This document shows positions 1-64,000 of a stretch of 64,000 bases of DNA, piece by piece. How positions within the stretch are numbered: position 1 is the first letter of the stretch; each line of letters starts with the position of its first letter. Below the pieces are notes generated by a model. The model searched no databases, had not been told where the DNA came from, and saw only the letters and a program-made list of their open reading frames with translations. Location of the stretch: positions 682,001 through 746,000 of the forward strand of contig OZ237761.1 in the NCBI GenBank assembly GCA_965178125.1, read 5' to 3'. This stretch comes from Bilabrum cf. latius (taxonomy: Eukaryota). A program made the position numbers and the translations under genes.

Positions 1-88
1 AGCGCCTGCCACTGCCATGATGACGATCAGACCCAAAGATTCGATCCGCTGACCAAAGTTTCGCTCAATAGCGAGAACGCTTTGTACT

Positions 89-1561
89 ATGAATAATCTT
101 GGCTGTGGACTTGTGCCATCGATCGCGCTGTGCGTGGTTTTGGCTCTTTGTTAGACAGGGAGGTGCAAGTACGCTACAACTGCAACAGAGCCTCCGCTGC
201 TGGTCGACAACAACACCAAGGCGATTATAGCACCCAATGTTCCACCGATACCTATCGGACTGTGGGCGATGACGCACGTGTCCCTTCCTGCAGAGGATAA
301 GCACGGCAAGAACTTGCCGCTGCTCAACCTCACAGAGGCTCGCAAGATGATTCGCAACGACTACATCGTTGGCGTGTCCGTAGAATTCAGCCTGTATGAC
401 GTGTGGCCAGACCAAAATAAACCCCCGAGCATGGATCGCGTGGCACAGCACATGCAGGTAATCGACGAGGCCTGCGAGGCCGAGGGCAAGGCTCGCGGCT
501 GCCTGCCTTTCTTCCTCAAGCCCTTCCTGTCCAACCTCCCCACGTGGATGGGCACCGTGCCCCCTCTCTCCATGGGCCGCAACCAGGTGGGCATGCGGGT
601 GCTCGGCGCTCCCACGTCGTGGCAAGGTGTCATGACGAACGCGACGGTTCCACTGTCCTGCGACCCCGCCTGGCACTCCATCCTGGATCGGGTGCTGGAC
701 GCGATCGACGCGTGGCTCGGGGAACAAGACGCGCGAGTCACCCGCGTGCCCATTGTGCATTTCCTGGGCCCACTCATGACCTCGCTGCAGATGAGGCCAG
801 GCCCACAGCCCCTGTTCGACTACCTCAGCGCCGCACCGGGCGTCAACGATACGCTGGGCTGGGGCTGGAACAAGGAGTGCCACATCGACGCGTGGGTGCA
901 GAGGGCCCGCCGGTTCGGGGACGCGAGCCGCTGGCCGCACGTGGGCAAGCGGGCCTGGGCCTTCGACTTCACCGTGCTGCCGGCCAAGTCCAACAACGCG
1001 TCGTTCGTGTTCTTCGACACGGCAGACCAGACCAGGCCCCTGGATGCGCTCGAATAGTCGCACCCGCTTGGACCCGGGGCAGTGCTCGCAAAGACAGAGT
1101 CGCTTCACGTGAACCTGGACTTCAACCACACCCACAGCACGTGCAGCGCCATCCCGCCCGCCAACGATTCCGGATCCCACGCCAGCTTCCAGGAGGCCTA
1201 CATGGACGAGCCCCTGGGCGTGCCCTACCAGTTCATTGGCAACCGCACGTGGAGGCACGGCTGGGAGGATTTCTCCCCCATCGCCATGCCAGCCCTGCCC
1301 GGCAACCGCACGGCGGTGCCCTCCATGTACCCCCTCGCGGTTCTAGGGAACAACTCGCTCTACCGGGACATCGGGCCGGGGCTCATCGACCCGGTTGTTC
1401 CCCAGGGAACACTGTGGGCGGAGGTATGGCAGTGGGAGGCAGCCGACCCGTGGGGGGCCCCTGCCTGCGTGAGCGGGGACGCCCTTGCAGCCGGCATGCG
1501 GGAGTGGAACCGGCGGCTGAGAGAGGAGTACGTTGCATCTGTGCGAGCCGCCGCGCTTTGA
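89..1561 (+). CDS. Secreted hypothetical protein (~490 aa) with 2 in-frame TAG
   Basis: ATG at 89 opens a hydrophobic signal-like segment (MNNLGCGLVPSIALCVVLALC*TGRC). It is in the same frame as track ORFs 269-1057 and 1082-1561, separated only by TAG at 152-154 and 1055-1057, and ends TGA. Many N-x-S/T sequons; family not recognised. Confidence 0.7.
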
Positions 1562-1666
1562 GGTTTTCATCTCGCACCGGAGCGCGATGGCGCTGGGGCA
1601 TCATGCCGCTGCAGGCCGGCCGCTGGCATGCTGTCCACGTGCCTCGGTACACAGGTGGGGGTCGAT

Positions 1667-2234
1667 TCAAGTCAGGGTCTTGGCGAGCTTCGCGCTGGGA
1701 GGGGCGAGCACGGTCTTCCATGCCTTGCGGCTGGCTTCGATGGCGCGATCGTGGTCGCCCTCCGCGCTCGCCAGCATGGCGAGCGCCTGCTCGGCCCACC
1801 CGTGCGCTCCTCGCCGCATGGCCCGGTCCATGCCGTAGGACTACAGGCAGTGCAGGCTGCAATCGAGCTTGCCAACTCTTGTCACCAGTGCGGAGGCTCC
1901 GCGAACCAAGGGTGCCCCAGTGGCCTCGCAACGGACCAGCGCAATCTGCGTGATGGGGCAGTAGTGCATAATGGCAAGCAAGCGGCAGGCGGCCGCTGCA
2001 CCAGCGACACCGTACTCCGACTGAACCTACTTCTGCGAGTGGTTTACCAAGTTTGAGCACTATTCTCCACCTGGGCAGTATAATCAACCTACCGACTGAA
2101 AGCTAGTTGGTCACATTCCTCACGCGAATCGACAGCGATACATCGGATGATCCGACCGCATCTGACGGTGGTGCTGGACGACCAACTCCAAAATCTAGCT
2201 AGAACACAAGGTATTTATACTTTATGCGGACCAT
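1667..2234 (-). CDS. POP5: RNase P/MRP subunit POP5 (Rpp14/Pop5 family), 2 exons, ~158 aa, 3 in-frame TAG
   Basis: Exon 1 (2234-2124) reads MVRIKYKYLVF*LDFG...SLSIR, matching the Pop5 N-terminal MVRxKxRYL motif. GT-AG intron 2123-2033. Exon 2 (2032-1667) reads K*VQSEYGVAG...IMHYCPITQIALVRC...ALVTRVG...LHCL*SYG, matching the Pop5 core pattern. Ends TGA. TAGs at 2199, 2027 and 1841. Confidence 0.85.
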
Positions 2235-2342
2235 TGCGCGTCTGCAGAGGACCGTGTAGGCAACTGCAACTTGCCGCAAAAACAACACGCAACCTTCGTG
2301 AGCCGCGGCAAGTCAATCGGCACGTTCAGTCAGACGTTTCCG
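2235..2342. promoter_or_regulatory. Putative bidirectional promoter between head-to-head POP5 and THOC3-like genes
   Basis: Only 108 bp separate the two divergent ATGs (2234 and 2343). Confidence 0.45.
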
Positions 2343-4201
2343 ATGTCCCTGTCTGGAGGAGATAGGCCATTATTTGAAGATATCGTGGGTGCAGCTCGTT
2401 TTGTTGTTCCGACGACGAGAGACGATCCGGTAGAGGTGTTTGAATGGTCAGGCTGTGGTACCAGCTTGGCTGCCGCAGTTGGGAAGGAGCCGAGCATCTT
2501 CCGACTCAACCCAGAAACTCTAGAAGTAAGACAGTACTAGAAGCCTGATAGGACGTCATCTCGAAGCTACAGCTGCATAGCGAAGTCATTCTGTTTTTTT
2601 CCTTCGGATCCACGGCTGCCGATCCCTCGCAGCTCAAGCACCAGTACAGGCTGCGCAGCCACAAGCAGGCATTATCTTGTATGGCATGGTCGCCTGGAGG
2701 TAGTCGGCAGCTGCTTGCCACTGGCGACAAATCTGGGGTCGTGTGGCTGTGTGACATGGAAACGTTCGCCTTTGTCGGCAAAGCTGGCTTGACTGCCGGT
2801 GCAGACGAAGTCACCGCCATTGCGGTCTCGCCGAAGGCCATGCATGTAATAGTGGCAAACAAACGCGCGCAGGTAGCCATCCTGGACTTCGAGAAGCGGG
2901 TTGTCATGAAGAAGGTGCAGTGGGCGAGCATGCCGCGCGACCTTGCCTGGGCCTGGCCGGACCAGGTGCTGCTAGCCACAGGCAGGCAGGGCGATGTAGA
3001 CCAGGGGTTTCTGGAAGTGTGTTCCATCCACGAAGCACCTGCCGCATCCCCCTCCTCGTCTTCCTCCTCCTCGTCAGCAGCCGCCGCCCAAGCACCCACG
3101 CTCGTCACACTCCGGCGGCAGAGCAGCGTGGCGGTGCACGCCGGGGAGGCCCTGGGCCTGTCTGTGAACGCCTCCGGGACACTGGCCGCCACCGCAGGCA
3201 GCGACGGCGTGGCTGCGATCACCGACCTGGGCGAGATGGCCTGCGTGGCCGCCCACGACCGGGCGCCCATGGGTGTCCTCAGCGTGTCGCTGTCGCCATG
3301 CGGCCGGCTGCTGGCCTACACGGCCAAGGAATGCGACGCGGAAGTGGTGCGTGCAGCCGATGGCGCCCTCGTGAGGAGTGTCCCCTACACGAGCGGGTCG
3401 AGGTGCATCCGATTCCATCCGGGGGGCAGGGGACTTGCCGTCTCGGCCACCGGGGTGCACGTCGCTGGGCCCGGCCTGGAATCCGCGGCGGGGGCTAGAG
3501 GAATTACCCCCGCTGCGGGGTCAGAGAGCGGCGGTCCTGGTCCAGCGGGCCTCGGCTCTCGGTTCGACAGAGTGGGTGCGGCTTCTGCGGGCGAGCCCGG
3601 GCCCCCGAGGAAAGGTGAGCTGCTGTGGATGCCACTCCCAGATGTTCCGCAGACCAAATTGCGCGGCGCCGCGAGGCCCAGCAGCCTTGGGTCCGGAGCC
3701 ATGCACGGTGCAGCTGAAGATCTCGCCCTGGCCCCTCCCGAGGCAGCCACGGGCGAGGTGGTGGCAGGGGGGGAGGCGCTTGGAGGGAAGGGGTCGGGCG
3801 GCGCGGCTGGTCTGGTCGGGGGTGGGGGCATGGGGTCCTCTGGCCGGGCCGGGGACGGGGCGAGCGGAGCCCGGGGAGGGCGATGGGGAGCGGTCGCGAC
3901 GGGAGGCGGCAGCGGGGCCGGCGGGGGCCAGGTGGGAATGTCGGATGGAGCTGGGCCTGCCAGCTCGATCCCGAGCGCGAGCGCGAGCTCTGGCAGCAGG
4001 TGGGCCGGGGACCGCGGAGGCGGTGGTTACTCGCGCGGCGGGGGTCAGTACGCAGGGAGCAGCGGGGGTCAGTATGCTGGGAGTCAGTACGCCGGGTCAC
4101 GAGGTGCAGGCGGCGGGCCATACGGAGGTGGCAGGGGCTTAGGCGCCTCGGGAGGGAGCGGGCCTTACGGCGGGGATCGGTGGGGCGGCAGAGGGCGATA
4201 A
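2343..4201 (+). CDS. THOC3: WD40 protein, THO complex subunit 3 (THOC3/Tex1)-like, with Gly/RGG/YGG-rich C-terminal tail; 2 exons
   Basis: Exon 2343-2525, intron 2526-2632 (GTAAGA...TCGCAG), exon 2633-4201, ending TAA. WD blades AGSDGVAAITDLGEMACV...VLSVSLSPCGRLLA...IRFHPGGRGLA resemble the C-terminal blades of THOC3. Confidence 0.65.
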
Positions 4202-4348
4202 ATCAGGGATACGGTTGATATGTCGGAATGTAGCTTCAAGTCACTGTACCTACACTTGACTCTTTTCCACGGATCATTAGAGCCGTAGATCCCGGATCTC
4301 CGTCGGATCTCTACCCAATGGGTGGTTGTAATCCGGACTCTGCAAAGG

Positions 4349-7300
4349 TCAAACTCCTTCGGAAGCTCCGCTGCTTTCATTCCGACCCCCGCGGAACCCA
4401 GATTCGGAACGTGAGCTCTCCATTTCTTCCGCCTCGTCCGCTCCCACGACATCCAGCTCGCTGCGGTCCTCCAGCACGTCTCCATCTCCAGAGCGAGGAA
4501 ACTGCAGGCTCAGGCCCTCCTCAAAGTCCGCCACGAGGCTTGCTCTCACTCCAACATCGCCACCACCACGGCTCTTGCCCCACGGCCCTGCATCCCTCCC
4601 AAGCGATCGGCCGGCCATTCCCACTGCCCCCGCCTCGTGCAGCGCCTCTAGGTCAAAGCCGCTCCTGGCCAGCTTTGCGCGCTCCTTCCGTCTCCCGTCT
4701 CTGGCCTCTCTCTCCCTGTAGGATTCGCCCCGCTGGACCAATCGCTGCAGCCTGCCAATTTCCTGCTAGGAGGCACCCGAGACGAATTCAAGGTGCTGCT
4801 CAAATTCGGGGGACCGAAGCTTGCTCGCGACGCTCTCCCTAGGCTTGGGGATACCCGGAACGTTGCCAGCCGACTGCGATCGGCTGGCCCTGATGGTTCC
4901 AGCCCTGCTAGGTTCAGCTCTGCCCCCTTCTGCTGCCTCGTCCAGAGTCTCCTCCACCTCGTCAAGCACCATGGATCCACCCCTGTGCTCAATAGATCCA
5001 GATGCTAAGATCGCGTGCTCGTCCACGGACCGGGACCGGAGCTATGACACCCTTCCGAGCGACCGGACCGACTGCATCTCGTTGTAGCGAACCGCAGCGC
5101 GGCTCCCTTGAGGCCTGCGAACCTCGCCTACTGCTGACGTTTCCCTGCGGACATCCGATCGCGCCATGGCTGCTGACAAAGAGAGCGGCATGGAGCTGCC
5201 ATGTGTGCCCCCGCGGTGGATTCGCGGCTCCCGGGTATCGCCAGCACGCATCACGCCAGCAGTCCCAGTCGTGGGGTTCAAGGCGCCGGCAGCACCCGCA
5301 GGGAAGCTTTGCGCATCACCTACTACGCCTTTTTTGTCGCTCCGGTCGAGCGAAGCCTCGATATCCGTGACGTTCGCAGGGTCTCGCGCACTGTCAGTCC
5401 GATCCTTTGTTGCCTCCGGCTTGGATGGCGCAGTCACATCTCGCTACGCTGCGAGTCTACGAATGACTGCAGGTCTCATGCGGTACATGCTATCCGTCAT
5501 CTGAAGAAAAGACTAGTGAGTGAACGCAGCAACTTCCTCTGCTGACGGCTGAGCCACGCTCATCTGGGCATATCGAAGCATGGTCACCGCGCTGTCGTGC
5601 GAGTCAAACGTAACGGGAGGATTTCGGGTTATGTGCTTGCCGACTCGACTGAGAGGAGCACTGCTATTGAAGATGGAGTTCCACTTCACCTTGCCTCTCA
5701 AAAAGGCGTGGGCCCGCAGGGTCGGCACTCCACCTTTCTCAACGGAGCCGATCCTCTCACTGGGCACGGCCTGCAGAAGGCCCCTAAGGAAGTCCAGAGT
5801 GGCTGGTTTGGTGTTCTTCGGCAAGCGCTCCCACCGTATGTCCCCCCGCAAAATCGCCTGGGTGACCTCGCCTCGCGACTCCCCTGCAAACGGAATGCGC
5901 CCTGCCAGGCAGCGGAACGCCAGCACGCCGAGCGACCAGAGGTCCGAATCGAACGAGGCCTTCCGCAGCATCACCTCAGGCGCGATGTATGCAGGTGTGC
6001 CTGCCACCTAGTTGATAAATGGGCGTTCTAGCCGGTACACAGGCGAATTGAAAAGGCTAACTAGCGCCGCATCTCTCCGTCGTCGTGCTGCGGGCTGCAA
6101 GGAAGTCGCGCTGCGACTCGCACTCGAGGATCCGCGGCTCCGACTATCCTGCAGATTGTCGTGGCCGTGCATGCTGCTTCGATCTTGTGACGACAGCCCA
6201 CTGTGAACTATGCCACGCGCATTCCACCCCAGCTTATAATTGCTGCTGGCTGCATAGCCGCGGCCATGACCTTCATTCCCATTCTCACTCACAGTGTCGG
6301 CTCTGTCGACATTCACCTTGCTTCCAGCTGGAGCCGCTATTGGGGAGCTCATCTGGCCCCGTATGGGACCCTATTTGCCCGAATTATCGGTGACAACTCG
6401 CTGAGCCATTCGCTCTTCCGCCGTAACTGATTCAGCCCTAGGCAAGGCAGCCAACGCGAGGGCAGAGTTCAGCTTAATTTCGTCGCCAGAGCCGCTCGAC
6501 CGATCCGCTGCCTGCAAGGTATTGCTGTCGCCACTACTACCGAGGCTTTTTGACGCAGTTTGTCGGCTAGCACGCGCAAGGGTGTCGCGCGTGTCCCTGC
6601 CGAGGTCCTCCAAGTAGGATGCAACCGCTAGGCTACTAGGATCCCCTCGAGTGGTTCTGCGCGTCTGCTGCGCGCCGTCAGATCCGGAAGCATCTCCCGC
6701 TGGTTCAAATAGATTTGCGTACAACACAGGCATAGGATGCACGCCGCAGGCACGAGCCTTCTTGAGCGCATTGCGTATCGCAGATGCTTGGACGGATTGA
6801 CCGTGCTTCCGCCCCATCGCTGCCGCATTCGCGGCCGTAGTGTTCTGATCGTTTGACGCAACTCCTGTTCGGCGCATCATGTCGCGCAGTCGCACGAGCA
6901 TCGGATCCAGCTGCACGTCGTGAAAGTGAAGGGCAGCAGCTCGTGATAGAGCAGGCTATAGCACGAGCTCCGAGTACGCGATAACAGGGGCCGACTCCGC
7001 CACGACGTCTACAGTTGAGCAGTGCTTGGCTGCAGCAGCGAAGATTCTCCGGCGGGTCTGTTCGTCGGTTCCTTTCGCGGCCACCAGGACAATATGCGGT
7101 ATGCACTTCCGGGCTACGAACGCCTCACGCCCTTTCGCCTCGACAAGGCGTGCCCCTTCAGAGCCCACGGCGGGATGTGTAGACGCCCGCATTCCACCCT
7201 GTCCGGGCCCGGCAGCCGAAGCTCGCCTAGAGTGGCTATCCATAACAGCTTCCCAGGCTCGCAGCATGGGCATAAGCTCGGCGCACAGCACACTGGCCAC

Positions 7301-10300
7301 CTCCGGACTGTCCACATCTGTTACAATGATTTCGTCGAAGAGCCAGCCCTCGCTCTTGATCGCGTCGTAGAGGTCAGGCGAGCTGTGCACCATCGAGGGC
7401 ACGATGTGGGCCGCATGATCAAGAAACCAGTATAGCGAGCGGTGCTCTCCCATGGCCCCCTGTAGCTTCTGCTGTGCGTCAACGTAGCCTTGAATGGGAT
7501 CTTCAATCGCTCCTGTGGCTTCATCGCCTTCTGCACCTACTTGCGGCGCGCTGCCCGCCTGCAGCTGCAGCTTCGAGATGACGCCATGGTACGCATCACT
7601 GGCGGAAGGTGGCAGGTCTAGCTCGGGCTCGAGAGCAGCGTTGCTCGCTTTCAGGAAGGCAGCCCTCCTCGCCTTCCGACTCATGGCTCGAAGCCTGGCC
7701 TGGGCCACGTATGCATCGTCTCGAGAGTCGAATACAATGATTGAAGCGACACGGGGTGCAGCCGCCACCTTTCCGATGGCCCAATCTTTTCCAAATGGAC
7801 CTGCTGATCGAAATTGGCTGCGTTGCGTTGCCTCATCGACGAAGGTGTCCCACGCATGGCTCGGGTCGCCGCTACCGTCGAAGACTAGTGGGCCAGCGTC
7901 AAATATTCCCTATCGAGTAGCTGAGGCCTGCATGCTCATCGACGGGGATAGCTGTCGCAAGAGCGGAACCAAACCCTACGAGGACTTCTCACACCTGTAC
8001 TCGGCAAGGAAGTTTTGCTAATGTATCGCGTGGCCCTGTCCCACGGCTGTGGCGGCGGCAGCGGCGGCGTTGGCAGCCGGCTTACGCTTCCGGGCGCGTG
8101 GATGAACCCTAGGTGCCACTGTCTGTGCCAACGGTTCTAGCGGAGTCTCTTGACCGCTGAGTATCTGGCTGAGACCGAAATCAATGAGGACGGGCTGTCC
8201 ATTCGAGGCTCGAACCATAACATTGCCCGGCTTGATGTCACGGTGCACAATTCCATTGCTGTGCAGCTCCTGAAGCGCACTAATTAGTTGTGCCACCAGC
8301 ACTCGCAAGGCATCCTCGGACATGCGCCCCCTTCCTCGTATCATCTCACCCAGTGTCGGACCGTCCACATACTCGCTGGCCAGGAAAATCCGTTTTTGGC
8401 TGGAGATACAACAAAAGAAGCGAGGCAGGCACGGGTGGATCGGTAGCTAGGACAGAACGTTGAGCTCTGCCCTCAGATGCCTTCTTCTCACTCGCTTGGC
8501 TCTGAGGATCTTGAGCGCCATGCTGGTGCCAGAGGGCAGGTGGCACGCCTGGTACACAGTGCCGAATGCTCCCTTTCCTAGCAGCCTCAGCAGCTTGAAT
8601 TCAGCGAAGGATATCGGAATATCATCCAAGTCGTCTTCCAAATTTGACTGACTCGTGGCTTTGGACGCAAGGGTCGTGCCGTCAAAGGTGAAATCGTGCG
8701 TGTCGTTGGCGTGGTGCTGGAGCAGTGCGCTGACTTTTCTGTCCCAGACAGCAGGGGTCATGAGATGCCGATTTGCTGGATCCGATGAAGCAATATCTAC
8801 CTGTTCTTCTTCACCTGTTGCAGCTGACTATCCTGTGTGCTCGGCTTTCGGGTGACTGGGGACTCCTCCAATGCAATTTTGATCTCCACGGGACCCCCCC
8901 GCGGCATGGTCTTGCGGATTTGTGTCAGTGTCGAATACTGTCAAGTCCTGCTGGGAGAGGCCAAGAGTTACATAATTCCAGGCTTGCACTCCCACCATGG
9001 ACTCCATATCGTCCTGATCCTCCACCATGGGCCTCCAAATACTGACCAGGAACTTGCTGCCGGTATCCTTCATGGTCCTAGTTGTGATCCATCGGCTCAC
9101 GGCCACTGGTCGGTCCTGAATTGCTTCAGTCCTCCCCGCTCCACTTGCTGTCGGACGTTCCAAGATGTGTTGGATGCTCTCAAGCGGCAGCACAAGCTCT
9201 CCCGGTAGATGCTTGCTCGCGCTTTTGCACAGCATGGAGAGCACAGACGGGGGGACGCCATCGCACTGTATCGCTGCTCTGCCCATCTCGGTAAACACTG
9301 CGGACGTTCGCTCCGGTACTGCTGCATACTGCGAGCTTGATGCTCCCATCGCACTTCCAGAGGCACCACCAGGGTGCGTTTCTTCGCCCGACAGCGATCT
9401 GGCCTGCTCAATTGCGCTAAACTAGGCCTGGTCCAGCCGGATGCCGGCACACGCTGCCACTGCGCTAAGCGTTGTATATCCTAGTCTTTCCCGGTACTGC
9501 ACCGCCTGCGTTACCTATTGCTCCTTCGTTCTGTTTGAGTCATGCGCTTGCGCTATCCTTGCAAGATCCTCCTGGAAAAACGAAGCGTAAGGGGTCTAGC
9601 CCAGCATCGCATCTGGAGACCGGCGCAGTATGCGGGCTGCCTCATCGCTGCCAAACAGATAGGTTGCCTCGGCGTCCATCTCGTGGGCGCACACCACCGC
9701 TGTCTCATTGTTGACCCGGACGGCGGTCATTACCTCTTTGAGCATGCGGACGAGTCGCTTGCCGTCAGCCCTGGAGCCTCCTTTTCCAACTAGGGCGGCG
9801 GAGGCTCGATCGAGCCTGGCGGTGGTAGCTGGAGGAAACGGCAAGTAGTCTGACTCCGAGTCGCTAGTTCTGTCCGACCCGGAGACAGACCCAGTGTCAT
9901 CAGCAGGCCCGGTGGGCGCGGATCCTAGGGACTACTCTCGATTGCTTCCTCTTGTATGAGCCAGGCTGCTCGCGGCCGCGATGCACAGGCGGAGCACCTG
10001 TTCGTGAGTACCAGGAGTCCACCGGTACAGATGCAACGCACCAGCAGCGTCTCTACGGTTGCCCTGCTGCCATTCCAGACGAGGCTAGGTCCCGCTCCGC
10101 AGCGTCTCGGCGTTTCCTGGCGCAGAGGCTCCAGCCCGTGCGCGGACGTCAGAAGAGCGCCGGCTGGAGTAACTGGCCGCAGACACTGTAGGCACGACGG
10201 CCGCGGCAGCCATGGCTGCATTATCACTCGTCCCCTACTTGTTATTCACGGGCAATATCGCTATGGACCCACCTGACATGAGGCGCACAAATCCAGGCGT

Positions 10301-13300
10301 TGAAATTCCACCTAAGTATTTGCCGCTGAGACCGTGCCGCATCAGCGGCAGCCGATCCACAAATATGGCCTCGATCGAGGGGCTCACCGCGATGAGCTGA
10401 GCCATGGCGCGGTTAGAGCACACCACTACGGACCCGTTCCGCCTCGGCACCTCTAGCGACGCTCTTGCTGCAATGGCCAACGAGTCGTCGATTGTGCTCC
10501 CATGCAGATCCCAGGCCTGGTGCCCCCCTGCCGCAACCATCTGGGTCGGACCGACGTGAAGCGCGCATGACACCGAGAGTTCGATCTTAAGCCGACGCGA
10601 TAGAAGGTACAGGGCAGCACTCACGTCGGACGCCGATAGCAAGCCACGAGCTGCAAGCAGCCGCGTGCTGCGTGCACTTGATGACCAGGACAATTGCGCA
10701 TAATTCGAGCACGCTTCATCTTCCGTGGGCGTCCTGTGTGTGCCTCCATCAAGTCCAAATACCGTCAGCACTCCCTCTTGAGATACCCTGACCCGTCGTC
10801 CTTCTCGACGCAGGCTAGCTGCTTCTACCACGGCGCACACCTCACGAGTGATTCGAAAAAGAGCGGCGGGGCCGATCAGTGACAGCAGGTCCTTCACGTG
10901 GTTGAGGTGCACAGCCACCACTGCTACGGGCGGGGTGGCCAGCGATAATCCTACGCGTTGCTTTGCAATGGTGCTGCGCTACGAGGATGTTAACGCGTTT
11001 CCACTATGGCCACCACCCGCATCCGCGTCCGTGTCAAAATCGCGCCAGTAGTCGAGGAGCTGGCCGGGCAGGACCACGCTTAGTGAGGACTGTATCACCT
11101 CTGTGCGCTCCTGTATCGCTTTGCGTAGGCGCGCTAACTCAGGCACTGCAAAGCGTTCTACAGCGGCTCCTTCCTGCATAACTATGAATCGCCATAGCCC
11201 TGCTAACAACGGCACACCACCAGCTCGGATGGCAGACAGTATCAGGTGGGATTGCCTGCTTCGTGTCGATACTGGGATGTAGACGTGATCCATGCACACG
11301 TCAGTGGCGCCTACTATGTCGAGCGAGGTCCTCCAGTATACGTTGCCGATTGCAAACCCATGTCCAAGCAGGATAACTAGGACGGAAACGGCTAATGGTG
11401 CACCCTACTAACCCCAGAGTGCCGGAGAAAATAGAACGGTAAACTCGATGAAATATACCCCCAGCCAGACGATCTGCATTCCATCAGCAACCAAAACGGC
11501 CAGACAGGACGTGTCTCCATCGCTTATGACAAGTCGAAATGCCAAATTATTGGCAGCCAAGGCAGCCAATCCGCATAATGTGTTTACAGCACACACGAAG
11601 ACGGCCCCGGTGCCGTACTGCGAGCACGGCCGAGCGCAGACGCTAGAGCTTGGGTATAGCCGTTCATCGATCGGACGCTTTCCTGAGTAGATGCAGCCGC
11701 ACCTACAAGCGCGGATTGCGATCCAACTGCAGATGGAAATCGAGCTCTCGCGCGAAGGTGTGCCCCCCGCCCAATCCAGCAGACGAGGAAGCCCGAATGT
11801 GAGGAGTGGCGCAATAACAATTATCTGCAGGACGACCCCTATGAGATCAATCGCTGGTCTGGCCGTGGCCAATGCTTCTGGAGTGCTCTGCCCCAGTGAT
11901 CTTGCAAATTGGAGTCTGCGCCAGAACGACAAAACCGTGTCGATGTACAAAATAATCCCTAGCAGCACGACGAAATACGGAGACGCAGCCACCTGCTGCA
12001 GGTATCCTATGGCTGACTGGGAACCCCCATCCGCACTTGGTGATCCTTGCTTAAGGTGGTGCGAAAATGGCAACGAGTCCTTTTTAGAAGGGGAGGAGCT
12101 CGCAGCAGCAACAGCAACAGCAGCAACAGCAGCAGCAGTATCATCAGCATCAGCAGTTGCACCACCACTGTCAGCTGGGCCGCCCAGCTGTTCCGATACC
12201 GACGAGCTCACCCTACCGGCATCTGCAGATCTACGTACTTCAAAACTTGGCGGAGTCGGCGCTGCTGGCGAAGTATGGCCGACAGCCGTGACCTGACGGT
12301 CTACTTGAGCGGCACTGGCAGCAGCAGCGGATTGCACCGACTCGGAAAGCTCGGTTGCTGCTGTGAGCTAAACAACAGCTCTAACCTTGGGATCCAAAGC
12401 ATATCGGTGTTCTACTTGCTTGCGGAACAGCTTAAGCACATCATCAGACACACCGGTGGCTAGGTGTAGCACTTTGGCAAGCCTGCCCTCCTCATAGCTC
12501 TGGCTGCGGGAGCCATCTCTGGCTCTGCGGCGGGCGATCCACGACTTGGATTCGGCTGCGGCATCCTACGCTGCGTCCTGACCCTGGTCTCGCATTTCGT
12601 TTGCTGGGGCCACGATTGACAGCAACGAGTCGCTATTGGACGCCAGTGAACGAGGACTCTGCGGCTCGCTTGACTCTGACTCGGACATCTATCTATCGCG
12701 CGGTCGCACCCTGGTGGTGCCTCCTCCGCGCCCGTCGGCCACTCTGATGCTATGGTCGACGGACCGAGCGAATATCCTCTCTGCATCGTCCTGCATGCTG
12801 GAAAATAAGTTAGATCTCGACTACGTGGAACCACCAGGAATTTCAGGAACCACTTCTGGGCGGCTGCTTCTGCCCATGGCACGGGGCGCACCGATTCGGG
12901 TACCAGCCGCCTTCTTCAATAGAGCTGCATCGCGCGAAGTATCTTGTTGCTACTGATGCACGCTGCCGACTTCACGATAGGATTCAAGGATATCGCATAT
13001 GGCCGCAAGCTTGCCGCGCGGCTTGGCTCCGTCTAGACCCGCTTGTATAGATCCGGAGCTGTGCCGCAGCTGCAGGGTCGCGTCGTGCTGCCTTGCCCCC
13101 AAAACACCGTCACGGTCCGAGCCTCGGCTTGCAGTTGCCTGGGATGTTGAAGCCGTAGAATACCGCATGGCCTTCAATTTACCAGAAGCACTGCGTTCGC
13201 GCCGCTGTAGCCCAGCCGGTGCGGCCGAGTCTATGCTCTTCGCAATCCGCAAGCCGAGAACCGCGCCCGGTTTGACCAAGTGCGCAGACGGTTTCGTGGA

Positions 13301-16300
13301 GGATCTAGTAGATCCAGGCGCATTGGCGTCCGCGTCTTCGGCAGGGAAGTGGGCAACTTTGAGTTGGCGCGGTTGCGCTCGAGGCAGCACAGCCTGCCAC
13401 TCAGACACAACTGCGATGATGCTGCGTCCGGCAGATGGCATTGGTCTCCGGTCAAAGAACTGCTCCAGCGACTTTGTCACGTGACGGAGGCGAGCTGCCA
13501 CAGCTTCGTCACCCCGCAACCGGTCCGATCCTGCTTGCTGCTTGGATCGCGCGGTGGATGCGGCGGCGTGGCTACCTCCCAGCACGGCCTGCGCGGATGT
13601 GTTGGTCGCAGCAGCAGGCGTGGCATCCAGGTGAATGGCAGGAGCCGGAGTGGCAGGTGTATATGGAGCGCCTGGCGTGACCAGTCCCCTGGGTTTCACT
13701 CCTCCTGCTGCCATGAATGCGCTGGCTTCTTCCTCTTGGCTCCTCCTGTCTCTCCTTGAAGCTTGCTTGCTGCCCGGTGGGGCGAGGAAGGCCAGGGAGG
13801 CGTCTCCCTTTGTGACCTCGCGAGGTATGGGCCGATGCTCCTGCACTATCTTCTGCCTCCACTGCAAGGGGTCCTTGAGCATCCGAATGGCACTGCTGGC
13901 GATGCGTACTCTGTAGGGGATCTATTCCGCTAGCAGCCGGGCCTCTCCGTGAGCATCTCCAAGCACGGACCAAGCATGGGCAGATACGTCCTGGCCTAGA
14001 AAACCGACGACAGAGGCAGACCCAGCTGAGATACCCACGCCTATTTCCACCCTGGCGTCCTAGCCGAAGTACCCATTCGCATCCAGGCTGGCGATTGCGG
14101 TCTGAAGACCAGCGCCCATCTCGATCGCAAGGGCAACCGTTTGGGCCGGCATCTCCAGCCGGACGCCTGCAATACTTGCCCGCTTGCCCGCGGTTGAATT
14201 CGTGCCAGACTGGTCCGATGACGGGGATGCTCCATCAGGCCTGCAGGCAGCAGCCTCCTTTGCAAGCGCATGCACTTGCTCGGCGAGTGGCTTGCTCATA
14301 TCACGTGTCACGTCGTGCAACTGAGCATGGCTTGAAACCTGTGTATCCCGCGGACCAGACGCGCAGGCTGCAATGCCATTGCCCTTGTCGTCCTACTCAG
14401 TCTAACCAGCAGGCTTTGGGGCGCTTGCGGTGGCCTGTGACTGCTGTTTGCCGCCTAAATTATTGACGTCTGCTCGCCATCGTGTGGACACTCCCCTGTG
14501 TCGCTGGTTTGGTACCCCAAGATCCGCGGGCCGCACCGTGTCGATCTCCCCGGCCGGCGTGACCATGCCTACAGCAGCCGTCCAGTTGCTCCCGACGCAG
14601 GAGACTTTCGTCACACCGCGTCTGGGCATCACAATACCATCCACTGCCGATATCGCTCTAGCAAGAGCGGTGGTTGCTACCCTGCTATCTTCCCACCTCT
14701 GCAGCAAATCCGGTGACAGAGTCGCAGCCGTGACGTGTTGGCCTAGCGGGGTCCATGCGGCGCTGTCGCTTGCCTAGGGCATGCCGTCTGCCGCCGAAAC
14801 ATTCTCCTTGCCCTTGCTGCCGCTGGTGGCTCCCGCCCTTTGCTTGCCACCATCTCCCACCCAATCTACGCTCTCAGGCTGATCTGGGGTCTCGGTGCCA
14901 ACGACAAGAGCGACATCGTTGCACGAGGCAGATCCGGAGCGTGAGGTTCCCGGAATGGGAATGCCGCGATCAAGAGGCTGCAGCCCAGCACGGGCTACCC
15001 TATGCCCTCGGCTGCTAGTCGTTGGAGGCACCGGCCCCGCCTGCAGATCGGAAGTGGCCTGGCCTGTGCGAGGCGCTGCCGAGCGAGGGCCGCTGGACTA
15101 CTAGCGGTTTGCCGTTTCTGCGCGGCCTGAGTCGTCGGACGAAGGCCTGTCTCCTCGCCTAGGCCTGCCACTGGCAGTGGCAGTTGGATCATCGCCATCC
15201 TCTGCCCGCACACCCTGCAACTCCTGCTCGTTTGCCCGGGACTCTACCAGCCTCTGAATGGCAGCCATGCTCCTAGGCAGCACGGCGATGTGTACCACCA
15301 CAATGGCTGCCTCTGTCTCGAAGGCTGGCACGCCGTTCGTGAGGCACTGCATGGCGAACGGGGGCATCAGCGATCGGAGCAGTTGCACCACAGCCGTGTA
15401 GCTGCGGCCAGAAGCCTGGCTGATCCTCAGGGCGGCTTGGAGCTGCTTGCGGGAGTTTCGAACTGACTGTGCCGCCGCATACGAAAGGATTGCTGGGATT
15501 ACGAAAGTAGGGAGGGCGAGTCCAACAACAGCATGCATGATGCCAGCCAGGTTCGCACCGCTGGGAGACAGCAGATCGGAGCCCATACCCGACTAACTTG
15601 CGAACAGAATCGTCCACCCGATGTAGGCAGCTATGCAGAGGATGTGAATACCAAAAACCTGCAGAGGGTTGCTCGCTGTCAGCCCAACTGCCACAGCCGG
15701 CCCAAAGACGGCTATTGTCTGTACTCCTGCACCAGGAAATCCTTTAACGATATCGATTGAGACGCTGAGCACCAGTGCAATTGCAACTAATATGCCTCCA
15801 GCGGCCTGCTGAGGCAGGCATTCCAGGTCCTTGTTGCTCAGCCTGGTTCGGCAGATTCCCCGCCATTTTGCACCCACGCTTGCGAAGGGGACACAAACAC
15901 CAAACCGATGGCATCGGTCTCTGTTGAAAGTGACAGCCTCTTTGGCCTAAATCTCTAAAGCTGCTGTCTGAGTGGCAAAGCTTGCCGCGACCGAGCTCAA
16001 GACAACCAGGCTGAGTACATCAATCCAAGCATTCTGTAACGACCACGATTCTACACCAGCAGTATTCGTAGCTACTGCATGATCCTTCGTGAAAATCACC
16101 GAAGTCACATGGTCGCTATTAACAACCAATGCAACTAGAATTACGAGAAGGCCAGCGACCGCCCGAGCTTGCGCAGGGCTGAGGGCAAAGCACCCGCAGC
16201 TCAGAGAATACTATGTCTCAACCCGCAGGCTTGTGCTCAAATCGCTGTTGGCATCTGCTTTGGGTTAGTAGCGAAATACAGACCGACAAACAATCGATGC

Positions 16301-16577
16301 AGTATCAAGATGCTAGCTTGAATTCCCAGGCGGTTCAGACGGAACGGTAATACTCACCGTACGCATACAAACTCTGCGAAAGCCTCTGTATCCAGGCAAC
16401 CCCCGCTGTAGGATCATGCGAGCAGCTGCACTACCTACACAGCCCGCTGAATGCAGCAATACGACCCCGCCCCGCAGACTCCGATTTACGCACAGCTTTC
16501 GCCAGCTCGGCTCGACGCCTAGAGACTTGAAGCAGAGATTCTGATAATAGGGCTGAGCTGGTGCCGCTATGCAGCAT
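4349..16577 (-). CDS. Giant (~4040 aa) protein: TM block, class III cyclase-like domain, TM block, cyclase-like domain, then an AGC-like Ser/Thr kinase with a large activation-segment insert; ~37 in-frame TAG
   Basis: 21 track ORFs between 16129 and 4349 share one frame. I read the gaps and found only TAG interruptions; the gene ends TGA at 4349. Intron 16357-16255 has GTGAGT, a TACTAAC branch point and CAG; putative ATG at 16577. Kinase motifs: GKGAFG, ALK, HRDIKPGN, DFG, GTPAYIAPE, DLWSLG. Cyclase-like motifs: LLRSLMP, GVTKVSCVGS, IGVGISAG..WSVLGD, ALHVGP..WDLHG. Confidence 0.85.
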
Positions 16578-16744
16578 CCTAGATCGATTCGCGATGAACG
16601 CAGGAAGTGTATCGGCGCCGTGGAGGATGTCTGGTAGTTTCGAGTTGGTCGCAAATCGCGGCTAAGCGTCATCTGCGGGCCAAGTGATGTGATGAGAGCT
16701 GACCGCCTGCTAAAGAGCTGCTTGCCAGGCTGGGTATACGAAAC

Positions 16745-19700
16745 TCAGCCCCAAATCGCCATGGCTCCCCGCTTAGCGAGGGTGGTAGTTCCACCGTTCT
16801 CGAGCCTAGGACTGCCACGGCTCTCACCCTCCCCACTTGCAGCAGCCAGCCCGTGCTAAGCACCGTGCCTTGGACTAGCACGCGTGCTACCAGGCTCTGA
16901 TAATCCCACGTAGAACCTGTCCTGCGCGCCGTGGCCGTCACTCGAGGGGCTCACAGCCCTCGGGGATTGCCGAGCGCCACCCACTACACCAGCGTCACCA
17001 GCGACTGCGGCCCTACCGGCGGCTGAATGCGCCTCATGCGATCGGGTACGGCCCTTCTGGCCACGTGATCTTCCCCCCCTCCCCCCCGAATGGACGACCC
17101 CCTATTCTAGTCTTTCTTCCTTCTCCTAGGATCCCTCCCCTTCCCCCTCCTCCGCGTGGTTACTGCCCCAGAATCGCACCCGCACCCTCCCACCGTCCTG
17201 TTCCCTTGGTCCAGCCCCCGCCACCCTCCCACCGTCCTGTTCCCTTGGTCCAGCCCCCGCTCCAACTCCAGAGACAGCGGTAGTTGCACCTGCATGCATC
17301 ACACTGCTGCTATGCCCAGCAACGTGGAAATCTGCCCATGCCCCTGCCCCTGCCTCACTCCCATGGTCAGCAGGGGTCTGCGCCAGCCGCTGCAGCTCGG
17401 CGGCCAGGGCGTGTCTCGACGCCCCCTGCTGCTGACCTCTGCTTCCATCCCTTGCATACCTAGTGGCCGGGGTTGGGCTGCGCCTCCGTAATGACGGCAC
17501 GCCGAGCCCATCAGAAAGGTTCTGTTCTTTCGAGGCCGAGGCAGACACGAGCCTCAGGGGGCCCTGACCCCCTCCACCGATGCCCAAAGCGTCTGCTGGG
17601 CTCCCAGCACTCCCGACAGCCTTGGTCCAAGCCCCGGCCCCAGCAGCGGCTGCAGCGCTCTGCCTCCGAAGGCCCACCCCACCCTCCCTCTGTTCTGCAG
17701 CGGCCCGCTTCTCCTCAGCACCACCGTTCGCCTCCCTCGCCCTCCGCTGTTCCCTGAGCCTCCGCATGACCTCGCAGTGCTTGCTCTCGCTGGATTCCCC
17801 TGGAGGAACAAACGAAGGGCCAGAGAGACCCGTCACCTTCCACTAATCCGCATAGGCGTCGAAGTCCAACTGGTGAGACCACTGGAGAAGGTCCTCTACG
17901 TCATCGTCATCCTCCACGTCACCGTCACCGAGCTTAGCCTCATCGTCAAAGTCGCTACTGCGCGGCCTCTCACCGTCGCGCTTCCCCACCGCCTCCCTCT
18001 CCAGCCTCTTGTGTGCCCTGGACTGCCCTCCTTCCAGGCCGATGCCGGTAGCTCCGATCAGGTCGGGGGGACGGCCCGACGCCACCATGCCGTGCACCCT
18101 GCCCTCGTCAGCCGCTGCTGCATAGGCGTCCTCCCCCTGGCCTGACTCGATGCCCCAAGCGTCAGTCGCCGCGTCGGTCGCCCCTGCCCCACTGCGCGCA
18201 TGCGTCCTCGTGCCAGTCCTCGTCCCGCGCCCCTGTGCCTCTGTCAAAGAAGGCCCCGCCGTGAATGCGGCGTGGTGCCCAGTACCCGCCGCACCGCTTC
18301 CGGTGGTGCCATCATAGGTGGCAAATCCCTGGGGGAATGCCCCCGACTCCCCCCTCGATGGGGGCAGCACACCGGTGGGCAGAGACAGCAGCCCAGTCTG
18401 CTGCGAGCCGTCGCCAGATTCCCCATGCCCGTACTCGTGCCCTCGATCGTGCAAACCCCCAGCATCTCCCAAGGTGGAGTCAGCCCCAATTCGTGTCTTT
18501 GCCATACTCAGCGCAGGGTCAGTCTCGCCCCCCTCTCCCCGTCCAACCGCGCCGCGTGTTCCCAATTCCTTATCGCCTCCTCGTTTACCTTGCCCTTGCC
18601 CTTGACCTCGACTACCCCTCTCCCCCGCGATAGATTCCATCTTCCTCTCCGCCTCCTCGTCCTTGGCCTCTGCAAGCCCCGCCCTGTACATGCGCAGCAA
18701 CCACTCTTTTTTCCTCTTCTTCTTCGCACGGGCCCTCTGGCCCCTACGTGCCAACCTGGACCAGTGCCACGGCCGCCGGCGCCTCGCCGTCTCAAGCGCC
18801 ACTGGGTCCAGCGCAGCCTCCTCCAGCGTCTGCACCGCTACCGGCCTCCACCCGCAGTTTTCCTCACGTTCGTACCACCCAAAACGCCTCGCGTGGTCCA
18901 GAGCAGCCGAGGTAGAGGTAGACACGGACCCAGGGGACGAAGAAGAAGACAGACGCACCCCCGTGCCCCTGCCCTTCCCTCTGTTCCCCACCACCATCAC
19001 GCCAGAGCCCCCGCCGTCCACGACAAACTGGGCCCTTGGATCTCCTTGACCCGCTGCCTGCTGCCCTCGTCGGTACCGGGCTCGCTTCCTACTGGTCGCG
19101 TGACCTTTGACGGACGAACTGGCACCAGTCCCGCGGGATTCCATGGCGCTCGACGGCGCGTGTTTCCTTTGCAAGCGCGCGGCGCCAGTGTTCCGCACCG
19201 AGGGTGTGAATGCCAGTCCCCCGAAACCAGGCGAGGCGGGAGGAGTCCGATGCGGGCCACTCAATCCCATCTCCATCGCCATTCCATGCCCGCTCCCCGC
19301 CTCCAGCCCGCCGCGGATAACAGCCCCAAAGGTGGATTTGCCCACCCGAATGGTCCCCAGAGCCCCCCCTTCCCCCTCTCCCTCGCCTGCAAGCGGCCTC
19401 CCGGACACCGGGCGAGGAGGACGCCGATGCCCTCGTGCACTTGTCACACCAGATTCCCTTGAGGTCCCCCTCCGTCGCGCGGGCCGCCCCAGCTCCCGGT
19501 TCCCCTCCTCCTCATCCTCATCCACCGCCACTGCTGCAGGACGCACCCTGCCGCTCGATGCCCCCGCCGGTCCCGCCCTACCACTCACCTAAGGACCTAC
19601 ACTCTCCGCTCCGCCCCGATCGTCACTGGCCTGCTGCAGCGCGCCCATCAGCGCCACCGTCTCGCTGCGGAAGGCCGGCGGGCCCCCTCTCCCCTCTCCC

Positions 19701-20716
19701 TCTTCCTCCTCCTCCTCCTCGTCCTCGTCCTCGATCTTGCCCAGGGCCAGGTTGCGCCTCTCCGCCGCCAGACCGGCGGCCGTCGGGGCTTTGCGCGGCG
19801 GCAGCGACCCCCCGTGCTGGTTCCGCAGGTGGGACCGCATGGCCGCGATCGCTCGCTGCTGCCGGCCGTGCTGGCCCGCTGCGTGGTACTGCCGGGGCGC
19901 AAAGGCCCCCACGTCGCACACAGGACCCTCGGTCACGACCAGGTAGTAGATGGACGGCGGGAACCTGGCCCCTCCCAGGCGCAGCATGACCCGGCACTGC
20001 GAGGCAGCGTCCAGCAGCTCGGCCTCCCTGGGGTTGATCGCGCGCAGGATCTGGCGAGGATCGCCCCGCCCCGAAAACTACCGAAGCAAGTTCTTAAAGT
20101 GCGAGAACACCGCGCCGTAGCTGCGTCTCCAGTACATGCGCTGGATCGCGAGAGCGGCCCAGTCCTCCTCGGACCATCGGGAGCGAGCATCCTGCTGCGC
20201 AGCCAGTGCAGGGTGAATCGGCCGAGCCGCCCTGCCAGCTGCTTTTCTTCGGTGCTGCAATCTCTCTCTCGCTTCTCGCCACGCGTCCTGGATTTCCAGG
20301 GCGGCAATCTAGTAGACAGGAATCCTCGGCCATACGTGATTCCTGGCGTACCACTTTGCGACCAGCGCTCCGCGCCACCAAGCCTGGACTATGGTTGCAC
20401 AAAACTCTCTGAATACTTCTGGCGTGAGTTGCTGCTGCAATTGACTCGCCGAAGAACCGCTCAGAGCCACACCATACGACGCCCCGGCTTCAAGGCGAGA
20501 CATGCACTTGGCCACGAGGGCCTCCCCTCCATGGACATTGTTTTGCTGCTCTGACTATCTTCCACCGTGTCTGCGCCTCACAGCCACGCCACGCCATATT
20601 TTCTGCATGAGCACAGCCGCTACCTGGGAAGTTAGAATAGGAAATTCCCATGGCTCGCGCAGGGCTCGAGTTCGTCTTGATCTTGGCCATCGCTGCACGT
20701 ACGGTAGAAGTTCCAT
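16745..20716 (-). CDS. C11orf65: C11orf65/MFI-like IQ-motif protein with long low-complexity insertions; ~8 in-frame TAG; 5' end uncertain (further exons possible to ~20872)
   Basis: IQ-like motifs (VQAWWRG, IQDAWR, IQRMYWR). The family core GDPRQILRAINPREAELLDAA..LRLGGARFPPSIYY, GWYEREENCGWRP, KEWLLRMY and EDLLQWSHQLDFDAY*W all lie in one frame joined across TAGs. First non-TAG stop is TGA at 16745. Confidence 0.75.
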
Positions 20717-21019
20717 TCGTGTATGACCTCTTGGTAGTACGTGAAGCCCGTGGTGCTCCCGGGCTCGCGAGAAATGACCTCACGGATCGGTCGAACCAAC
20801 GGACACTCGTCACTAGAGAACGCATGGTGCCAAAGACAGGTAAATACGAGTTAATCTTGATCTAGACGCCATGTTAGGAAATAATATGTAACAGTGGTCA
20901 GAAATGTCTCCTTAGTCATGACGTACGGGTTTCAGTTTTGGATTGATTGGCTCGTGAAGTTTCAGCCCGGTGGTTGCAGTTGTCGAATCACAACTAAGTC
21001 GAGATTTGATGCACAAAGC

Positions 21020-22888
21020 ATGGCGCCTTTCGTTGTTACGTGCAGGTCTAATGTACTTTTTGATCTGGCCCCGTCTGGAGGTGTCGAGGAGATTCGTGGT
21101 GCGCTGCGAGCTGGAGCTGACCCAAACAGCAGGAACGAAGTTAGAGACCCACCAGCATAGCTGGAACATGAATCCCACCAAAAGTTGCAAAGTGTCCAAA
21201 ATACCAACTTAGTCCTAATTCGCACGCGCAGGAGCGCCAGACTCCGCTCCATGTCGCGGTCGACCGCGAAAACAATACTTGCGTGGCTGCACTGATTGAG
21301 GCACGAGCAGATTTGGATGCTCAAGATGAGGTAAGCCAGATACCAGCCTTATGTTGTTTCAGTCCATGTAAGATCCACGGCCGGACCCCCGGGTCCGTGG
21401 CTACCGAACCGTTGGCTCGTCGATCGCCGACGGTCTTGGCCTCCATCGCCGTCACGGTTCGCAGGCAGGCGAAACCGCTCTGCACATCGCAGCTCGATGG
21501 GACAGCTACGATTGTTTGCTCTTATTGATAAGGGCTGGCGCAAATCTGAACACGAAGAACCTGGTGAGTCACAGGTACCTGGCAGGCAACGAATGGCATG
21601 GTGTTGCAGATGCTAGCGGGCTCCCATATTAGCGGATGGAGACCCGCACAAGTTCGCGGTTCGGACGTGAATAAACTGTCATGATTTTTTTTGGCTCTAC
21701 TCCTGCTACGGAACCAGGCTGGGATGGCACCGTTGCACTGGAACGTCGTCCGGGGAGCGACTCGATGCATGCGGGCACTGATTGAGGCAGGCGCTGCACT
21801 AGACGCGCGCGACCTTGTGAGTTCTTTATCCCACCAAACGGCTGAAATGCGCTGGTACTCGTTGCACTACATGTTGCTTGCCCTTGCCCTGTGCAATTCG
21901 GGCCCAGTGATTGCAGAAGGGACGAACCCCAGCGGTAAAGTGCTCAGAGTGCGGGCAGGCGGCCCATCTGCAGCTGCTCGTGGACGCGCGTTGTGACGTC
22001 AACTTGGCTGACGATGTGAGACCCGCGACGGTGACGGTATTGCATGCGACATCGTATGAGCTTTGCTTTCCTTTCCCACGTGCGGATGCTTTGGGCCTTG
22101 AGACCTTCAGCTGTCGCAGAGCGGGAGAACGCCGCTTCATGTGGCAGTCACGACTCGGCTGCACAAGGGGCCGTGCGTGCAGGTATTGTGCAATGCATCC
22201 ACGTGCAACTTGAATGCACAGGATACAGTGAGTGCCAGTGGGGAGGCCTTCCACCAGGCCATGGTTACGATCGGCATCGATCCTTGTTTGCCCCCTTCAG
22301 TGCCTAGTCACCGATTCGTTCCTGTTTCATCCTTTTATTGAGGCGCAGGATGGCTCCACGGCTCTGCACATGGCAGCAACCCTGCAAGCGGGTGAATCTA
22401 AAGATATCGCGGAGATTCTACTAGAGGCGCGCTGCAGCCGGCTGATAAAGAACAAGGTGAGCGTGCCATGTCGCACGGGGGTTGCTTTGCAGGTATCCCC
22501 ATCCGAGCCGGTCCAGTGTATCTCTTGATCCCAGACATACACGCAGGATGGCCAAACCGCATCCGAGATTGCCCTTCGAGCCGGTATGCCGGACGTTGCA
22601 GATTTTATCGATAACTTCGTGCCAAGCAGGACTGCCAGGATCCTGAATTTCAGGCGGGCGCACGAGGCACGCCGGGATGCTCTCATGGTGTTTCAGGCAG
22701 CTGCCGAGGGCAGGCCCATGGAGCTGGCCAGGAGGCTGAGGCTGGGTAGGCTGGCGGGCGGGCTAGAGATCAAGGGCGAGGTCGAGGAGGAGGGGGCGGG
22801 CGGGACCAGGGTGGTAGGTCCATTAGAGGCTGCCAGGCTCGGCGGACATGTTGAATGCGCCAAATTATTGGAGGAAGCCACCATCTAA
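21020..22888 (+). CDS. Ankyrin-repeat protein, 8 exons
   Basis: TPLH/TALH ankyrin repeats. GT-AG introns at 21140-21231, 21331-21464, 21564-21717, 21817-21916, 22016-22119, 22228-22348 and 22457-22546. Ends TAA. Start codon uncertain. Confidence 0.88.
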
Positions 22889-23074
22889 CCGGTGGTTCGA
22901 ATCCATGGCCGGAGGATTGGGTCGATCTGGTTGCAACCGCGTGTCGCTGGGCAATATTGCGCACTGTTTCCGGTGTCTTTTTTGAGCTGCATCATTGTGT
23001 GAATTGCGCTCATATATATCCACCTTCACTACTTGTAGCAAGACAGCAAGCAGCACCTGCGGCGAGTCACGGCC

Positions 23075-25312
23075 TCACCCGTCCAGCACGGACCACTGCG
23101 ACTTGCCCACGGAAGGCACACCGAGGGTCTTGAAGATCTGCTCGTAGTCCTTGCACGCCTCGGCGTCCTTGCGGAACTTCTTGGCAGGGGCCTTGCGGCG
23201 CCGTCCGCTCTCTTCGTCTTCTTCGTCGTCGACGATCTCTGCCGGGATCTCTCGGTGGAAGCCCATCATGCCCAGCGCGAAGCCCATCTTCCTTGCCTTC
23301 TGCTGCATCGTCTCGCGGAAGGACTGCCCACTCGTGTGGTAGAACTCAGCGGCGCCCAGGTGGTTCGAAGGAACTGCATGGATGCTCAGCAGCGTGCTTA
23401 CATTGCCCTCGGCCAGCTGCTCCTGCCCCGCCTGCTTCTCCTCCACCTGCCTCCTCCTCGCCTCCTCGAAGGCTGCCTCGGCTGCAGAGGCACCCGCAGA
23501 TTCAGGGGCCCTGTCCTTAGGCGTGGGGCCCGATCCCGAGGAAGAGGAGCCCGCCCCGCTGGCGGCAGGGGCTTTCTTGTCCGCGGCCTGGCCCGCCTCT
23601 TCGAGGGCCTCGTCGAGGTCGGGGATCTCCACGGCCGCCATCACCGCCCGCCCCGAGTCCTCGTCGCCCGCGGCGCCTACACTGCCCGAGGGAGCCAGGC
23701 TGGCGAACTAGGAGCTCGCAGATGAGGAGGAAGATGAGGAAGAGGAAGAAGATGCCGATGAGGATGAGGATGAGGACGAGGACGAGGCAGGGGCCGGGGC
23801 AGAAGCTTCGGCGGCTCCTCCCTTGGCAGCCCCGAAGCTCCCCATGGCCTCGTCCTGCACGCGGAAGATGCCTGCGCACATGGTGCCCGACTTGGAGCCC
23901 CGCGCGATCTCGAAGGAACACTTGTTCCCTGGGTCCTGTAGTGCCTCCATGAGGGACTTGAGACCCTCTCTCGCGGGATTATCGGCGCCCGCCTTGAGCC
24001 CGAACTGGTGGGTCGAGTCGACCTCGCTGCCTTCCGCCGTGAGCACCAGCGAGAGCTCGTTGGGCATGGCCTTGGACCCACGGCCAAAGGCCCCGCATGC
24101 AATCAGCTTGCCATCCTCCACCTGCAGGGTGGAAGGGGTAGCGAGAGTGGAGTGGAGTTGAGTGGAGTTGAGTGGAGGGGGGCGAGGCTGTGCGAGCATC
24201 GATTCAAGTTGTGCACATGGCCTAGTCAATGCTAGAGGAACTACTGGCAGGGGGTGCACGAGCGCAGTTTCGTCTGCATTCATGATTGCTAGCCATCCTT
24301 AATTATTTCCGTTGTCTCCCTCACGCTTGAGTCCACGAGGCCCTCCAGGAAATCGACCTGGGCCTGCTGCAGGGCGCGCGGGACCTTTTTCTGGAGGTCC
24401 ACAGCGTGCTTGCCGGTGATCGACAGCAGCTTGGCTTGGGCGGGGGCCAAGCCGAGGGTCCTGCAATGGGAGCAGACGGGAGAATATTTGTGCGGGAAAG
24501 GGCTGGGAACGAAGCCAACCAACGCTTGCTGCGCATCCAAATATCCCCCGAGCTTGCTCGTGGTGCAGCCTCTCGGGTGCTCACTTCAGCTCATCAACAC
24601 CGCGTGCGGCGATCTCTTCAAGCTACGCCGGAGTGCGGATGTGGTTCTGTACCAGGACTTCTGCGCTCTTGGTGCCCACGGAAGGGATGGAGCGCATCAG
24701 CTGCTGAGCGGCGAACTCGGGGTTGTCCCGCTTCTCTTGAGCAACCTCCTCGAGCTCATCGGAGCCAGATTCAACCATATCCACGATCTTCTTGATGGTT
24801 CCTTTACCTACGCCCTTGATGGGCTTGAGTTTCTTCTCGATCTGTTTCGGATCAAGCGTCGAAAGGTCGACAGGCATCTGCGAGAGAATCTCAGCCAGAA
24901 CGGGAGCTGTGTGGCGTTGTATTCGATTCCAGGCAGTCGCGCGAAAGCAAACAATTAAAACGCTATCACTTCTAGCAAGCACCATCGGCGGGCATGCGGT
25001 TTTAAGCCTCAATGGAGGAGGCGAACACTTGAAACCGTGGTGCGTGGTCGCACGAGAGCTCACCAGTGCGATTGCCTCAGCCGCGGCCTTCGTTCCCCGT
25101 GCGCGGAAGACATTGACTCTATCTTCAGATATCTTTGACCGGCATATCTCCGCGTACTCCAGGAGTTGCTTGCAGAGCCGTGCGTTGTGGTTGGTCCCGT
25201 CGCTGAGAGAAGCGGCGTCAACACGCTCCTCCTTCTTTGCTTTCTTCGCCGGTTTTCCAGCAGAATCATCTGCAGATCGCTTGCGCTTGCCACCCATCGA
25301 CTTCTTCGGCAT
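23075..25312 (-). CDS. Family X DNA polymerase (Pol beta-like) homolog, apparently catalytically inactive; 4 exons, 2 in-frame TAG
   Basis: N-terminal NLS (KRKR..KKAKK); 8-kDa domain with HhH IKGVGKGTIKKI; second HhH IPSVGTKSA; KKVPR; palm CGAFGRG; thumb FYHTSGQSFRETM..ARKMGF. Introns 25063-24878, 24584-24461 and 24324-24122. TAGs at 24623 and 23708. Ends TGA. Confidence 0.8.
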
Positions 25313-25449
25313 GATCGAGCTGTTTGGACTGAATTGTGAATCGGCGATCTTGCGCTGGAATTTTGTTGCGTGCAGTACGAACAAAATTAGGATTTTGAGC
25401 ACCTGCTCGAAGAATGACGGGATCGTATCTTATGGTGCGAAAACAACCC

Positions 25450-27270
25450 TCACATGGCATGCTGTCTCGATTTCTCGACTCTGTATGCGCACGTATGCCA
25501 CACTAGCATCGCAGCAGGTCCTCCAAATGCATTGACGGCCCACACGGCGTCAGATAGGGGTCCCCGAGAGGGCAGCTCCCCCGTGCTTGCGTCCCACCCG
25601 CCAAACAAAGCCAGCGCGGCCGCAGCAGCCAGGCAGAACGCCAGAATCCCAGCGAACCATAGCTCCATGGCAAGCCAAAGCGTCCTTCGAACAGTCACGA
25701 TAGCCCGCAGAGCGCCATGCCAGCAACCGACTGCATCCACCCTCCCACGGGAACCGGAGCGTACCATGCTATCAGTCGCACCAGGCGAACCGAAAATTGT
25801 CCCTTGCGGCGCCACCAAGGCCAGCACGGCCCCAGGCAGCAGCACGCCAAGCACCGCCCCGCAGAGAGCCACCTGGCCATGCGCCTCTGCACCGGCGAGG
25901 AGAGCGTGCTGGTGCCTGGCGATGAGACCGCCGGGGGACCAGTCCCTCCCTACTGTGCTCCACAGCAGCACCGACCACGCCATCGCCCCGCATGCAGCCG
26001 CATAGACTTGCGCTGTCTAGTGCCCACTCCCACTCGGGGCGCACGGGCCACACGCGATTCCTATCCACTGGCAGCCTCGCTCCTCCCGCCCTGGTCCGGC
26101 GGCACCCAGCGGATGCTGCCGACCCAGTGCCCATGCCCCGGCCGGCAGCACATGCCCACTGGCGTGCCACAGCTCCCCCCTCGTCAGCCCAAACTTGTCC
26201 CGGAGGCGACGAGGGAGAGGAAGAGGGGCCGTGACGGTGACGGTGTGCGCGTCGGAGGCTCGGCTCGGCGTCCTGCCCCTACCAAGTGCGGTGGCATTGA
26301 ACGGTCTCATAACCAGGAAGAGTATAATTTCTTGAACTGCCAGCACAGCGACGGAAAAAACGAGCACGATGCCCATCCAATCGACCGGAGACTGCAGCAC
26401 GCCGTTGACACGCAGCCGCAGCCACTGGTACTCTGGGTCCCAATACGCACCCCATGTCAACTCCATCGGTGCACCCGGCAGTAACCAGTCCGGAGGGGGC
26501 ACTGGAAAGGTCCACCAGAGCCACGGCTTGCCCGCTAAATAGTGGCGCACCTCCTTTGTGCCAAGCCGCCAGTCTGGCATCGAGTCGCGGACGTCCAAAC
26601 GTCGCGGCTCCCAATTCTCGTGCTGAGCGAACAAATTGAGAAAGTCTTGGTCCACTGGAAACGTGTTGTCACCGAGAACTGGGACCAATTCGAGAGCTTT
26701 ACGAAATGTAGTCGCGGAGGGCTGCACGATCAAGATTCCAGAATTCAGGTATAGCCTCCCTTTCTTCATGAACTCCATGTATGGCTCGCTTTCTTCCAAA
26801 TCTGATGGATTCGCTGCGCCGCACCACACGGCTTGCGAACCGAGAGCGTCTGCTGGTTTACCAAAGCAGCGATCGAACACTGTGGAAGGCTCCGATATTA
26901 CCCTGGTGTCCCCATCCACAAACATAACCTATGTGTACTCTGTCAAATTTAGAATAGCAAGCTTGAGGTATTTGCCGTGCCATTCCGGGGGCAGAAACGA
27001 CTTCCGATCAACGGCTCGAACATCCAGCCCTTTGGAACGCAAGGAAGCCAGGGTGGCTTCTTCCAAATCGCCCTTGAAATGAAATACTACGAGTGGAGGA
27101 AAGTCTGGCTCGGTGTTCTGCCGCAAGCTTTCCGCTAGAACCTCTATCGCGGCGCGATACTCGCCGTCTTGAAACAGCACCGTTGCCACTGCTGGTCGCT
27201 CCTTGGATGGAAAGCCAGTGCATCCCAGAGCAAGAGCTAATGCCCAGAATAGCATGACAGGACGGTTCAT
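25450..27270 (-). CDS. Glycosyltransferase family 8 (glycogenin/PGSIP-like) with C-terminal TM segments, ~606 aa, 2 in-frame TAG
   Basis: Signal peptide, KLAILNLTEYT*VMFVDGD (DxD), LNSG, DQDFLN and HY..GKPW motifs. Three track ORFs in one frame joined by TAG at 26929 and 26017. Ends TGA. Confidence 0.85.
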
Positions 27271-27471
27271 GCAAGCTGAAGGGTCGTTAGCGATTCATCA
27301 TGATTGTCCGCGCGGGTGATGGAAATGTGGGCTGCAGGCTGCTAGGTACCTATCTGCTGCTGGCGTCGTCCGGAGCTCGGCAGCACTACGAGACCAAAGA
27401 GCGAATATGCACGCACCACGACAAGCAAAGCTGTACTTAATAATAACCCGAGAGGGTCTGGATCGACCCGC

Positions 27472-29064
27472 TCACTCCTCCTCCTCACCTGCCTCCTCTC
27501 CCTCGGCACCATCCCCAGCGGCATCCACAGCAGAGGGATCCGCAGCAGCCTCTGCTGCCGTCCCCTCCCCGCTGCCCCCCGCAGCCGCCCCACCCCCCGT
27601 GGCGCCGGCCATGGTCCCCGTGGCCTGGTGTTCCTTGGCGTCCTCCGCCTGGCGGAGCACGTCGTAGTGCCCGAACCTCCACGCCACACCGGCCTGGTGC
27701 GACCCGGAGTGCCGCGCCAGCCCCACAGACATGGACTCACTCGTCATCTTCTCCTCCAGCTCGGCCCTCCCGCTAGCCCTCACCACCAGGTGGGCGTCCC
27801 CGCAGTACTTCTCAACCGCCCCGCGAGCCTCCTGCGCAGCGAACCGGGCCTTGGTGGGGACCTCGCCGCCCACGTACTCGAGCAGAACCAGCCGCGTGCG
27901 GAGAGCCGCCCTGTCCCCGGACCGATCCACGGCGTTCACGCCGATGCATGCGTACTGCACGGCGCCGTCGTCCATCGCCGCGGCGGTTTCGTCCAGCTCG
28001 CCCGAGCCCTCCGCTGCCACGCTCACCCTCTTGGCCTTGCCGTCCACCCGGAGCACCAGCCAGGAGAGCTTCTCGTCCGGGTCGAGCAGGTGCTCGAGCT
28101 TCCCGGCCTTGCTCAGCTCTGAGAAATCGTAGCCTGACACCTCCGAGGGCCTGTCGAAGCGCTTGCTCTTGTGCTTGGTGCGCTTGATGGCCAGAGACCG
28201 GGCCTCGCGGCGCTTGCGGCGGGCTTCCTCTGCGGCTGCTGCTTCTGCCGCTGCCTCCGCTTCGGCTCGGGCTCTTTCTTCGTCTTCGATTCTCTTTCGC
28301 TCCGCCTCTGCCTCCAGCCTGACCTTTTCCTCCGCGACCTCCAGGTCGTCCGGGTTGCCAGTGCCGAACTCGTACCCAGCTGGCTTGTGACTGCCTGCAG
28401 TCGAGTCTAATCGGGAGCTCACATCGTCTTCTTTGAGCTGGTCTGCCGCGGTCAGCTCCAGCCCGATCGTGGCGACATCGAAAAAGGATCGCCAGGCGCC
28501 CTTATGGTTGCTAGCTTTGGTGCGCGTCATGACGCCGGCACTGGGGCCCTGCCACAAAAAATACACGAACTTGCTCCGCTTTGAGCCATCCGAATCCACA
28601 GCAAAGACGCGGAACGCTCCGAACTGTCTCCAAAATTCGTGGCAGGCCGCAACGCCCAGTGGCCTAAAGCGTCGCATTTTCTGGGTGCTTCTTCTTGAAG
28701 CTTCCAACTAGCCAGCTGCGAAATGAGGTAATATTCGCGCACCTTGAAAGCCGAACAATGCGACATCCGTTGAGTGCAAGGAAAGGCAACTCCAAGGATC
28801 CACCCAGTTTGGCGGTACAGGAAAGCTTCGCGAGAGCAAGAACAGTGCCATGCTATCTAAAAAAAATATAGGCTTGAAGAACCAGCTGGTCAACAATACA
28901 TCGCACTCGGCTAGATTCCTGCAGATCCGCGACCGTGCGACTGTGCACGCGTCAAGGGCCAATCACTCCCCGTCTCACCAGATCTCATCCTTGGGATCTT
29001 GGACCTGCTTCCAAGCACCATCAATGGCACTCATATTAGTTTTGGTTCCGCTGGCACCGGCCAT
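27472..29064 (-). CDS. Coactosin-like protein with two ADF-H domains joined by a charged coiled-coil linker; 5' exon structure unresolved
   Basis: FGAFRV..KRSKFVYFLWQG..TRTKAS and WLVLRV..GSGELDE..VQYA..LVLLEYVG ADF-H/coactosin patterns. Probable first exon MAGASG..AWKQVQDPKDEI with a GTGAGA donor near 28978. Ends TGA. Confidence 0.75.
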
Positions 29065-29264
29065 GGCGACTGTGTACGCGTACAAGAAGGGAAGTGAGAG
29101 TGTTGGGCGCTGCGTGGCACGGCAGCACCGACTCGGAGGCGATCGGATCTGCCAGTGGGGGATCGTGATGTGGTTCGTCGTGACGGTGGGAAGGTGTTGC
29201 CTGCGCCACGAATGCAAGAGCAAGCCAGCGCAATTCGGTTGAGAATAATCAAAACAAGAAGGCA

Positions 29265-32200
29265 TTACACCTGTGCTGCCGCCTGCGTGGCCGGTGTAAC
29301 GGCTGCTGCCTTGCCTGGCCCAGCAGCTGCGTTGCCGCTGGCGCCGGCACCGGCCGGGCCACGGCCACGGCCACACCCGCAGAAAGAGGCATACACGATG
29401 CCACCGAGGAGGAGCGCGCCACCAATGGCAATGGCAGCGATGATGCCGGGGCCAAGCCCGCCCTCGTCCTCGTCTTCATCGCCGGAACCCCCGTCGCCTG
29501 AGCTCCCGTACGGGTTTGGTACCACATATGCCGCCCCGTCCTGCTCGATATCAAAGGAAGCAGAGTCTCCCAGTACGTCGGCCAGCTCCTGGGACGTAAG
29601 CACTCCTGCGTACTCCTGCAGGACAGCAGCAGCCTGCTGTTCGGAGCTGACGGGGGTCTGGATCACAAGCGTGGTGGACGCACCATCAGCTGTGGCTTCG
29701 AGCCACACCACGATGGAGCCAGAGTCGCCTCCTGCTGCTGCTGCGAGAAGTACCACCAGCTCTAGACCTTGCTCGCAGCTGGAAGAGCTCAGATCTTGCC
29801 CGCGAATCAGCACCTGCACGTGCAAGATGAAAGGCCAACTGGCCGAACCTCCTGCCGAAGCGGACACCACCACGGATGGGGCCTGGCATGCGATGGCATC
29901 ATCACCAGAACCATCACCGTCCGCTGGAATGGTCCTTCCTTCGCCTTCGTCCCGTCTCGGTGCTGGAGACGGCGCGACAGCGGACGGACTGGCCGAAACG
30001 CTGGCTACAGCGCTGGGGCTCGAACTCGGTGATACCGAAGGAGACACCGACGCAGAGCTGGATGTGGAGGGAGTGGGGGATGCTGAGGGCGACGGGGAGG
30101 GGCTAGGGGATTGTAGAATGAACGAAATCCGGTGTGGCTCCTGCCCGAACTAGTCATTGTTGGCTGTCACCACCACGCTGTCAGAGTCCGTTGGCAGAGC
30201 CATGTACCACTTCTGCTTTGGGAAGGTGCTCCTCGCAGTGGTTGACAGTGCCGGCAAGTCAGACCCCACGATGAAGCGATCATGCCCTGGTAACAAGCAG
30301 GTCGGTTGCCCCCTGACTGTGCCGTCGTTCTGCGTGAGACCGCACACCCATCCGTTCTGCAGAGCTTCGAGGTTGTACGGCTCCACATCGTACTGAAGCC
30401 GCCTGACGATGGCCCCAGTACCCAAGTGCCACTCTGCCACGCACGTGGTGCGATAACTAGCATCTTGTGACAGGGCCATGAGTTTGTTGTCGTCTGGAGT
30501 GCCTGTGAATACACCCCAGGCAATGCGTTGGAATGGTATGCTCGCATTGCAAGGTTCTAGCTGAACCGATGCTTGCACCACAGACATGCTTGAGTCCGTC
30601 ACTGTTGCGTTGCTTGTGCCTGTGCTAGGGTTCCGCTCGACAAACTAGATCCCCTCTCCGTGCCTCCGGACGTGCCGATACATTGCATCAACGTCTCCAA
30701 ACCGAGGCCCCTCCGACATGGTCACAGATTGGTTCCCGGGATGCACTTGAAATTGCACCGACCAAAACTCTTCGTCCTGTCCCGACCGCAGCGGGACGAT
30801 ACCATGCCCAATGGGGAAGAATAGATTCTGCCCGGCAGTGACCATGCTGGCACCGCTCGCTGGCCCGCTTGCATAGTCTGCCACAAGGGCTGGTTCGGCA
30901 GAGTCGTTGGCAACATGCCACGAGTAGAACTCCACGCCGACATCCGGGCTGTCCTGATCCAGGTCTACATCGAAGACGCAGTGCTCTGAGCCAACAGCCA
31001 CGAAGCGTGTGGGGTTGGACGAACGCGTACCCGCAGTGTCCACGTTTGGTTGGTGCCAATTGCCCGTTTGAAGATCGTACGAGACGGGCTCGATCGCGAC
31101 GGACACCGTGAGGAAGGCGGCGAAACATAAGTGCCTGCCACCGCTGATGCTTGCCACTCCAGTCCTGGCTTCGAAGTGACCTGCAGAGCCACTGACCATG
31201 TCTGCCAGTAGAAAAGGACGGTGCTACCCGTCGAAGAAGTACAGCTCTTCCCCGTAAGTGGGCTCATTCAAAAACATCAAGAAGCCAGCCACGGTACCGT
31301 TTTCATCTACCACCACAGTTTGGTCAAATTGGCTAACCATGTCTGGGTGGTACGGAGCCGCGCCAAGGCTTAAGGTAGCTTCAAGCGGGTGCTGCGGCAG
31401 GTCTTCTGCTTGGATGAGGTCGCCCGTGTTGGCATCCAGGCAGGCGTAGCTGCGTTTGTCCCACGAGTGGCGGTGGTAAGCGCACTGCTGCCCTCCCGCC
31501 ATATGGTAAAACTCCGGAACAGACTCAACCGTGTTGTTGTTTGCGTACAACGGGACATACGGCCCGGTCTCGTTGCTGAATGGTGGGTATGCCAGTGCGA
31601 TCTGGTTGCTCGTCCCCTAGATCGCTGGCAATGGCCTGATATAGGCAAGCGCGATTGCTGGGAAGTCTCCTGATTGAGCCAGTGCCAACGATGCTGGTCT
31701 CCGCAGGGGCAGTGACATGAGACCACTGGGGTTGTTTGGCACCCCTTGCACCTCATCAATCCGGACTGGAGGCCTGGAAACGTCACCATTCCAGACTACA
31801 GCCGCTCTGAAGCCTCCATTCTGAATGATGCCAAAGAATCCGGCACCGGCTACTCCTTGACCTGTGTAGTTGAACGGCACCGCTACTCGAATGGGACCGA
31901 CATATGGACCAGCGGTCTGCTCAAGCTGCGAGAGCTGCGGCGCGGCAGTTCCCTGCGGTCCGCTGGTATCCACCAGAAACAGCACAGAAACCTGGTTGGA
32001 GTCCTCCGCGACCACAACGTCCCTGCCGGGCCCGATAGGTATACCGTCGACGTAAGTGTCAACGAATGCTGACGGAAAGGCAGTCCCTCCAGACGATACC
32101 CCATCCCACACCCCCATGACGGTGCTAGCTCCTGCACGGATCTTGTACAGCGCTAGCCCACTGGGCAGCACTTTGAGAATCACGACGTCCTCGTCATTCC

Positions 32201-33314
32201 CGGTGCTCGTTGACGTCAGAGCCACGCTGGGGATGGTGGTGGTCCCTAGCAGCACATCAAAGCTGGCTAGCCTCTTGTGACTATCTGCAGCATCGCCTGC
32301 TTCAAAGAAAACCCGACCACTCGTTGTGACGATGAAGTCGTTCAGGTTGAAGCTGTGCTTGAGCTGCGATACCACCGTGGAGTTGCTGCCGTACTGGTGG
32401 CACAGGATGCTGACCTCTTGCACTTGATCCGACGGAGACACACGCGCACCGGCGCACACGACGCTCTCGGTAGCCCTGAAGACAGCCTGGTGATCGCTCC
32501 CAGACACGCCGTCCCCAGCACCCGGCAAAGCATCGAGCACGAGTCGTAGTTCGATGTCTTGGTCGGGCAAGGGGGCACTCGTATTAAAACAGTGGAGCTC
32601 CTCGCCGCTTTCAGCGGATGACATGGCGAGGCACGCAAATCCCTTTGCTGCCACGATCGACCGTTCGTTCACGTCGCCGCCCTGAACAAGCTGGATCAGC
32701 TGGTTGCCCGCTGCGCGCCTGCGATCGTAGCACACAACCCTGCCAGAACCAGAAGACATGCACGCCGCCTCGTCATTGAGCCATGCGACACGATCCCCCG
32801 ATCGAGGAGCTCCCCCCGCGGGCATATCGCCTTCTCCCAGCCCGCCCTCACCCAGCCTGTAGAGCCTGCCTGGGCTGGTAGCGTCGAACAGGCACCAGCC
32901 GTCCTCGCTGGATACCGACGTCGGCTAGCACCGGAGGATTGCCCTTGTCTTGTCTGGACTTGGATAGAACTTGTCCGAACTCGATAAGCTGCTGCTTGGA
33001 CCGGGTCTGTAGTCCTGTACGAGAGCCACCGACGAGTTGGCGAATTCACCAAGAGGGTCAGCGAGCCAGTGAAGCTCTGCCCCGGTGCCTGGACCGTTTG
33101 TGGAGAACAACCAGCCGTTGTTCAATCGAATAGACTGGCTTATGGATGATTGCTGGGCCTAAGCACTGAGATCTTGTAGTACGAGATCTGAGTCATATCC
33201 ATATCGACCGGGCGAGACAGCTACCTGGTGCGTTGGAACGAAACCGGCTACTTCCGAGCCCTAGATCGCAACAACGCACATGCCTAAGGCATAATACGCT
33301 GAAGCAAAAGTCAT
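29265..33314 (-). CDS. Type I membrane protein (~1350 aa): signal peptide, ELWxxDGT-like beta-propeller repeats, Ser/Pro stalk, single TM; 7 in-frame TAG
   Basis: Track ORFs in one frame joined by TAGs at 33261, 33159, 32925, 31617, 31224, 30645 and 30150. Repeats GAELHWL, GEELHCF, GEELYFFDG, GVEFYSW, DEEFWSV. TM GIIAAIAIGGALLLGGIVYA. Ends TAA. Confidence 0.75.
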
Positions 33315-34265
33315 GTGAACAGCACTGCTCTTTGTATTCTGCGGTATGATGCAGGAGAGGCGACGGTCTGCCAAGTGTGACCGTTTGCGTTTGATTGCAG
33401 GTGAAACACGCAACTGTGAGACAGGAGCCACCTTATCTCTCAGACTAGAATTTACAACGATGTAAGGACAATACAAGATCACTGACACCCATCGTTTCGA
33501 ATCTCACACAGCTGAGATGCACAGACAATGCTGCGGTGCGTTGGGTGTGTCAACGATCGATCAGCTGACCCATCCGAAAACAAAGGGGGACTGGGGTTTC
33601 AACTAGAATGCACTTGCACTCACAATTTGGTTTGATTAGGATGGTGCCTGGTGGCAGCCACGCTTCTTTTGGAACAAAAATTTCGCGCTAGGATAGGCAC
33701 GATCTAGCACAGACCTGCCTCCGGTCGCAAGCTCATCACATTTGCGCGTGATGTGACGAGCGAACTGTTGATCGGACGATTCATACCACGGAACGACCTT
33801 TATGCACTCAGGAGAGGTGGTCAAGACATCAGAAGTTGGTGTATGCACTTGAGCGTCATAATTGGGACGTACATGCAGGCGTCGAAGGAGGTGAAGAAGA
33901 ACAAGAGGGGGGGGCACTGGCACAGGCGACGGTAGTGCGGTAACAATGAGATGACGCAACGGGAGGGAGGGGGGCTCCAGGTGCCAGGCACAAGGGAGAC
34001 GCGAGTGGCAGTGGGTTGACGCGAGTGGCAGTGGGGTGCATGGGCAGCAGCGCGCAGAAAAGGCCAACGCAGCAGCGCGCAGAAAAGGCCAACAGGTGGG
34101 TGGATGGTTGGGACGCATGGCAGCTCAGCCAGGACATGTACACACAAGCTGAGTGGATGGAAACAAGGTGGCGATGAGCGAACAGGCCACAAGGATTTCA
34201 GGGCAGAGAACGGGGACGGAAGGCCGTGCATAGACGAGTCCAGTCGAAGTGCACGAGGTGAATGC

Positions 34266-35950
34266 TGTCCTGTCCTGTCCTGTCCTGTCCTGTCCTGTCC
34301 TGTCCTGTCCTGTCCTGTCCTGTCCTGTCCTGTCCTGTCCTGTCCTGTCCTGTCCTGTCCTGTCCTGTCCTGTCCTGTCCTGTCCTGTCCTGTCCTGTCC
34401 TGTCCTGTCCTGTCCTGTCCTGTCCTGTCCTGTCCTGTCCTGTCCTGTCCTGTCCTGTCCTGTCCTGTCCTGTCCTGTCCTGTCCTGTCCTGTCCTGTCC
34501 TGTCCTGTCCTGTCCTGTCCTGTCCTGTCCTGTCCTGTCCTGTCCTGTCCTGTCCTGTCCTGTCCTGTCCTGTCCTGTCCTGTCCTGTCCTGTCCTGTCC
34601 TGTCCTGTCCTGTCCTGTCCTGTCCTGTCCTGTCCTGTCCTGTCCTGTCCTGTCCTGTCCTGTCCTGTCCTGTCCTGTCCTGTCCTGTCCTGTCCTGTCC
34701 TGTCCTGTCCTGTCCTGTCCTGTCCTGTCCTGTCCTGTCCTGTCCTGTCCTGTCCTGTCCTGTCCTGTCCTGTCCTGTCCTGTCCTGTCCTGTCCTGTCC
34801 TGTCCTGTCCTGTCCTGTCCTGTCCTGTCCTGTCCTGTCCTGTCCTGTCCTGTCCTGTCCTGTCCTGTCCTGTCCTGTCCTGTCCTGTCCTGTCCTGTCC
34901 TGTCCTGTCCTGTCCTGTCCTGTCCTGTCCTGTCCTGTCCTGTCCTGTCCTGTCCTGTCCTGTCCTGTCCTGTCCTGTCCTGTCCTGTCCTGTCCTGTCC
35001 TGTCCTGTCCTGTCCTGTCCTGTCCTGTCCTGTCCTGTCCTGTCCTGTCCTGTCCTGTCCTGTCCTGTCCTGTCCTGTCCTGTCCTGTCCTGTCCTGTCC
35101 TGTCCTGTCCTGTCCTGTCCTGTCCTGTCCTGTCCTGTCCTGTCCTGTCCTGTCCTGTCCTGTCCTGTCCTGTCCTGTCCTGTCCTGTCCTGTCCTGTCC
35201 TGTCCTGTCCTGTCCTGTCCTGTCCTGTCCTGTCCTGTCCTGTCCTGTCCTGTCCTGTCCTGTCCTGTCCTGTCCTGTCCTGTCCTGTCCTGTCCTGTCC
35301 TGTCCTGTCCTGTCCTGTCCTGTCCTGTCCTGTCCTGTCCTGTCCTGTCCTGTCCTGTCCTGTCCTGTCCTGTCCTGTCCTGTCCTGTCCTGTCCTGTCC
35401 TGTCCTGTCCTGTCCTGTCCTGTCCTGTCCTGTCCTGTCCTGTCCTGTCCTGTCCTGTCCTGTCCTGTCCTGTCCTGTCCTGTCCTGTCCTGTCCTGTCC
35501 TGTCCTGTCCTGTCCTGTCCTGTCCTGTCCTGTCCTGTCCTGTCCTGTCCTGTCCTGTCCTGTCCTGTCCTGTCCTGTCCTGTCCTGTCCTGTCCTGTCC
35601 TGTCCTGTCCTGTCCTGTCCTGTCCTGTCCTGTCCTGTCCTGTCCTGTCCTGTCCTGTCCTGTCCTGTCCTGTCCTGTCCTGTCCTGTCCTGTCCTGTCC
35701 TGTCCTGTCCTGTCCTGTCCTGTCCTGTCCTGTCCTGTCCTGTCCTGTCCTGTCCTGTCCTGTCCTGTCCTGTCCTGTCCTGTCCTGTCCTGTCCTGTCC
35801 TGTCCTGTCCTGTCCTGTCCTGTCCTGTCCTGTCCTGTCCTGTCCTGTCCTGTCCTGTCCTGTCCTGTCCTGTCCTGTCCTGTCCTGTCCTGTCCTGTCC
35901 TGTCCTGTCCTGTCCTGTCCTGTCCTGTCCTGTCCTGTCCTGTCCTGTCC
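34266..35950. repeat. Perfect pentanucleotide tandem array (TGTCC)n, ~337 units, 1685 bp
   Basis: Uninterrupted tgtcc units from 34266 to 35950, with no variant unit seen. Confidence 0.99.
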
Positions 35951-35992
35951 TGAATCAAGCATCCACGCATGGATGAACCAAATTCCGGATCC

Positions 35993-36059
35993 TAGTCAAG
36001 CTTGTTGCGAATGGATCCTTCAGGAAATGCAATTCATAGTCAAGCTTGTTGCGAATGGA
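35993..36059 (+). repeat. 23-bp direct repeat TAGTCAAGCTTGTTGCGAATGGA x2; the second copy contains the DPAGT1 start codon
   Basis: Copies at 35993-36015 and 36037-36059. Confidence 0.85.
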
Positions 36060-37880
36060 ATCTCTGCACGCTTTGCCATTGGCATACATTGATTATGGCC
36101 TTGTATTTGCAGGACTAGCATGCTGTGCATGGCTAGGTATTTAGGTTGACGCAGATGCCGTTCGGTCGCAGCTGCTTGTTGCGCTTGTGTGCGGCCTAGT
36201 CGCCGGGGCTTTGACGTATACACTGATCCCTGTAGTAGCTGAATGGACTGAAAAGAAGGGTTTGTTTGGACGAGACCTAGGAAAGAAGTTCGCGCCAAAG
36301 CACTACGCTGAGCGGAAGGTGTGAGATCTTCCAAACAGCTCCACGTGTCTAGATTTTCTTCCTTCAATTCCCCTTTGAACGTATGCACCTTTGAATAGAC
36401 TTAAACCTTAGCTATATTGCCAATCTTGGAAACTAGCGGTAATCGGCGGCATGTCGCCCCATTTGCTTCCTATCGCAGCCCAGAGTCGTTGGGACTTGTG
36501 TGCGGCATTTCGTTTCTGGTCGTCTTGATTCTTGGAAGGCTGCCAGTGGCTGCCTCTCAGAACGAGTCGGTTCACGCGACCTGGGAGGCCGCGCTCCTGA
36601 GCAGCTGCTTCATGATCTTGCTCGGTTTCATGGATGACGTGCTCGATCTCAAGTGGCGGTACAAGTTCATCCTGCCTACCGTGGCCTCCCTGCCCCTCCT
36701 ATGCGCATACGATGGGGCCACAACGGTGCTCATCCCGCCGATTTTGCGGCCATTGCTGTGGGCGGTATCCCCCGCCGGGTCCGCCAGCCCAAGCGCCTTC
36801 GGCGGCGACCTTACTGCTCTGGGCCTGCTCGCCAATGCAGTCCCAGGGGTGATCGTGGACGAAGCGGCGCATGGTGCAATTGTAGACATTGGCCCCTGGT
36901 ACCTGGTGTTCATCGGACTGCTCGCGGTGTTCTGCACCAACGCCATCAACATATACGCCGGGGTGAACGGCCTGGAGGTGGGCCAGGCACTCGTCATCGC
37001 GCTCGCCATGCTGGTGACCAACCTGATGGAGCTGGGGGGCGGCGCGGGGGGGCCCTCTGGGGATAGCCCCCACGTGTTCTCCGCGATCCTGACAGCGACC
37101 TTCTTCGGGACGGCCCTGGCCCTGTTCGCTTGGAACAGGTTTCCGGCGACGGTCTTTGTCGGGGACACGTTCTGCTACTACGCGGGCATGTCTTTCGCTG
37201 TGGCTGGGATCCTGGGGCACTTCAGCAAGACCCTGCTGCTGTTCTTCCTGCCACAGGTACTCAACTTTCTCTACTCGATCCCGCAGCTGCTCCGCATCGT
37301 GGAGTGCCCGAGACACAGGCTGCCCACGCCGCGCCCCGACGGGTTGCTCGAGCCGTCCACGTTCGTGCTTAAGGTCAGGAGGGTAAGGAAGGTGGTCAAA
37401 TTGGAAGGTGCGGAAGCAGTATCTGATACAGAAAGCAACAACGAAGTGGAAGGACAGGGGCAGGATCAGCAAAAGGGTGAAGACGAGGTCAGCGGGCGGG
37501 GCAGCAGGGGCCGGGCAGGATCGCGCAGCGGCAGCAAGAGCAGGGGCAAGGGCAGGTCCGTCGATAGTAAAGAGGGCCCCAGAGCCGTGCAGGACGTGGA
37601 GGTGGAGGAGGAGGAGAGGAGGGACAACCTGACGCTCATCTGCCTCGTGCTGCGGCTCTTCGGGCCCATGCACGAAAGCACGCTGACTGCGGTGCTCATG
37701 CTGCTGCAGGCAGCGTGCTGTGGGCTGGCGCTATGGTTGAGAGTGCTGCTCACAGACCCAGCCGTGATGTATGGCTCGGCCGAGCGGGCAGCAGCCGTGC
37801 TTGCCAGTGGCAGTGGTGGTGGCAGTGGTGGTCTCGGGCCCGCCGCAAGCACTGGCGCTGTGGGAGGTGAGGAGCTGTGA
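36055..37880 (+). CDS. DPAGT1: UDP-GlcNAc:dolichyl-phosphate GlcNAc-1-phosphotransferase (ALG7/DPAGT1), 2 exons, 1 in-frame TAG
   Basis: Exon 1 (36055-36320) reads MESLH...WLGI*VDAD...GLFGRDLGK with TAG at 36142. Intron 36321-36478. Motifs VPESLG, GFMDDVLDLKWR, FCTNAINIYAGVNGLE, FVGDTFCY, GHFSKTLLLFF, CPRHRLP. Ends TGA. Confidence 0.95.
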
Positions 37881-38111
37881 GGGCGGCGAGCATGACGGCA
37901 ATTCTAGCAGTTTTTGCACTGGTTGTTTGCATCGTAGGTTCTTATGGTCCATTTAGACCCAAAGCAGCGTCGTAGCGGCAGCCCCGGTGGGCCAGCGGGT
38001 TCCATTTGGGTCGGTTCCGGTTCACAGCCCATCGCTTCGGGGCTCTGGGAGGTCAGAAGTTATTTTCGAAATGACGTCCTGACCCGATAAGCCGTCACAA
38101 CACATATTAAA

Positions 38112-41100
38112 ATGGATGGGATGGATGTTGCTGAGGCGGCTGAGATTGCTCGCGGGCGGGCAGAGGAGCTTCGGATGCGCCTCGTTGCTTTTGCGAAGCA
38201 GTCGTTCGGGGACAAGGCCCCCTATAGTAGCTCGCAGGATGCAACAATGCATGGCTACGTACATCAAGAGCGTTCTCTGGCAGCTACGCGAGAGCAAACG
38301 CTTCTATGGCAGCGCAAGGCAGCGCAAGCCCGACAAGAGCTGGTGCGATGCCGGCAGCTTTTGCTGAGCCGTTCGACTATGTGCACGCCGAGGGATTCTA
38401 GTGGCCCATCAGTGAAGGTCAAGCCAATTCATTCTGTCGCACCGTCGTAGACATAGAGGTGCTGGGCGGTGTTGCAGCGAGACGCATAGGAATGGGCAAG
38501 CACACGGTGGTGTGCAGCCCGAACCGCATAGGAGGCTCTTGGAGTCCAGGTTGCCCCCCCACCATATGATAGAGCTCATTCTGATAGCGCAAGCAGCGCG
38601 CAAGTTACCCCATCCTTTCCGCCATCGCCGCTAGGTATCATCGGCGCCGAGCTTTCGAATCCAGCGCCAGCAGGTGATTCTAGGCAGGCCCCCATCAACC
38701 TTGGGTTCGAATTGAGGCAGGGGCGCTCAATTGCGCAATTACGTAGCTTAGACACACTGCTGGTGAAGCGGCCGTCTGGCGGGGGCAGCAGCCTTAAAGT
38801 CGGCAATCTACACGGCGGTCAGCCAGGTCCCTCTCTTGCGACTAGGTCACGATCCGGCTCGCTGGCTATCGCTCGTCACACCAGCGCACAGCTGGCCTCT
38901 CGCAGGCATGTCAATGCAAGTGGCTCGGCCGGTTCCGAGTTTTAGACATCCAGCGGTGGAGTTGGACCAGGGGCAGGAGCAGGAGCTGGAGCTGGAGCTG
39001 GAGCTGGACCAGTGGGCGTGGGGAGGAGGCGCAGCGCTTTGCTCACTCGTCACAGCTCGGCACCCCTCACTGGCGCACTGCCCGGTTCAGCAGATGGCGG
39101 GCTGTCCAGTCGCGCCCTCGCCGTGCTTGCGGCTGCTGTAAGCACGCTCTCTGGTCTGGCAGGGACGCAGGGGCAGGAGCGGGCGCGCCTGGTGCAGGTA
39201 CAGGCGCGGGCGGAGGCGGAGGCGGAGAAGGGCTCAGCCATAGGCACAGGGGCGGGGTGGGGCAGCGGGGGCAGTCGGCGCAGGACGCGTGCTGTTCTGG
39301 AAAGCTGGAGACGCGGTGCATTGCACGATGGTGCCTCTGGCAGGGCCAGTAGTACCGCGCCGGGACAGCGACGGGCTGGTGTGATGCCAGCCGGCGATCC
39401 CGTGGCTGTGCGGCCAACTGCGGCAACACCCTTGACAGACAGCTCTGGGCTGCTAGGCGGGTCCGGGGCGGGGTCCATGTCCGCCACTCCGACGGACGAT
39501 GCGCCTCGGGGCAAGTTCTTTGATCCGATCGCGAGCGGGGGACATGGCTCCGGCATGAGCAGCGCCGCGGGCTCCATCGTCGGCTCTCCGCTGCCCATTG
39601 GCGCAGGGAACAACAGCAGCGGTGGGCAGCAGGCCCTTTGCACCTCATTAAACGTGGGAGCGGTGCTGGCGCTGGAGGGTGCCCCCGCGGGTGGTGGACC
39701 CAGTGTGACGAGTGGACCCAGTGCGACGAGGAGGGCCATCCAGCTGCTACTGGGCGGCAGTGCACGGGTGCAATGGGCAGAGGGCTAGCCTGCTGGCGAT
39801 GCTGGCGATACTGGGAACGAGACTAGTGTTAGCAGCAGTGCCAGGATCATCGCAAGGAGAAGTGAGCAAGAAGTTGCCCCTGCAGCATGGGCTGTTACGT
39901 GGTCCAGGCCCGGGTGCCCCTCCCTTGCGCTTCCTCTGCTGCCGGTGCCGTGCGACGACGAGGCTACTCCAGCAGTGGTGCAGTGGGCCACTGGGCGGGG
40001 TGTGACGAGTGAAATGCAGGCACAGCCACCGTCGTGGGATGCAGCGGCTTCGTGGAACACGGATGCAGGGGCGGCGCAGATGGGTTTTCGGATCGTGCGC
40101 AATGCTGGTGCGAGCGGCACGACCGGTGCAGATGCAACGGCAGGTGCTGCAGGTACCAATTTGGGGGCCGGTGCTGGGGGATCCGTGCAGTCGTAGCTGG
40201 GGCCTGCTTCCGTGAAACCATCGGTGAGCAGTGCTGGCCCCGGCACCAGTAGAGGGGGGGGTGCAGGCACGGTCGGAGATGGAGATGGAGATGGAGATGG
40301 TGATGGGGATGGGGATGGGGGCGCCTCGCGGGGGGGCTGGTCGCAGGGAACGTTCGTGAGCCAGAATCCATTCCTGCCAAAGAAAGGGGCGGGGCGGCAG
40401 GGCAGCAGAGCTCCCACACGGGCACATCCACAGGTTGCTGTGCAGCCGATCCCGGTGGGCCCCGTGAGGGCGAGACGGGACGCGATCGCGAGGCGTTTCC
40501 TGGGCCAGCTGGCACTGCTGGATGAAGCAGCCGGGCACGTGTTCACCGGAGGATTGCTGGGGGGGCATGCTGGCAGCCGCACCGCCGGGGGAGCAGTGGG
40601 GGTGGGGGGAGGAGGCAGCGGGCGTGGGCGACGGGCGCGTGCACCGAGGTGGCTGCAGGGATGGGTCGGTCCACGGGCCGCTTCGCTGTTCCCTGGCTGG
40701 GCGCAGGCTGCACTGCATGGCCGCACGCCGCCCTTGCCGATGCTGCGGGTGGCGGCTGGGATGTTCCGCAGTTGCGCGGCGCCTGCAGGCTCAACGAGTC
40801 TAGCCAACGAGGCTGGGCTTGGTGCTGGGGTGGCGTGCAGGCTTGCGGTTGCTCTGGTGAGTGCCATTCGAAGCAAGCACTGTGGTATTGCGGGCGACAC
40901 CACTGGCGAGGAAGGCGCGTCTGATCGCAGTCCATGGGGCGTGGGTGAGGATGAGGATCGGATCGGTGGGGTGCTGCTGATTGCAGTCGCTCGAGAGCAG
41001 GCCGCAAGGGCCGTGTGCGGGGTGCGGTCCGATTTGGAATCGGACCTGGCATCGATGCAAGAGGATCTCATTGGTGCAGGCGAACCGAAGAAAGCTGCGG

Positions 41101-41252
41101 CTGCGGGTGCTGATGGCCGCACCGCCCTGGCAGCAAGCGCGGGGGACATGGAGGTGCTCCCCACCAGCCAGTGCCTCCACGCGCAGAGGCTGCTGGACCG
41201 AGCGGCTCGCCTGCTGGCAGTGCCACCCAGCCTGCAACAGCGGTATGAGTGA
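38112..41252 (+). CDS. Hypothetical protein (~1046 aa), N-terminus weakly MEI4/PRD2-like; 7 in-frame TAG
   Basis: Five track ORFs in one frame with only TAG interruptions. Ends TGA. N-terminal helices LRMRLVAFA...LLWQRKAAQARQELVRCRQLLLSR. Confidence 0.65.
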
Positions 41253-41409
41253 TACGAATCTCATGGTAAAGTGGCGCGTTCTCGCCGTGGAAGCTCCAGT
41301 AAACTCACTCGAAGGTTGCAACCGGCCAATTGCCAGTGGTCCGGCCGCAACCGGCGCGAACACTCTGTTCCATAGATAGATCTACCACAACGTACGTCTC
41401 TAGCACACA

Positions 41410-43746
41410 ATGGCGGCTGCAGGAAGTTCTTCAAAGTCTATGACTGCTGCGAAAGAGGTTGCTTCTTGGGACGCGAACCCGAAAACGGCCGAGGCCGCGC
41501 AGAAGGCCTCTGTGGATCCAGCAGAGGCTGATCGATTGTTCGGTGCAAGGCTGGCGTTCGGTACCGCCGGGCTTCGAGGCCCCATGGGACCTGGATCCAA
41601 CATGATGAACACGGCAGTGGTCATCCAGACCGCGCTCGGGCTCGCCAAGGCCTGCAAGGAAGCGGCTGGCACCGCCGCAGACAAAGACATGCAAACACGT
41701 GGCGCTGTGATCGCTTTCGACCATCGCGCAGCAAAAGAGTGGGATGAAAGTAGCGAGCGAATGGCAGCAGGGGCTGCGGCAGCGCTGGCAGCGAGTGGGA
41801 TGCGCGTGGTCATGTTCGATCGATACATGCCAACCCCGATGGTGCCGTTCTTGATGCGCGAGCAGGACGCCTTGTGCGGGTGCATGGTGACCGCCAGTCA
41901 CAACCCGAAGGAAGACGCCGGATTCAAGGTGTACTGGGCTGGTGGCTCCCAGATCATCCCCCCCGTGGACGGCAACATCGCCCGCGCGATCCAGGAGACG
42001 CTGGACCCCCGCGCCACGCTCGCCTCGACCGAGGGGGAGGCCAGCGCAAGCCTCGGCGCCTGGTGGGGGCAGGCGAGCACCGCAGAGGAGTGCTTCGCCG
42101 CCTTTGGAAAGGACTCGCCCATGCACCGCGCCACGGGCGGCTTCGTGGAACGGGTAGGTCCCGAGGCTCTGGACCGGTTCGTGGCCAGCGGCAGGGACCG
42201 CATGTGCCGCGGTGTGGCCGCTGGGAGCGAAGGTTCGCTGGATCGACCCTTCGCGGTGTACACGGCGATGCACGGCGTGGGCACTCCGGGGTTACTGCGT
42301 GCCATGCGTGCCTGGGGACATGCCAGCGGGGGCCAGGGGCTGGAGGGCAAGTACGGTGGGGGCGGATGGGCGGAGGCAGGTGCCGCCGCTGCCGGAGCCG
42401 GTTCCGATGCTGGTGCAGCCGAGCCGCTGCGCGGGATCCTGATTGTGGACCGGCAGTGTTCCCCGGACCCGTTGTTCCCCACGGTGGAGTACCCCAACCC
42501 CGAGGAAGGCAAGGGGGCGCTCGCCCTGGCCTTCGAGGAGGCCCGGCGCTCCCACGAGGCGCAGGGGGGCGGCAAGGGGGAGGATGACGAGTGGAAAGGG
42601 CCCAAGGTGGTGGTGGCCAACGATCCAGACGCCGACCGGCTGGCGCTCGCTGAGAGACTGGAGGTGCCTGCAAGCGCGGGCGACGACGAGAGCTGGAGGG
42701 TCTTCAGCGGCAATGAGACTGCGGTGCTGCTGGCCGATTGGGCGCTCCGGGGTTGGTAGGAAGGCAGGGCGAAGGAGGGCTTCGCCAGCAAGGAGGAGCA
42801 GGAGGCGTGGGAGGGCAAGCCCGGGGGGGAAGAGGGGAAGAGGCCGCAGCCGTACATGCTGGCCACAGCTGTGACCACTCGCGCCGTGTCCCGCATCTGC
42901 AGCAGGGAGGGGCTGGGGTACGCCGACACGCTGACCGGGTTCAAGTGGCTGGGGGCCCGCGCCAACGCCCTCAGGGAACAAGGACACCCGGTGCTGGCCA
43001 CTTTCGAGGAGGCCATCGGGTTCTGCTGCGGGGGCGTGGTACCGGACAAGGACGGGATCACGGCTGCCTGCGTGGCGCTGGAGATGGCCAAGCACTGGAG
43101 CGGCGAGGGCTCGTCGCTGGCGGGGCGGCTGGGCGCCCTCTACGAGAAATACGGCTTCTTCGCCAGCGCCAACGGGTACGGAGTGACGTCATCACAGGAG
43201 GTGATCCGATCCGTGTTCTCCGGGCTCCGGGGGGAGAGCAAGGGCGAGGGGGCTGGCGGGGCCGCTGGTGCCAGCGATGGTGACGCCGGCTGGAAGCGTT
43301 TCGGGGCCGAAGCGGGGGCGGGATCGGCAGGTGCCGATGATGCCTGGCCCAAGGAGGCGAAGGAGGGCGCCGCGGGCCTGCTGAGTGAGCTGAAGGCGGG
43401 CACGAGGGAGGAGGGGCAGGAGGGCGCTCCCATTGCCTTCAGCGTGGTGCAGGTGCGTGACCTGACCGAGGGGCGCGCCTTCGACTCGCAGTGCGAGGGG
43501 GGCAAGCCCGATCTGCCCATGTCCTCCTCGCCCATGGTCACTGTGTGGCTGCGGGGGCCCGAGGGATCCGGAGTCGAGGGGGTGCTGACGCTGCGCACGA
43601 GCGGCACGGAGCCCAAGATCAAGTACTACGCCGAGTGCAGCGCGCCAACCCGGGAGGGCGCGGAGAGGGCGGCGGCCGACTTGCGGCTGGCCGTCATCGA
43701 GATGGTGCTTCGGCCGGGTTCCAACGAGTTCGACAGGATCAAATGA
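41410..43746 (+). CDS. PGM2: Phosphoglucomutase-2/phosphopentomutase family, ~778 aa, 1 in-frame TAG
   Basis: FGTAGLR, TASHNP (phosphoserine loop), PNPEEG and DPDADR precede TAG 42757-42759 (RGW*EG). In the same frame after it come TGFKW, FEEAIG, DKDG and RTSGTEPKIKYY. Ends TGA. Confidence 0.93.
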
Positions 43747-43803
43747 GAAGTGGTGACCGCAAGCACGCACTGCAATAGACTGCAAAAAAAAGGTGAATGA
43801 TCC

Positions 43804-44859
43804 ATGCACACTCTTGACGCACACATGCCGAGTACAGATGCTTCAGCATCGAAAGACTACATCTCCACGATGCTTGGTGGGGCATTGAGTGGAGCCCTAG
43901 CCCGAATTCCTTGCCATCCAATCGACACAATCAAGGCAAACCTGCAAGTGTTCCAGCACAGCAAGCAAGGCGGCGGCCCAATGATGAATGCTATTCGAGA
44001 TGTGTACAGAAGACAAGGCATTTTTGGGTTCTATCGCGGCCTTGACGTTGCGCTTGTTGGCTCAATCCCCGCGGCAATGCTGTACTACTCGTCGTATGAG
44101 GCATCGCGCGATTTCCTCAAGGATCGCATCCCCGGTTTCAAAGATGTACCAGCTTTGGCGCACCTGGGAGCAGGTATGGTGGCGGAGGCGGTTAGCTGCG
44201 TGCTTTGGGTGCCAATCGATGTTTTGAAAGAGCGAAGTCAGGTGGGCACTTACAGCAACATGGTGCAGGGTGCACGCGAGGTGCTACGGCACGAAGGCCT
44301 CACAGGCTTGTACCGTGGCTACGCTGCGACAGTAGGCTCATTCGGCCCATTTAGTGCCCTGTACTTTGCGCTGTATGAGCCGTTCAAAGGGGTTGCCCAG
44401 TCGGCGCTCGGCAGGGGTGGCGAGAAGCACAAGAGCGACGAGGTCGGTTTCGTGGGAGGTTTTGCCGCATCTGCTGCAGCTGGCGGCATCGCCTCGTTTA
44501 TAACAAATCCTCTGGACCTAGCCAAGGTGCGCCTGCAGGTGCAGCGTGGGCGAGCGGCCGCTGCAGGGGAGGCTGCCACAGCCACAGGCAGCAGCCTGCA
44601 GTTCCAATACCGAGGCATGGTGCACGGCATGGGAGAGATTTGGAGGGCGGAGGGAGCGAGGGGGCTATTTAGAGGGGCGGGTGCCCGCGTGTTGTTCCAC
44701 ATCCCCATGACCGCGGTGTCGATGGCTCTCTTCGAGACGTGTCGGTCGGCGGTGCGGACTGCCATGGGGAGGGGCGGTGCAGGGAGGAACGGCCCATCCG
44801 ACGGGGTGGGCTCTTCGGCCAAGGCGGATGATGAAAGAGGGGATGGATCTCGGACGTGA
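43804..44859 (+). CDS. Mitochondrial carrier (SLC25) family protein
   Basis: Three Px[DE]xx[KR] motifs (PIDTIK, PIDVLK, PLDLAK) with GFYRG/GLYRG/GLFRG. Ends TGA. Start at 43804 or 43825. Confidence 0.93.
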   Translation: MHTLDAHMPSTDASASKDYISTMLGGALSGALARIPCHPIDTIKANLQVFQHSKQGGGPMMNAIRDVYRRQGIFGFYRGLDVALVGSIPAAMLYYSSYEASRDFLKDRIPGFKDVPALAHLGAGMVAEAVSCVLWVPIDVLKERSQVGTYSNMVQGAREVLRHEGLTGLYRGYAATVGSFGPFSALYFALYEPFKGVAQSALGRGGEKHKSDEVGFVGGFAASAAAGGIASFITNPLDLAKVRLQVQRGRAAAAGEAATATGSSLQFQYRGMVHGMGEIWRAEGARGLFRGAGARVLFHIPMTAVSMALFETCRSAVRTAMGRGGAGRNGPSDGVGSSAKADDERGDGSRT

Positions 44860-45039
44860 ATGAATGAATGAATACTGCCGTGGGAATCCCATTTTGCGAC
44901 CAAGCTGTAAGAGCTGCGATCAGTTGCTCCGATCGAATTCACCGTGGGGTATTTATGGACTTGGGAGTTTCCCTCGCGACAAAGCGAAACCGAGAGCGGC
45001 TACTCCCAAGGCCGCAGCAAGCTCAGCGTACCTTGCAGT

Positions 45040-48000
45040 ATGCAGAATCTGTCCAGGCGACAGGACGCGCTCTGGCGCGTTCTGGCGCTAGGATGCGTTG
45101 CAGCAGCAGCGGCCGCCGTGCACAACTGCGCGCACGATGCGCACGTAGAGCAAGTGATAAGCGAGAGGGCAACAAGGGGCAAGTCATCAGAGCTAGCACC
45201 AAGGGGCGTGCTAGCCTCGCAGCCCGAGCACAGCCGCGCGGATCGGCATCGCCGCCTAACTCAGTCTCCCGTTTGGCGCCCTATGCGATTCAAGGTTGAT
45301 TACTATGACATTGATGCGGAAATGGATGCGCAGACCGTGCAATACTTCAAGAAGATGGTGATTGAGCCCGCAGTAGAGTACTTGCATGGCGTGCTGATGG
45401 TACGGCAGCGGTCCGGAGACTCTGGCAGCGACAGCCACCTGCAGCTGGGGTACTCGTGCCCGAGCTACTACGTCACGAGCGGCAAATGCTCAAGGCTGGA
45501 CACGGACCGCGAGTGCAGCTCCAGCAGCGTGGTGCTGAATCGCACGTATTTTGGAGCTGCGAGCACGTTCTCGCTCGAGGGCGGCCGGTGGGTTGAGACA
45601 ATCGAACCGGCCGGCGGGCCCGGCGCCCCCGATGCCGATTTCGTGCTGGCAATCAGCGCGTCGACCACGGGATCCTGCGGTGGAGGCACCCTGGCGTTTG
45701 CTTCCACCTGCCTGCGGGACGACATCGACCGACCGGTGGCAGGCCGGTACAACCAGTGCCCCGGGAAGGTGTCCCTTGAGGCCAGCGAACTCAGGTCCAT
45801 GCAGCAGACGGCGCTCCACGAGATCCTGCACGCCATCGGGTTCAGCTCACAGAACTTCATCTACTTCAGAGACCCCGACACGCTAGACCCCTACACGCCC
45901 CGCAACACCGCGCGGCCCTCAGTGCTGGACCGCACCGCCAACAGCGTGCATGTGGCCTGCGCGGAACGCAGCGAGCAGGGGCTGCCCGAGGAAATGCTGC
46001 AGTACAGCAGCGAGCGGGGTAACGATCCCATGTGCGTAAACGCCACGATGGCCGGCCTCAAAGGCATCGAGGCTTGCACTCAGAGGGTGGTTATCCCGTC
46101 GGTGCGGGACAAAGCCAGGCAGTACTTCGGGTGCGATGCGATTGCCGGACCCGAGCTCGAGAACCAGGAGTCCAGCTGCCGGCTGGTGGGCTCGCATTGG
46201 GAGCAGCGCATGTTCTCCGGCTCGACCATGTCGCCCACCAGCACCGACTGGCAGACGATTGATCCCGTTACCCTGGCTATGCTCGAGGCGAGCGGGTGGT
46301 ACAAGGGCAACTACTCGGCGCTAGAAGCTGACCTGTGGCCGGGACGGGACTGGGCCTCTGACGTGGGCTGCAACGCGGCACTTTACGAGGCGGGCATCGG
46401 CGGCTCACCCCCGGCGAGCACGAGGACCAACTCGAGCCTCAGGTACGGCGAGGAGCTATTCTGCACCGACACGAGCTTCACCAACAGGTGCTCCTTCGAC
46501 AGGCGGGGCATCGGCATTTGCCAGATCCGGACCCGCGAAGTCCTGGACGAGCGGTACAGGTACTTTGGAGAGACGGAGCCCCCGTACAAGGCGGGTAGTC
46601 GAACTCGGCAAGAATACCTGCCGCACGTGGCTGCCAGCCGCATGTGCGAGGACGAGGGCGAGACGCGGGGTCAGCTCGACAAGGAGGCCGGCCTGTTCTT
46701 CGGCGAGAGCTCGGCGTGCTTTGATGCGACCCTCAAGCTGTCGGACTCTGTCTTCAGCAGCCTCGGCAGGGTGGCAGGGTGCCACAAGTACTCCTGCCAT
46801 TGGCCCGGTCTTGATCGCACCACTGACCCAGTGCTGGAGGTGCTGCTGCACGACAGATCTGGCGATGTGACAAGCAGCGTCAACTGCACCGCGGCCGACA
46901 ACGGGCAGCAGAAGACTGCCGCTGGGTTTGTCGGATCCATCACGTGCCTCCACCCCCGACTGCTGTGCAGAGATGTCGACGACCCGAGACCCGAAGGGGG
47001 AGGAGGCGTTGGGCCAGCACCAGGGATCACGGCCTCCCCTACACCGAGCATTACTGGCACTCCTACTGGCACTCCGACGGGGATGCTGATACCCAGTGCG
47101 ACTCCCTCCGGTACTGGTGTGCCCACGCCCAGCATCTCAGCTTCCATGGGATCCTCTTCCTCTGCCACGCCCAGCGCTAGCACCAGCGCTAGCACCACGA
47201 CGAGCCCGAATGCCGCTGCAAGCAGCTCCAGCTCGCCTCCCACACCAGCAGTGGGAAGCCCGTCGACGAGTCCCTCCTCCTCCGCCTCCCCGCAGCAGCA
47301 GCAGCAGCAGCAGCAGTCGCCCAGCCCATCGCCATCGGGCGCCGGTGCGGTTCCCCCCTCCGACAGCCCCACCGCGAGCGCCTCTACCAGCTCGGATACG
47401 GCCGTTTAGCCGACTCAGGCCGCGGCAACTTCCGATAGCTCCGCGACTGCCCAGCCCTCTGCTGTCGATGCAGCGCAGAGCCCTGGCCCCAGCCCAGCGC
47501 CAAGCACAAGCGCACAGCCCTTGGCCTTCCCGCAGAGTAGAGATGATGATGCAGTGGCACCAGCGCTCAGGGCGGAGGACCTCGAGGCCGAGTACTGCGA
47601 GGGAACAACAGAAGGACTCCTGAGCGCCAGGTGGACCCGGGTGGTGGGCGCACAGCTGCAGGTCTAGCTGGATGCAAGCACTGAGCTTGATCTTGACTGC
47701 TCCATTGCACCTGCCTTCGCAGCAGCGGCGGCGGACGTGCTGTCCGTGGCGCAAGGCAGGATTTCAGTGGCAGTGTTTGCGCTGGAGACTAGCGGCTCAG
47801 GCAAAGATCAGACTGACACGTAGATGTAGGCGGCGCGTCGGCTTCAGAGTGCTGGCAGCAGCGCCACCGTGTCCATCGTAGTAGGTGTGTCGAGCGAGCA
47901 GGAGCAAGCAGACGTGGGCGAAGCCCTGCTGGCTCGCATTGAGGACGGCTCGCTAGAGGTGGCGATCGAGCAGGAGATGCAGGACCGGAGTTCTAGTGGC

Positions 48001-48486
48001 GCACCGCCGGTTGGCCTGGAACTGGAGCTGGAGCTGGGCGGCTCTGCAAGGGCAGGAGGCGGTGGCGTGGTGGGGCAAAGTGGGGAAGGGGGCGCGGGCT
48101 CGCTGGCGCCCGGGCTTTTCTCGGGCACTCTCGAAGTGGAGTCGCCCCAGACACCCGGAGGTGGGGATAGCGGCGATGACGATGACGATGGGGCCGGGGC
48201 TGCACTCTACGCTGGCATCGCAGTGGCTGTGGTTGCCGTGGCTGCAGTCGGTGCAGGCCTGGCGTACTACCTTGGCATGTGCTCCGGGACGGCTGCCCGG
48301 GAGCAGGGGAGCAAGTACATCCCGTCATCCTCTGGCCCCGTGTCGATTCAGTCGTCCAGTCAGGAGGCGAACGGCGGGGTCCATTGTCACGACGACAAGG
48401 AGGGCATCCCTGGCTTCCAGCACCAACGGGGGAGCGACTCGATTGTTGAGAACCCGCTCAGAGAGTCTGTTAGGAACATGGTTTGA
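45040..48486 (+). CDS. Leishmanolysin/GP63-like M8 zinc metalloprotease, type I membrane, ~1148 aa, 4 in-frame TAG
   Basis: Signal peptide, propeptide HNCAHD, HEILHAIGF, SHWEQR, Met-turn, SPT-rich stalk. The frame continues across TAG 47407 and three more into the TM (ALYAGIAVAVVAVAAVGAGLAYYL). Ends TGA. Confidence 0.9.
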
Positions 48487-48757
48487 AAGAACGCGTGGAG
48501 TCAGCACCAGGTGGGGGCAGGTGCAGACTATCTCGACTGCATGAATCCGGATTATGTCAAGATGTGTGGGATGCACGGACACGGACCAAGGCGATCCGAA
48601 CAGGTAACCCCCTGCTGCCGCCTTGTGCGGGCAGCAGCAGCGCAGCCAGCCTTGTGCTTGGCGCGGGCACGTGGTAGATAGACTTGCAGTGTTGACGCAG
48701 TATCTCTTGTTATCATCAGTTCATGTTTTGCCATCCGGATATGGCTGCAGCTCTGAG

Positions 48758-51700
48758 TCACACCAGCTCTGGGTGCAGCTCTGCGCTACCCCTCGGTCCC
48801 TTGCCCTCCGCGTAGCCTTGCTTGCGCACATCAGACCCAGACCCGCTTCTGTCATTGCCCCCCTATGGAGCCACCGTGTCGGGATGTCCCTTGCTCCCAC
48901 AGCACAGGAAGTACCCGCCCCCCACGAGGACCAGGAGACCCACCACCCCGACCACCGCCAGCACGGCTGTACCCGCCCCCTCCTGCAGACCGATCAGTGT
49001 GGGGTCACCGCTCGAGCTCTCACCCTCGAGACTGCCGCTAAACAGCCCGCTCGTCCCATCCACATCGCGCAGCACCAGCGAGACATTCCCATACACTGTG
49101 GCGTTCCGGCCTGCTAGCCCACGCATGAGATCTCCCGTAGACACGATGGCAGCGAGGGTCCTCGTCAGCGTCCAGGCCTCTGCCTCCGTACTGGCCGCCA
49201 CTGCGATTGAGACGTCCTGGGTCACGCCGTTCGAGGGCTGCTGCTGCTGCTGCGCGCGTCTTGTCCCAGAGGTGCTTGCAGCTGACGACTGGAAATCGAC
49301 AGCCACTCGGGTGCTGTCCACACCGAGCAGCAAGCCCACCGTCAGCTGCACGCCACTGGCGTCGCTCTCGCACTAGAGCCGCCGAGCGAGGCCGGACATG
49401 GTTCCGCTGAAGCCACCGACCGCGGGGTAGTCGCTGCCCTCCAGCACGCCCGTGGTACCCGCGCAGTAGGCTGCCCGCTGCTCCTGGGTGAGGGCATGCA
49501 CCACGCCGGAGCCAGGGGATGGGTCCGGGGAGCGGCTCGGAAACACAGGCGTGGGGGTCGGCGTGGGACTAGCTGGTTTAGTTGGCGTGGGGCTAGCTGA
49601 TGAAGTCGGTGTGGGGCTAGCTGATGAAGTTGGCGTGGGGCTGGCCGTCGCGGATGGGGTTATGCTTGAGGTAGGAGTGACAGAGGGCGTGGGAGTCATG
49701 CTCGGCGTTGGAGTGCCAGTTGGGGTGGTGGACGGGGACGGCGACGTGAGTCCACGGCCGCACAGCAGCTGCGGCTCGAGGCAGGTTACTGTCCCGTTGA
49801 ATCCCGGGGCAGGTTTCTCGATACCGCTCTCTCCCCTGTAGCAGACCACCTCTGCGGCAACTTCCCCGGTGGTGTTTCGAACCTCGATGGTGAGTACGGA
49901 GAACACCCCGGTGATGTTGCACGAATAGCTGTAGCACGCGGTTGAGCGGTCTGTCCCCGAGGTTGCGTCAGGCCGAATGAGGCTGGACTCGAAGCACGCA
50001 GAGTCTTCATCAGGGCCATAGTATGCCCCCATATCGCGCTGTCCAGCGGTGTCAATCCCAGTGCTGTCCGCGCACATGACAGGGCTAGCGATGATGCTGG
50101 CGTAGTCGAAGTACCACGTCCCGCCCGCCCTGGAACCGGAGCTCCCAACGATGTCGGCCATGTAGCGCGCACGCTCGGGCACCAGCGCAGTGTAGAGGGA
50201 CCCGGGAAAGGATGACATGGGGCAGGTGCCGCGCCCCCTGCGGTCGAACGTGCACGGGCCCGGCTCTGACACGGCCGCTGGCAAAAGGCAGAACATCTGC
50301 TCCCCGTGCCGAAGGCTGGACTCCGTCACCACCGTGTCATCGACGGTCAGGTTGGCCAGCTGCGCCGAGCTGTTGATGGAGAACGGGCGGTCGTACTGTA
50401 GGGAACAGCCCGCATCTGACCCCCAGTCCCTCCCTGGGCTCTCGTGCAGCGCGCTGTAGTTGCCCTTGTACCACCCGCTCGCCTCGAGCATGGCCAGAGT
50501 GACGCGGGACACGGTGGCGTAGTAGCTCAGGTCCGACGCGTCCCACTCGGAGAACAACGTGACGGACATGGTGTCCTGTGCCAGCGTGCGCGACTCCCAA
50601 TGGGAGGTCAGCTCCCCGCAGTAGCTTGGGAACATGGCCAGCTCTGGCCCGGGGAGGTCGGTGCACCCTGAGAATTCCCTCGCTGCGTCCCTCACTCCGG
50701 GCAGCACGATCCTCTGAGTGCACTGCGCGAGTCCGTTGCGGTTGGCTTGCGAGAAGTTCCTGCACTCTGGCTGGCCCCGCTCCCCGCTGTACCGCAGCAT
50801 GGTCTCGGGCAGCAGGGATGTGTTGGACACGAACAAGGGATAGCCCGAGATGCCTAGGTCACAGCTGACCGTGGTCTGGGTCGCGGGGTGCAGCCGGCTG
50901 CCGCCAGTGCCAGGGGCGCGTCTCACATACGGCTCCAGGGAATCGGGGTCGCGATAGTAGGCGAAGCTCGCGGAGCTGAATCCCAGTGCGTGCAGCAGGT
51001 GGTGCAGAACCCTCTGCCTCTGCAGGTCTCGCCTCCCGAACGTGTCCCCCGCTTGGAACCCAGGGAAGTTGTACCACGCGGCTGCCGGCCGGTCGATCTC
51101 GTCCCGGAGGCAAGCAATCGCACACTCGCCGTTAGTACCCGACCCACACGGCGAGCTGGTCATGCCGGTGACCAGCAGCACAAAGTCGGCATCGGGTGCT
51201 CCCGGGCCGTCGGCGAGGCGGGTGACGCGGGTGTAGGTGCCGTTCGAGGGGTGGAACACGGAGGATTCCGACTCGCCGAAGAAGCTTTGAGGCAGCTGCA
51301 CTTGCGGTGATCCGCACGTTCTGCTTACATCCAGCGCTTTGCAACGGCTCTCGCCGCCCTGGCCCGGCTCGTGCCACGCCGCGCACGGATACGCAAGCGA
51401 GAGGCTGCCGTCGTCGGTTCGCTTTCGGACGGCCAGCAACTCGTGCGCGCGCGAGATTGCCCATGGCAACGTTTCATTAACGAACCGATCCGTCTCCTCC
51501 GCGCCCACGTCCCACAAATTGGAGTCCTGAAGCATGAATTCTGCGTGAATCCGGAGTGGCCGCCATTCGGTCACATCATCTGCGGTCGACAGCCTACGGG
51601 AACCGCTACTTGCTACCTGCATGCGAGGCATCATCTCTGGACCACTTCCAGCTGCCATTCGAGACCGTGTCAAAGCCTTGAGCGCCTCATCGTGGCCACA

Positions 51701-51907
51701 ATCTTGCTGGAGTGCGAAAACAGAATTCGAACGGCTCGGGACACTTGTCGCGCCTCCATGGTCACTTGAGCCGCTTCTCTCGCTAGTCTAGCCAAGCACA
51801 GTAGTTGATTGTGTAGGTTTTCGGCCTGGACTGCAACTAAGGGCTCCATGGATAAATGTCACGGCGCACAGCAAGTGAAGCGCTCCGGTGGCTCGTCGGC
51901 ATACCAT
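48758..51907 (-). CDS. Second M8 leishmanolysin-like paralog with HEXXH changed to HHLLH; type I membrane, ~1049 aa, 3 in-frame TAG
   Basis: Signal [20 protein letters not shown] propeptide, [53 protein letters not shown] (identical to paralog), PT stalk and TM. TAGs at 51788, 49373 and 48863. Ends TGA. Confidence 0.88.
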
Positions 51908-52875
51908 ATCGCTCTGTCGCCCTAAATATTTATTAAATACGGTCTGCGCACAAACAACTTCAACAATCATGCAAATATACTCTAGTTTCAATGCGATATA
52001 ACCCATAAAGTCTCTTATACTAGTGTAGGGATGGCTAGAGTATGATCAGAAAAAACGTCGGTGGAAGCACCAAGGCAATCCCACAAGATATCTACAGCTA
52101 TCTGCCTCGGCTCCGGACTGCTTGCCAAACAAATACAATGTTGATATGCACGCATGCCACCTTCCAGTCTCACTGTTGCGCGGGTGACCGAGCGACGGCG
52201 GAAACGCCGATAGGTTCAATGTTCCGCCAACTTGCCGCTTGTTGTTGCTGTATTGTGTCGGCGGAACCGTTCTGCCCGTGTCTGCCCGTTTCTGCCGGTT
52301 ACTGCCAGTCTTTGCCAGTCTTTGCCAGCCAGAACGAATACTGCATTCACTCGCGACACGCCGCGGGGCTTTTTCCTTTCCGTTTCTTTTGCGCGGCGCC
52401 TAGTATCCGGAGCTATTTGGCCAAGTCAGAGCCGCGTTGCGCAAAACGCAAAGCGTTTCTAGCGTAAAATTTCGGTCTAGCAATTTTTCGTGCATTATAT
52501 TCGTGGTTTGCGCAGGTTTGAGAAGCGTCATCGAAACGATGTCGACCTATTGCGCGTGCTACAGTGTTGTGTTAGAAATTCGTTGGTATTATCCAGTCTC
52601 AATCCGGATACGCTACTGATACCAAAGAAATTACCCAGTCTCCGCCCCTCTGCTGAACGCAAAGAGGGTATGCGCGTTACCGCAAAGCAATCCATTGGCT
52701 TGGTCGTACCTTCCCAGTTGCGACCGCCAGCGTTCCCGCCAGCGGAACCCAACGAAACGATCCCGCGCTCCCACTCTGACGTCAACATCGAACCCCATAC
52801 GGCGTTAGCACAGACACACCGCTGGTGGCAGCGCAATCAGCGGCCCCTATTCGGTAGCGTGGCTGACGACACCCG

Positions 52876-55800
52876 TCATTGCGCCCCTTCCGTATCCTTG
52901 ACCCCGCTGCTCTGCACCGAGTCAAGCGGCAGAATGGAGACCATCGGATGCCCCGCCGCCCTCCGCCGGTGCGCTGCCGCCATGGCCCGCCTGGCTTTCT
53001 CCCTCACGCGCTGCTCCTCGTCCTCGCCTCTGCCCGCACCCCATGCCATGGCCCGCGAGCCCGACTGCCTCTGAGCCCCTGTCCGCCTTCCCGCGTCTGC
53101 ACACTCATCGTCATTTCCCTCCTCCTCCTCTTCCTCCGCTGCCGAGTGCATCGGACCCAGGAGTCCCACACCAGCGACAGATGAAGAGCCCATCAAATCA
53201 TCCTCCCCATCTTCGAATTCGTACCCATCTGCAAGAGCGTCTCGCGGCGTCTCTCCGTTCCAAACACGGCTGGAGGCCTTGTCCCGCGCGCGGGCGACCT
53301 CACCGGGCACGTCACGACCAGGACGCAGAAGTCCGGTGCGCCGACTGTCTTCGCTGGAGCCCAAGCCCCCTTCGGATCGGGAGTATCCAGAGGAGGAGTA
53401 GCCGCTGCGGCTTGGAATAGAGCCGGAGGGTGCCAGCGCAGGTTGGAGCTGCCCGCGCTCCATGGAGCTGCCCTGCTGCAATTGTTGCTGTTGGTCCGAG
53501 GGCCGTGGCAAGCTAGTAGTTTTGTAGGATGATGCGGATGAGTCAGTAGATGATCGGGTGGATCGCGCCACCACACGACGGTCCATCACGACCTCTTCTT
53601 CTTCTTCCTCTCCCTCTCCCTCGCCCAGCAATTCCCCCCTGTGCTACTCTCCTGCATCCTGCACAACGAAACCATCGTCCACTGCTGCAATGCCATCCAC
53701 GCCAATTGCCGTATTCATGTTTGGCCTGTGCAATTGGCTGCCCCTGCTTTTTGTCTGCTCTCGTGTCCCACTCCATGAACGGTCGCTGGATGCCCCGCCA
53801 TGCGCGCTCACTGCCGCGGCTCCCTCATTGCCACTGCCAGCAGCGATGACGACTGACTGCTTGTGCTGATGCTAGGGTCTGCTTGCAACAGTGACAGCAC
53901 GGCCATCGGCATCACTGCCATTTCCACGCTTTCTTTGATCCCTGGGATGCATATGTTCCCTGGCCACCTCGATCGAGTCGTGCAGTCCGAGCAGCATGCG
54001 GCGGGCGGGTCTATCACTAGAGTTCACGGGCGTCCCGCGAGAGTGCTTCTGCGGCTGCAACGGCCCCAAAATATTCCCCTTGCCTCCCATCGCACTGCCC
54101 CAGCTCGCTACGGTGGCTTCCTTGGCTGGGAGCGAAGCAGTTGTGGTGGAGCGCGTGGAGGACGAGGAGGGGGGCACGCCGCCGCCCCGGTTCCCTCGCC
54201 GAGGCTGGTGCAGGGCGTGGGCAGGGCCCCCCGTGCGATGGGTGGATGAATGATGCGAGGGCGGGAGGACCTATCCAGGGAACAGTCCGCCCTCGAGAAC
54301 GTCTCCGCTGAAGCCGTGGGTAATCCCAGAAAAATCGCGAGCCTCGCCCAATTCGTCCGACTCGTCGTCCTACTTATCTTCCTCGGGGCTTGTGTCAGCG
54401 TGACTTCCACGGGTATGTCTGAGGTCTTGTACGCGATCTTGACTGAGTTGAACCGCGCGATCATGGCTAATGTCTTGATCAGTCGCTCCAGGGAGCACAG
54501 ATGGATGCTCTCGGTGATTGACCGACCGTGCCATGCCTGCCTCCAGTGACGCTGCCATCGGACCACTGGGCGAACCGTCCACGGCTCCCTAGCCATCGTC
54601 GTACGAATAGGATCGGTCCAGTCCAGCGGTAATCGTCTTGACCACTTGTGAATCCTACTTCGCTTGCACAAGGCCCGAGCGAGACCGGGACACTCCGGAT
54701 GGGTGGGCAGCCACTGCCACTGGCACAGGTGCTTCCGGCCCACATTCAACGCCTGCATTCCCACGACTATTGGCGCTTCCTCGCGTGAGCTCGCCACCAC
54801 TGTGCCTCTCACTTATTCGCTCGTGGGCAGCTGCCGTGTCAGTTGACCGTGACTGGGACCGCACCGGCTGGCGGGAACTGCCGGTGGCAGAGTTTAAGCG
54901 CCTCTGAGCGTCGCCCACGGCCTTTGGGTTGCTCAGCGGCATACCCCCGCTATCCGAAGTGCGAGTAGAAGCAGATTGTCTCTTATTAAGCTTTTCACTG
55001 GCCTCCTCCTTCATGCGACTGATCGCCGCAAGGTGCTCCTGCAGCGTGCCTGCTCCAGCACCCTTGCCGCTGCTGTTGCTTCTGTCCTCGCTGTCTACCT
55101 CCAGCGCACGTGCCCCCGATTCATCAGCAAACAAGTCTGCTTCGATGCTGCCGGTCCATGCAATCTTACGGCCACTGTGCACGTCGGACCGCATCACCCC
55201 CTAGCTGGCTGCCCCAAGCGGAGAGTGACGGCAGCTGCCGCCACTGTACACAGCGCCTGATCGAGCTGAACCGCCCGCCGCCGCGCTGCGGACAGTGTCC
55301 GCTGATCTCGCGCTGAGACCCTCCAATCGACCCACGGATTGCGACGTTACGACAGCCTTCCGGCTCGCACTGAGTTTATTTCCCCCAAGAGCGCTGTCCT
55401 TGGTGTTCATGCGCGAGTCCAGTCCATCCTGCGGGCACCCGATGTGTGCTGCTGTGCCACGCCCCGAGCGAGAGTCACCATTGGTCCCATTTTCTCTTCC
55501 TTCCGCACTATCATCACTCTGGTAGCCTAGCGGGGTCACGGCTGATAGCTTGCCCGCGCGTAACCCATGTACTGCCTTGGATTCTTCCTACTCTTCGTTT
55601 TCATCGCTCGTGCAGTGCACGCACAGCCCAATCCCAAGCAGCACAAGTACTACTACCGCCGCGATTGACACTCCCACCGTCAGCCACATGGAAGTACCAT
55701 CATCCAGCCCGTCCGTCTCTACGTCTTGCCTGCCGACGCCTTCTCCGTCGTCATCGCTAGTTGGCCCCGGTGTCACCACCTAGCCGCTGGGATCCAGCAC

Positions 55801-58800
55801 CAGCGAAGCAACAACAACTTCTCGCAAGAAGGTTCCAGTCCTGCTGGTGCTAGCCAAACCTCCTGATGATGTCACGAGCTAATTAGCACCAGCCTGCAGC
55901 GCGGTACCATTCGTCAGCTGCCTGGAGATCGCCTCCTGCAGTGCACTTGCAACGCCGAACGGGTTACCTGCGTCTGTACCCGGCTGGACGGCCCCTCCCA
56001 ACGGACCGCCAAGAGGGCCATCAACGCCTCCGCTCGAGGTTGGCAGCCCGGTCGCTACCCGCACCTCTATGGCAAACTGCACAATCGCCCCCACTGCTGG
56101 ATCAGACGCGCCGGTCTGATTTCCGCTGCTCTGCATCAGGCGGTTTCCTGCAGCAGTGCCGTCAGCGACTTGTCCAGACCCAGCTGTTGCAGCAGAGGCA
56201 AGCGCTGGGGTGCCTGCAATGACAATGGCTCCAGTCTAGTAGCTCTTGCGGCCCCCATACCAGACTATCCCCTGGCTAGGACTGGTGCCGGTCGCTCGCA
56301 GGCCGAGGATCGCCAGGAGAGCTCGACCACAGGCGATCTGGATCACCCTGGAAGCAGTCACGTTAGAGATGATGCCGCCTAGAGACAGCACATCGCTGCT
56401 GAGCTGTAGATCCAGCGATCCAGTCGCGTTCGCCCGTGCCACTCGCACCGTTCCTGTGGTAGGGGCAGGGGTAGAGGTAGAGCTGGCGGAGGGCACCGCC
56501 GGGCTTTGGGACGGTGATTCGTTCAGTGATTCGTCCACCGCCTGGGGTACGGACGGCGTTGCAGATGGCGACACGGACACTGAGGGGCTTGGGGTCGGGG
56601 TATGACTGGAACTCGGGGTCGGGCTGGGGCACGTGTATGTGGCAGTCTGCACCTTGATCCATGCAAGAGAGCCAGTTGCGTTGCGCGGAAGCCCGGTGGC
56701 CGTCGGTTCGAGCGGCGCACCAATTGCGATACTCATGCTCTATTCATGCGGTGACGACATGATGAGCCCATGGATCACACCCACAGAGGCACCAAGAACG
56801 TAGGGATCTACCGAGCCGGATTGTGCGCCCTCCTGCTAGCCCTCGGGGGGGCATGCCGGTGCGGACTGAAGCCCCAACTAGGCTACTCTGAGTCGCAGCA
56901 CGCGAGGCTCAGTGCGCATGTACCCTGCACGAGTCAGCAGCAGGACATAAACTGCCGGTGATACGCCCAACGAAGGGCTCCCTCGGCCGCTGATGGCAAT
57001 CGCTGCACGGGTACTGCCGTCGATGCTGCCCAGCCTGGCAATCGCAGTACCGAGGCCTTGCCCGTACGGGACGAGTCCAGACAACTTCGTGCCGGGCACA
57101 TCCGCGTACCTAAACCTGCTGTCAATGGTCACTCGGCCGCTGGTAGAAACATTCAAATGGAGGAGGAAGCAGGCCCCGCGAGCCGCCGCCTCGGAGGGCC
57201 GCACGTAGCTTGGCACGCCCAATATCACGCGGGCGAGTGTGTCCTGCTAATGCTCACGAATCTCAGGGATCGCCACTATTGAATCAACCGCGAACCCTTG
57301 ATCGTGCGCACTGTGAGTCCTGAAGTGGCCACTGTCATTGAGGGAGTCCACGTCCAGTGACTGAACCATGCCAACCGTGCCGCTGCCATTCACCCACACG
57401 ATCCAGAGATGGTCCCTCTGGTGGAACGGACACTCAGACGCGACCTATGAAACACACCCACGACTCCGCGCGGTCACAAGCACCTCCATCTCCCCGTCCC
57501 CATCCACGTCGGCAGTGCCGACTGTCTTCCCGAACTACACCGGCGAGCCGTCTTCTACCAAGCCTGCATCGGCCAGAGCGGTCATGTTTCCCATGCTGCC
57601 CCTCAAGCTGTGGCAACCGCTGGCTGATCCATTGCGAAGCAGAGGCACCAGCAGCACATCTCCTGCATCTTCTCTGGAAGCATTCAAGACCCCTGGTATC
57701 CCAATCACAAGCGTACTTACGAGCGCACCCGCACTATCAGATGAATTGGACTGAACTCCACCGTCAGTGGCTCCAATGTAGGCAAGACTGGCTCCGGCTG
57801 TGGCACCATAGCGCAGCAGGGGGGCAGCGCAGTCGGCCCATTCGGCCACACCCGTCCCCGCCCGTGCCCTTGCTTCCTCCACAACATCTACATGCCGAGA
57901 CACGGTACCATGTCTATCGAGGAAGAGGACATGCACGGCGCCAGCAGAGCACGTGCGATTGCCGGCGCGACAAGGTGCACCCACCGCGAGCTCAAGCTCT
58001 CTGCCATCCGCATCCAGGTCACCCAGCGGCACCACGGTGCTGCCAAATGCACCCCGATCATAGCCTCTGCGATGGACCTGAGTGCCAGTCAGCGCATTGT
58101 GCAACACAGGAGCAGGTGCAGCCACCTCACGCAGCGAATCGTTCCGACCGTTCGTGGAAGCACACACACGCACTGCTGACAGCAGCGTCCCGATATCAGC
58201 TAGATCGACGCAGTCCAGAGGACGAGGGGAGCTTGAGATCGAGGGGCTGGACGACACCGCCACTGGTGAGGATGATGGGCTGGATGACACCGTCGCCGCT
58301 GGTGAGGTAGATGGGCTAGACGATATCGCCGATGTTGGGGTCGATGTTGTGGACGGCGAGGGCGAGTGTGTCGATATCCCCCCATCCGCCGACCCACTGC
58401 CACCACATGTCCAATTGAGCGTGCCCTGCAGTACGACAGACCCCCCTTGCTTCGTGTTGCCAACCGCCGTATCCTTCAGGTCCGGAATACCCACCGCAAG
58501 GCGCACTGGCTGGGACTGTGGGAGGCAGGTGCCACTCATGCTGCTGCTGCTGAGGCCGTTTGCGCCGTTAGTCGAGCTTGACCCGTTGAAGCTAGACAGG
58601 AACTCGATGTTCGAGGCTAAAGCGGCCCCGAAGCCCTCAGCAGAGGAGGGAAAGTCCGGGTGGGTGTCGCACTCGTCGCAGGCGTTGGGCAGGAGCTGGC
58701 TCGAGCTACTTGCAGATCCGTCTGAGTTCAATTGAACCAGCCACACGGTGCCATCCCCTGCATCGGGCTGGCCCACTGCCAGCACCCTGCTCACCCCGCT

Positions 58801-59982
58801 TGAGTTCCGTGCCCCGGCTCGGGGCAATCCATGCAGGAACGGGGATAGCGCATATCCGAATTGCACCGAGGAGCTCGCCCCTGGGACCATAGAGCCGTTG
58901 AGCACGGCCGCACCAGCTAGCCCCGTATGGCACGTCCTATTGGCTCCGAGTTCCCCATCGGTGTGCACCCCACATCCTGGATTCCTCCGCAGCACCGCCA
59001 CCGCCCCCGCAGCCCCACCGCTCGCCCCGCCAGCATCCTCTGCAGTCACCTTCAGGCCCACCGCCAGGTCGCTGAGACTGTCACCGTCTAGGTCGCCCAC
59101 CCACGCTACAGACAGTCCAAAAGCGCCCACATTTGCGTCAGCAGGCCAGCCAAGTACTCCCGCGATGCTGCCCGCCACACCGGCCAAAGGGGTGATCAGC
59201 TGCCAGCGGAGCACCCGAGGCTCTCGGGAGAGAGAAATCAGAAACACCGCCCCTTTGCTTTCACCAGAGGCCAGCGACGCGCGGTAGTCAGGAGCACCCA
59301 CTGCAATAATTGAAGCGCAGTCTGGTCCACAGTCCATGGTTCGGTTTGCCGAGAGACTTGCGGGCAGGGCGGCAACCGAGGCCCCAAATTGTGTCACGTC
59401 GTTTACCACATCTGCGAGCCCATCAAACCCCAACATTCCTTGCGCTAGCACATCTTGCTGTTGAGGTACTCCACCAGAATCGACTTCGATGAGATATATC
59501 GCGCCGTCAATACCTGGGAGGTATAAGCCGTGGCTATCCGCGCCAACTGCAACTGTTATTCGCCCTGATACCCCTCGCAGGTGGCCAAGGCCAGCCAAAC
59601 TGGACCCCCCATTAAAATTAAAAGGAATTGTTGCGCTTGCTGAGCCTGAATGCGTAGACAAGACGGAATGTCCGAGCAAAGCACCATCCCGCTTGGTGCG
59701 CAGCAACCAAGAGCGGCGTAACCCTGGAGAGATCGCAGAGACAGCAAAGTCTGCGGTCCCAGATTCGTCAACGTCCCCTATAAATGCAATTGCACGGTTC
59801 GGCTTCAGGGTCGTGTACCACTAGTCCACTCTATTCGCACTGTCAGAATTTGCGAATACCTCGAAGCTTTCCGGAAAGGACAGTGTTGCATTTCTGGCGT
59901 TAAGATCAAACGCAGAACCCAAGGCATACCCTATTATTCCAAAGTATGCAAGAATGAGCATGACATATCGCAGCAATCGCAT
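52876..59982 (-). CDS. FG-GAP (integrin-alpha-like) repeat type I membrane protein, ~2370 aa, with long disordered cytoplasmic tail; ~18 in-frame TAG
   Basis: Signal MRLLRYVMLILAYFGIIGYALG. Repeats such as FGxSV..GDLDGD..DLAVG and AVGAP; S/P/T stalks; TM WLTVGVSIAAVVVLVLLGIGLC near 55620-55690. One frame with only TAG interruptions to TGA at 52876. Confidence 0.85.
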
Positions 59983-60093
59983 TGAGGGTGCACTGTTCAA
60001 GTGTGGAAGTTTGCGATGAAGTCTGAGCAGCTATTGGTCGCAAAAAACGAGGACCCGCACGTGCCGCGTAATGAGCACACATTCAGCGTTCCA

Positions 60094-63000
60094 TCAATAT
60101 GCGCCAAGCTCGACCCCGCCACCGCCACCTCTTCCCCTTCCTCGTCCTCTCCCCCTGCCTCTCCCCCGGTGCCACCCTTTCACCCGCTCCTTCCAGGCCG
60201 CCTGCTGCGCTCGGTAGGCGATCTGCCGGTGCCTCCCCCTCTCGTTCCGCTGCCTCCTTCTCGCCGCCTCGAGATCTTCCTGCTCCGCGATCGCCATCAA
60301 CCGCCGGGCCCGCATCGCAGCTGCCTGTGCCTCGGCCTCCAGCCGATGCGCCTCCCCAGCATGCTCCGCCGCCAGCCGGCCGCGCACAGCCACGGCGGCC
60401 ACACCCTCGCCCCCTACACCGTGCTGCTGCACTGCACTGTGCGCCGCCCGCAGCGCCTGCACCGCCGCCTGACGAGTGGCCTCGTGGCTCACCGACGCCT
60501 CCGCCGCTCGCCTCCGCAGTGTGTGCCCCACATCGTGCCCCACAAGGCGGTGAAGGGAGGACCGGGCCACTAGCGAGCCCGTCACGGGCACCCACAGCTG
60601 GGCGGCCCTGCGGAGAGCATCCAGCGGCGACTCGGGCTCGCCTTCAGGGGACTCTAGGATCAATGACTGTGCCGCGACTGCGGCTGTCCTGCCCCCCGCG
60701 GGCCCCAGCAGCAGCTGCATGCACTCGAATGCCGCCCGAGGGGCGCTCGCCGCCCCCCCTAGAGTGGTGCAGCAGTGCACGATGCCTTGCAGCACACCGG
60801 GCGTGCGGAGCAGCGTCACCCGGCGGGCTCGGGCCTGCACTGCAATGGAATGCACCAGTCGGAGGGCCCCATCTCGCGCGAGCATCCTGGCGCGGGCCAG
60901 CTCGCCCCCAGTAGGCTCGGTGTCTGTGGCACTAGGTCCCTGTGGCACTTGGTCTCGGCTCGGCTCTGCGCCGACTCCTGCTCCTGCCCGCCCGATCTGA
61001 TTCACGTTCACGCTAGCCGAGGGCTCTTTCTCCCCGCGTGTCCCGCTGGCGCCGAGCCCCTTGGCCAGATCGATGGATGCCCCCGCGATGGTGAGGAAAG
61101 GAGCGGGCTGACCCGCAGGCTGGTACGGGAACCTTGACTGCACCAACCCAGAGCCGGAGCCAGAGCCAGAGCCCGTGGTAGCCCCAGCCGCTGCCCGTCT
61201 TCCTTCGGCAAAGTCCGTGCCCTTCATACTGTCTCTGCCATTCGAACCTTTCTGCAAGGCCCAGGGGTTGGTGGGATCCAGCGAGAGAGACAGCGAGTGC
61301 GCCTGCGAGTCACCACCGGGAGGCACGCTGTCACCTCTGAACGCGTGGCGGGTGCCCTTGAGGCGAAGCACCTCCTGCATCCCGCGCCTCACCTCGGCGG
61401 CGTGCTGCAATGCATTCTCTTCATCCCCATCTTCCTCGCCGTCGCCATCACCCTCGCCCTCGTCATCATCCACAAGCACTGCATCCTCGTCGACACCCCC
61501 GTCGCCTTCCCCTGCATCCACCAGCCCCCCAGCGAGTGGTGGGATCTCGTCCTCGTCCTCATCCCCCAACCCCCCCTCCCCCTCACCGGCCCCTTCTCCC
61601 AGGCCCCCGCCCCCGCCCTGCTCCATCGGAACCGAGCTCTGGCCCTGCCCACCGACGCTCGATGCACCCCTGTCTCCACCCGCCCAAGCAGCTCCATCGC
61701 CCGATGGGCCCTGCTCATCCAACCCAACACCACCTTCCCCTTGCACCTCGGGTAGCAGCATAGGGACGTCACCGGGCAGCGTTCCTGGGTGGCCTCTCGT
61801 GTCGGCTGCAGGGTCCGAGAGGAGAGAGAAAGAAGGCATCGGGTGCGCAGACTGCGAGGACGAGGAGACGGCACCGTGCGCCCCTGTCCCTACCCCTGCC
61901 TCTCCCTCTGCCCCGTCGTGCGGCCACTGGATATCCTCCATCCCCGGGCACTGCTTACGCATGAGCCGGCCCAGCACCGCGAGCAGCTGCTGCGATGCAG
62001 ACAGCTGCACGACACCGGCCAGGCTCGCGTTCTGACGGACCGCGCTGGCAACAATATCCGCAACCAGATAAAACTCGGCCTGCGCACTGACGTCATCCTC
62101 CCGCCTCCCATCCCGCTCCAGCGCGCCCAGCAGGAGAGGCACCACGTCTCCGAGACACTGCCTGTAGAAGCCCGCGAGAGGCTCGAAGGAGGCAGACCTC
62201 GCCACCGGACCCATGGCGTGGCGAGTACCGGTCACCAGTGCCGCAGCGTAAGACTCGCCCGTGAAATCCGCGACTGCCAGCAGAGGGGCAACCGTCTCCA
62301 TCGCTAGCACTCGCAGGTCTCGGTCCCGCGCCAGCAGAAACCGGCTCACGCTCCGGATGAGGCGGGGACACTGCGCCGCCACCGCCGCGTTCTTGGGTGC
62401 CCTGTCGTCGTAGAGCGCCGACCTGAGCGCAGAGAGCATCGCCCTAGACACCACGCCGTGCACCCCGAGGGCGGCACCTGCACCCATCCATGTCCCTGTC
62501 GCCATACTCGTCCCCGTCCCTGTCTCTGGTTCTACCGGCAGCTGCGCCGCACCGTCCTGATGAAGTGAAGAGCTTCCATCGTGCAAGCCGGGCTGGGCAG
62601 CACAGGAGGCCAAGCCAACGGCACTGAGGAGATCGTGACCCGCCGCAGCTCCCTCTGATGTCAGTTCCGGCCTGGCTGCGTATGCTTCCGTGTGTCCGAG
62701 CCACCGCATGCTGTTGGATCCAGGCACGCCCTCGCTGATTGGGTCGTCAAGGCCCAGCACCGGTGCTAGATCTGTGGAACTACCGTCACCGGTTACCCGC
62801 CGACGCTTGCGGCCTGCTCCTGGGGACCCAAGCACACCCCCAGCCCCGGCTCGGTCAGACAGGGTCCACCCCGCCCGGGCCCGGTCCACCACTGAGGCGC
62901 CCGTCAGGGCCGCCTCACGGTCGGATTCGGAGCCGTCCGGTGCCCCTGCCTCCACCGCCACTCCCAGCAGATCCGCCAGCTCGCCCCAGGGAACAGTGCA

Positions 63001-64000
63001 TCCCGCTGCTCGCCGCCGGCGGGTGCTAACCAGCCACGCCGAGCCGGCATGCGCACTGGAGGCCAGGCGACTCTGCAGAGGGGGCAGCTGGCCCAGGGGA
63101 AACGACCCCGAGGTGGGGTCAGCGCGCCGGGGCGGTGGCCCCCCGGTGCCCGTGTCTACCCCTGATGACGGGCGGGCCTTTGACTTGGATCCCAAGACAC
63201 GGCCGTCTCTGCTGCCCGGCTCGGGGGTGGGTGGGCACGCGCCCGCAGCGACAAGGATTGCGGCGCATCTTTCCCTCACAGCATGAGTCAGCGCCTGCTC
63301 GGTCGAGGCCGAGGCCGAGGCCGCTTTGCCTGCGCTTGTGCCGCTCCTTGCGTCGTCGCCCGGCGTGCTGAACGCCGTGCAGTGCAGTGCACCCAAGCGA
63401 ACCACGGACGCCATGACTTCGGCCCGATGCCCTACGTCTCCCTCCTCGCCCGCACTACCTCCCCCGCTGCTCCCTGCCACACCTCCCCCGCTGCTCCCTG
63501 CCACAGCCCACTTCAGGGCCTCCCTGGCCGCCTGAAGCCTCTCTCTCGCTGCCGCGCTCCCTGGCCCCAGCCTCGCGCTTGCCTGCGCCGCGGCCACCAG
63601 CTCCAGGGCCGCCCTGGCGCGCTCCCAGCCCCGCGTCTCCTCCTCGAAGGACGCATCATCGGCCCCTGTGACGGGCACCCAGGCCTCGTCCAGCACCCTG
63701 GCGGCGTGCTCCACCAGGCCGGGCGCCACCGTCAGGTCCGGAGCCACCAGGGCGTGGGCGGCTCGGCCCGCGGCCGCGAGCACGTTAATGCCACGCAGAA
63801 GCTCGCCAGCCACGTCGGAACCGAGCGACAGCTCCACCCGCCGCAGGAGTGTCTGCCTGGCTGCAAGCACGGTCCGGGCCTGAGCCTGGTCGGGCGTCTC
63901 GAGCGCAGCCCGGCTGGGCAACGCCGGCCCAAAAATGACGCGATTTTTATCGCCAGCAGTGCCTTTCGAAGAAATGCCACTGGAAATTGGTGCCAGCTTC
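60094..64000 (-). CDS. Large hypothetical protein (>1300 aa), helical/ARM-like segments, acidic insert, C-terminal coiled coil and RG repeats; 5'-partial
   Basis: Open frame from beyond the window end to TGA at 60094, with no internal stop. Confidence 0.7.
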   Translation of the reverse strand, partial: KLAPISSGISSKGTAGDKNRVIFGPALPSRAALETPDQAQARTVLAARQTLLRRVELSLGSDVAGELLRGINVLAAAGRAAHALVAPDLTVAPGLVEHAARVLDEAWVPVTGADDASFEEETRGWERARAALELVAAAQASARLGPGSAAARERLQAAREALKWAVAGSSGGGVAGSSGGGSAGEEGDVGHRAEVMASVVRLGALHCTAFSTPGDDARSGTSAGKAASASASTEQALTHAVRERCAAILVAAGACPPTPEPGSRDGRVLGSKSKARPSSGVDTGTGGPPPRRADPTSGSFPLGQLPPLQSRLASSAHAGSAWLVSTRRRRAAGCTVPWGELADLLGVAVEAGAPDGSESDREAALTGASVVDRARAGWTLSDRAGAGGVLGSPGAGRKRRRVTGDGSSTDLAPVLGLDDPISEGVPGSNSMRWLGHTEAYAARPELTSEGAAAGHDLLSAVGLASCAAQPGLHDGSSSLHQDGAAQLPVEPETGTGTSMATGTWMGAGAALGVHGVVSRAMLSALRSALYDDRAPKNAAVAAQCPRLIRSVSRFLLARDRDLRVLAMETVAPLLAVADFTGESYAAALVTGTRHAMGPVARSASFEPLAGFYRQCLGDVVPLLLGALERDGRREDDVSAQAEFYLVADIVASAVRQNASLAGVVQLSASQQLLAVLGRLMRKQCPGMEDIQWPHDGAEGEAGVGTGAHGAVSSSSQSAHPMPSFSLLSDPAADTRGHPGTLPGDVPMLLPEVQGEGGVGLDEQGPSGDGAAWAGGDRGASSVGGQGQSSVPMEQGGGGGLGEGAGEGEGGLGDEDEDEIPPLAGGLVDAGEGDGGVDEDAVLVDDDEGEGDGDGEEDGDEENALQHAAEVRRGMQEVLRLKGTRHAFRGDSVPPGGDSQAHSLSLSLDPTNPWALQKGSNGRDSMKGTDFAEGRRAAAGATTGSGSGSGSGLVQSRFPYQPAGQPAPFLTIAGASIDLAKGLGASGTRGEKEPSASVNVNQIGRAGAGVGAEPSRDQVPQGPSATDTEPTGGELARARMLARDGALRLVHSIAVQARARRVTLLRTPGVLQGIVHCCTTLGGAASAPRAAFECMQLLLGPAGGRTAAVAAQSLILESPEGEPESPLDALRRAAQLWVPVTGSLVARSSLHRLVGHDVGHTLRRRAAEASVSHEATRQAAVQALRAAHSAVQQHGVGGEGVAAVAVRGRLAAEHAGEAHRLEAEAQAAAMRARRLMAIAEQEDLEAARRRQRNERGRHRQIAYRAQQAAWKERVKGWHRGRGRGRGRGRGRGGGGGVELGAY

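Follow-up and report, generated by a model that had tools for sequence, protein, structure and literature searches.

Results

Gene content of the window

The window, by which we mean the whole stretch of 64,000 nucleotides that was analysed, has a GC content of 61.6% and holds 18 gene models, which are collected in Table 1 with their in-frame TAG codons and terminators. POP5 is recognised through its second exon, which matches PF01900 (E 3.8e-8). The kinase domain of the giant ORF is interrupted by an insert of ~710 residues and contains two TAG codons, one in the N-lobe and one immediately before GTPAYIAPE; because the first Met of this ORF comes only at codon 227, the model probably lacks a 5' exon. 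As an earlier note on this DNA had it, codon 12 of POP5 is TAG (in the predicted two-exon model), exon 1 of DPAGT1 contains a TAG (36142-36144) and PGM2 carries one in its middle (42757-42759, between Pfam domains II and III). The same note placed a TAG next to the DxD motif of a GT8 protein: a TAG does lie five codons upstream of DGD, a DxD-type motif, in '...EYT[TAG]VMFVDGDT', but the GT8 label is itself tentative, with no Pfam match and a glycogenin E of ~1e-3.

Table 1. Gene models of the window, with their in-frame TAG codons and terminators.
Gene model	Position	Strand	In-frame TAG	Stop	Structure
ORF, 502 codons, no Pfam family	53..1561	+	2	TGA	
POP5/Rpp14	1667..2234	-	4	TGA	two-exon model with predicted intron; exon 1 from 2234, exon 2 1670-2059
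WD40 protein resembling THOC3	2681..4201	+	none after first Met	TAA	
Giant ORF, 3,971 codons, transmembrane regions and split protein-kinase domain	4349..16264	-	36	TGA	
ORF, 1,344 codons, sub-threshold IQ-motif match	16745..20779	-	8	TGA	
Ankyrin-repeat gene	20885..22888	+		TAA (last ORF)	several exons (provisional model)
Gene with weak sub-threshold helix-hairpin-helix and DNA-polymerase-beta-thumb matches	23075..25429	-	1 (3' piece)	TGA	at least 2 ORF pieces
Glycogenin-like (GT8-like) membrane protein	25450..27294	-	2	TGA	
ADF-H/cofilin-domain protein	27472..28962	-	1	TGA	
ORF, 1,412 codons, no Pfam family	29265..33503	-	7	TAA	
DPAGT1 (GT4)	36055..37880	+	1 (exon 1)	TGA	exon 1 to 36320, intron 36321-36478 (GT..AG), exon 2 from 36479
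Low-complexity ORF, 1,053 codons	38091..41252	+	7	TGA	
PGM2-type phosphoglucomutase/phosphopentomutase	41410..43746	+	1	TGA	
Mitochondrial carrier	43801..44859	+	none	TGA	
Leishmanolysin-like M8 peptidase	44911..48486	+	4	TGA	transmembrane tail
Second M8 peptidase	48758..52344	-	3	TGA	intron 51944-52173 (GT..AG, minus strand), in two RNA runs
FG-GAP-repeat transmembrane protein, 2,405 codons	52876..60093	-	19 (18 after first Met)	TGA	
ORF, at least 1,301 codons	60094..63999	-	none	TGA	open at window end

TAG is the only stop codon found in frame

Across 16 ORF models (17,637 codons) we count 90 in-frame TAG codons, and neither TAA nor TGA occurs once. The off-frames of the same genes hold 292 TAG, 95 TAA and 544 TGA per 35,242 codons, so that 146 TAG, ~48 TAA and ~272 TGA would be expected in frame by chance. 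Adding the single TAG of DPAGT1 exon 1 and the four of the predicted POP5 model brings the total to ~95, the number given in the earlier note, although at least one TAG is found in 14 of the 18 gene models and not in 13. In-frame TAG thus has a codon frequency of ~0.5% and is spread throughout genes that are both expressed and conserved. The two longest runs previously described (~37 TAGs over a 12-kb frame and ~18 over 7 kb) are recovered as the frames of the giant ORF, with 36 TAG, no TAA and no TGA, and of the FG-GAP protein.

The codon-usage coding score is steady across 85 TAG sites (0.15 before, 0.14 after) and falls after 14 of 14 TGA and 2 of 2 TAA stops scored. Domains likewise run on past TAG: PGM2 domains III and IV lie downstream of its TAG, and the kinase domain resumes after each of its two. 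Our tally of terminators (15 TGA, 3 TAA) is the one first reported, and no gene model among the 18 requires TAG as its terminator. Within the window, the claim that UAA and UGA remain stops therefore holds: both are missing from the frames, they end all 18 models, and the coding score drops after them.

TAG codons in other DNA and RNA data and in relatives

Two runs from two further studies (X5 and X7) contain the GT..AG splice joints 36320>36479 and 51943>52174, which are missing from DNA run X1, and we therefore take both runs to be RNA. In the 20-kb stretch 36001-56000, the contig pieces listed for these runs cover 26 of 26 in-frame TAG sites and show no other letter at any of them. Two TAGs share a contig with a splice junction, and the TAG in DPAGT1 exon 1 lies in the same spliced RNA contig as the exon junction. 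One RNA-run contig piece (38069-40254) is gap-free and colinear through seven TAGs, all those of the low-complexity ORF. A DNA run from a separate study (X6) covers 7 of the 26 sites, and no difference from the window is listed for it. The TAGs are thus also present in contigs from other DNA and RNA data.

The trait is common to relatives. A metagenome relative (L001) carries a PGM2 orthologue that is 72% identical, with gene order conserved and with the C-terminus of the low-complexity ORF conserved upstream of it. Of the three in-frame TAGs in this PGM2, one occupies the codon of the window's TAG, another faces a CAG of the window and the remaining one belongs to an insert. For further relatives (42-72% identity), the protein fragments stop short within conserved ORFs, and a 94%-identical one (P0123) ends exactly before a TAG of the window. 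Twelve fragments from relatives have their ends within the alignment (and are known as protein only); in four of them the next window codon is one for Gln (CAG in three, CAA in one; P = 7.7e-4 at a Gln frequency of 0.0375) and in two it is AAG. The central claim of the earlier note, that UAG is a sense codon, is borne out by the frame statistics together with spliced RNA contigs from two studies in which TAG stands unedited, identical second-study DNA and the in-frame TAGs, one of them shared, of the 72%-identical relative.

Alternative readings

With a single assembly, the default concern is that the TAGs are not translated at all and represent sequencing or assembly errors, mRNA editing to CAG, introns or pseudogenes. 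Nothing was found in favour of this, and it is contradicted by the second-study DNA, by the spliced contigs and by the single contig piece that passes through seven TAGs, as well as by the relative that keeps TAG at the same codon with the frame intact on both sides. A random C>T error would yield TAA and TGA too, neither of which occurs in frame, and we regard the whole idea as extremely improbable. We attach just as little weight to a reassignment of both UAA and UAG (UAR=Gln, NCBI table 6) with UGA as sole stop. This is the commonest variant code, and TAA is rare in the GC-rich window (338 of 2,660 stop triplets in six frames), so that missing in-frame TAA could in principle reflect usage. 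However, the expectation over the 17,637 codons is not small, at ~48 from the off-frames or ~27 if a sense TAA stood to the 90 TAGs as CAA does to CAG (151:495); TAA also terminates three gene models, and the coding score falls after both scored TAA stops just as after TGA. The in-frame UAA that such a code would place beside UAG is absent from the window, whose genes contradict table 6. A small chance remains in our judgement for an ambiguous code, in which UAG is sense inside genes and yet terminates near some mRNA 3' ends, as in Condylostoma, karyorelict ciliates and Blastocrithidia. In 16 ORFs, the last 100 codons contain 2 TAGs versus 8.2 expected (P 0.012, for one cut-off out of three that were tried on these genes) and the last 30 contain none versus 2.4, and in two genes (the IQ-motif ORF and the second M8 peptidase) the last TAG stands 34-36 codons ahead of the TGA. 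Given this scarcity, some residual termination at UAG may persist. Against it, TAG positions are otherwise uniform along genes (KS p 0.52), the tails beyond the last TAG all score as coding (0.11-0.34, though the same tails belonged to the training set), and the genes with conserved C-termini (PGM2, the mitochondrial carrier and DPAGT1) all terminate at TGA.

The other question is whether UAG, as a sense codon, could stand for a residue other than Gln, most plausibly Lys or Glu; we consider this unlikely, and Gln the most likely assignment. The alignments by themselves put Lys almost level with Gln: a BLOSUM-based likelihood over all alignment evidence gives, in nats, Q 0, K -0.5, E -5.3, R -6.7 and S -10.1. 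Distant homologues carry K at three TAG columns (PGM2, in 79 of 120; glycogenin; one site in the giant kinase ORF) and E at one (82 of 120), and because the TAG columns are a mix of K-dominant and E-dominant sites, the intermediate residue Q fits them better than K or E alone. Also counted for Lys or Glu are the two fragment ends before AAG, a 1.5-fold enrichment of E around TAG (28 observed versus 18.7 expected), and the Glu that eukaryotic POP5 presumably has at the place of window codon 12. Speaking against them are the TAG of the metagenome relative that stands opposite a window CAG, the four fragment ends that precede Gln codons, and the FG-GAP protein, where one TAG directly precedes an FG motif ('...PV[TAG]FGK') and the residue in this place is Q, A, Q, G and A in five other extracellular motifs, that is, Q in two and K or E in none. 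Among relatives of at least 40% identity, 17 cells align to TAG (NDQTSTSGTVMKAAVVG) and Q occupies only one of them; T and S fit this set best. A neighbour-context classifier ranks Q 15th of 20, but it is unreliable, placing the true residue in its top 3 for only 13 of 23 test codons. CAG/CAA Gln shows no enrichment beside TAG (13 observed versus 13.2 expected), whereas beside CAA it is enriched 1.7-fold. As for precedent, the excerpts of PMC5304391 and PMC11687900 considered here describe UAG or UAR=Gln as having arisen many times and mention no nuclear UAG=Lys code. Precedent and the internal FG repeat favour Gln, so that the earlier "probably Gln" survives as the best reading, with the qualification that the alignments by themselves hardly separate it from Lys.

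Placement of the organism

Among the best 120 DPAGT1 matches, nine are labelled with an organism, in each case a stramenopile, and in a DPAGT1 tree (built without a non-stramenopile outgroup) the window sequence groups together with P0124 as the sister of a clade that includes the flagellate Cafeteria, with an SH-aLRT of 99. The PGM2 tree is uninformative on placement because of a long branch. Mainly on the evidence of one gene, DPAGT1, the organism is provisionally placed as probably a stramenopile near bicosoecids and Cafeteria. Amoeboaphelidium was ruled out, since its genomes have ~40% GC (PMC10608142, Table 1) versus 61.6% in the window. A literature search found no report of nuclear stop-codon reassignment in stramenopiles; together with the position of DPAGT1 beside Cafeteria, this agrees with the earlier suggestion of a non-ciliate, possibly independent case.

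Discussion

We think it likely that the window belongs to the nuclear genome of a GC-rich protist with few introns, probably a stramenopile near bicosoecids, in whose code UAG serves as a normal sense codon, most likely for Gln, while UGA (the main stop) and UAA terminate. By analogy with other UAG-only codes, UAG would be read by a CUA-anticodon tRNA, whose probable ancestor is tRNA-Gln(CUG) and which would be unable to pair with UAA, and eRF1 would have lost recognition of UAG and kept that of UAA and UGA. No tRNA gene is found in the window (ARAGORN; Rfam), and the eRF1 gene lies outside it.

The type of code is known (NCBI table 15), the lineage is apparently new, and the splitting of UAG from UAA is rare. 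In the excerpts of the literature on which this comparison draws, UAG=Gln with UAA and UGA as stops occurs in Iotanema spirale (Fornicata) and in the ciliates Protocruzia tuzeti, Hartmannula sinica and Trochilia petrani (PMC5304391, PMC11687900). As in these, only UAG is reassigned in the window, UAA and UGA terminate, Gln is the most likely residue and UAG occurs along gene bodies. Unlike them, the organism is apparently a stramenopile near Cafeteria and neither metamonad nor ciliate; its DNA has TGA as dominant stop at 61.6% GC, whereas the table-15 ciliates use mostly UAA (93.5-100% of aligned C-termini; PMC11687900), and its Gln assignment is less secure than theirs. The UAR=Gln codes (table 6), reported in these excerpts for many ciliates, Hexamita, Streblomastix, ulvophycean algae and Amoeboaphelidium protococcarum (PMC5304391, PMC6299283, PMC11687900), share with the window the reassignment of a nuclear stop codon (in the window most likely to Gln) but not its unreassigned UAA, which is never in frame and ends three genes. 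UAG is decoupled from UAA also in the rhizarian exLh and TARA ciliate MAGs (UAG=Leu) and in Scotinosphaera (UAG=Ser), according to the same excerpts (PMC5304391, PMC11687900); for the window, in contrast, Ser is ~10 nats under Gln in the alignment likelihood, and Leu falls below Ser, outside the ten best residues listed. Ambiguous stop/sense codes, as excerpted, resemble the window in that in-frame stop codons are translated and in the hint of TAG depletion near 3' ends, and differ from it in that only one of three stop codons is affected here and none of the 18 genes shows signs of ending at UAG.

Taking these results jointly, we offer tentatively, as a reading that is quite possible but short of probable, that this would be the first nuclear stop reassignment in stramenopiles, common to an entire clade of GC-rich heterotrophs near bicosoecids that has hardly been sampled; that it would have arisen in a genome where UAG should be a common stop and UAA a rare one; and that UAG may keep some position-dependent termination at 3' ends. 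If this is true, the code arose under conditions opposite to those that codon capture under AT pressure would predict.

Gene content of the window

The window has a G+C content of 61.6%, its genes are densely packed and introns are both scarce and short. The genes are nuclear, come from a protist and are of ordinary eukaryotic kinds (see the table below). The first Met of the giant kinase ORF is at codon 227, and since transmembrane-like segments precede it, a 5' exon is probably missing from the model. Its kinase domain is split: in 5570-8650 of the minus strand the part up to DFG corresponds to query residues 17-167 and the part from APE to the end to residues 879-999, with an insert of ~710 residues in the region of the activation segment.

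Features of the window and their positions
Feature	Position	Strand	Remark
Giant protein-kinase ORF	4349-16264	-	
FG-GAP membrane protein	52876-60093	-	
PGM2-type mutase			conserved eukaryotic gene
DPAGT1 (GT4)			conserved eukaryotic gene
Splice joint in DPAGT1	36320>36479		158 nt skipped, GT..AG; in X5/X7
Mitochondrial carrier			eukaryotic gene
Leishmanolysin-like M8 peptidases			two genes
Splice joint in second M8 gene	51943>52174	-	230 nt skipped, CT..AC (GT..AG on minus strand); in X5/X7
Low-complexity gene	38091-41252		
ADF-H protein			
THOC3-like WD40 protein			
POP5			PF01900, E 3.8e-8
Ankyrin-repeat gene			
Gene with weak helix-hairpin-helix and polymerase-beta-thumb matches			
Several further ORFs			without Pfam family
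(CTGTC) array, x 337.6	34265-35952		perfect (100% matches), between two genes
Short repeat	52739-52808		~70 bp, downstream of the FG-GAP gene

Two of these features are repeats. The pentanucleotide array accounts for the fact that all six frames are open there over ~1.7-2.2 kb, and for the AT skew of -0.336 in its bin. The short stretch at 52739-52808 resembles a repeat of the short, dispersed kind: its depth in the DNA run is 84-113 against ~12 locally (7-10 times), and in three runs it matches parts of several further contigs, with numerous loose ends.

In-frame TAG codons and the stops that remain

When TAG is read through, the frame of the giant kinase ORF stays open for 3,971 codons with 36 TAGs and that of the FG-GAP gene for 2,405 codons with 19 TAGs; read with the standard code, these frames break into pieces of at most ~320 and ~760 codons. 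Over 16 ORF models (17,637 codons) we count 90 TAG, 0 TAA and 0 TGA in frame, and the off-frames of the same genes hold 292 TAG, 95 TAA and 544 TGA per 35,242 codons. Frames without selection would thus be expected to hold ~48 TAA and 272 TGA, and none of either is seen. A further TAG lies in DPAGT1 exon 1 and four in POP5, these last coming from a two-exon model with a predicted intron, and the resulting total of 95 agrees with the figure of about 95 in-frame TAGs given in the earlier note; where the note counts 13 interrupted genes among 18, we count 14 under the standard code. We recover the same endings for the 18 gene models, TGA in 15 and TAA in 3. The sites it had named are also present, at POP5 codon 12, in DPAGT1 exon 1 and in the middle of PGM2; for the site said to adjoin a GT8 DxD motif there is indeed a TAG five codons before DGD, but the GT8 label itself is weakly supported (no Pfam match, glycogenin at E ~1e-3).

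Could UAA be a sense codon as well? From the CAA:CAG ratio of 151:495 we would expect ~27 in-frame TAAs if it were, and there are none; UAA and UAG are therefore split. Across all ORF models the TAGs also cluster, with four pairs at most two codons apart (TAG-TAG twice and TAG-x-TAG twice) and TAG-TAG neighbour counts of 8 observed against 1.8 expected.

TAG in independent DNA and in spliced RNA

Parts of one 10-kb stretch of the window are present in twelve public runs from seven studies, and we compared four of these runs (coded X1, X5, X6 and X7) with 36001-56000. X1 is colinear over this whole interval with a flat depth of ~12-14, as DNA should show, and X6, from another study, has zero listed differences where it covers the interval, including 7 of the 26 in-frame TAG sites. 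The depth of X5 and X7, which belong to two other studies, is uneven, and these runs show two splice joints, one in DPAGT1 and one in the second M8 gene, that are absent from X1. X5 and X7 are RNA on the strength of these joints, the run listing naming no RNA source. Near-identical sequence occurs in runs X1-X8 under four coded organism names from four studies, X5 and X7 being the spliced ones; these labels would be consistent with a small heterotroph in the cultures of other organisms.

The TAGs might be explained away as base-calling errors, as codons edited in the messenger, or as codons that are spliced out. The listed X5 and X7 pieces read TAG at all 26 in-frame sites and no other letter at any of them (25 sites in X5, 13 in X7). 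The DPAGT1 TAG and one TAG of the second M8 gene each lie on one contig with a splice junction, and an X5 piece at 38069-40254 runs gap-free across seven TAGs. Since the TAGs are unchanged in X5, X7 and X6, base-calling error, C-to-U or U-to-C editing and splicing-out are excluded at these sites. Random C>T error is also an unlikely source, because in-frame TAA and TGA would then arise too and none exist.

Translation past TAG

A different possibility is that UAG still ends translation, wholly or in part. We scored codon usage in frame against off frame over 40 codons either side of each site. Across 85 TAG sites the score is equal, 0.15 before and 0.14 after, and it drops after 14 of 14 TGA and both TAA stops scored (from 0.17 to -0.01 and from 0.08 to -0.19 in the two TAA genes). 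Conserved domains likewise lie beyond TAGs: PGM2 domains III and IV are downstream of the PGM2 TAG, and the kinase domain continues past a TAG in its N-lobe and past another immediately before GTPAYIAPE. None of the 18 gene models requires a TAG stop, TAG positions are uniform along genes (KS p 0.52), and the gene tails beyond the last TAG have the score of coding sequence, though these tails were part of the training set of the score. On the other side, in 16 ORFs the last 100 codons hold 2 TAGs against 8.2 expected (P 0.012, for one of three cut-offs tried) and the last 30 codons none against 2.4 expected. This scarcity at 3' ends may reflect residual termination at UAG, which with 16 genes is no more than a hint. 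Frame counts, unchanged TAGs in spliced RNA, the coding score and the domains beyond TAG all support the earlier reading, and we regard it as very nearly certain, for this one window, that UAG is a sense codon and that UAA and UGA are stops.

Relatives that share the trait

A scan of metagenome contigs returned L001 (2,588 nt), whose PGM2 orthologue shares 72% identity with that of the window across 599 aligned positions. Upstream of it, in nucleotides 1-691, the C-terminus of the low-complexity gene is recognisable and ends in TGA there too; gene order is conserved between contig and window. The L001 gene has three in-frame TAGs, the first at the same codon as the window TAG (W-TAG-E), the second where the window has CAG, within a region that aligns well (AI-Q/TAG-E/D-xLDPR), and the third inside an insert. 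When 1,200 residues of the giant ORF were used as query in a full HMMER search, 18 fragments matched, with identities of 26-72%, and a search of the FG-GAP region for shorter proteins gave one match only. The contig and the fragments indicate that the trait extends to one distinct relative at the least, and probably to several. In the genome contigs and viral contigs searched, DNA of the relatives was absent.

Two protein fragments from other public runs, P0123 (FG-GAP gene) and P0124 (DPAGT1), are 94-95% identical to the window proteins, and their source is a close strain, a sister species or a second haplotype. P0123, from another run, has 68 residues, is 94% identical to FG-GAP codons 1218-1285 and ends directly before the window TAG at codon 1286.

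The amino acid inserted at UAG

We consider it quite probable that UAG encodes Gln, although the identity of the amino acid is the least secure part of the reading. The TAG/CAG pair between L001 and the window is evidence for it, and a second line comes from the ends of relatives' fragments. Twelve fragments have their C-terminus inside the alignment, presumably because standard-code gene calling cut them at a TAG. Four of the twelve end where the next codon in the window is one for Gln (CAG, CAG, CAG and CAA), for which P = 7.7e-4 at a Gln frequency of 0.0375; for the other eight the next residue is E, E, K, K, S, T, A or R (in that tally), and one tail is common to two of the twelve. The FG-GAP protein has six extracellular FG motifs: five are preceded by Q, A, Q, G and A, and the sixth by TAG. 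At the DPAGT1 TAG column, in a poorly aligned N-terminal part, Q is commonest (15 of 78 non-gap cells).

Distant homologues point elsewhere: K stands at the shared PGM2 TAG site in 79 of 120, E at the TAG site of L001 in 82 of 120, K in glycogenin, and R and S at TAG columns of PDK1. Among relatives at ≥40% identity, six TAG sites give N, D, Q, T, S, T, S, G, T, V, M, K, A, A, V, V and G, which is one Q in 17 cells, with T and S fitting best. We rejected the residues of distant relatives as an identifier, since they are variable and hence undiagnostic. At the position of POP5 codon 12 other POP5 proteins presumably have Glu; POP5 exon 1 has no match in PDB or Pfam. A neighbour-context classifier, which placed the true residue in its top three for 13 of 23 test codons, ranked N, D and G first for TAG and Q 15th; it is uninformative and poorly calibrated. 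There are no internal paralogues or repeats over TAG sites, the alignment of the two M8 genes reaches no TAG, and blastn of 93-nt segments around TAG sites gave no match.

A BLOSUM62-based likelihood ranks Q at 0, K at -0.5, E at -5.3, R at -6.7 and S at -10.1; Leu and aromatic residues come lower. On alignments, then, Gln and Lys remain, and Ser and Leu are rejected. We prefer Gln over Lys because of the FG motifs and because of precedent: the passages available from two sources describe many independent codes with UAG or UAR as Gln and none with UAG as Lys (PMC5304391, PMC11687900). The earlier suggestion of Gln thus keeps the best likelihood, the TAG/CAG pair, the FG motifs and precedent in its favour, with Lys nearly tied on alignments.

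Placement of the organism

PGM2 gives no placement because it is too divergent, with a best match at 38% identity and a long branch in the tree, and the Protein Atlas, consulted for the mitochondrial carrier, yielded no taxonomic information. Among the best 120 matches to DPAGT1 exon 2, all nine that carry an organism name are stramenopiles, Cafeteria roenbergensis at 59% followed by diatoms. In a quick maximum-likelihood DPAGT1 tree, which has no outgroup from beyond the stramenopiles, the window and its 95% variant P0124 are sister to a clade of Cafeteria and five further sequences (SH-aLRT 99).

For the aphelid Amoeboaphelidium, translation of UAR as Gln has been reported. We rejected it as the source, its G+C content being ~40% in the table consulted (PMC10608142, Table 1) against 61.6% in the window; its annotated proteins were not among the NCBI protein matches, and there was no high-identity match either.

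Relation to known codes and significance

In the parts of the literature available to us, few lineages have UAG split from UAA (PMC11687900, PMC5304391). The same sources list UAG as Gln with UAA as stop in Iotanema spirale, Protocruzia tuzeti, Hartmannula sinica and Trochilia petrani, UAG as Leu in the rhizarian exLh and some ciliate MAGs, UAG as Ser in Scotinosphaera, and UAA as Lys with UAG as Glu in one ciliate (PMC5304391, PMC11687900). The window code belongs with the first of these, UAG as Gln with UAA as stop (NCBI table 15). In the full texts searched, which were main texts outside subscription journals, we found no report of nuclear stop reassignment in any stramenopile, though a description may exist elsewhere, and in a 2024 stramenopile review 'genetic code' occurs solely in a reference title (PMC11412368). 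This appears to be a known kind of code in a new lineage.

Mechanistically, a tRNA with anticodon CUA would pair with UAG only and leave UAA unaffected, and an eRF1 that does not recognise UAG would complete the change; tRNA and Rfam scans found no tRNA in the window, and the eRF1 gene is not in it either.

Nuclear code changes are rare and splits of UAG from UAA rarer still. If the split arose independently in a new major group, it would be a data point on how UAG, and not UAA, escapes eRF1, and a GC-rich genome in which TGA is the dominant stop and TAA a rare one is awkward for simple codon-capture models. In public protein sets the lineage is present only as short fragments such as P0123, and because its genes are interrupted and its proteins fragmentary, protein-based surveys can hardly see the clade before the correct table is used to re-annotate it.

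Follow-up and report, generated by a model that had tools for sequence, protein, structure and literature searches.

The nuclear code of this eukaryote very probably translates UAG as glutamine, making it a third Gln codon alongside CAG and CAA, with UGA and UAA retained as stops; the comparison of orthologous genes argues for this reading. TAG is a sense codon at this locus, and none of the genes studied requires it for termination.

TAG as a sense codon

The window (the whole 64-kb stretch analysed) has a GC content of 61.7% and is a eukaryotic nuclear locus, with members of the THOC3-type WD40, POP5, cofilin/ADF, mitochondrial carrier and leishmanolysin families. The features discussed are as follows; an asterisk within a motif denotes TAG, L001 is a second species with the same gene order, P0001 is a protein 92.5% identical to that of the window, and X7, X11 and X12 are public sequencing runs.

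1667..2234, minus strand: POP5/Rpp14 gene; two exons, each with TAG, around an inferred intron; TGA end
4349..16264, minus strand: giant gene whose protein-kinase domain is split; 35-36 TAG, TGA end, start approximate
6008..6010, minus strand: TAG in FIN*VAGT (kinase); CAA (Gln) on X11 and X12 contigs, TAG kept in X7
16745..20716, minus strand: IQ-motif protein gene; 8 TAG, 19 TAG in the L001 orthologue; chief source of orthologue evidence
17843..17845, minus strand: TAG in YAD*WKV (IQ gene); GAG (Glu) in L001 with 10/10 identical flanks; distant homologues D35/N24/E15/S14
20078..20080, minus strand: TAG in LLR*FSG (IQ gene); Gln in P0001, Ser in L001, column variable in distant homologues
20309..20311, minus strand: TAG in PVY*IAA (IQ gene); TAG in L001, Gln in P0001; His 53/Gln 40/Asn 9 among 148 distant homologues
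23075..24067, minus strand: conserved gene; its own TAG faces CAG in L001, and one L001 TAG faces CAG here
24581..25309, minus strand: helix-hairpin-helix (polymerase-beta-type) gene; start approximate; its own TAG faces CAA in L001
25450..27267, minus strand: glycogenin-like (GT8-type) gene; TAG at 26931, Lys in glycogenin
41410..43746, plus strand: PGM2-type phosphomutase gene; its one TAG lies in a variable column; served as lineage marker
45040..51907: two convergent leishmanolysin (M8) paralogues; 4 and 3 TAG, ARRL*/ARRLQ positions not equivalent
52876..59982, minus strand: gene for an FG-GAP membrane protein (integrin-alpha-type beta-propeller); 2368 codons including 18 TAG in frame, TGA end
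57535..57537, minus strand: TAG of SPV*FG, the residue preceding an FG-GAP repeat; other repeats in this column Q, A, Q, G, A, R, P

The 16 window genes (17,455 codons, no frameshifts) contain in-frame TAG, TAA and TGA in the ratio 88:0:0, or 90:0:0 with slightly different gene starts, the other two frames giving 160:39:248 and 131:55:290. TAG is present in 11 of these genes and absent from five. Fourteen genes end in TGA, two in TAA and none in TAG; UGA, the main stop, and UAA thus still terminate genes. The density of TAG drops as GC3 rises (rho -0.53, p 0.033, 16 genes), and its count lies under the expectation from base composition (90 observed, 203 expected). TAG makes up 12% of Gln codons in the window and 20% in the lower-GC relative. 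No tRNA gene was found in the window or in L001, and no eRF1 gene within the 64-kb window.

Codon-level comparison with a syntenic species

The proteins of L001 are 45-53% identical to those of the window, and this species is also recoded, with 40 TAG in 3,588 codons. The change appears old enough to be common to syntenic species at only this level of protein identity. From 32 TAG columns in the alignments, the 15 that are gap-free and well aligned were kept, a small sample from 4 gene pairs. The partners opposite TAG were Gln in eight, Glu in three, and Lys, Ser, Ala and TAG in one each. This partner profile is that of true Gln codons: over the same 963 columns, these have Gln opposite in 36%, Glu in 16%, Ala in 12% and Lys in 9%; true Glu codons face Glu in 57% and Gln in 7%. 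At that 7% rate, the probability of at least eight Gln among 14 is 1.2e-6. The log-likelihood for TAG was highest for Gln (-21.6), followed by Glu (-33.0), Lys (-38.2), Ser (-46.1), Tyr (-53.9), Leu (-66.0) and Trp (-71.4), and the gap between Gln and Glu was 11.2 and 9.1 under stricter filters. Tabulating the residues opposite TAG, a check proposed across hundreds of orthologues by an earlier sequence-only reading of this DNA, here gave Gln in 8 of 14 (4 gene pairs), with no dominance of Glu, Leu, Trp or Lys. Since CAG is one transition away from TAG, Gln partners are favoured under any code. Fifteen poorly aligned sites of the IQ gene were also listed, with no Gln opposite (G, N, P, G, gap, G, R, G, A, gap, N, E, R, L, N).

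Exchange of TAG with CAG or CAA was seen in both directions between the window and L001; in the helix-hairpin-helix gene, three L001 TAG face CAA, CAG and AAG in the window. This gene ends in TGA in the window and in TAA in L001, and where gene ends can be aligned across both species, the codon is TGA or TAA. TAG codons lying 8 and 14 codons before aligned gene ends are read through by the alignment. A compensation test on IQ orthologues, asking whether a rise in TAG goes with a fall in CAR or in GAR codons (Gln+TAG 65/1323 against 68/1207; Glu+TAG 106 against 84), was not discriminating.

Distant homologues and close relatives

One L001 TAG falls in a column of the IQ motif that is Gln in 141 of 148 homologues and Glu in two. 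Two other L001 TAG sites, with CAG in the window, fall in columns of Asp 80/Glu 23 and Arg 47/Lys 35 among the 148 homologues. Distant columns at TAG are often non-Gln: Lys in glycogenin, Arg at the kinase site in PDK1, and Lys or Leu in PGM2. The distant homologues L002-L006 (28-32% identity) carry no internal TAG in the frame that matches. No match came from searching for homologues of the giant kinase and, at shorter lengths, of the FG-GAP protein, nor from scans of a viral collection (three queries) and of prokaryote genomes.

P0001 has Gln at both window TAG sites that it spans, and it ends just ahead of a window CAG. A further protein, P0002, is a fragment whose limits coincide with TAG positions of L001, which indicates that TAG was taken as a stop when these proteins were called and that the Gln residues of P0001 are real CAR codons. 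In the X11 and X12 contigs, the kinase TAG is the sole TAG among 36 changed codons listed, 30 of which are synonymous; sites in these relatives are known only from the 40 of 983 run-contig differences that were listed. Closer relatives show Gln at 3/3 window TAG sites seen, two from P0001 and one from the kinase CAA. Run X7 covers eight TAG sites on contigs without any difference from the window; since it carries the same eight TAG independently, these sites are not assembly errors.

Motifs and sequence context

The sequence-only reading had reached UAG = Gln, with Glu as the main rival, from motifs and local context. Its conclusion is upheld by the codon-level orthologue comparison, evidence that it lacked; its own arguments proved weak. 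All of its named motifs are present within two bases of where it had placed them: HQ*QQ (12952), KEQ*VTQ (9517), NVLS*L (8449), AQLQV*L (47665), ARRL* (49375), P*HQHKQ (53874), YT*V (26931) and YLVF*L of POP5. In the FG-GAP frame (59982-52876, minus strand), the Gln codons of DVTQFG (59391-59389) and SSVQFG (58863-58861) and the TAG of SPV*FG (57537-57535) are likewise found, this TAG immediately preceding a Pfam FG-GAP match. The argument that equivalent repeats carry Gln at this site was borne out for the named motifs but holds in only 2/7 other repeats: across the eight FG-GAP repeats, the residue before FG/YG is Q, A, Q, G, A, R, TAG and P. The caveats attached to it, that other repeats have A or G and that the GT8 site is usually Lys or Arg, were fair; the latter is Lys in glycogenin. 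The pairing of ARRL* with ARRLQ in the leishmanolysin paralogue failed, as MAFFT and BLAST alignments place the two some 50 columns from each other, and ARRLQ aligns with a segment of the other paralogue that is rich in Gln (TRRAQ...).

The claim that TAG falls in Gln contexts did not survive counting: 28 Gln occur within four residues on either side of the 88 TAG, against 27.1+-5.4 at gene-matched random sites. This count is 40-46 around Gln codons and 28 around Glu codons; Glu within the same distance of TAG numbers 48, against 30-35 around Gln codons and 63-64 around Glu codons. TAG neighbourhoods look more like those of Glu than of Gln codons, which counts against Gln. A classifier based on flanking residues was uninformative, as known Gln sets were assigned to Gln in only 63/200 draws. 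POP5 exon 1 had no match in PDB or Pfam, and PDB alignments of the kinase C-lobe and the FG-GAP protein yielded no usable column.

Alternative explanations

Peritrich ciliates read UAR as Glu, and a Glu code through a tRNA-Glu(CUA) would agree with the Glu-rich neighbourhoods of TAG, with the three Glu among 14 orthologue partners (YAD*WKV being the best single Glu site) and with the L001 TAG in the Asp 80/Glu 23 column. This code is nevertheless very unlikely: true Glu codons rarely face Gln, as TAG does in 8/14, the IQ column favours Gln over Glu 141 to 2, the close relatives have Gln at 3/3 sites, one through a two-base change to CAA, and the likelihood disfavours Glu by about e^11. Slightly less improbable, still with little weight, is an ambiguous UAG, read mostly as Gln and partly as Glu through mischarging or two CUA tRNAs, or acting as a stop near transcript ends as in the Condylostoma type. 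The mixed Gln/Glu signal, the shortfall of TAG against composition and its absence from five genes would fit, but the Glu share opposite TAG (3/14) is in line with that opposite true Gln codons (16%), aligned genes end in TGA or TAA, and the TAG codons just upstream of those ends are read through. UAR=Gln (NCBI table 6) was rejected, with no in-frame TAA in the 17,455 codons and genes ending in TAA, as were codes with UAG as Leu, Ser, Tyr or Trp, given their log-likelihoods against that of Gln.

Under a standard code, UAG could be altered in the mRNA, by U-to-C editing to CAG, which would likewise yield Gln at TAG sites, or by A-to-I editing to a Trp codon. Trp is among the worst fits, TAG is gained and lost between species like synonymous changes and in all sequence contexts, and we know of no case in which about 0.5% of all nuclear codons are edited; we rate this possibility a little below the Glu code. 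Least credible of all is that the TAG codons arose by nonsense mutation or sequencing error, or mark the ends of tiny introns within the frame. Introns inferred as GT-AG exist in the window and can end in TAG, and the two largest TAG-rich proteins have no homologue match, but in-frame TAA, TGA and frameshifts are absent, the same TAG recur in an independent run, and most listed codon changes are synonymous; orthologues align gap-free across TAG, which refutes this explanation for the aligned sites.

Mechanism and known codes

Under UAG = Gln, the codon would be read by a tRNA-Gln(CUA), most simply derived by one anticodon change from tRNA-Gln(CUG) and predicted to be unable to read UAA, while eRF1 would largely have ceased to recognise UAG (model of PMC5304391). 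Where a genome is GC-rich and most genes end in UGA, UAG may have been cheap to give up as a stop. TAG may then have spread by CAG-to-TAG drift as a minor, AT-richer Gln synonym, rarer in high-GC3 genes.

The only nuclear codes listed with UAG alone as Gln are those of Iotanema and three ciliates (PMC11687900). In the fornicate Iotanema spirale, UAG is Gln and UAA/UGA are stops (PMC5304391; PMC9161772). Its codon table is identical to that of the window, with UAG alone changed to Gln and UAA still a stop. The eRF1 of Iotanema has a change in the GTS motif. Iotanema is anaerobic with UAA as primary stop, whereas UGA ends 14/16 window genes and the genome is about 62% GC; moreover, the change is missing from the closest relatives of Iotanema sampled so far (PMC9161772), unlike the window, where the change is common to well-separated species. 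The ciliates Hartmannula sinica, Trochilia petrani and Protocruzia tuzeti have UAG=Gln only (PMC11687900), the same reassignment with UAA and UAG uncoupled. Within the phyllopharyngean set, UAA is favoured as the stop, 1.7-13.1% of genes terminate with UGA, and GC content ranges over 27.4-53.6% (PMC11687900), in contrast to the UGA-dominant, GC-rich window. Tetrahymena, Oxytricha, hexamitins, Streblomastix, ulvophytes and Amoeboaphelidium use UAR=Gln (table 6; PMC11687900). These codes share UAG = Gln with the window, where UAA is not a sense codon and ends two genes, as it does the polymerase-beta-type gene of L001.

The compact, intron-poor gene style of the window presumably resembles the genomes of Cafeteria burkhardae and Halocafeteria seosinensis. 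These are sequenced bicosoecids (PMC6972860; bioRxiv 10.64898/2026.06.25.734631). C. burkhardae has about 70% GC, and the available part of PMC6972860 describes a changed code only for its mitochondrion.

Lineage and significance

The named PGM2 matches are oomycetes, Triparma, animals and a chytrid; among 120 matches there was no named Cafeteria protein, and no fornicate or ciliate among the named ones. In a tree of 42 PGM2 sequences, the window lies outside animals plus chytrid (UFBoot 89), among oomycete/Triparma-type and other sequences. It is sister to P0207/P0217 with 0.978 in FastTree but UFBoot 72, both being GARP-rich long branches. The lineage seems new for this code and is perhaps a stramenopile; no earlier nuclear codon reassignment in stramenopiles was found in the literature searched. 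The chances are evenly balanced that this is a previously unreported, clade-wide nuclear UAG=Gln code of heterotrophic, bicosoecid-like stramenopile flagellates, which arose in a genome of high GC content that mainly uses UGA as its stop, and whose strains occur in several public runs.

The code itself is already known, and nuclear codes separating UAG from UAA are rare. What the window would add is a case that looks independent, set in a GC-rich genome where UGA terminates genes and common to two or more well-separated species, which may thereby test the need for AT richness or UAA dominance. Standard-code gene calling cuts genes into TAG-bounded fragments such as P0002, so that the lineage would be hidden in protein databases. 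Most known cases are still without identified CUA tRNA and eRF1 changes; near-identical sequence in several public runs means that a strain may be at hand for both. If the stramenopile clade-wide code is true, its tRNA, eRF1 and proteome would be directly testable.

Gene content of the window

The window, at 61.7% GC, is gene-dense nuclear DNA of a eukaryote. Frames of at least 300 codons cover 53% of it by default and 93% with TAG read as sense, compared with 55% for TAA and 77% for TGA as sense. Pfam families were matched in 10 of the 29 frames scanned, plus one spurious match to a simple repeat; the ten are a THOC3-type WD40 protein, a protein kinase, a helix-hairpin-helix protein, cofilin/ADF, glycosyltransferase 4, PGM/PMM, a mitochondrial carrier, two leishmanolysins and an FG-GAP protein, and POP5 was matched in addition. 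A few GT-AG introns are inferred from changes of frame, and no tRNA genes or Rfam families were found in the 64 kb.

4349-16264 (-): giant kinase gene of about 3,950 codons; about 700 residues split the kinase domain between the DFG region and C-lobe; upstream lie hydrophobic blocks and stretches that we presume to be possibly cyclase-like, without a Pfam match
16745-20716 (-): IQ-motif gene
~20900-22700 (+): ankyrin-repeat-like pieces (by eye) in three frames, which appear to belong to one gene with numerous short introns, although the window is otherwise poor in introns
23075-24067 (-): gene without a Pfam family, 53% identical to its counterpart in L001 (a syntenic metagenome locus of a second species), with a conserved C-terminal block
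24581-25309 (-): polymerase-beta-type gene
25450-27267 (-): glycogenin-like GT8 gene
34265-35952: array of (CTGTC)n, perfect over its 337.6 copies (100% matches), at the switch from a minus-strand to a plus-strand gene run
48758-51907 (-): leishmanolysin paralogue 2, probably without the catalytic glutamate, because HHLLH replaces the HEILH of paralogue 1
52876-59982 (-): FG-GAP gene

UAG as a sense codon

Sixteen window genes (17,455 codons) contain 88 in-frame TAG and neither TAA nor TGA, and end at TGA (14) or TAA (2). The two other frames of these genes hold TAG, TAA and TGA at 160:39:248 and 131:55:290. Contigs of the public sequencing run X7, whose sample and study are distinct from those of the best-matching runs, were observed to have zero differences from the window across 8 TAG sites; the TAG there are therefore not assembly errors.

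A metagenome scan found six loci, among them L001 (13.9 kb, 54.6% GC), which is syntenic with the window across four genes, with long orthologues 45% and 53% identical. This locus is likewise recoded, with 40 TAG in 3,588 codons, and where gene ends align between the two species the stop is TGA or TAA. UAG is a sense codon exchanging with CAG and CAA, and UGA and UAA terminate genes. TAG makes up 12% of glutamine codons in the window and 20% in L001. It becomes rarer as GC3 rises (rho -0.53, p 0.033, 16 genes), with 77 in 10,989 codons in genes below 0.7 and 11 in 6,466 above, the pattern that a minor, AT-richer synonym supplied by C-to-T change should show.

Beyond the IQ gene (L001 6593-13869, -), synteny is lost; a 2,100-codon membrane protein (~20 TAG) and an FG-GAP-like frame (~8 TAG) lie there, with a short stretch duplicated at their junction. 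The polymerase-beta-type gene (L001 ~540-1098, +) carries an insertion at one position common to both species, probably an intron, because the frame stays open in the window and shifts in L001.

Identity of the amino acid

Four gene or exon pairs of the window and L001 were aligned (1,693 columns), and 963 gap-free columns with at least 4/10 identical flanking residues were kept. Of 32 TAG columns, 15 pass this filter, facing Gln in 8 (CAG 6, CAA 2, in both directions between species), Glu in 3, and Lys, Ser, Ala and TAG in one each. The other 17 lie within gapped or unalignable stretches; among the 15 of these examined, the partner is Gln in none and Glu in one. Across the 963 columns, partners of true Gln codons include Gln (36%), Glu (16%), Ala (12%) and Lys (9%); those of true Glu codons include Glu (57%) and Gln (7%). 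Gln gives the best fit to the TAG partners (lnL -21.6), then Glu (-33.0) and Lys (-38.2), with poorer fits for Ser (-46.1), Tyr (-53.9), Leu (-66.0) and Trp (-71.4); under stricter filters the gap of Gln over Glu is still 11.2 and 9.1. UAG very probably encodes glutamine, and the sequence-only reading was right in this, on better grounds, the orthologue comparison, than its own.

Glu occurs within four residues of TAG 48 times, above the 30-35 for Gln codons and below the 63-64 for Glu codons, a count that leans toward Glu; glutamate is nonetheless highly improbable as the meaning of UAG. Ambiguous or dual use of UAG is very unlikely, and alteration of UAG by mRNA editing is the faintest of these prospects.

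Relatives of the IQ gene also bear on the glutamine reading. A search with its N-terminal 339 residues gave 660 homologues, the best 150 being listed. One protein, P0001, 92.5% identical to the window product, carries Gln at each of the two window TAG sites that it spans; it begins at the GTG following the first window TAG and ends immediately before a window CAG, from which we infer that it ends at a TAG of its own gene. Another, the fragment P0002, has L001 TAG positions at both bounds, so gene calling for such proteins treated TAG as a stop, and the Gln residues of P0001 are therefore real CAR codons. Where contigs of four runs were aligned to 4349-20800, 40 of 983 differences were examined; they alter 36 codons (30 synonymously), and the sole TAG among these, kinase 6010-6008, is CAA in two runs, X11 and X12.

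Across 148 distant IQ homologues, one L001 TAG (CAG in the window) lies at an IQ-motif position where 141 carry Gln and 2 carry Glu, and the TAG common to both species in a column of His 53, Gln 40 and Asn 9. At four other confidently aligned sites the leading residues are Arg/Lys, Asp/Asn, Arg/Lys and Asp/Glu.

The earlier arguments fared unevenly. All the motifs cited occur in the sequence. The Gln-like contexts of TAG were selected, without enrichment, since Gln lies within four residues 28 times, compared with 27.1±5.4 at gene-matched random sites (40-46 for true Gln codons). A classifier on flanking residues failed calibration, recovering Gln in 63 of 200 draws. The FG-GAP repeats, with Q, A, Q, G, A, R, TAG and P before FG/YG, are compatible with Gln as proposed, if weak as evidence, and the leishmanolysin ARRL* and ARRLQ do not occupy aligned positions. 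In distant solved homologues, the GT8 site is Lys, in keeping with the Lys/Arg caveat raised for it, and the kinase site, said earlier to fit Gln, is Arg. Residues vary in the PGM2 column (Lys 11 and Leu 11 among 41 homologues). These three distant columns exclude little except bulky hydrophobic residues.

As to mechanism, a tRNA-Gln(CUA) is predicted, which would differ from tRNA-Gln(CUG) by one base and be unable to pair with UAA, alongside an eRF1 of reduced UAG affinity; this model is taken from the available part of PMC5304391.

Lineage

The best PGM2 matches are only 31-38% identical to the window. Named organisms among the 120 matches listed comprise animals, oomycetes, Triparma and a chytrid, and include neither ciliates nor fornicates nor Cafeteria. 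Trees of the window and 41 of these place it apart from animals plus chytrid (UFBoot 89), among stramenopile-type and other sequences. It pairs with two full-length proteins, P0207 and P0217, at 0.978 in FastTree but at UFBoot 72, and both are like it in GARP-rich composition. Our best guess, made with modest confidence and in part from general resemblance, is a heterotrophic, bicosoecid-like stramenopile.

Comparison with known codes

UAG-only glutamine codes are described in Iotanema spirale, Hartmannula sinica, Trochilia petrani and Protocruzia tuzeti, UAG-only Leu in a rhizarian and three ciliate MAGs, and UAG-only Ser in Scotinosphaera (PMC11687900, available part); relatives of Iotanema lack the UAG change (PMC9161772, available part). 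As Iotanema and three ciliates share it, the codon table is already known. What differs is the lineage and the UGA-dominant, 62% GC setting, unlike the ciliates covered in that part of PMC11687900, in which UAA is the main stop, UGA stands at 1.7-13.1% of gene ends and GC is 27.4-53.6%. No report of a stramenopile or bicosoecid with a reassigned nuclear UAG was found in the accessible paper-library literature, including the available parts of PMC6972860, PMC8345874, PMC10120064, bioRxiv 10.1101/2025.09.26.678796, bioRxiv 10.64898/2026.06.25.734631 and PMC12220804; an earlier description may exist in journals behind subscription, in supplements on bioRxiv or in the annotations of databases. A rare known type of nuclear code is now seen in at least two more species of one lineage.
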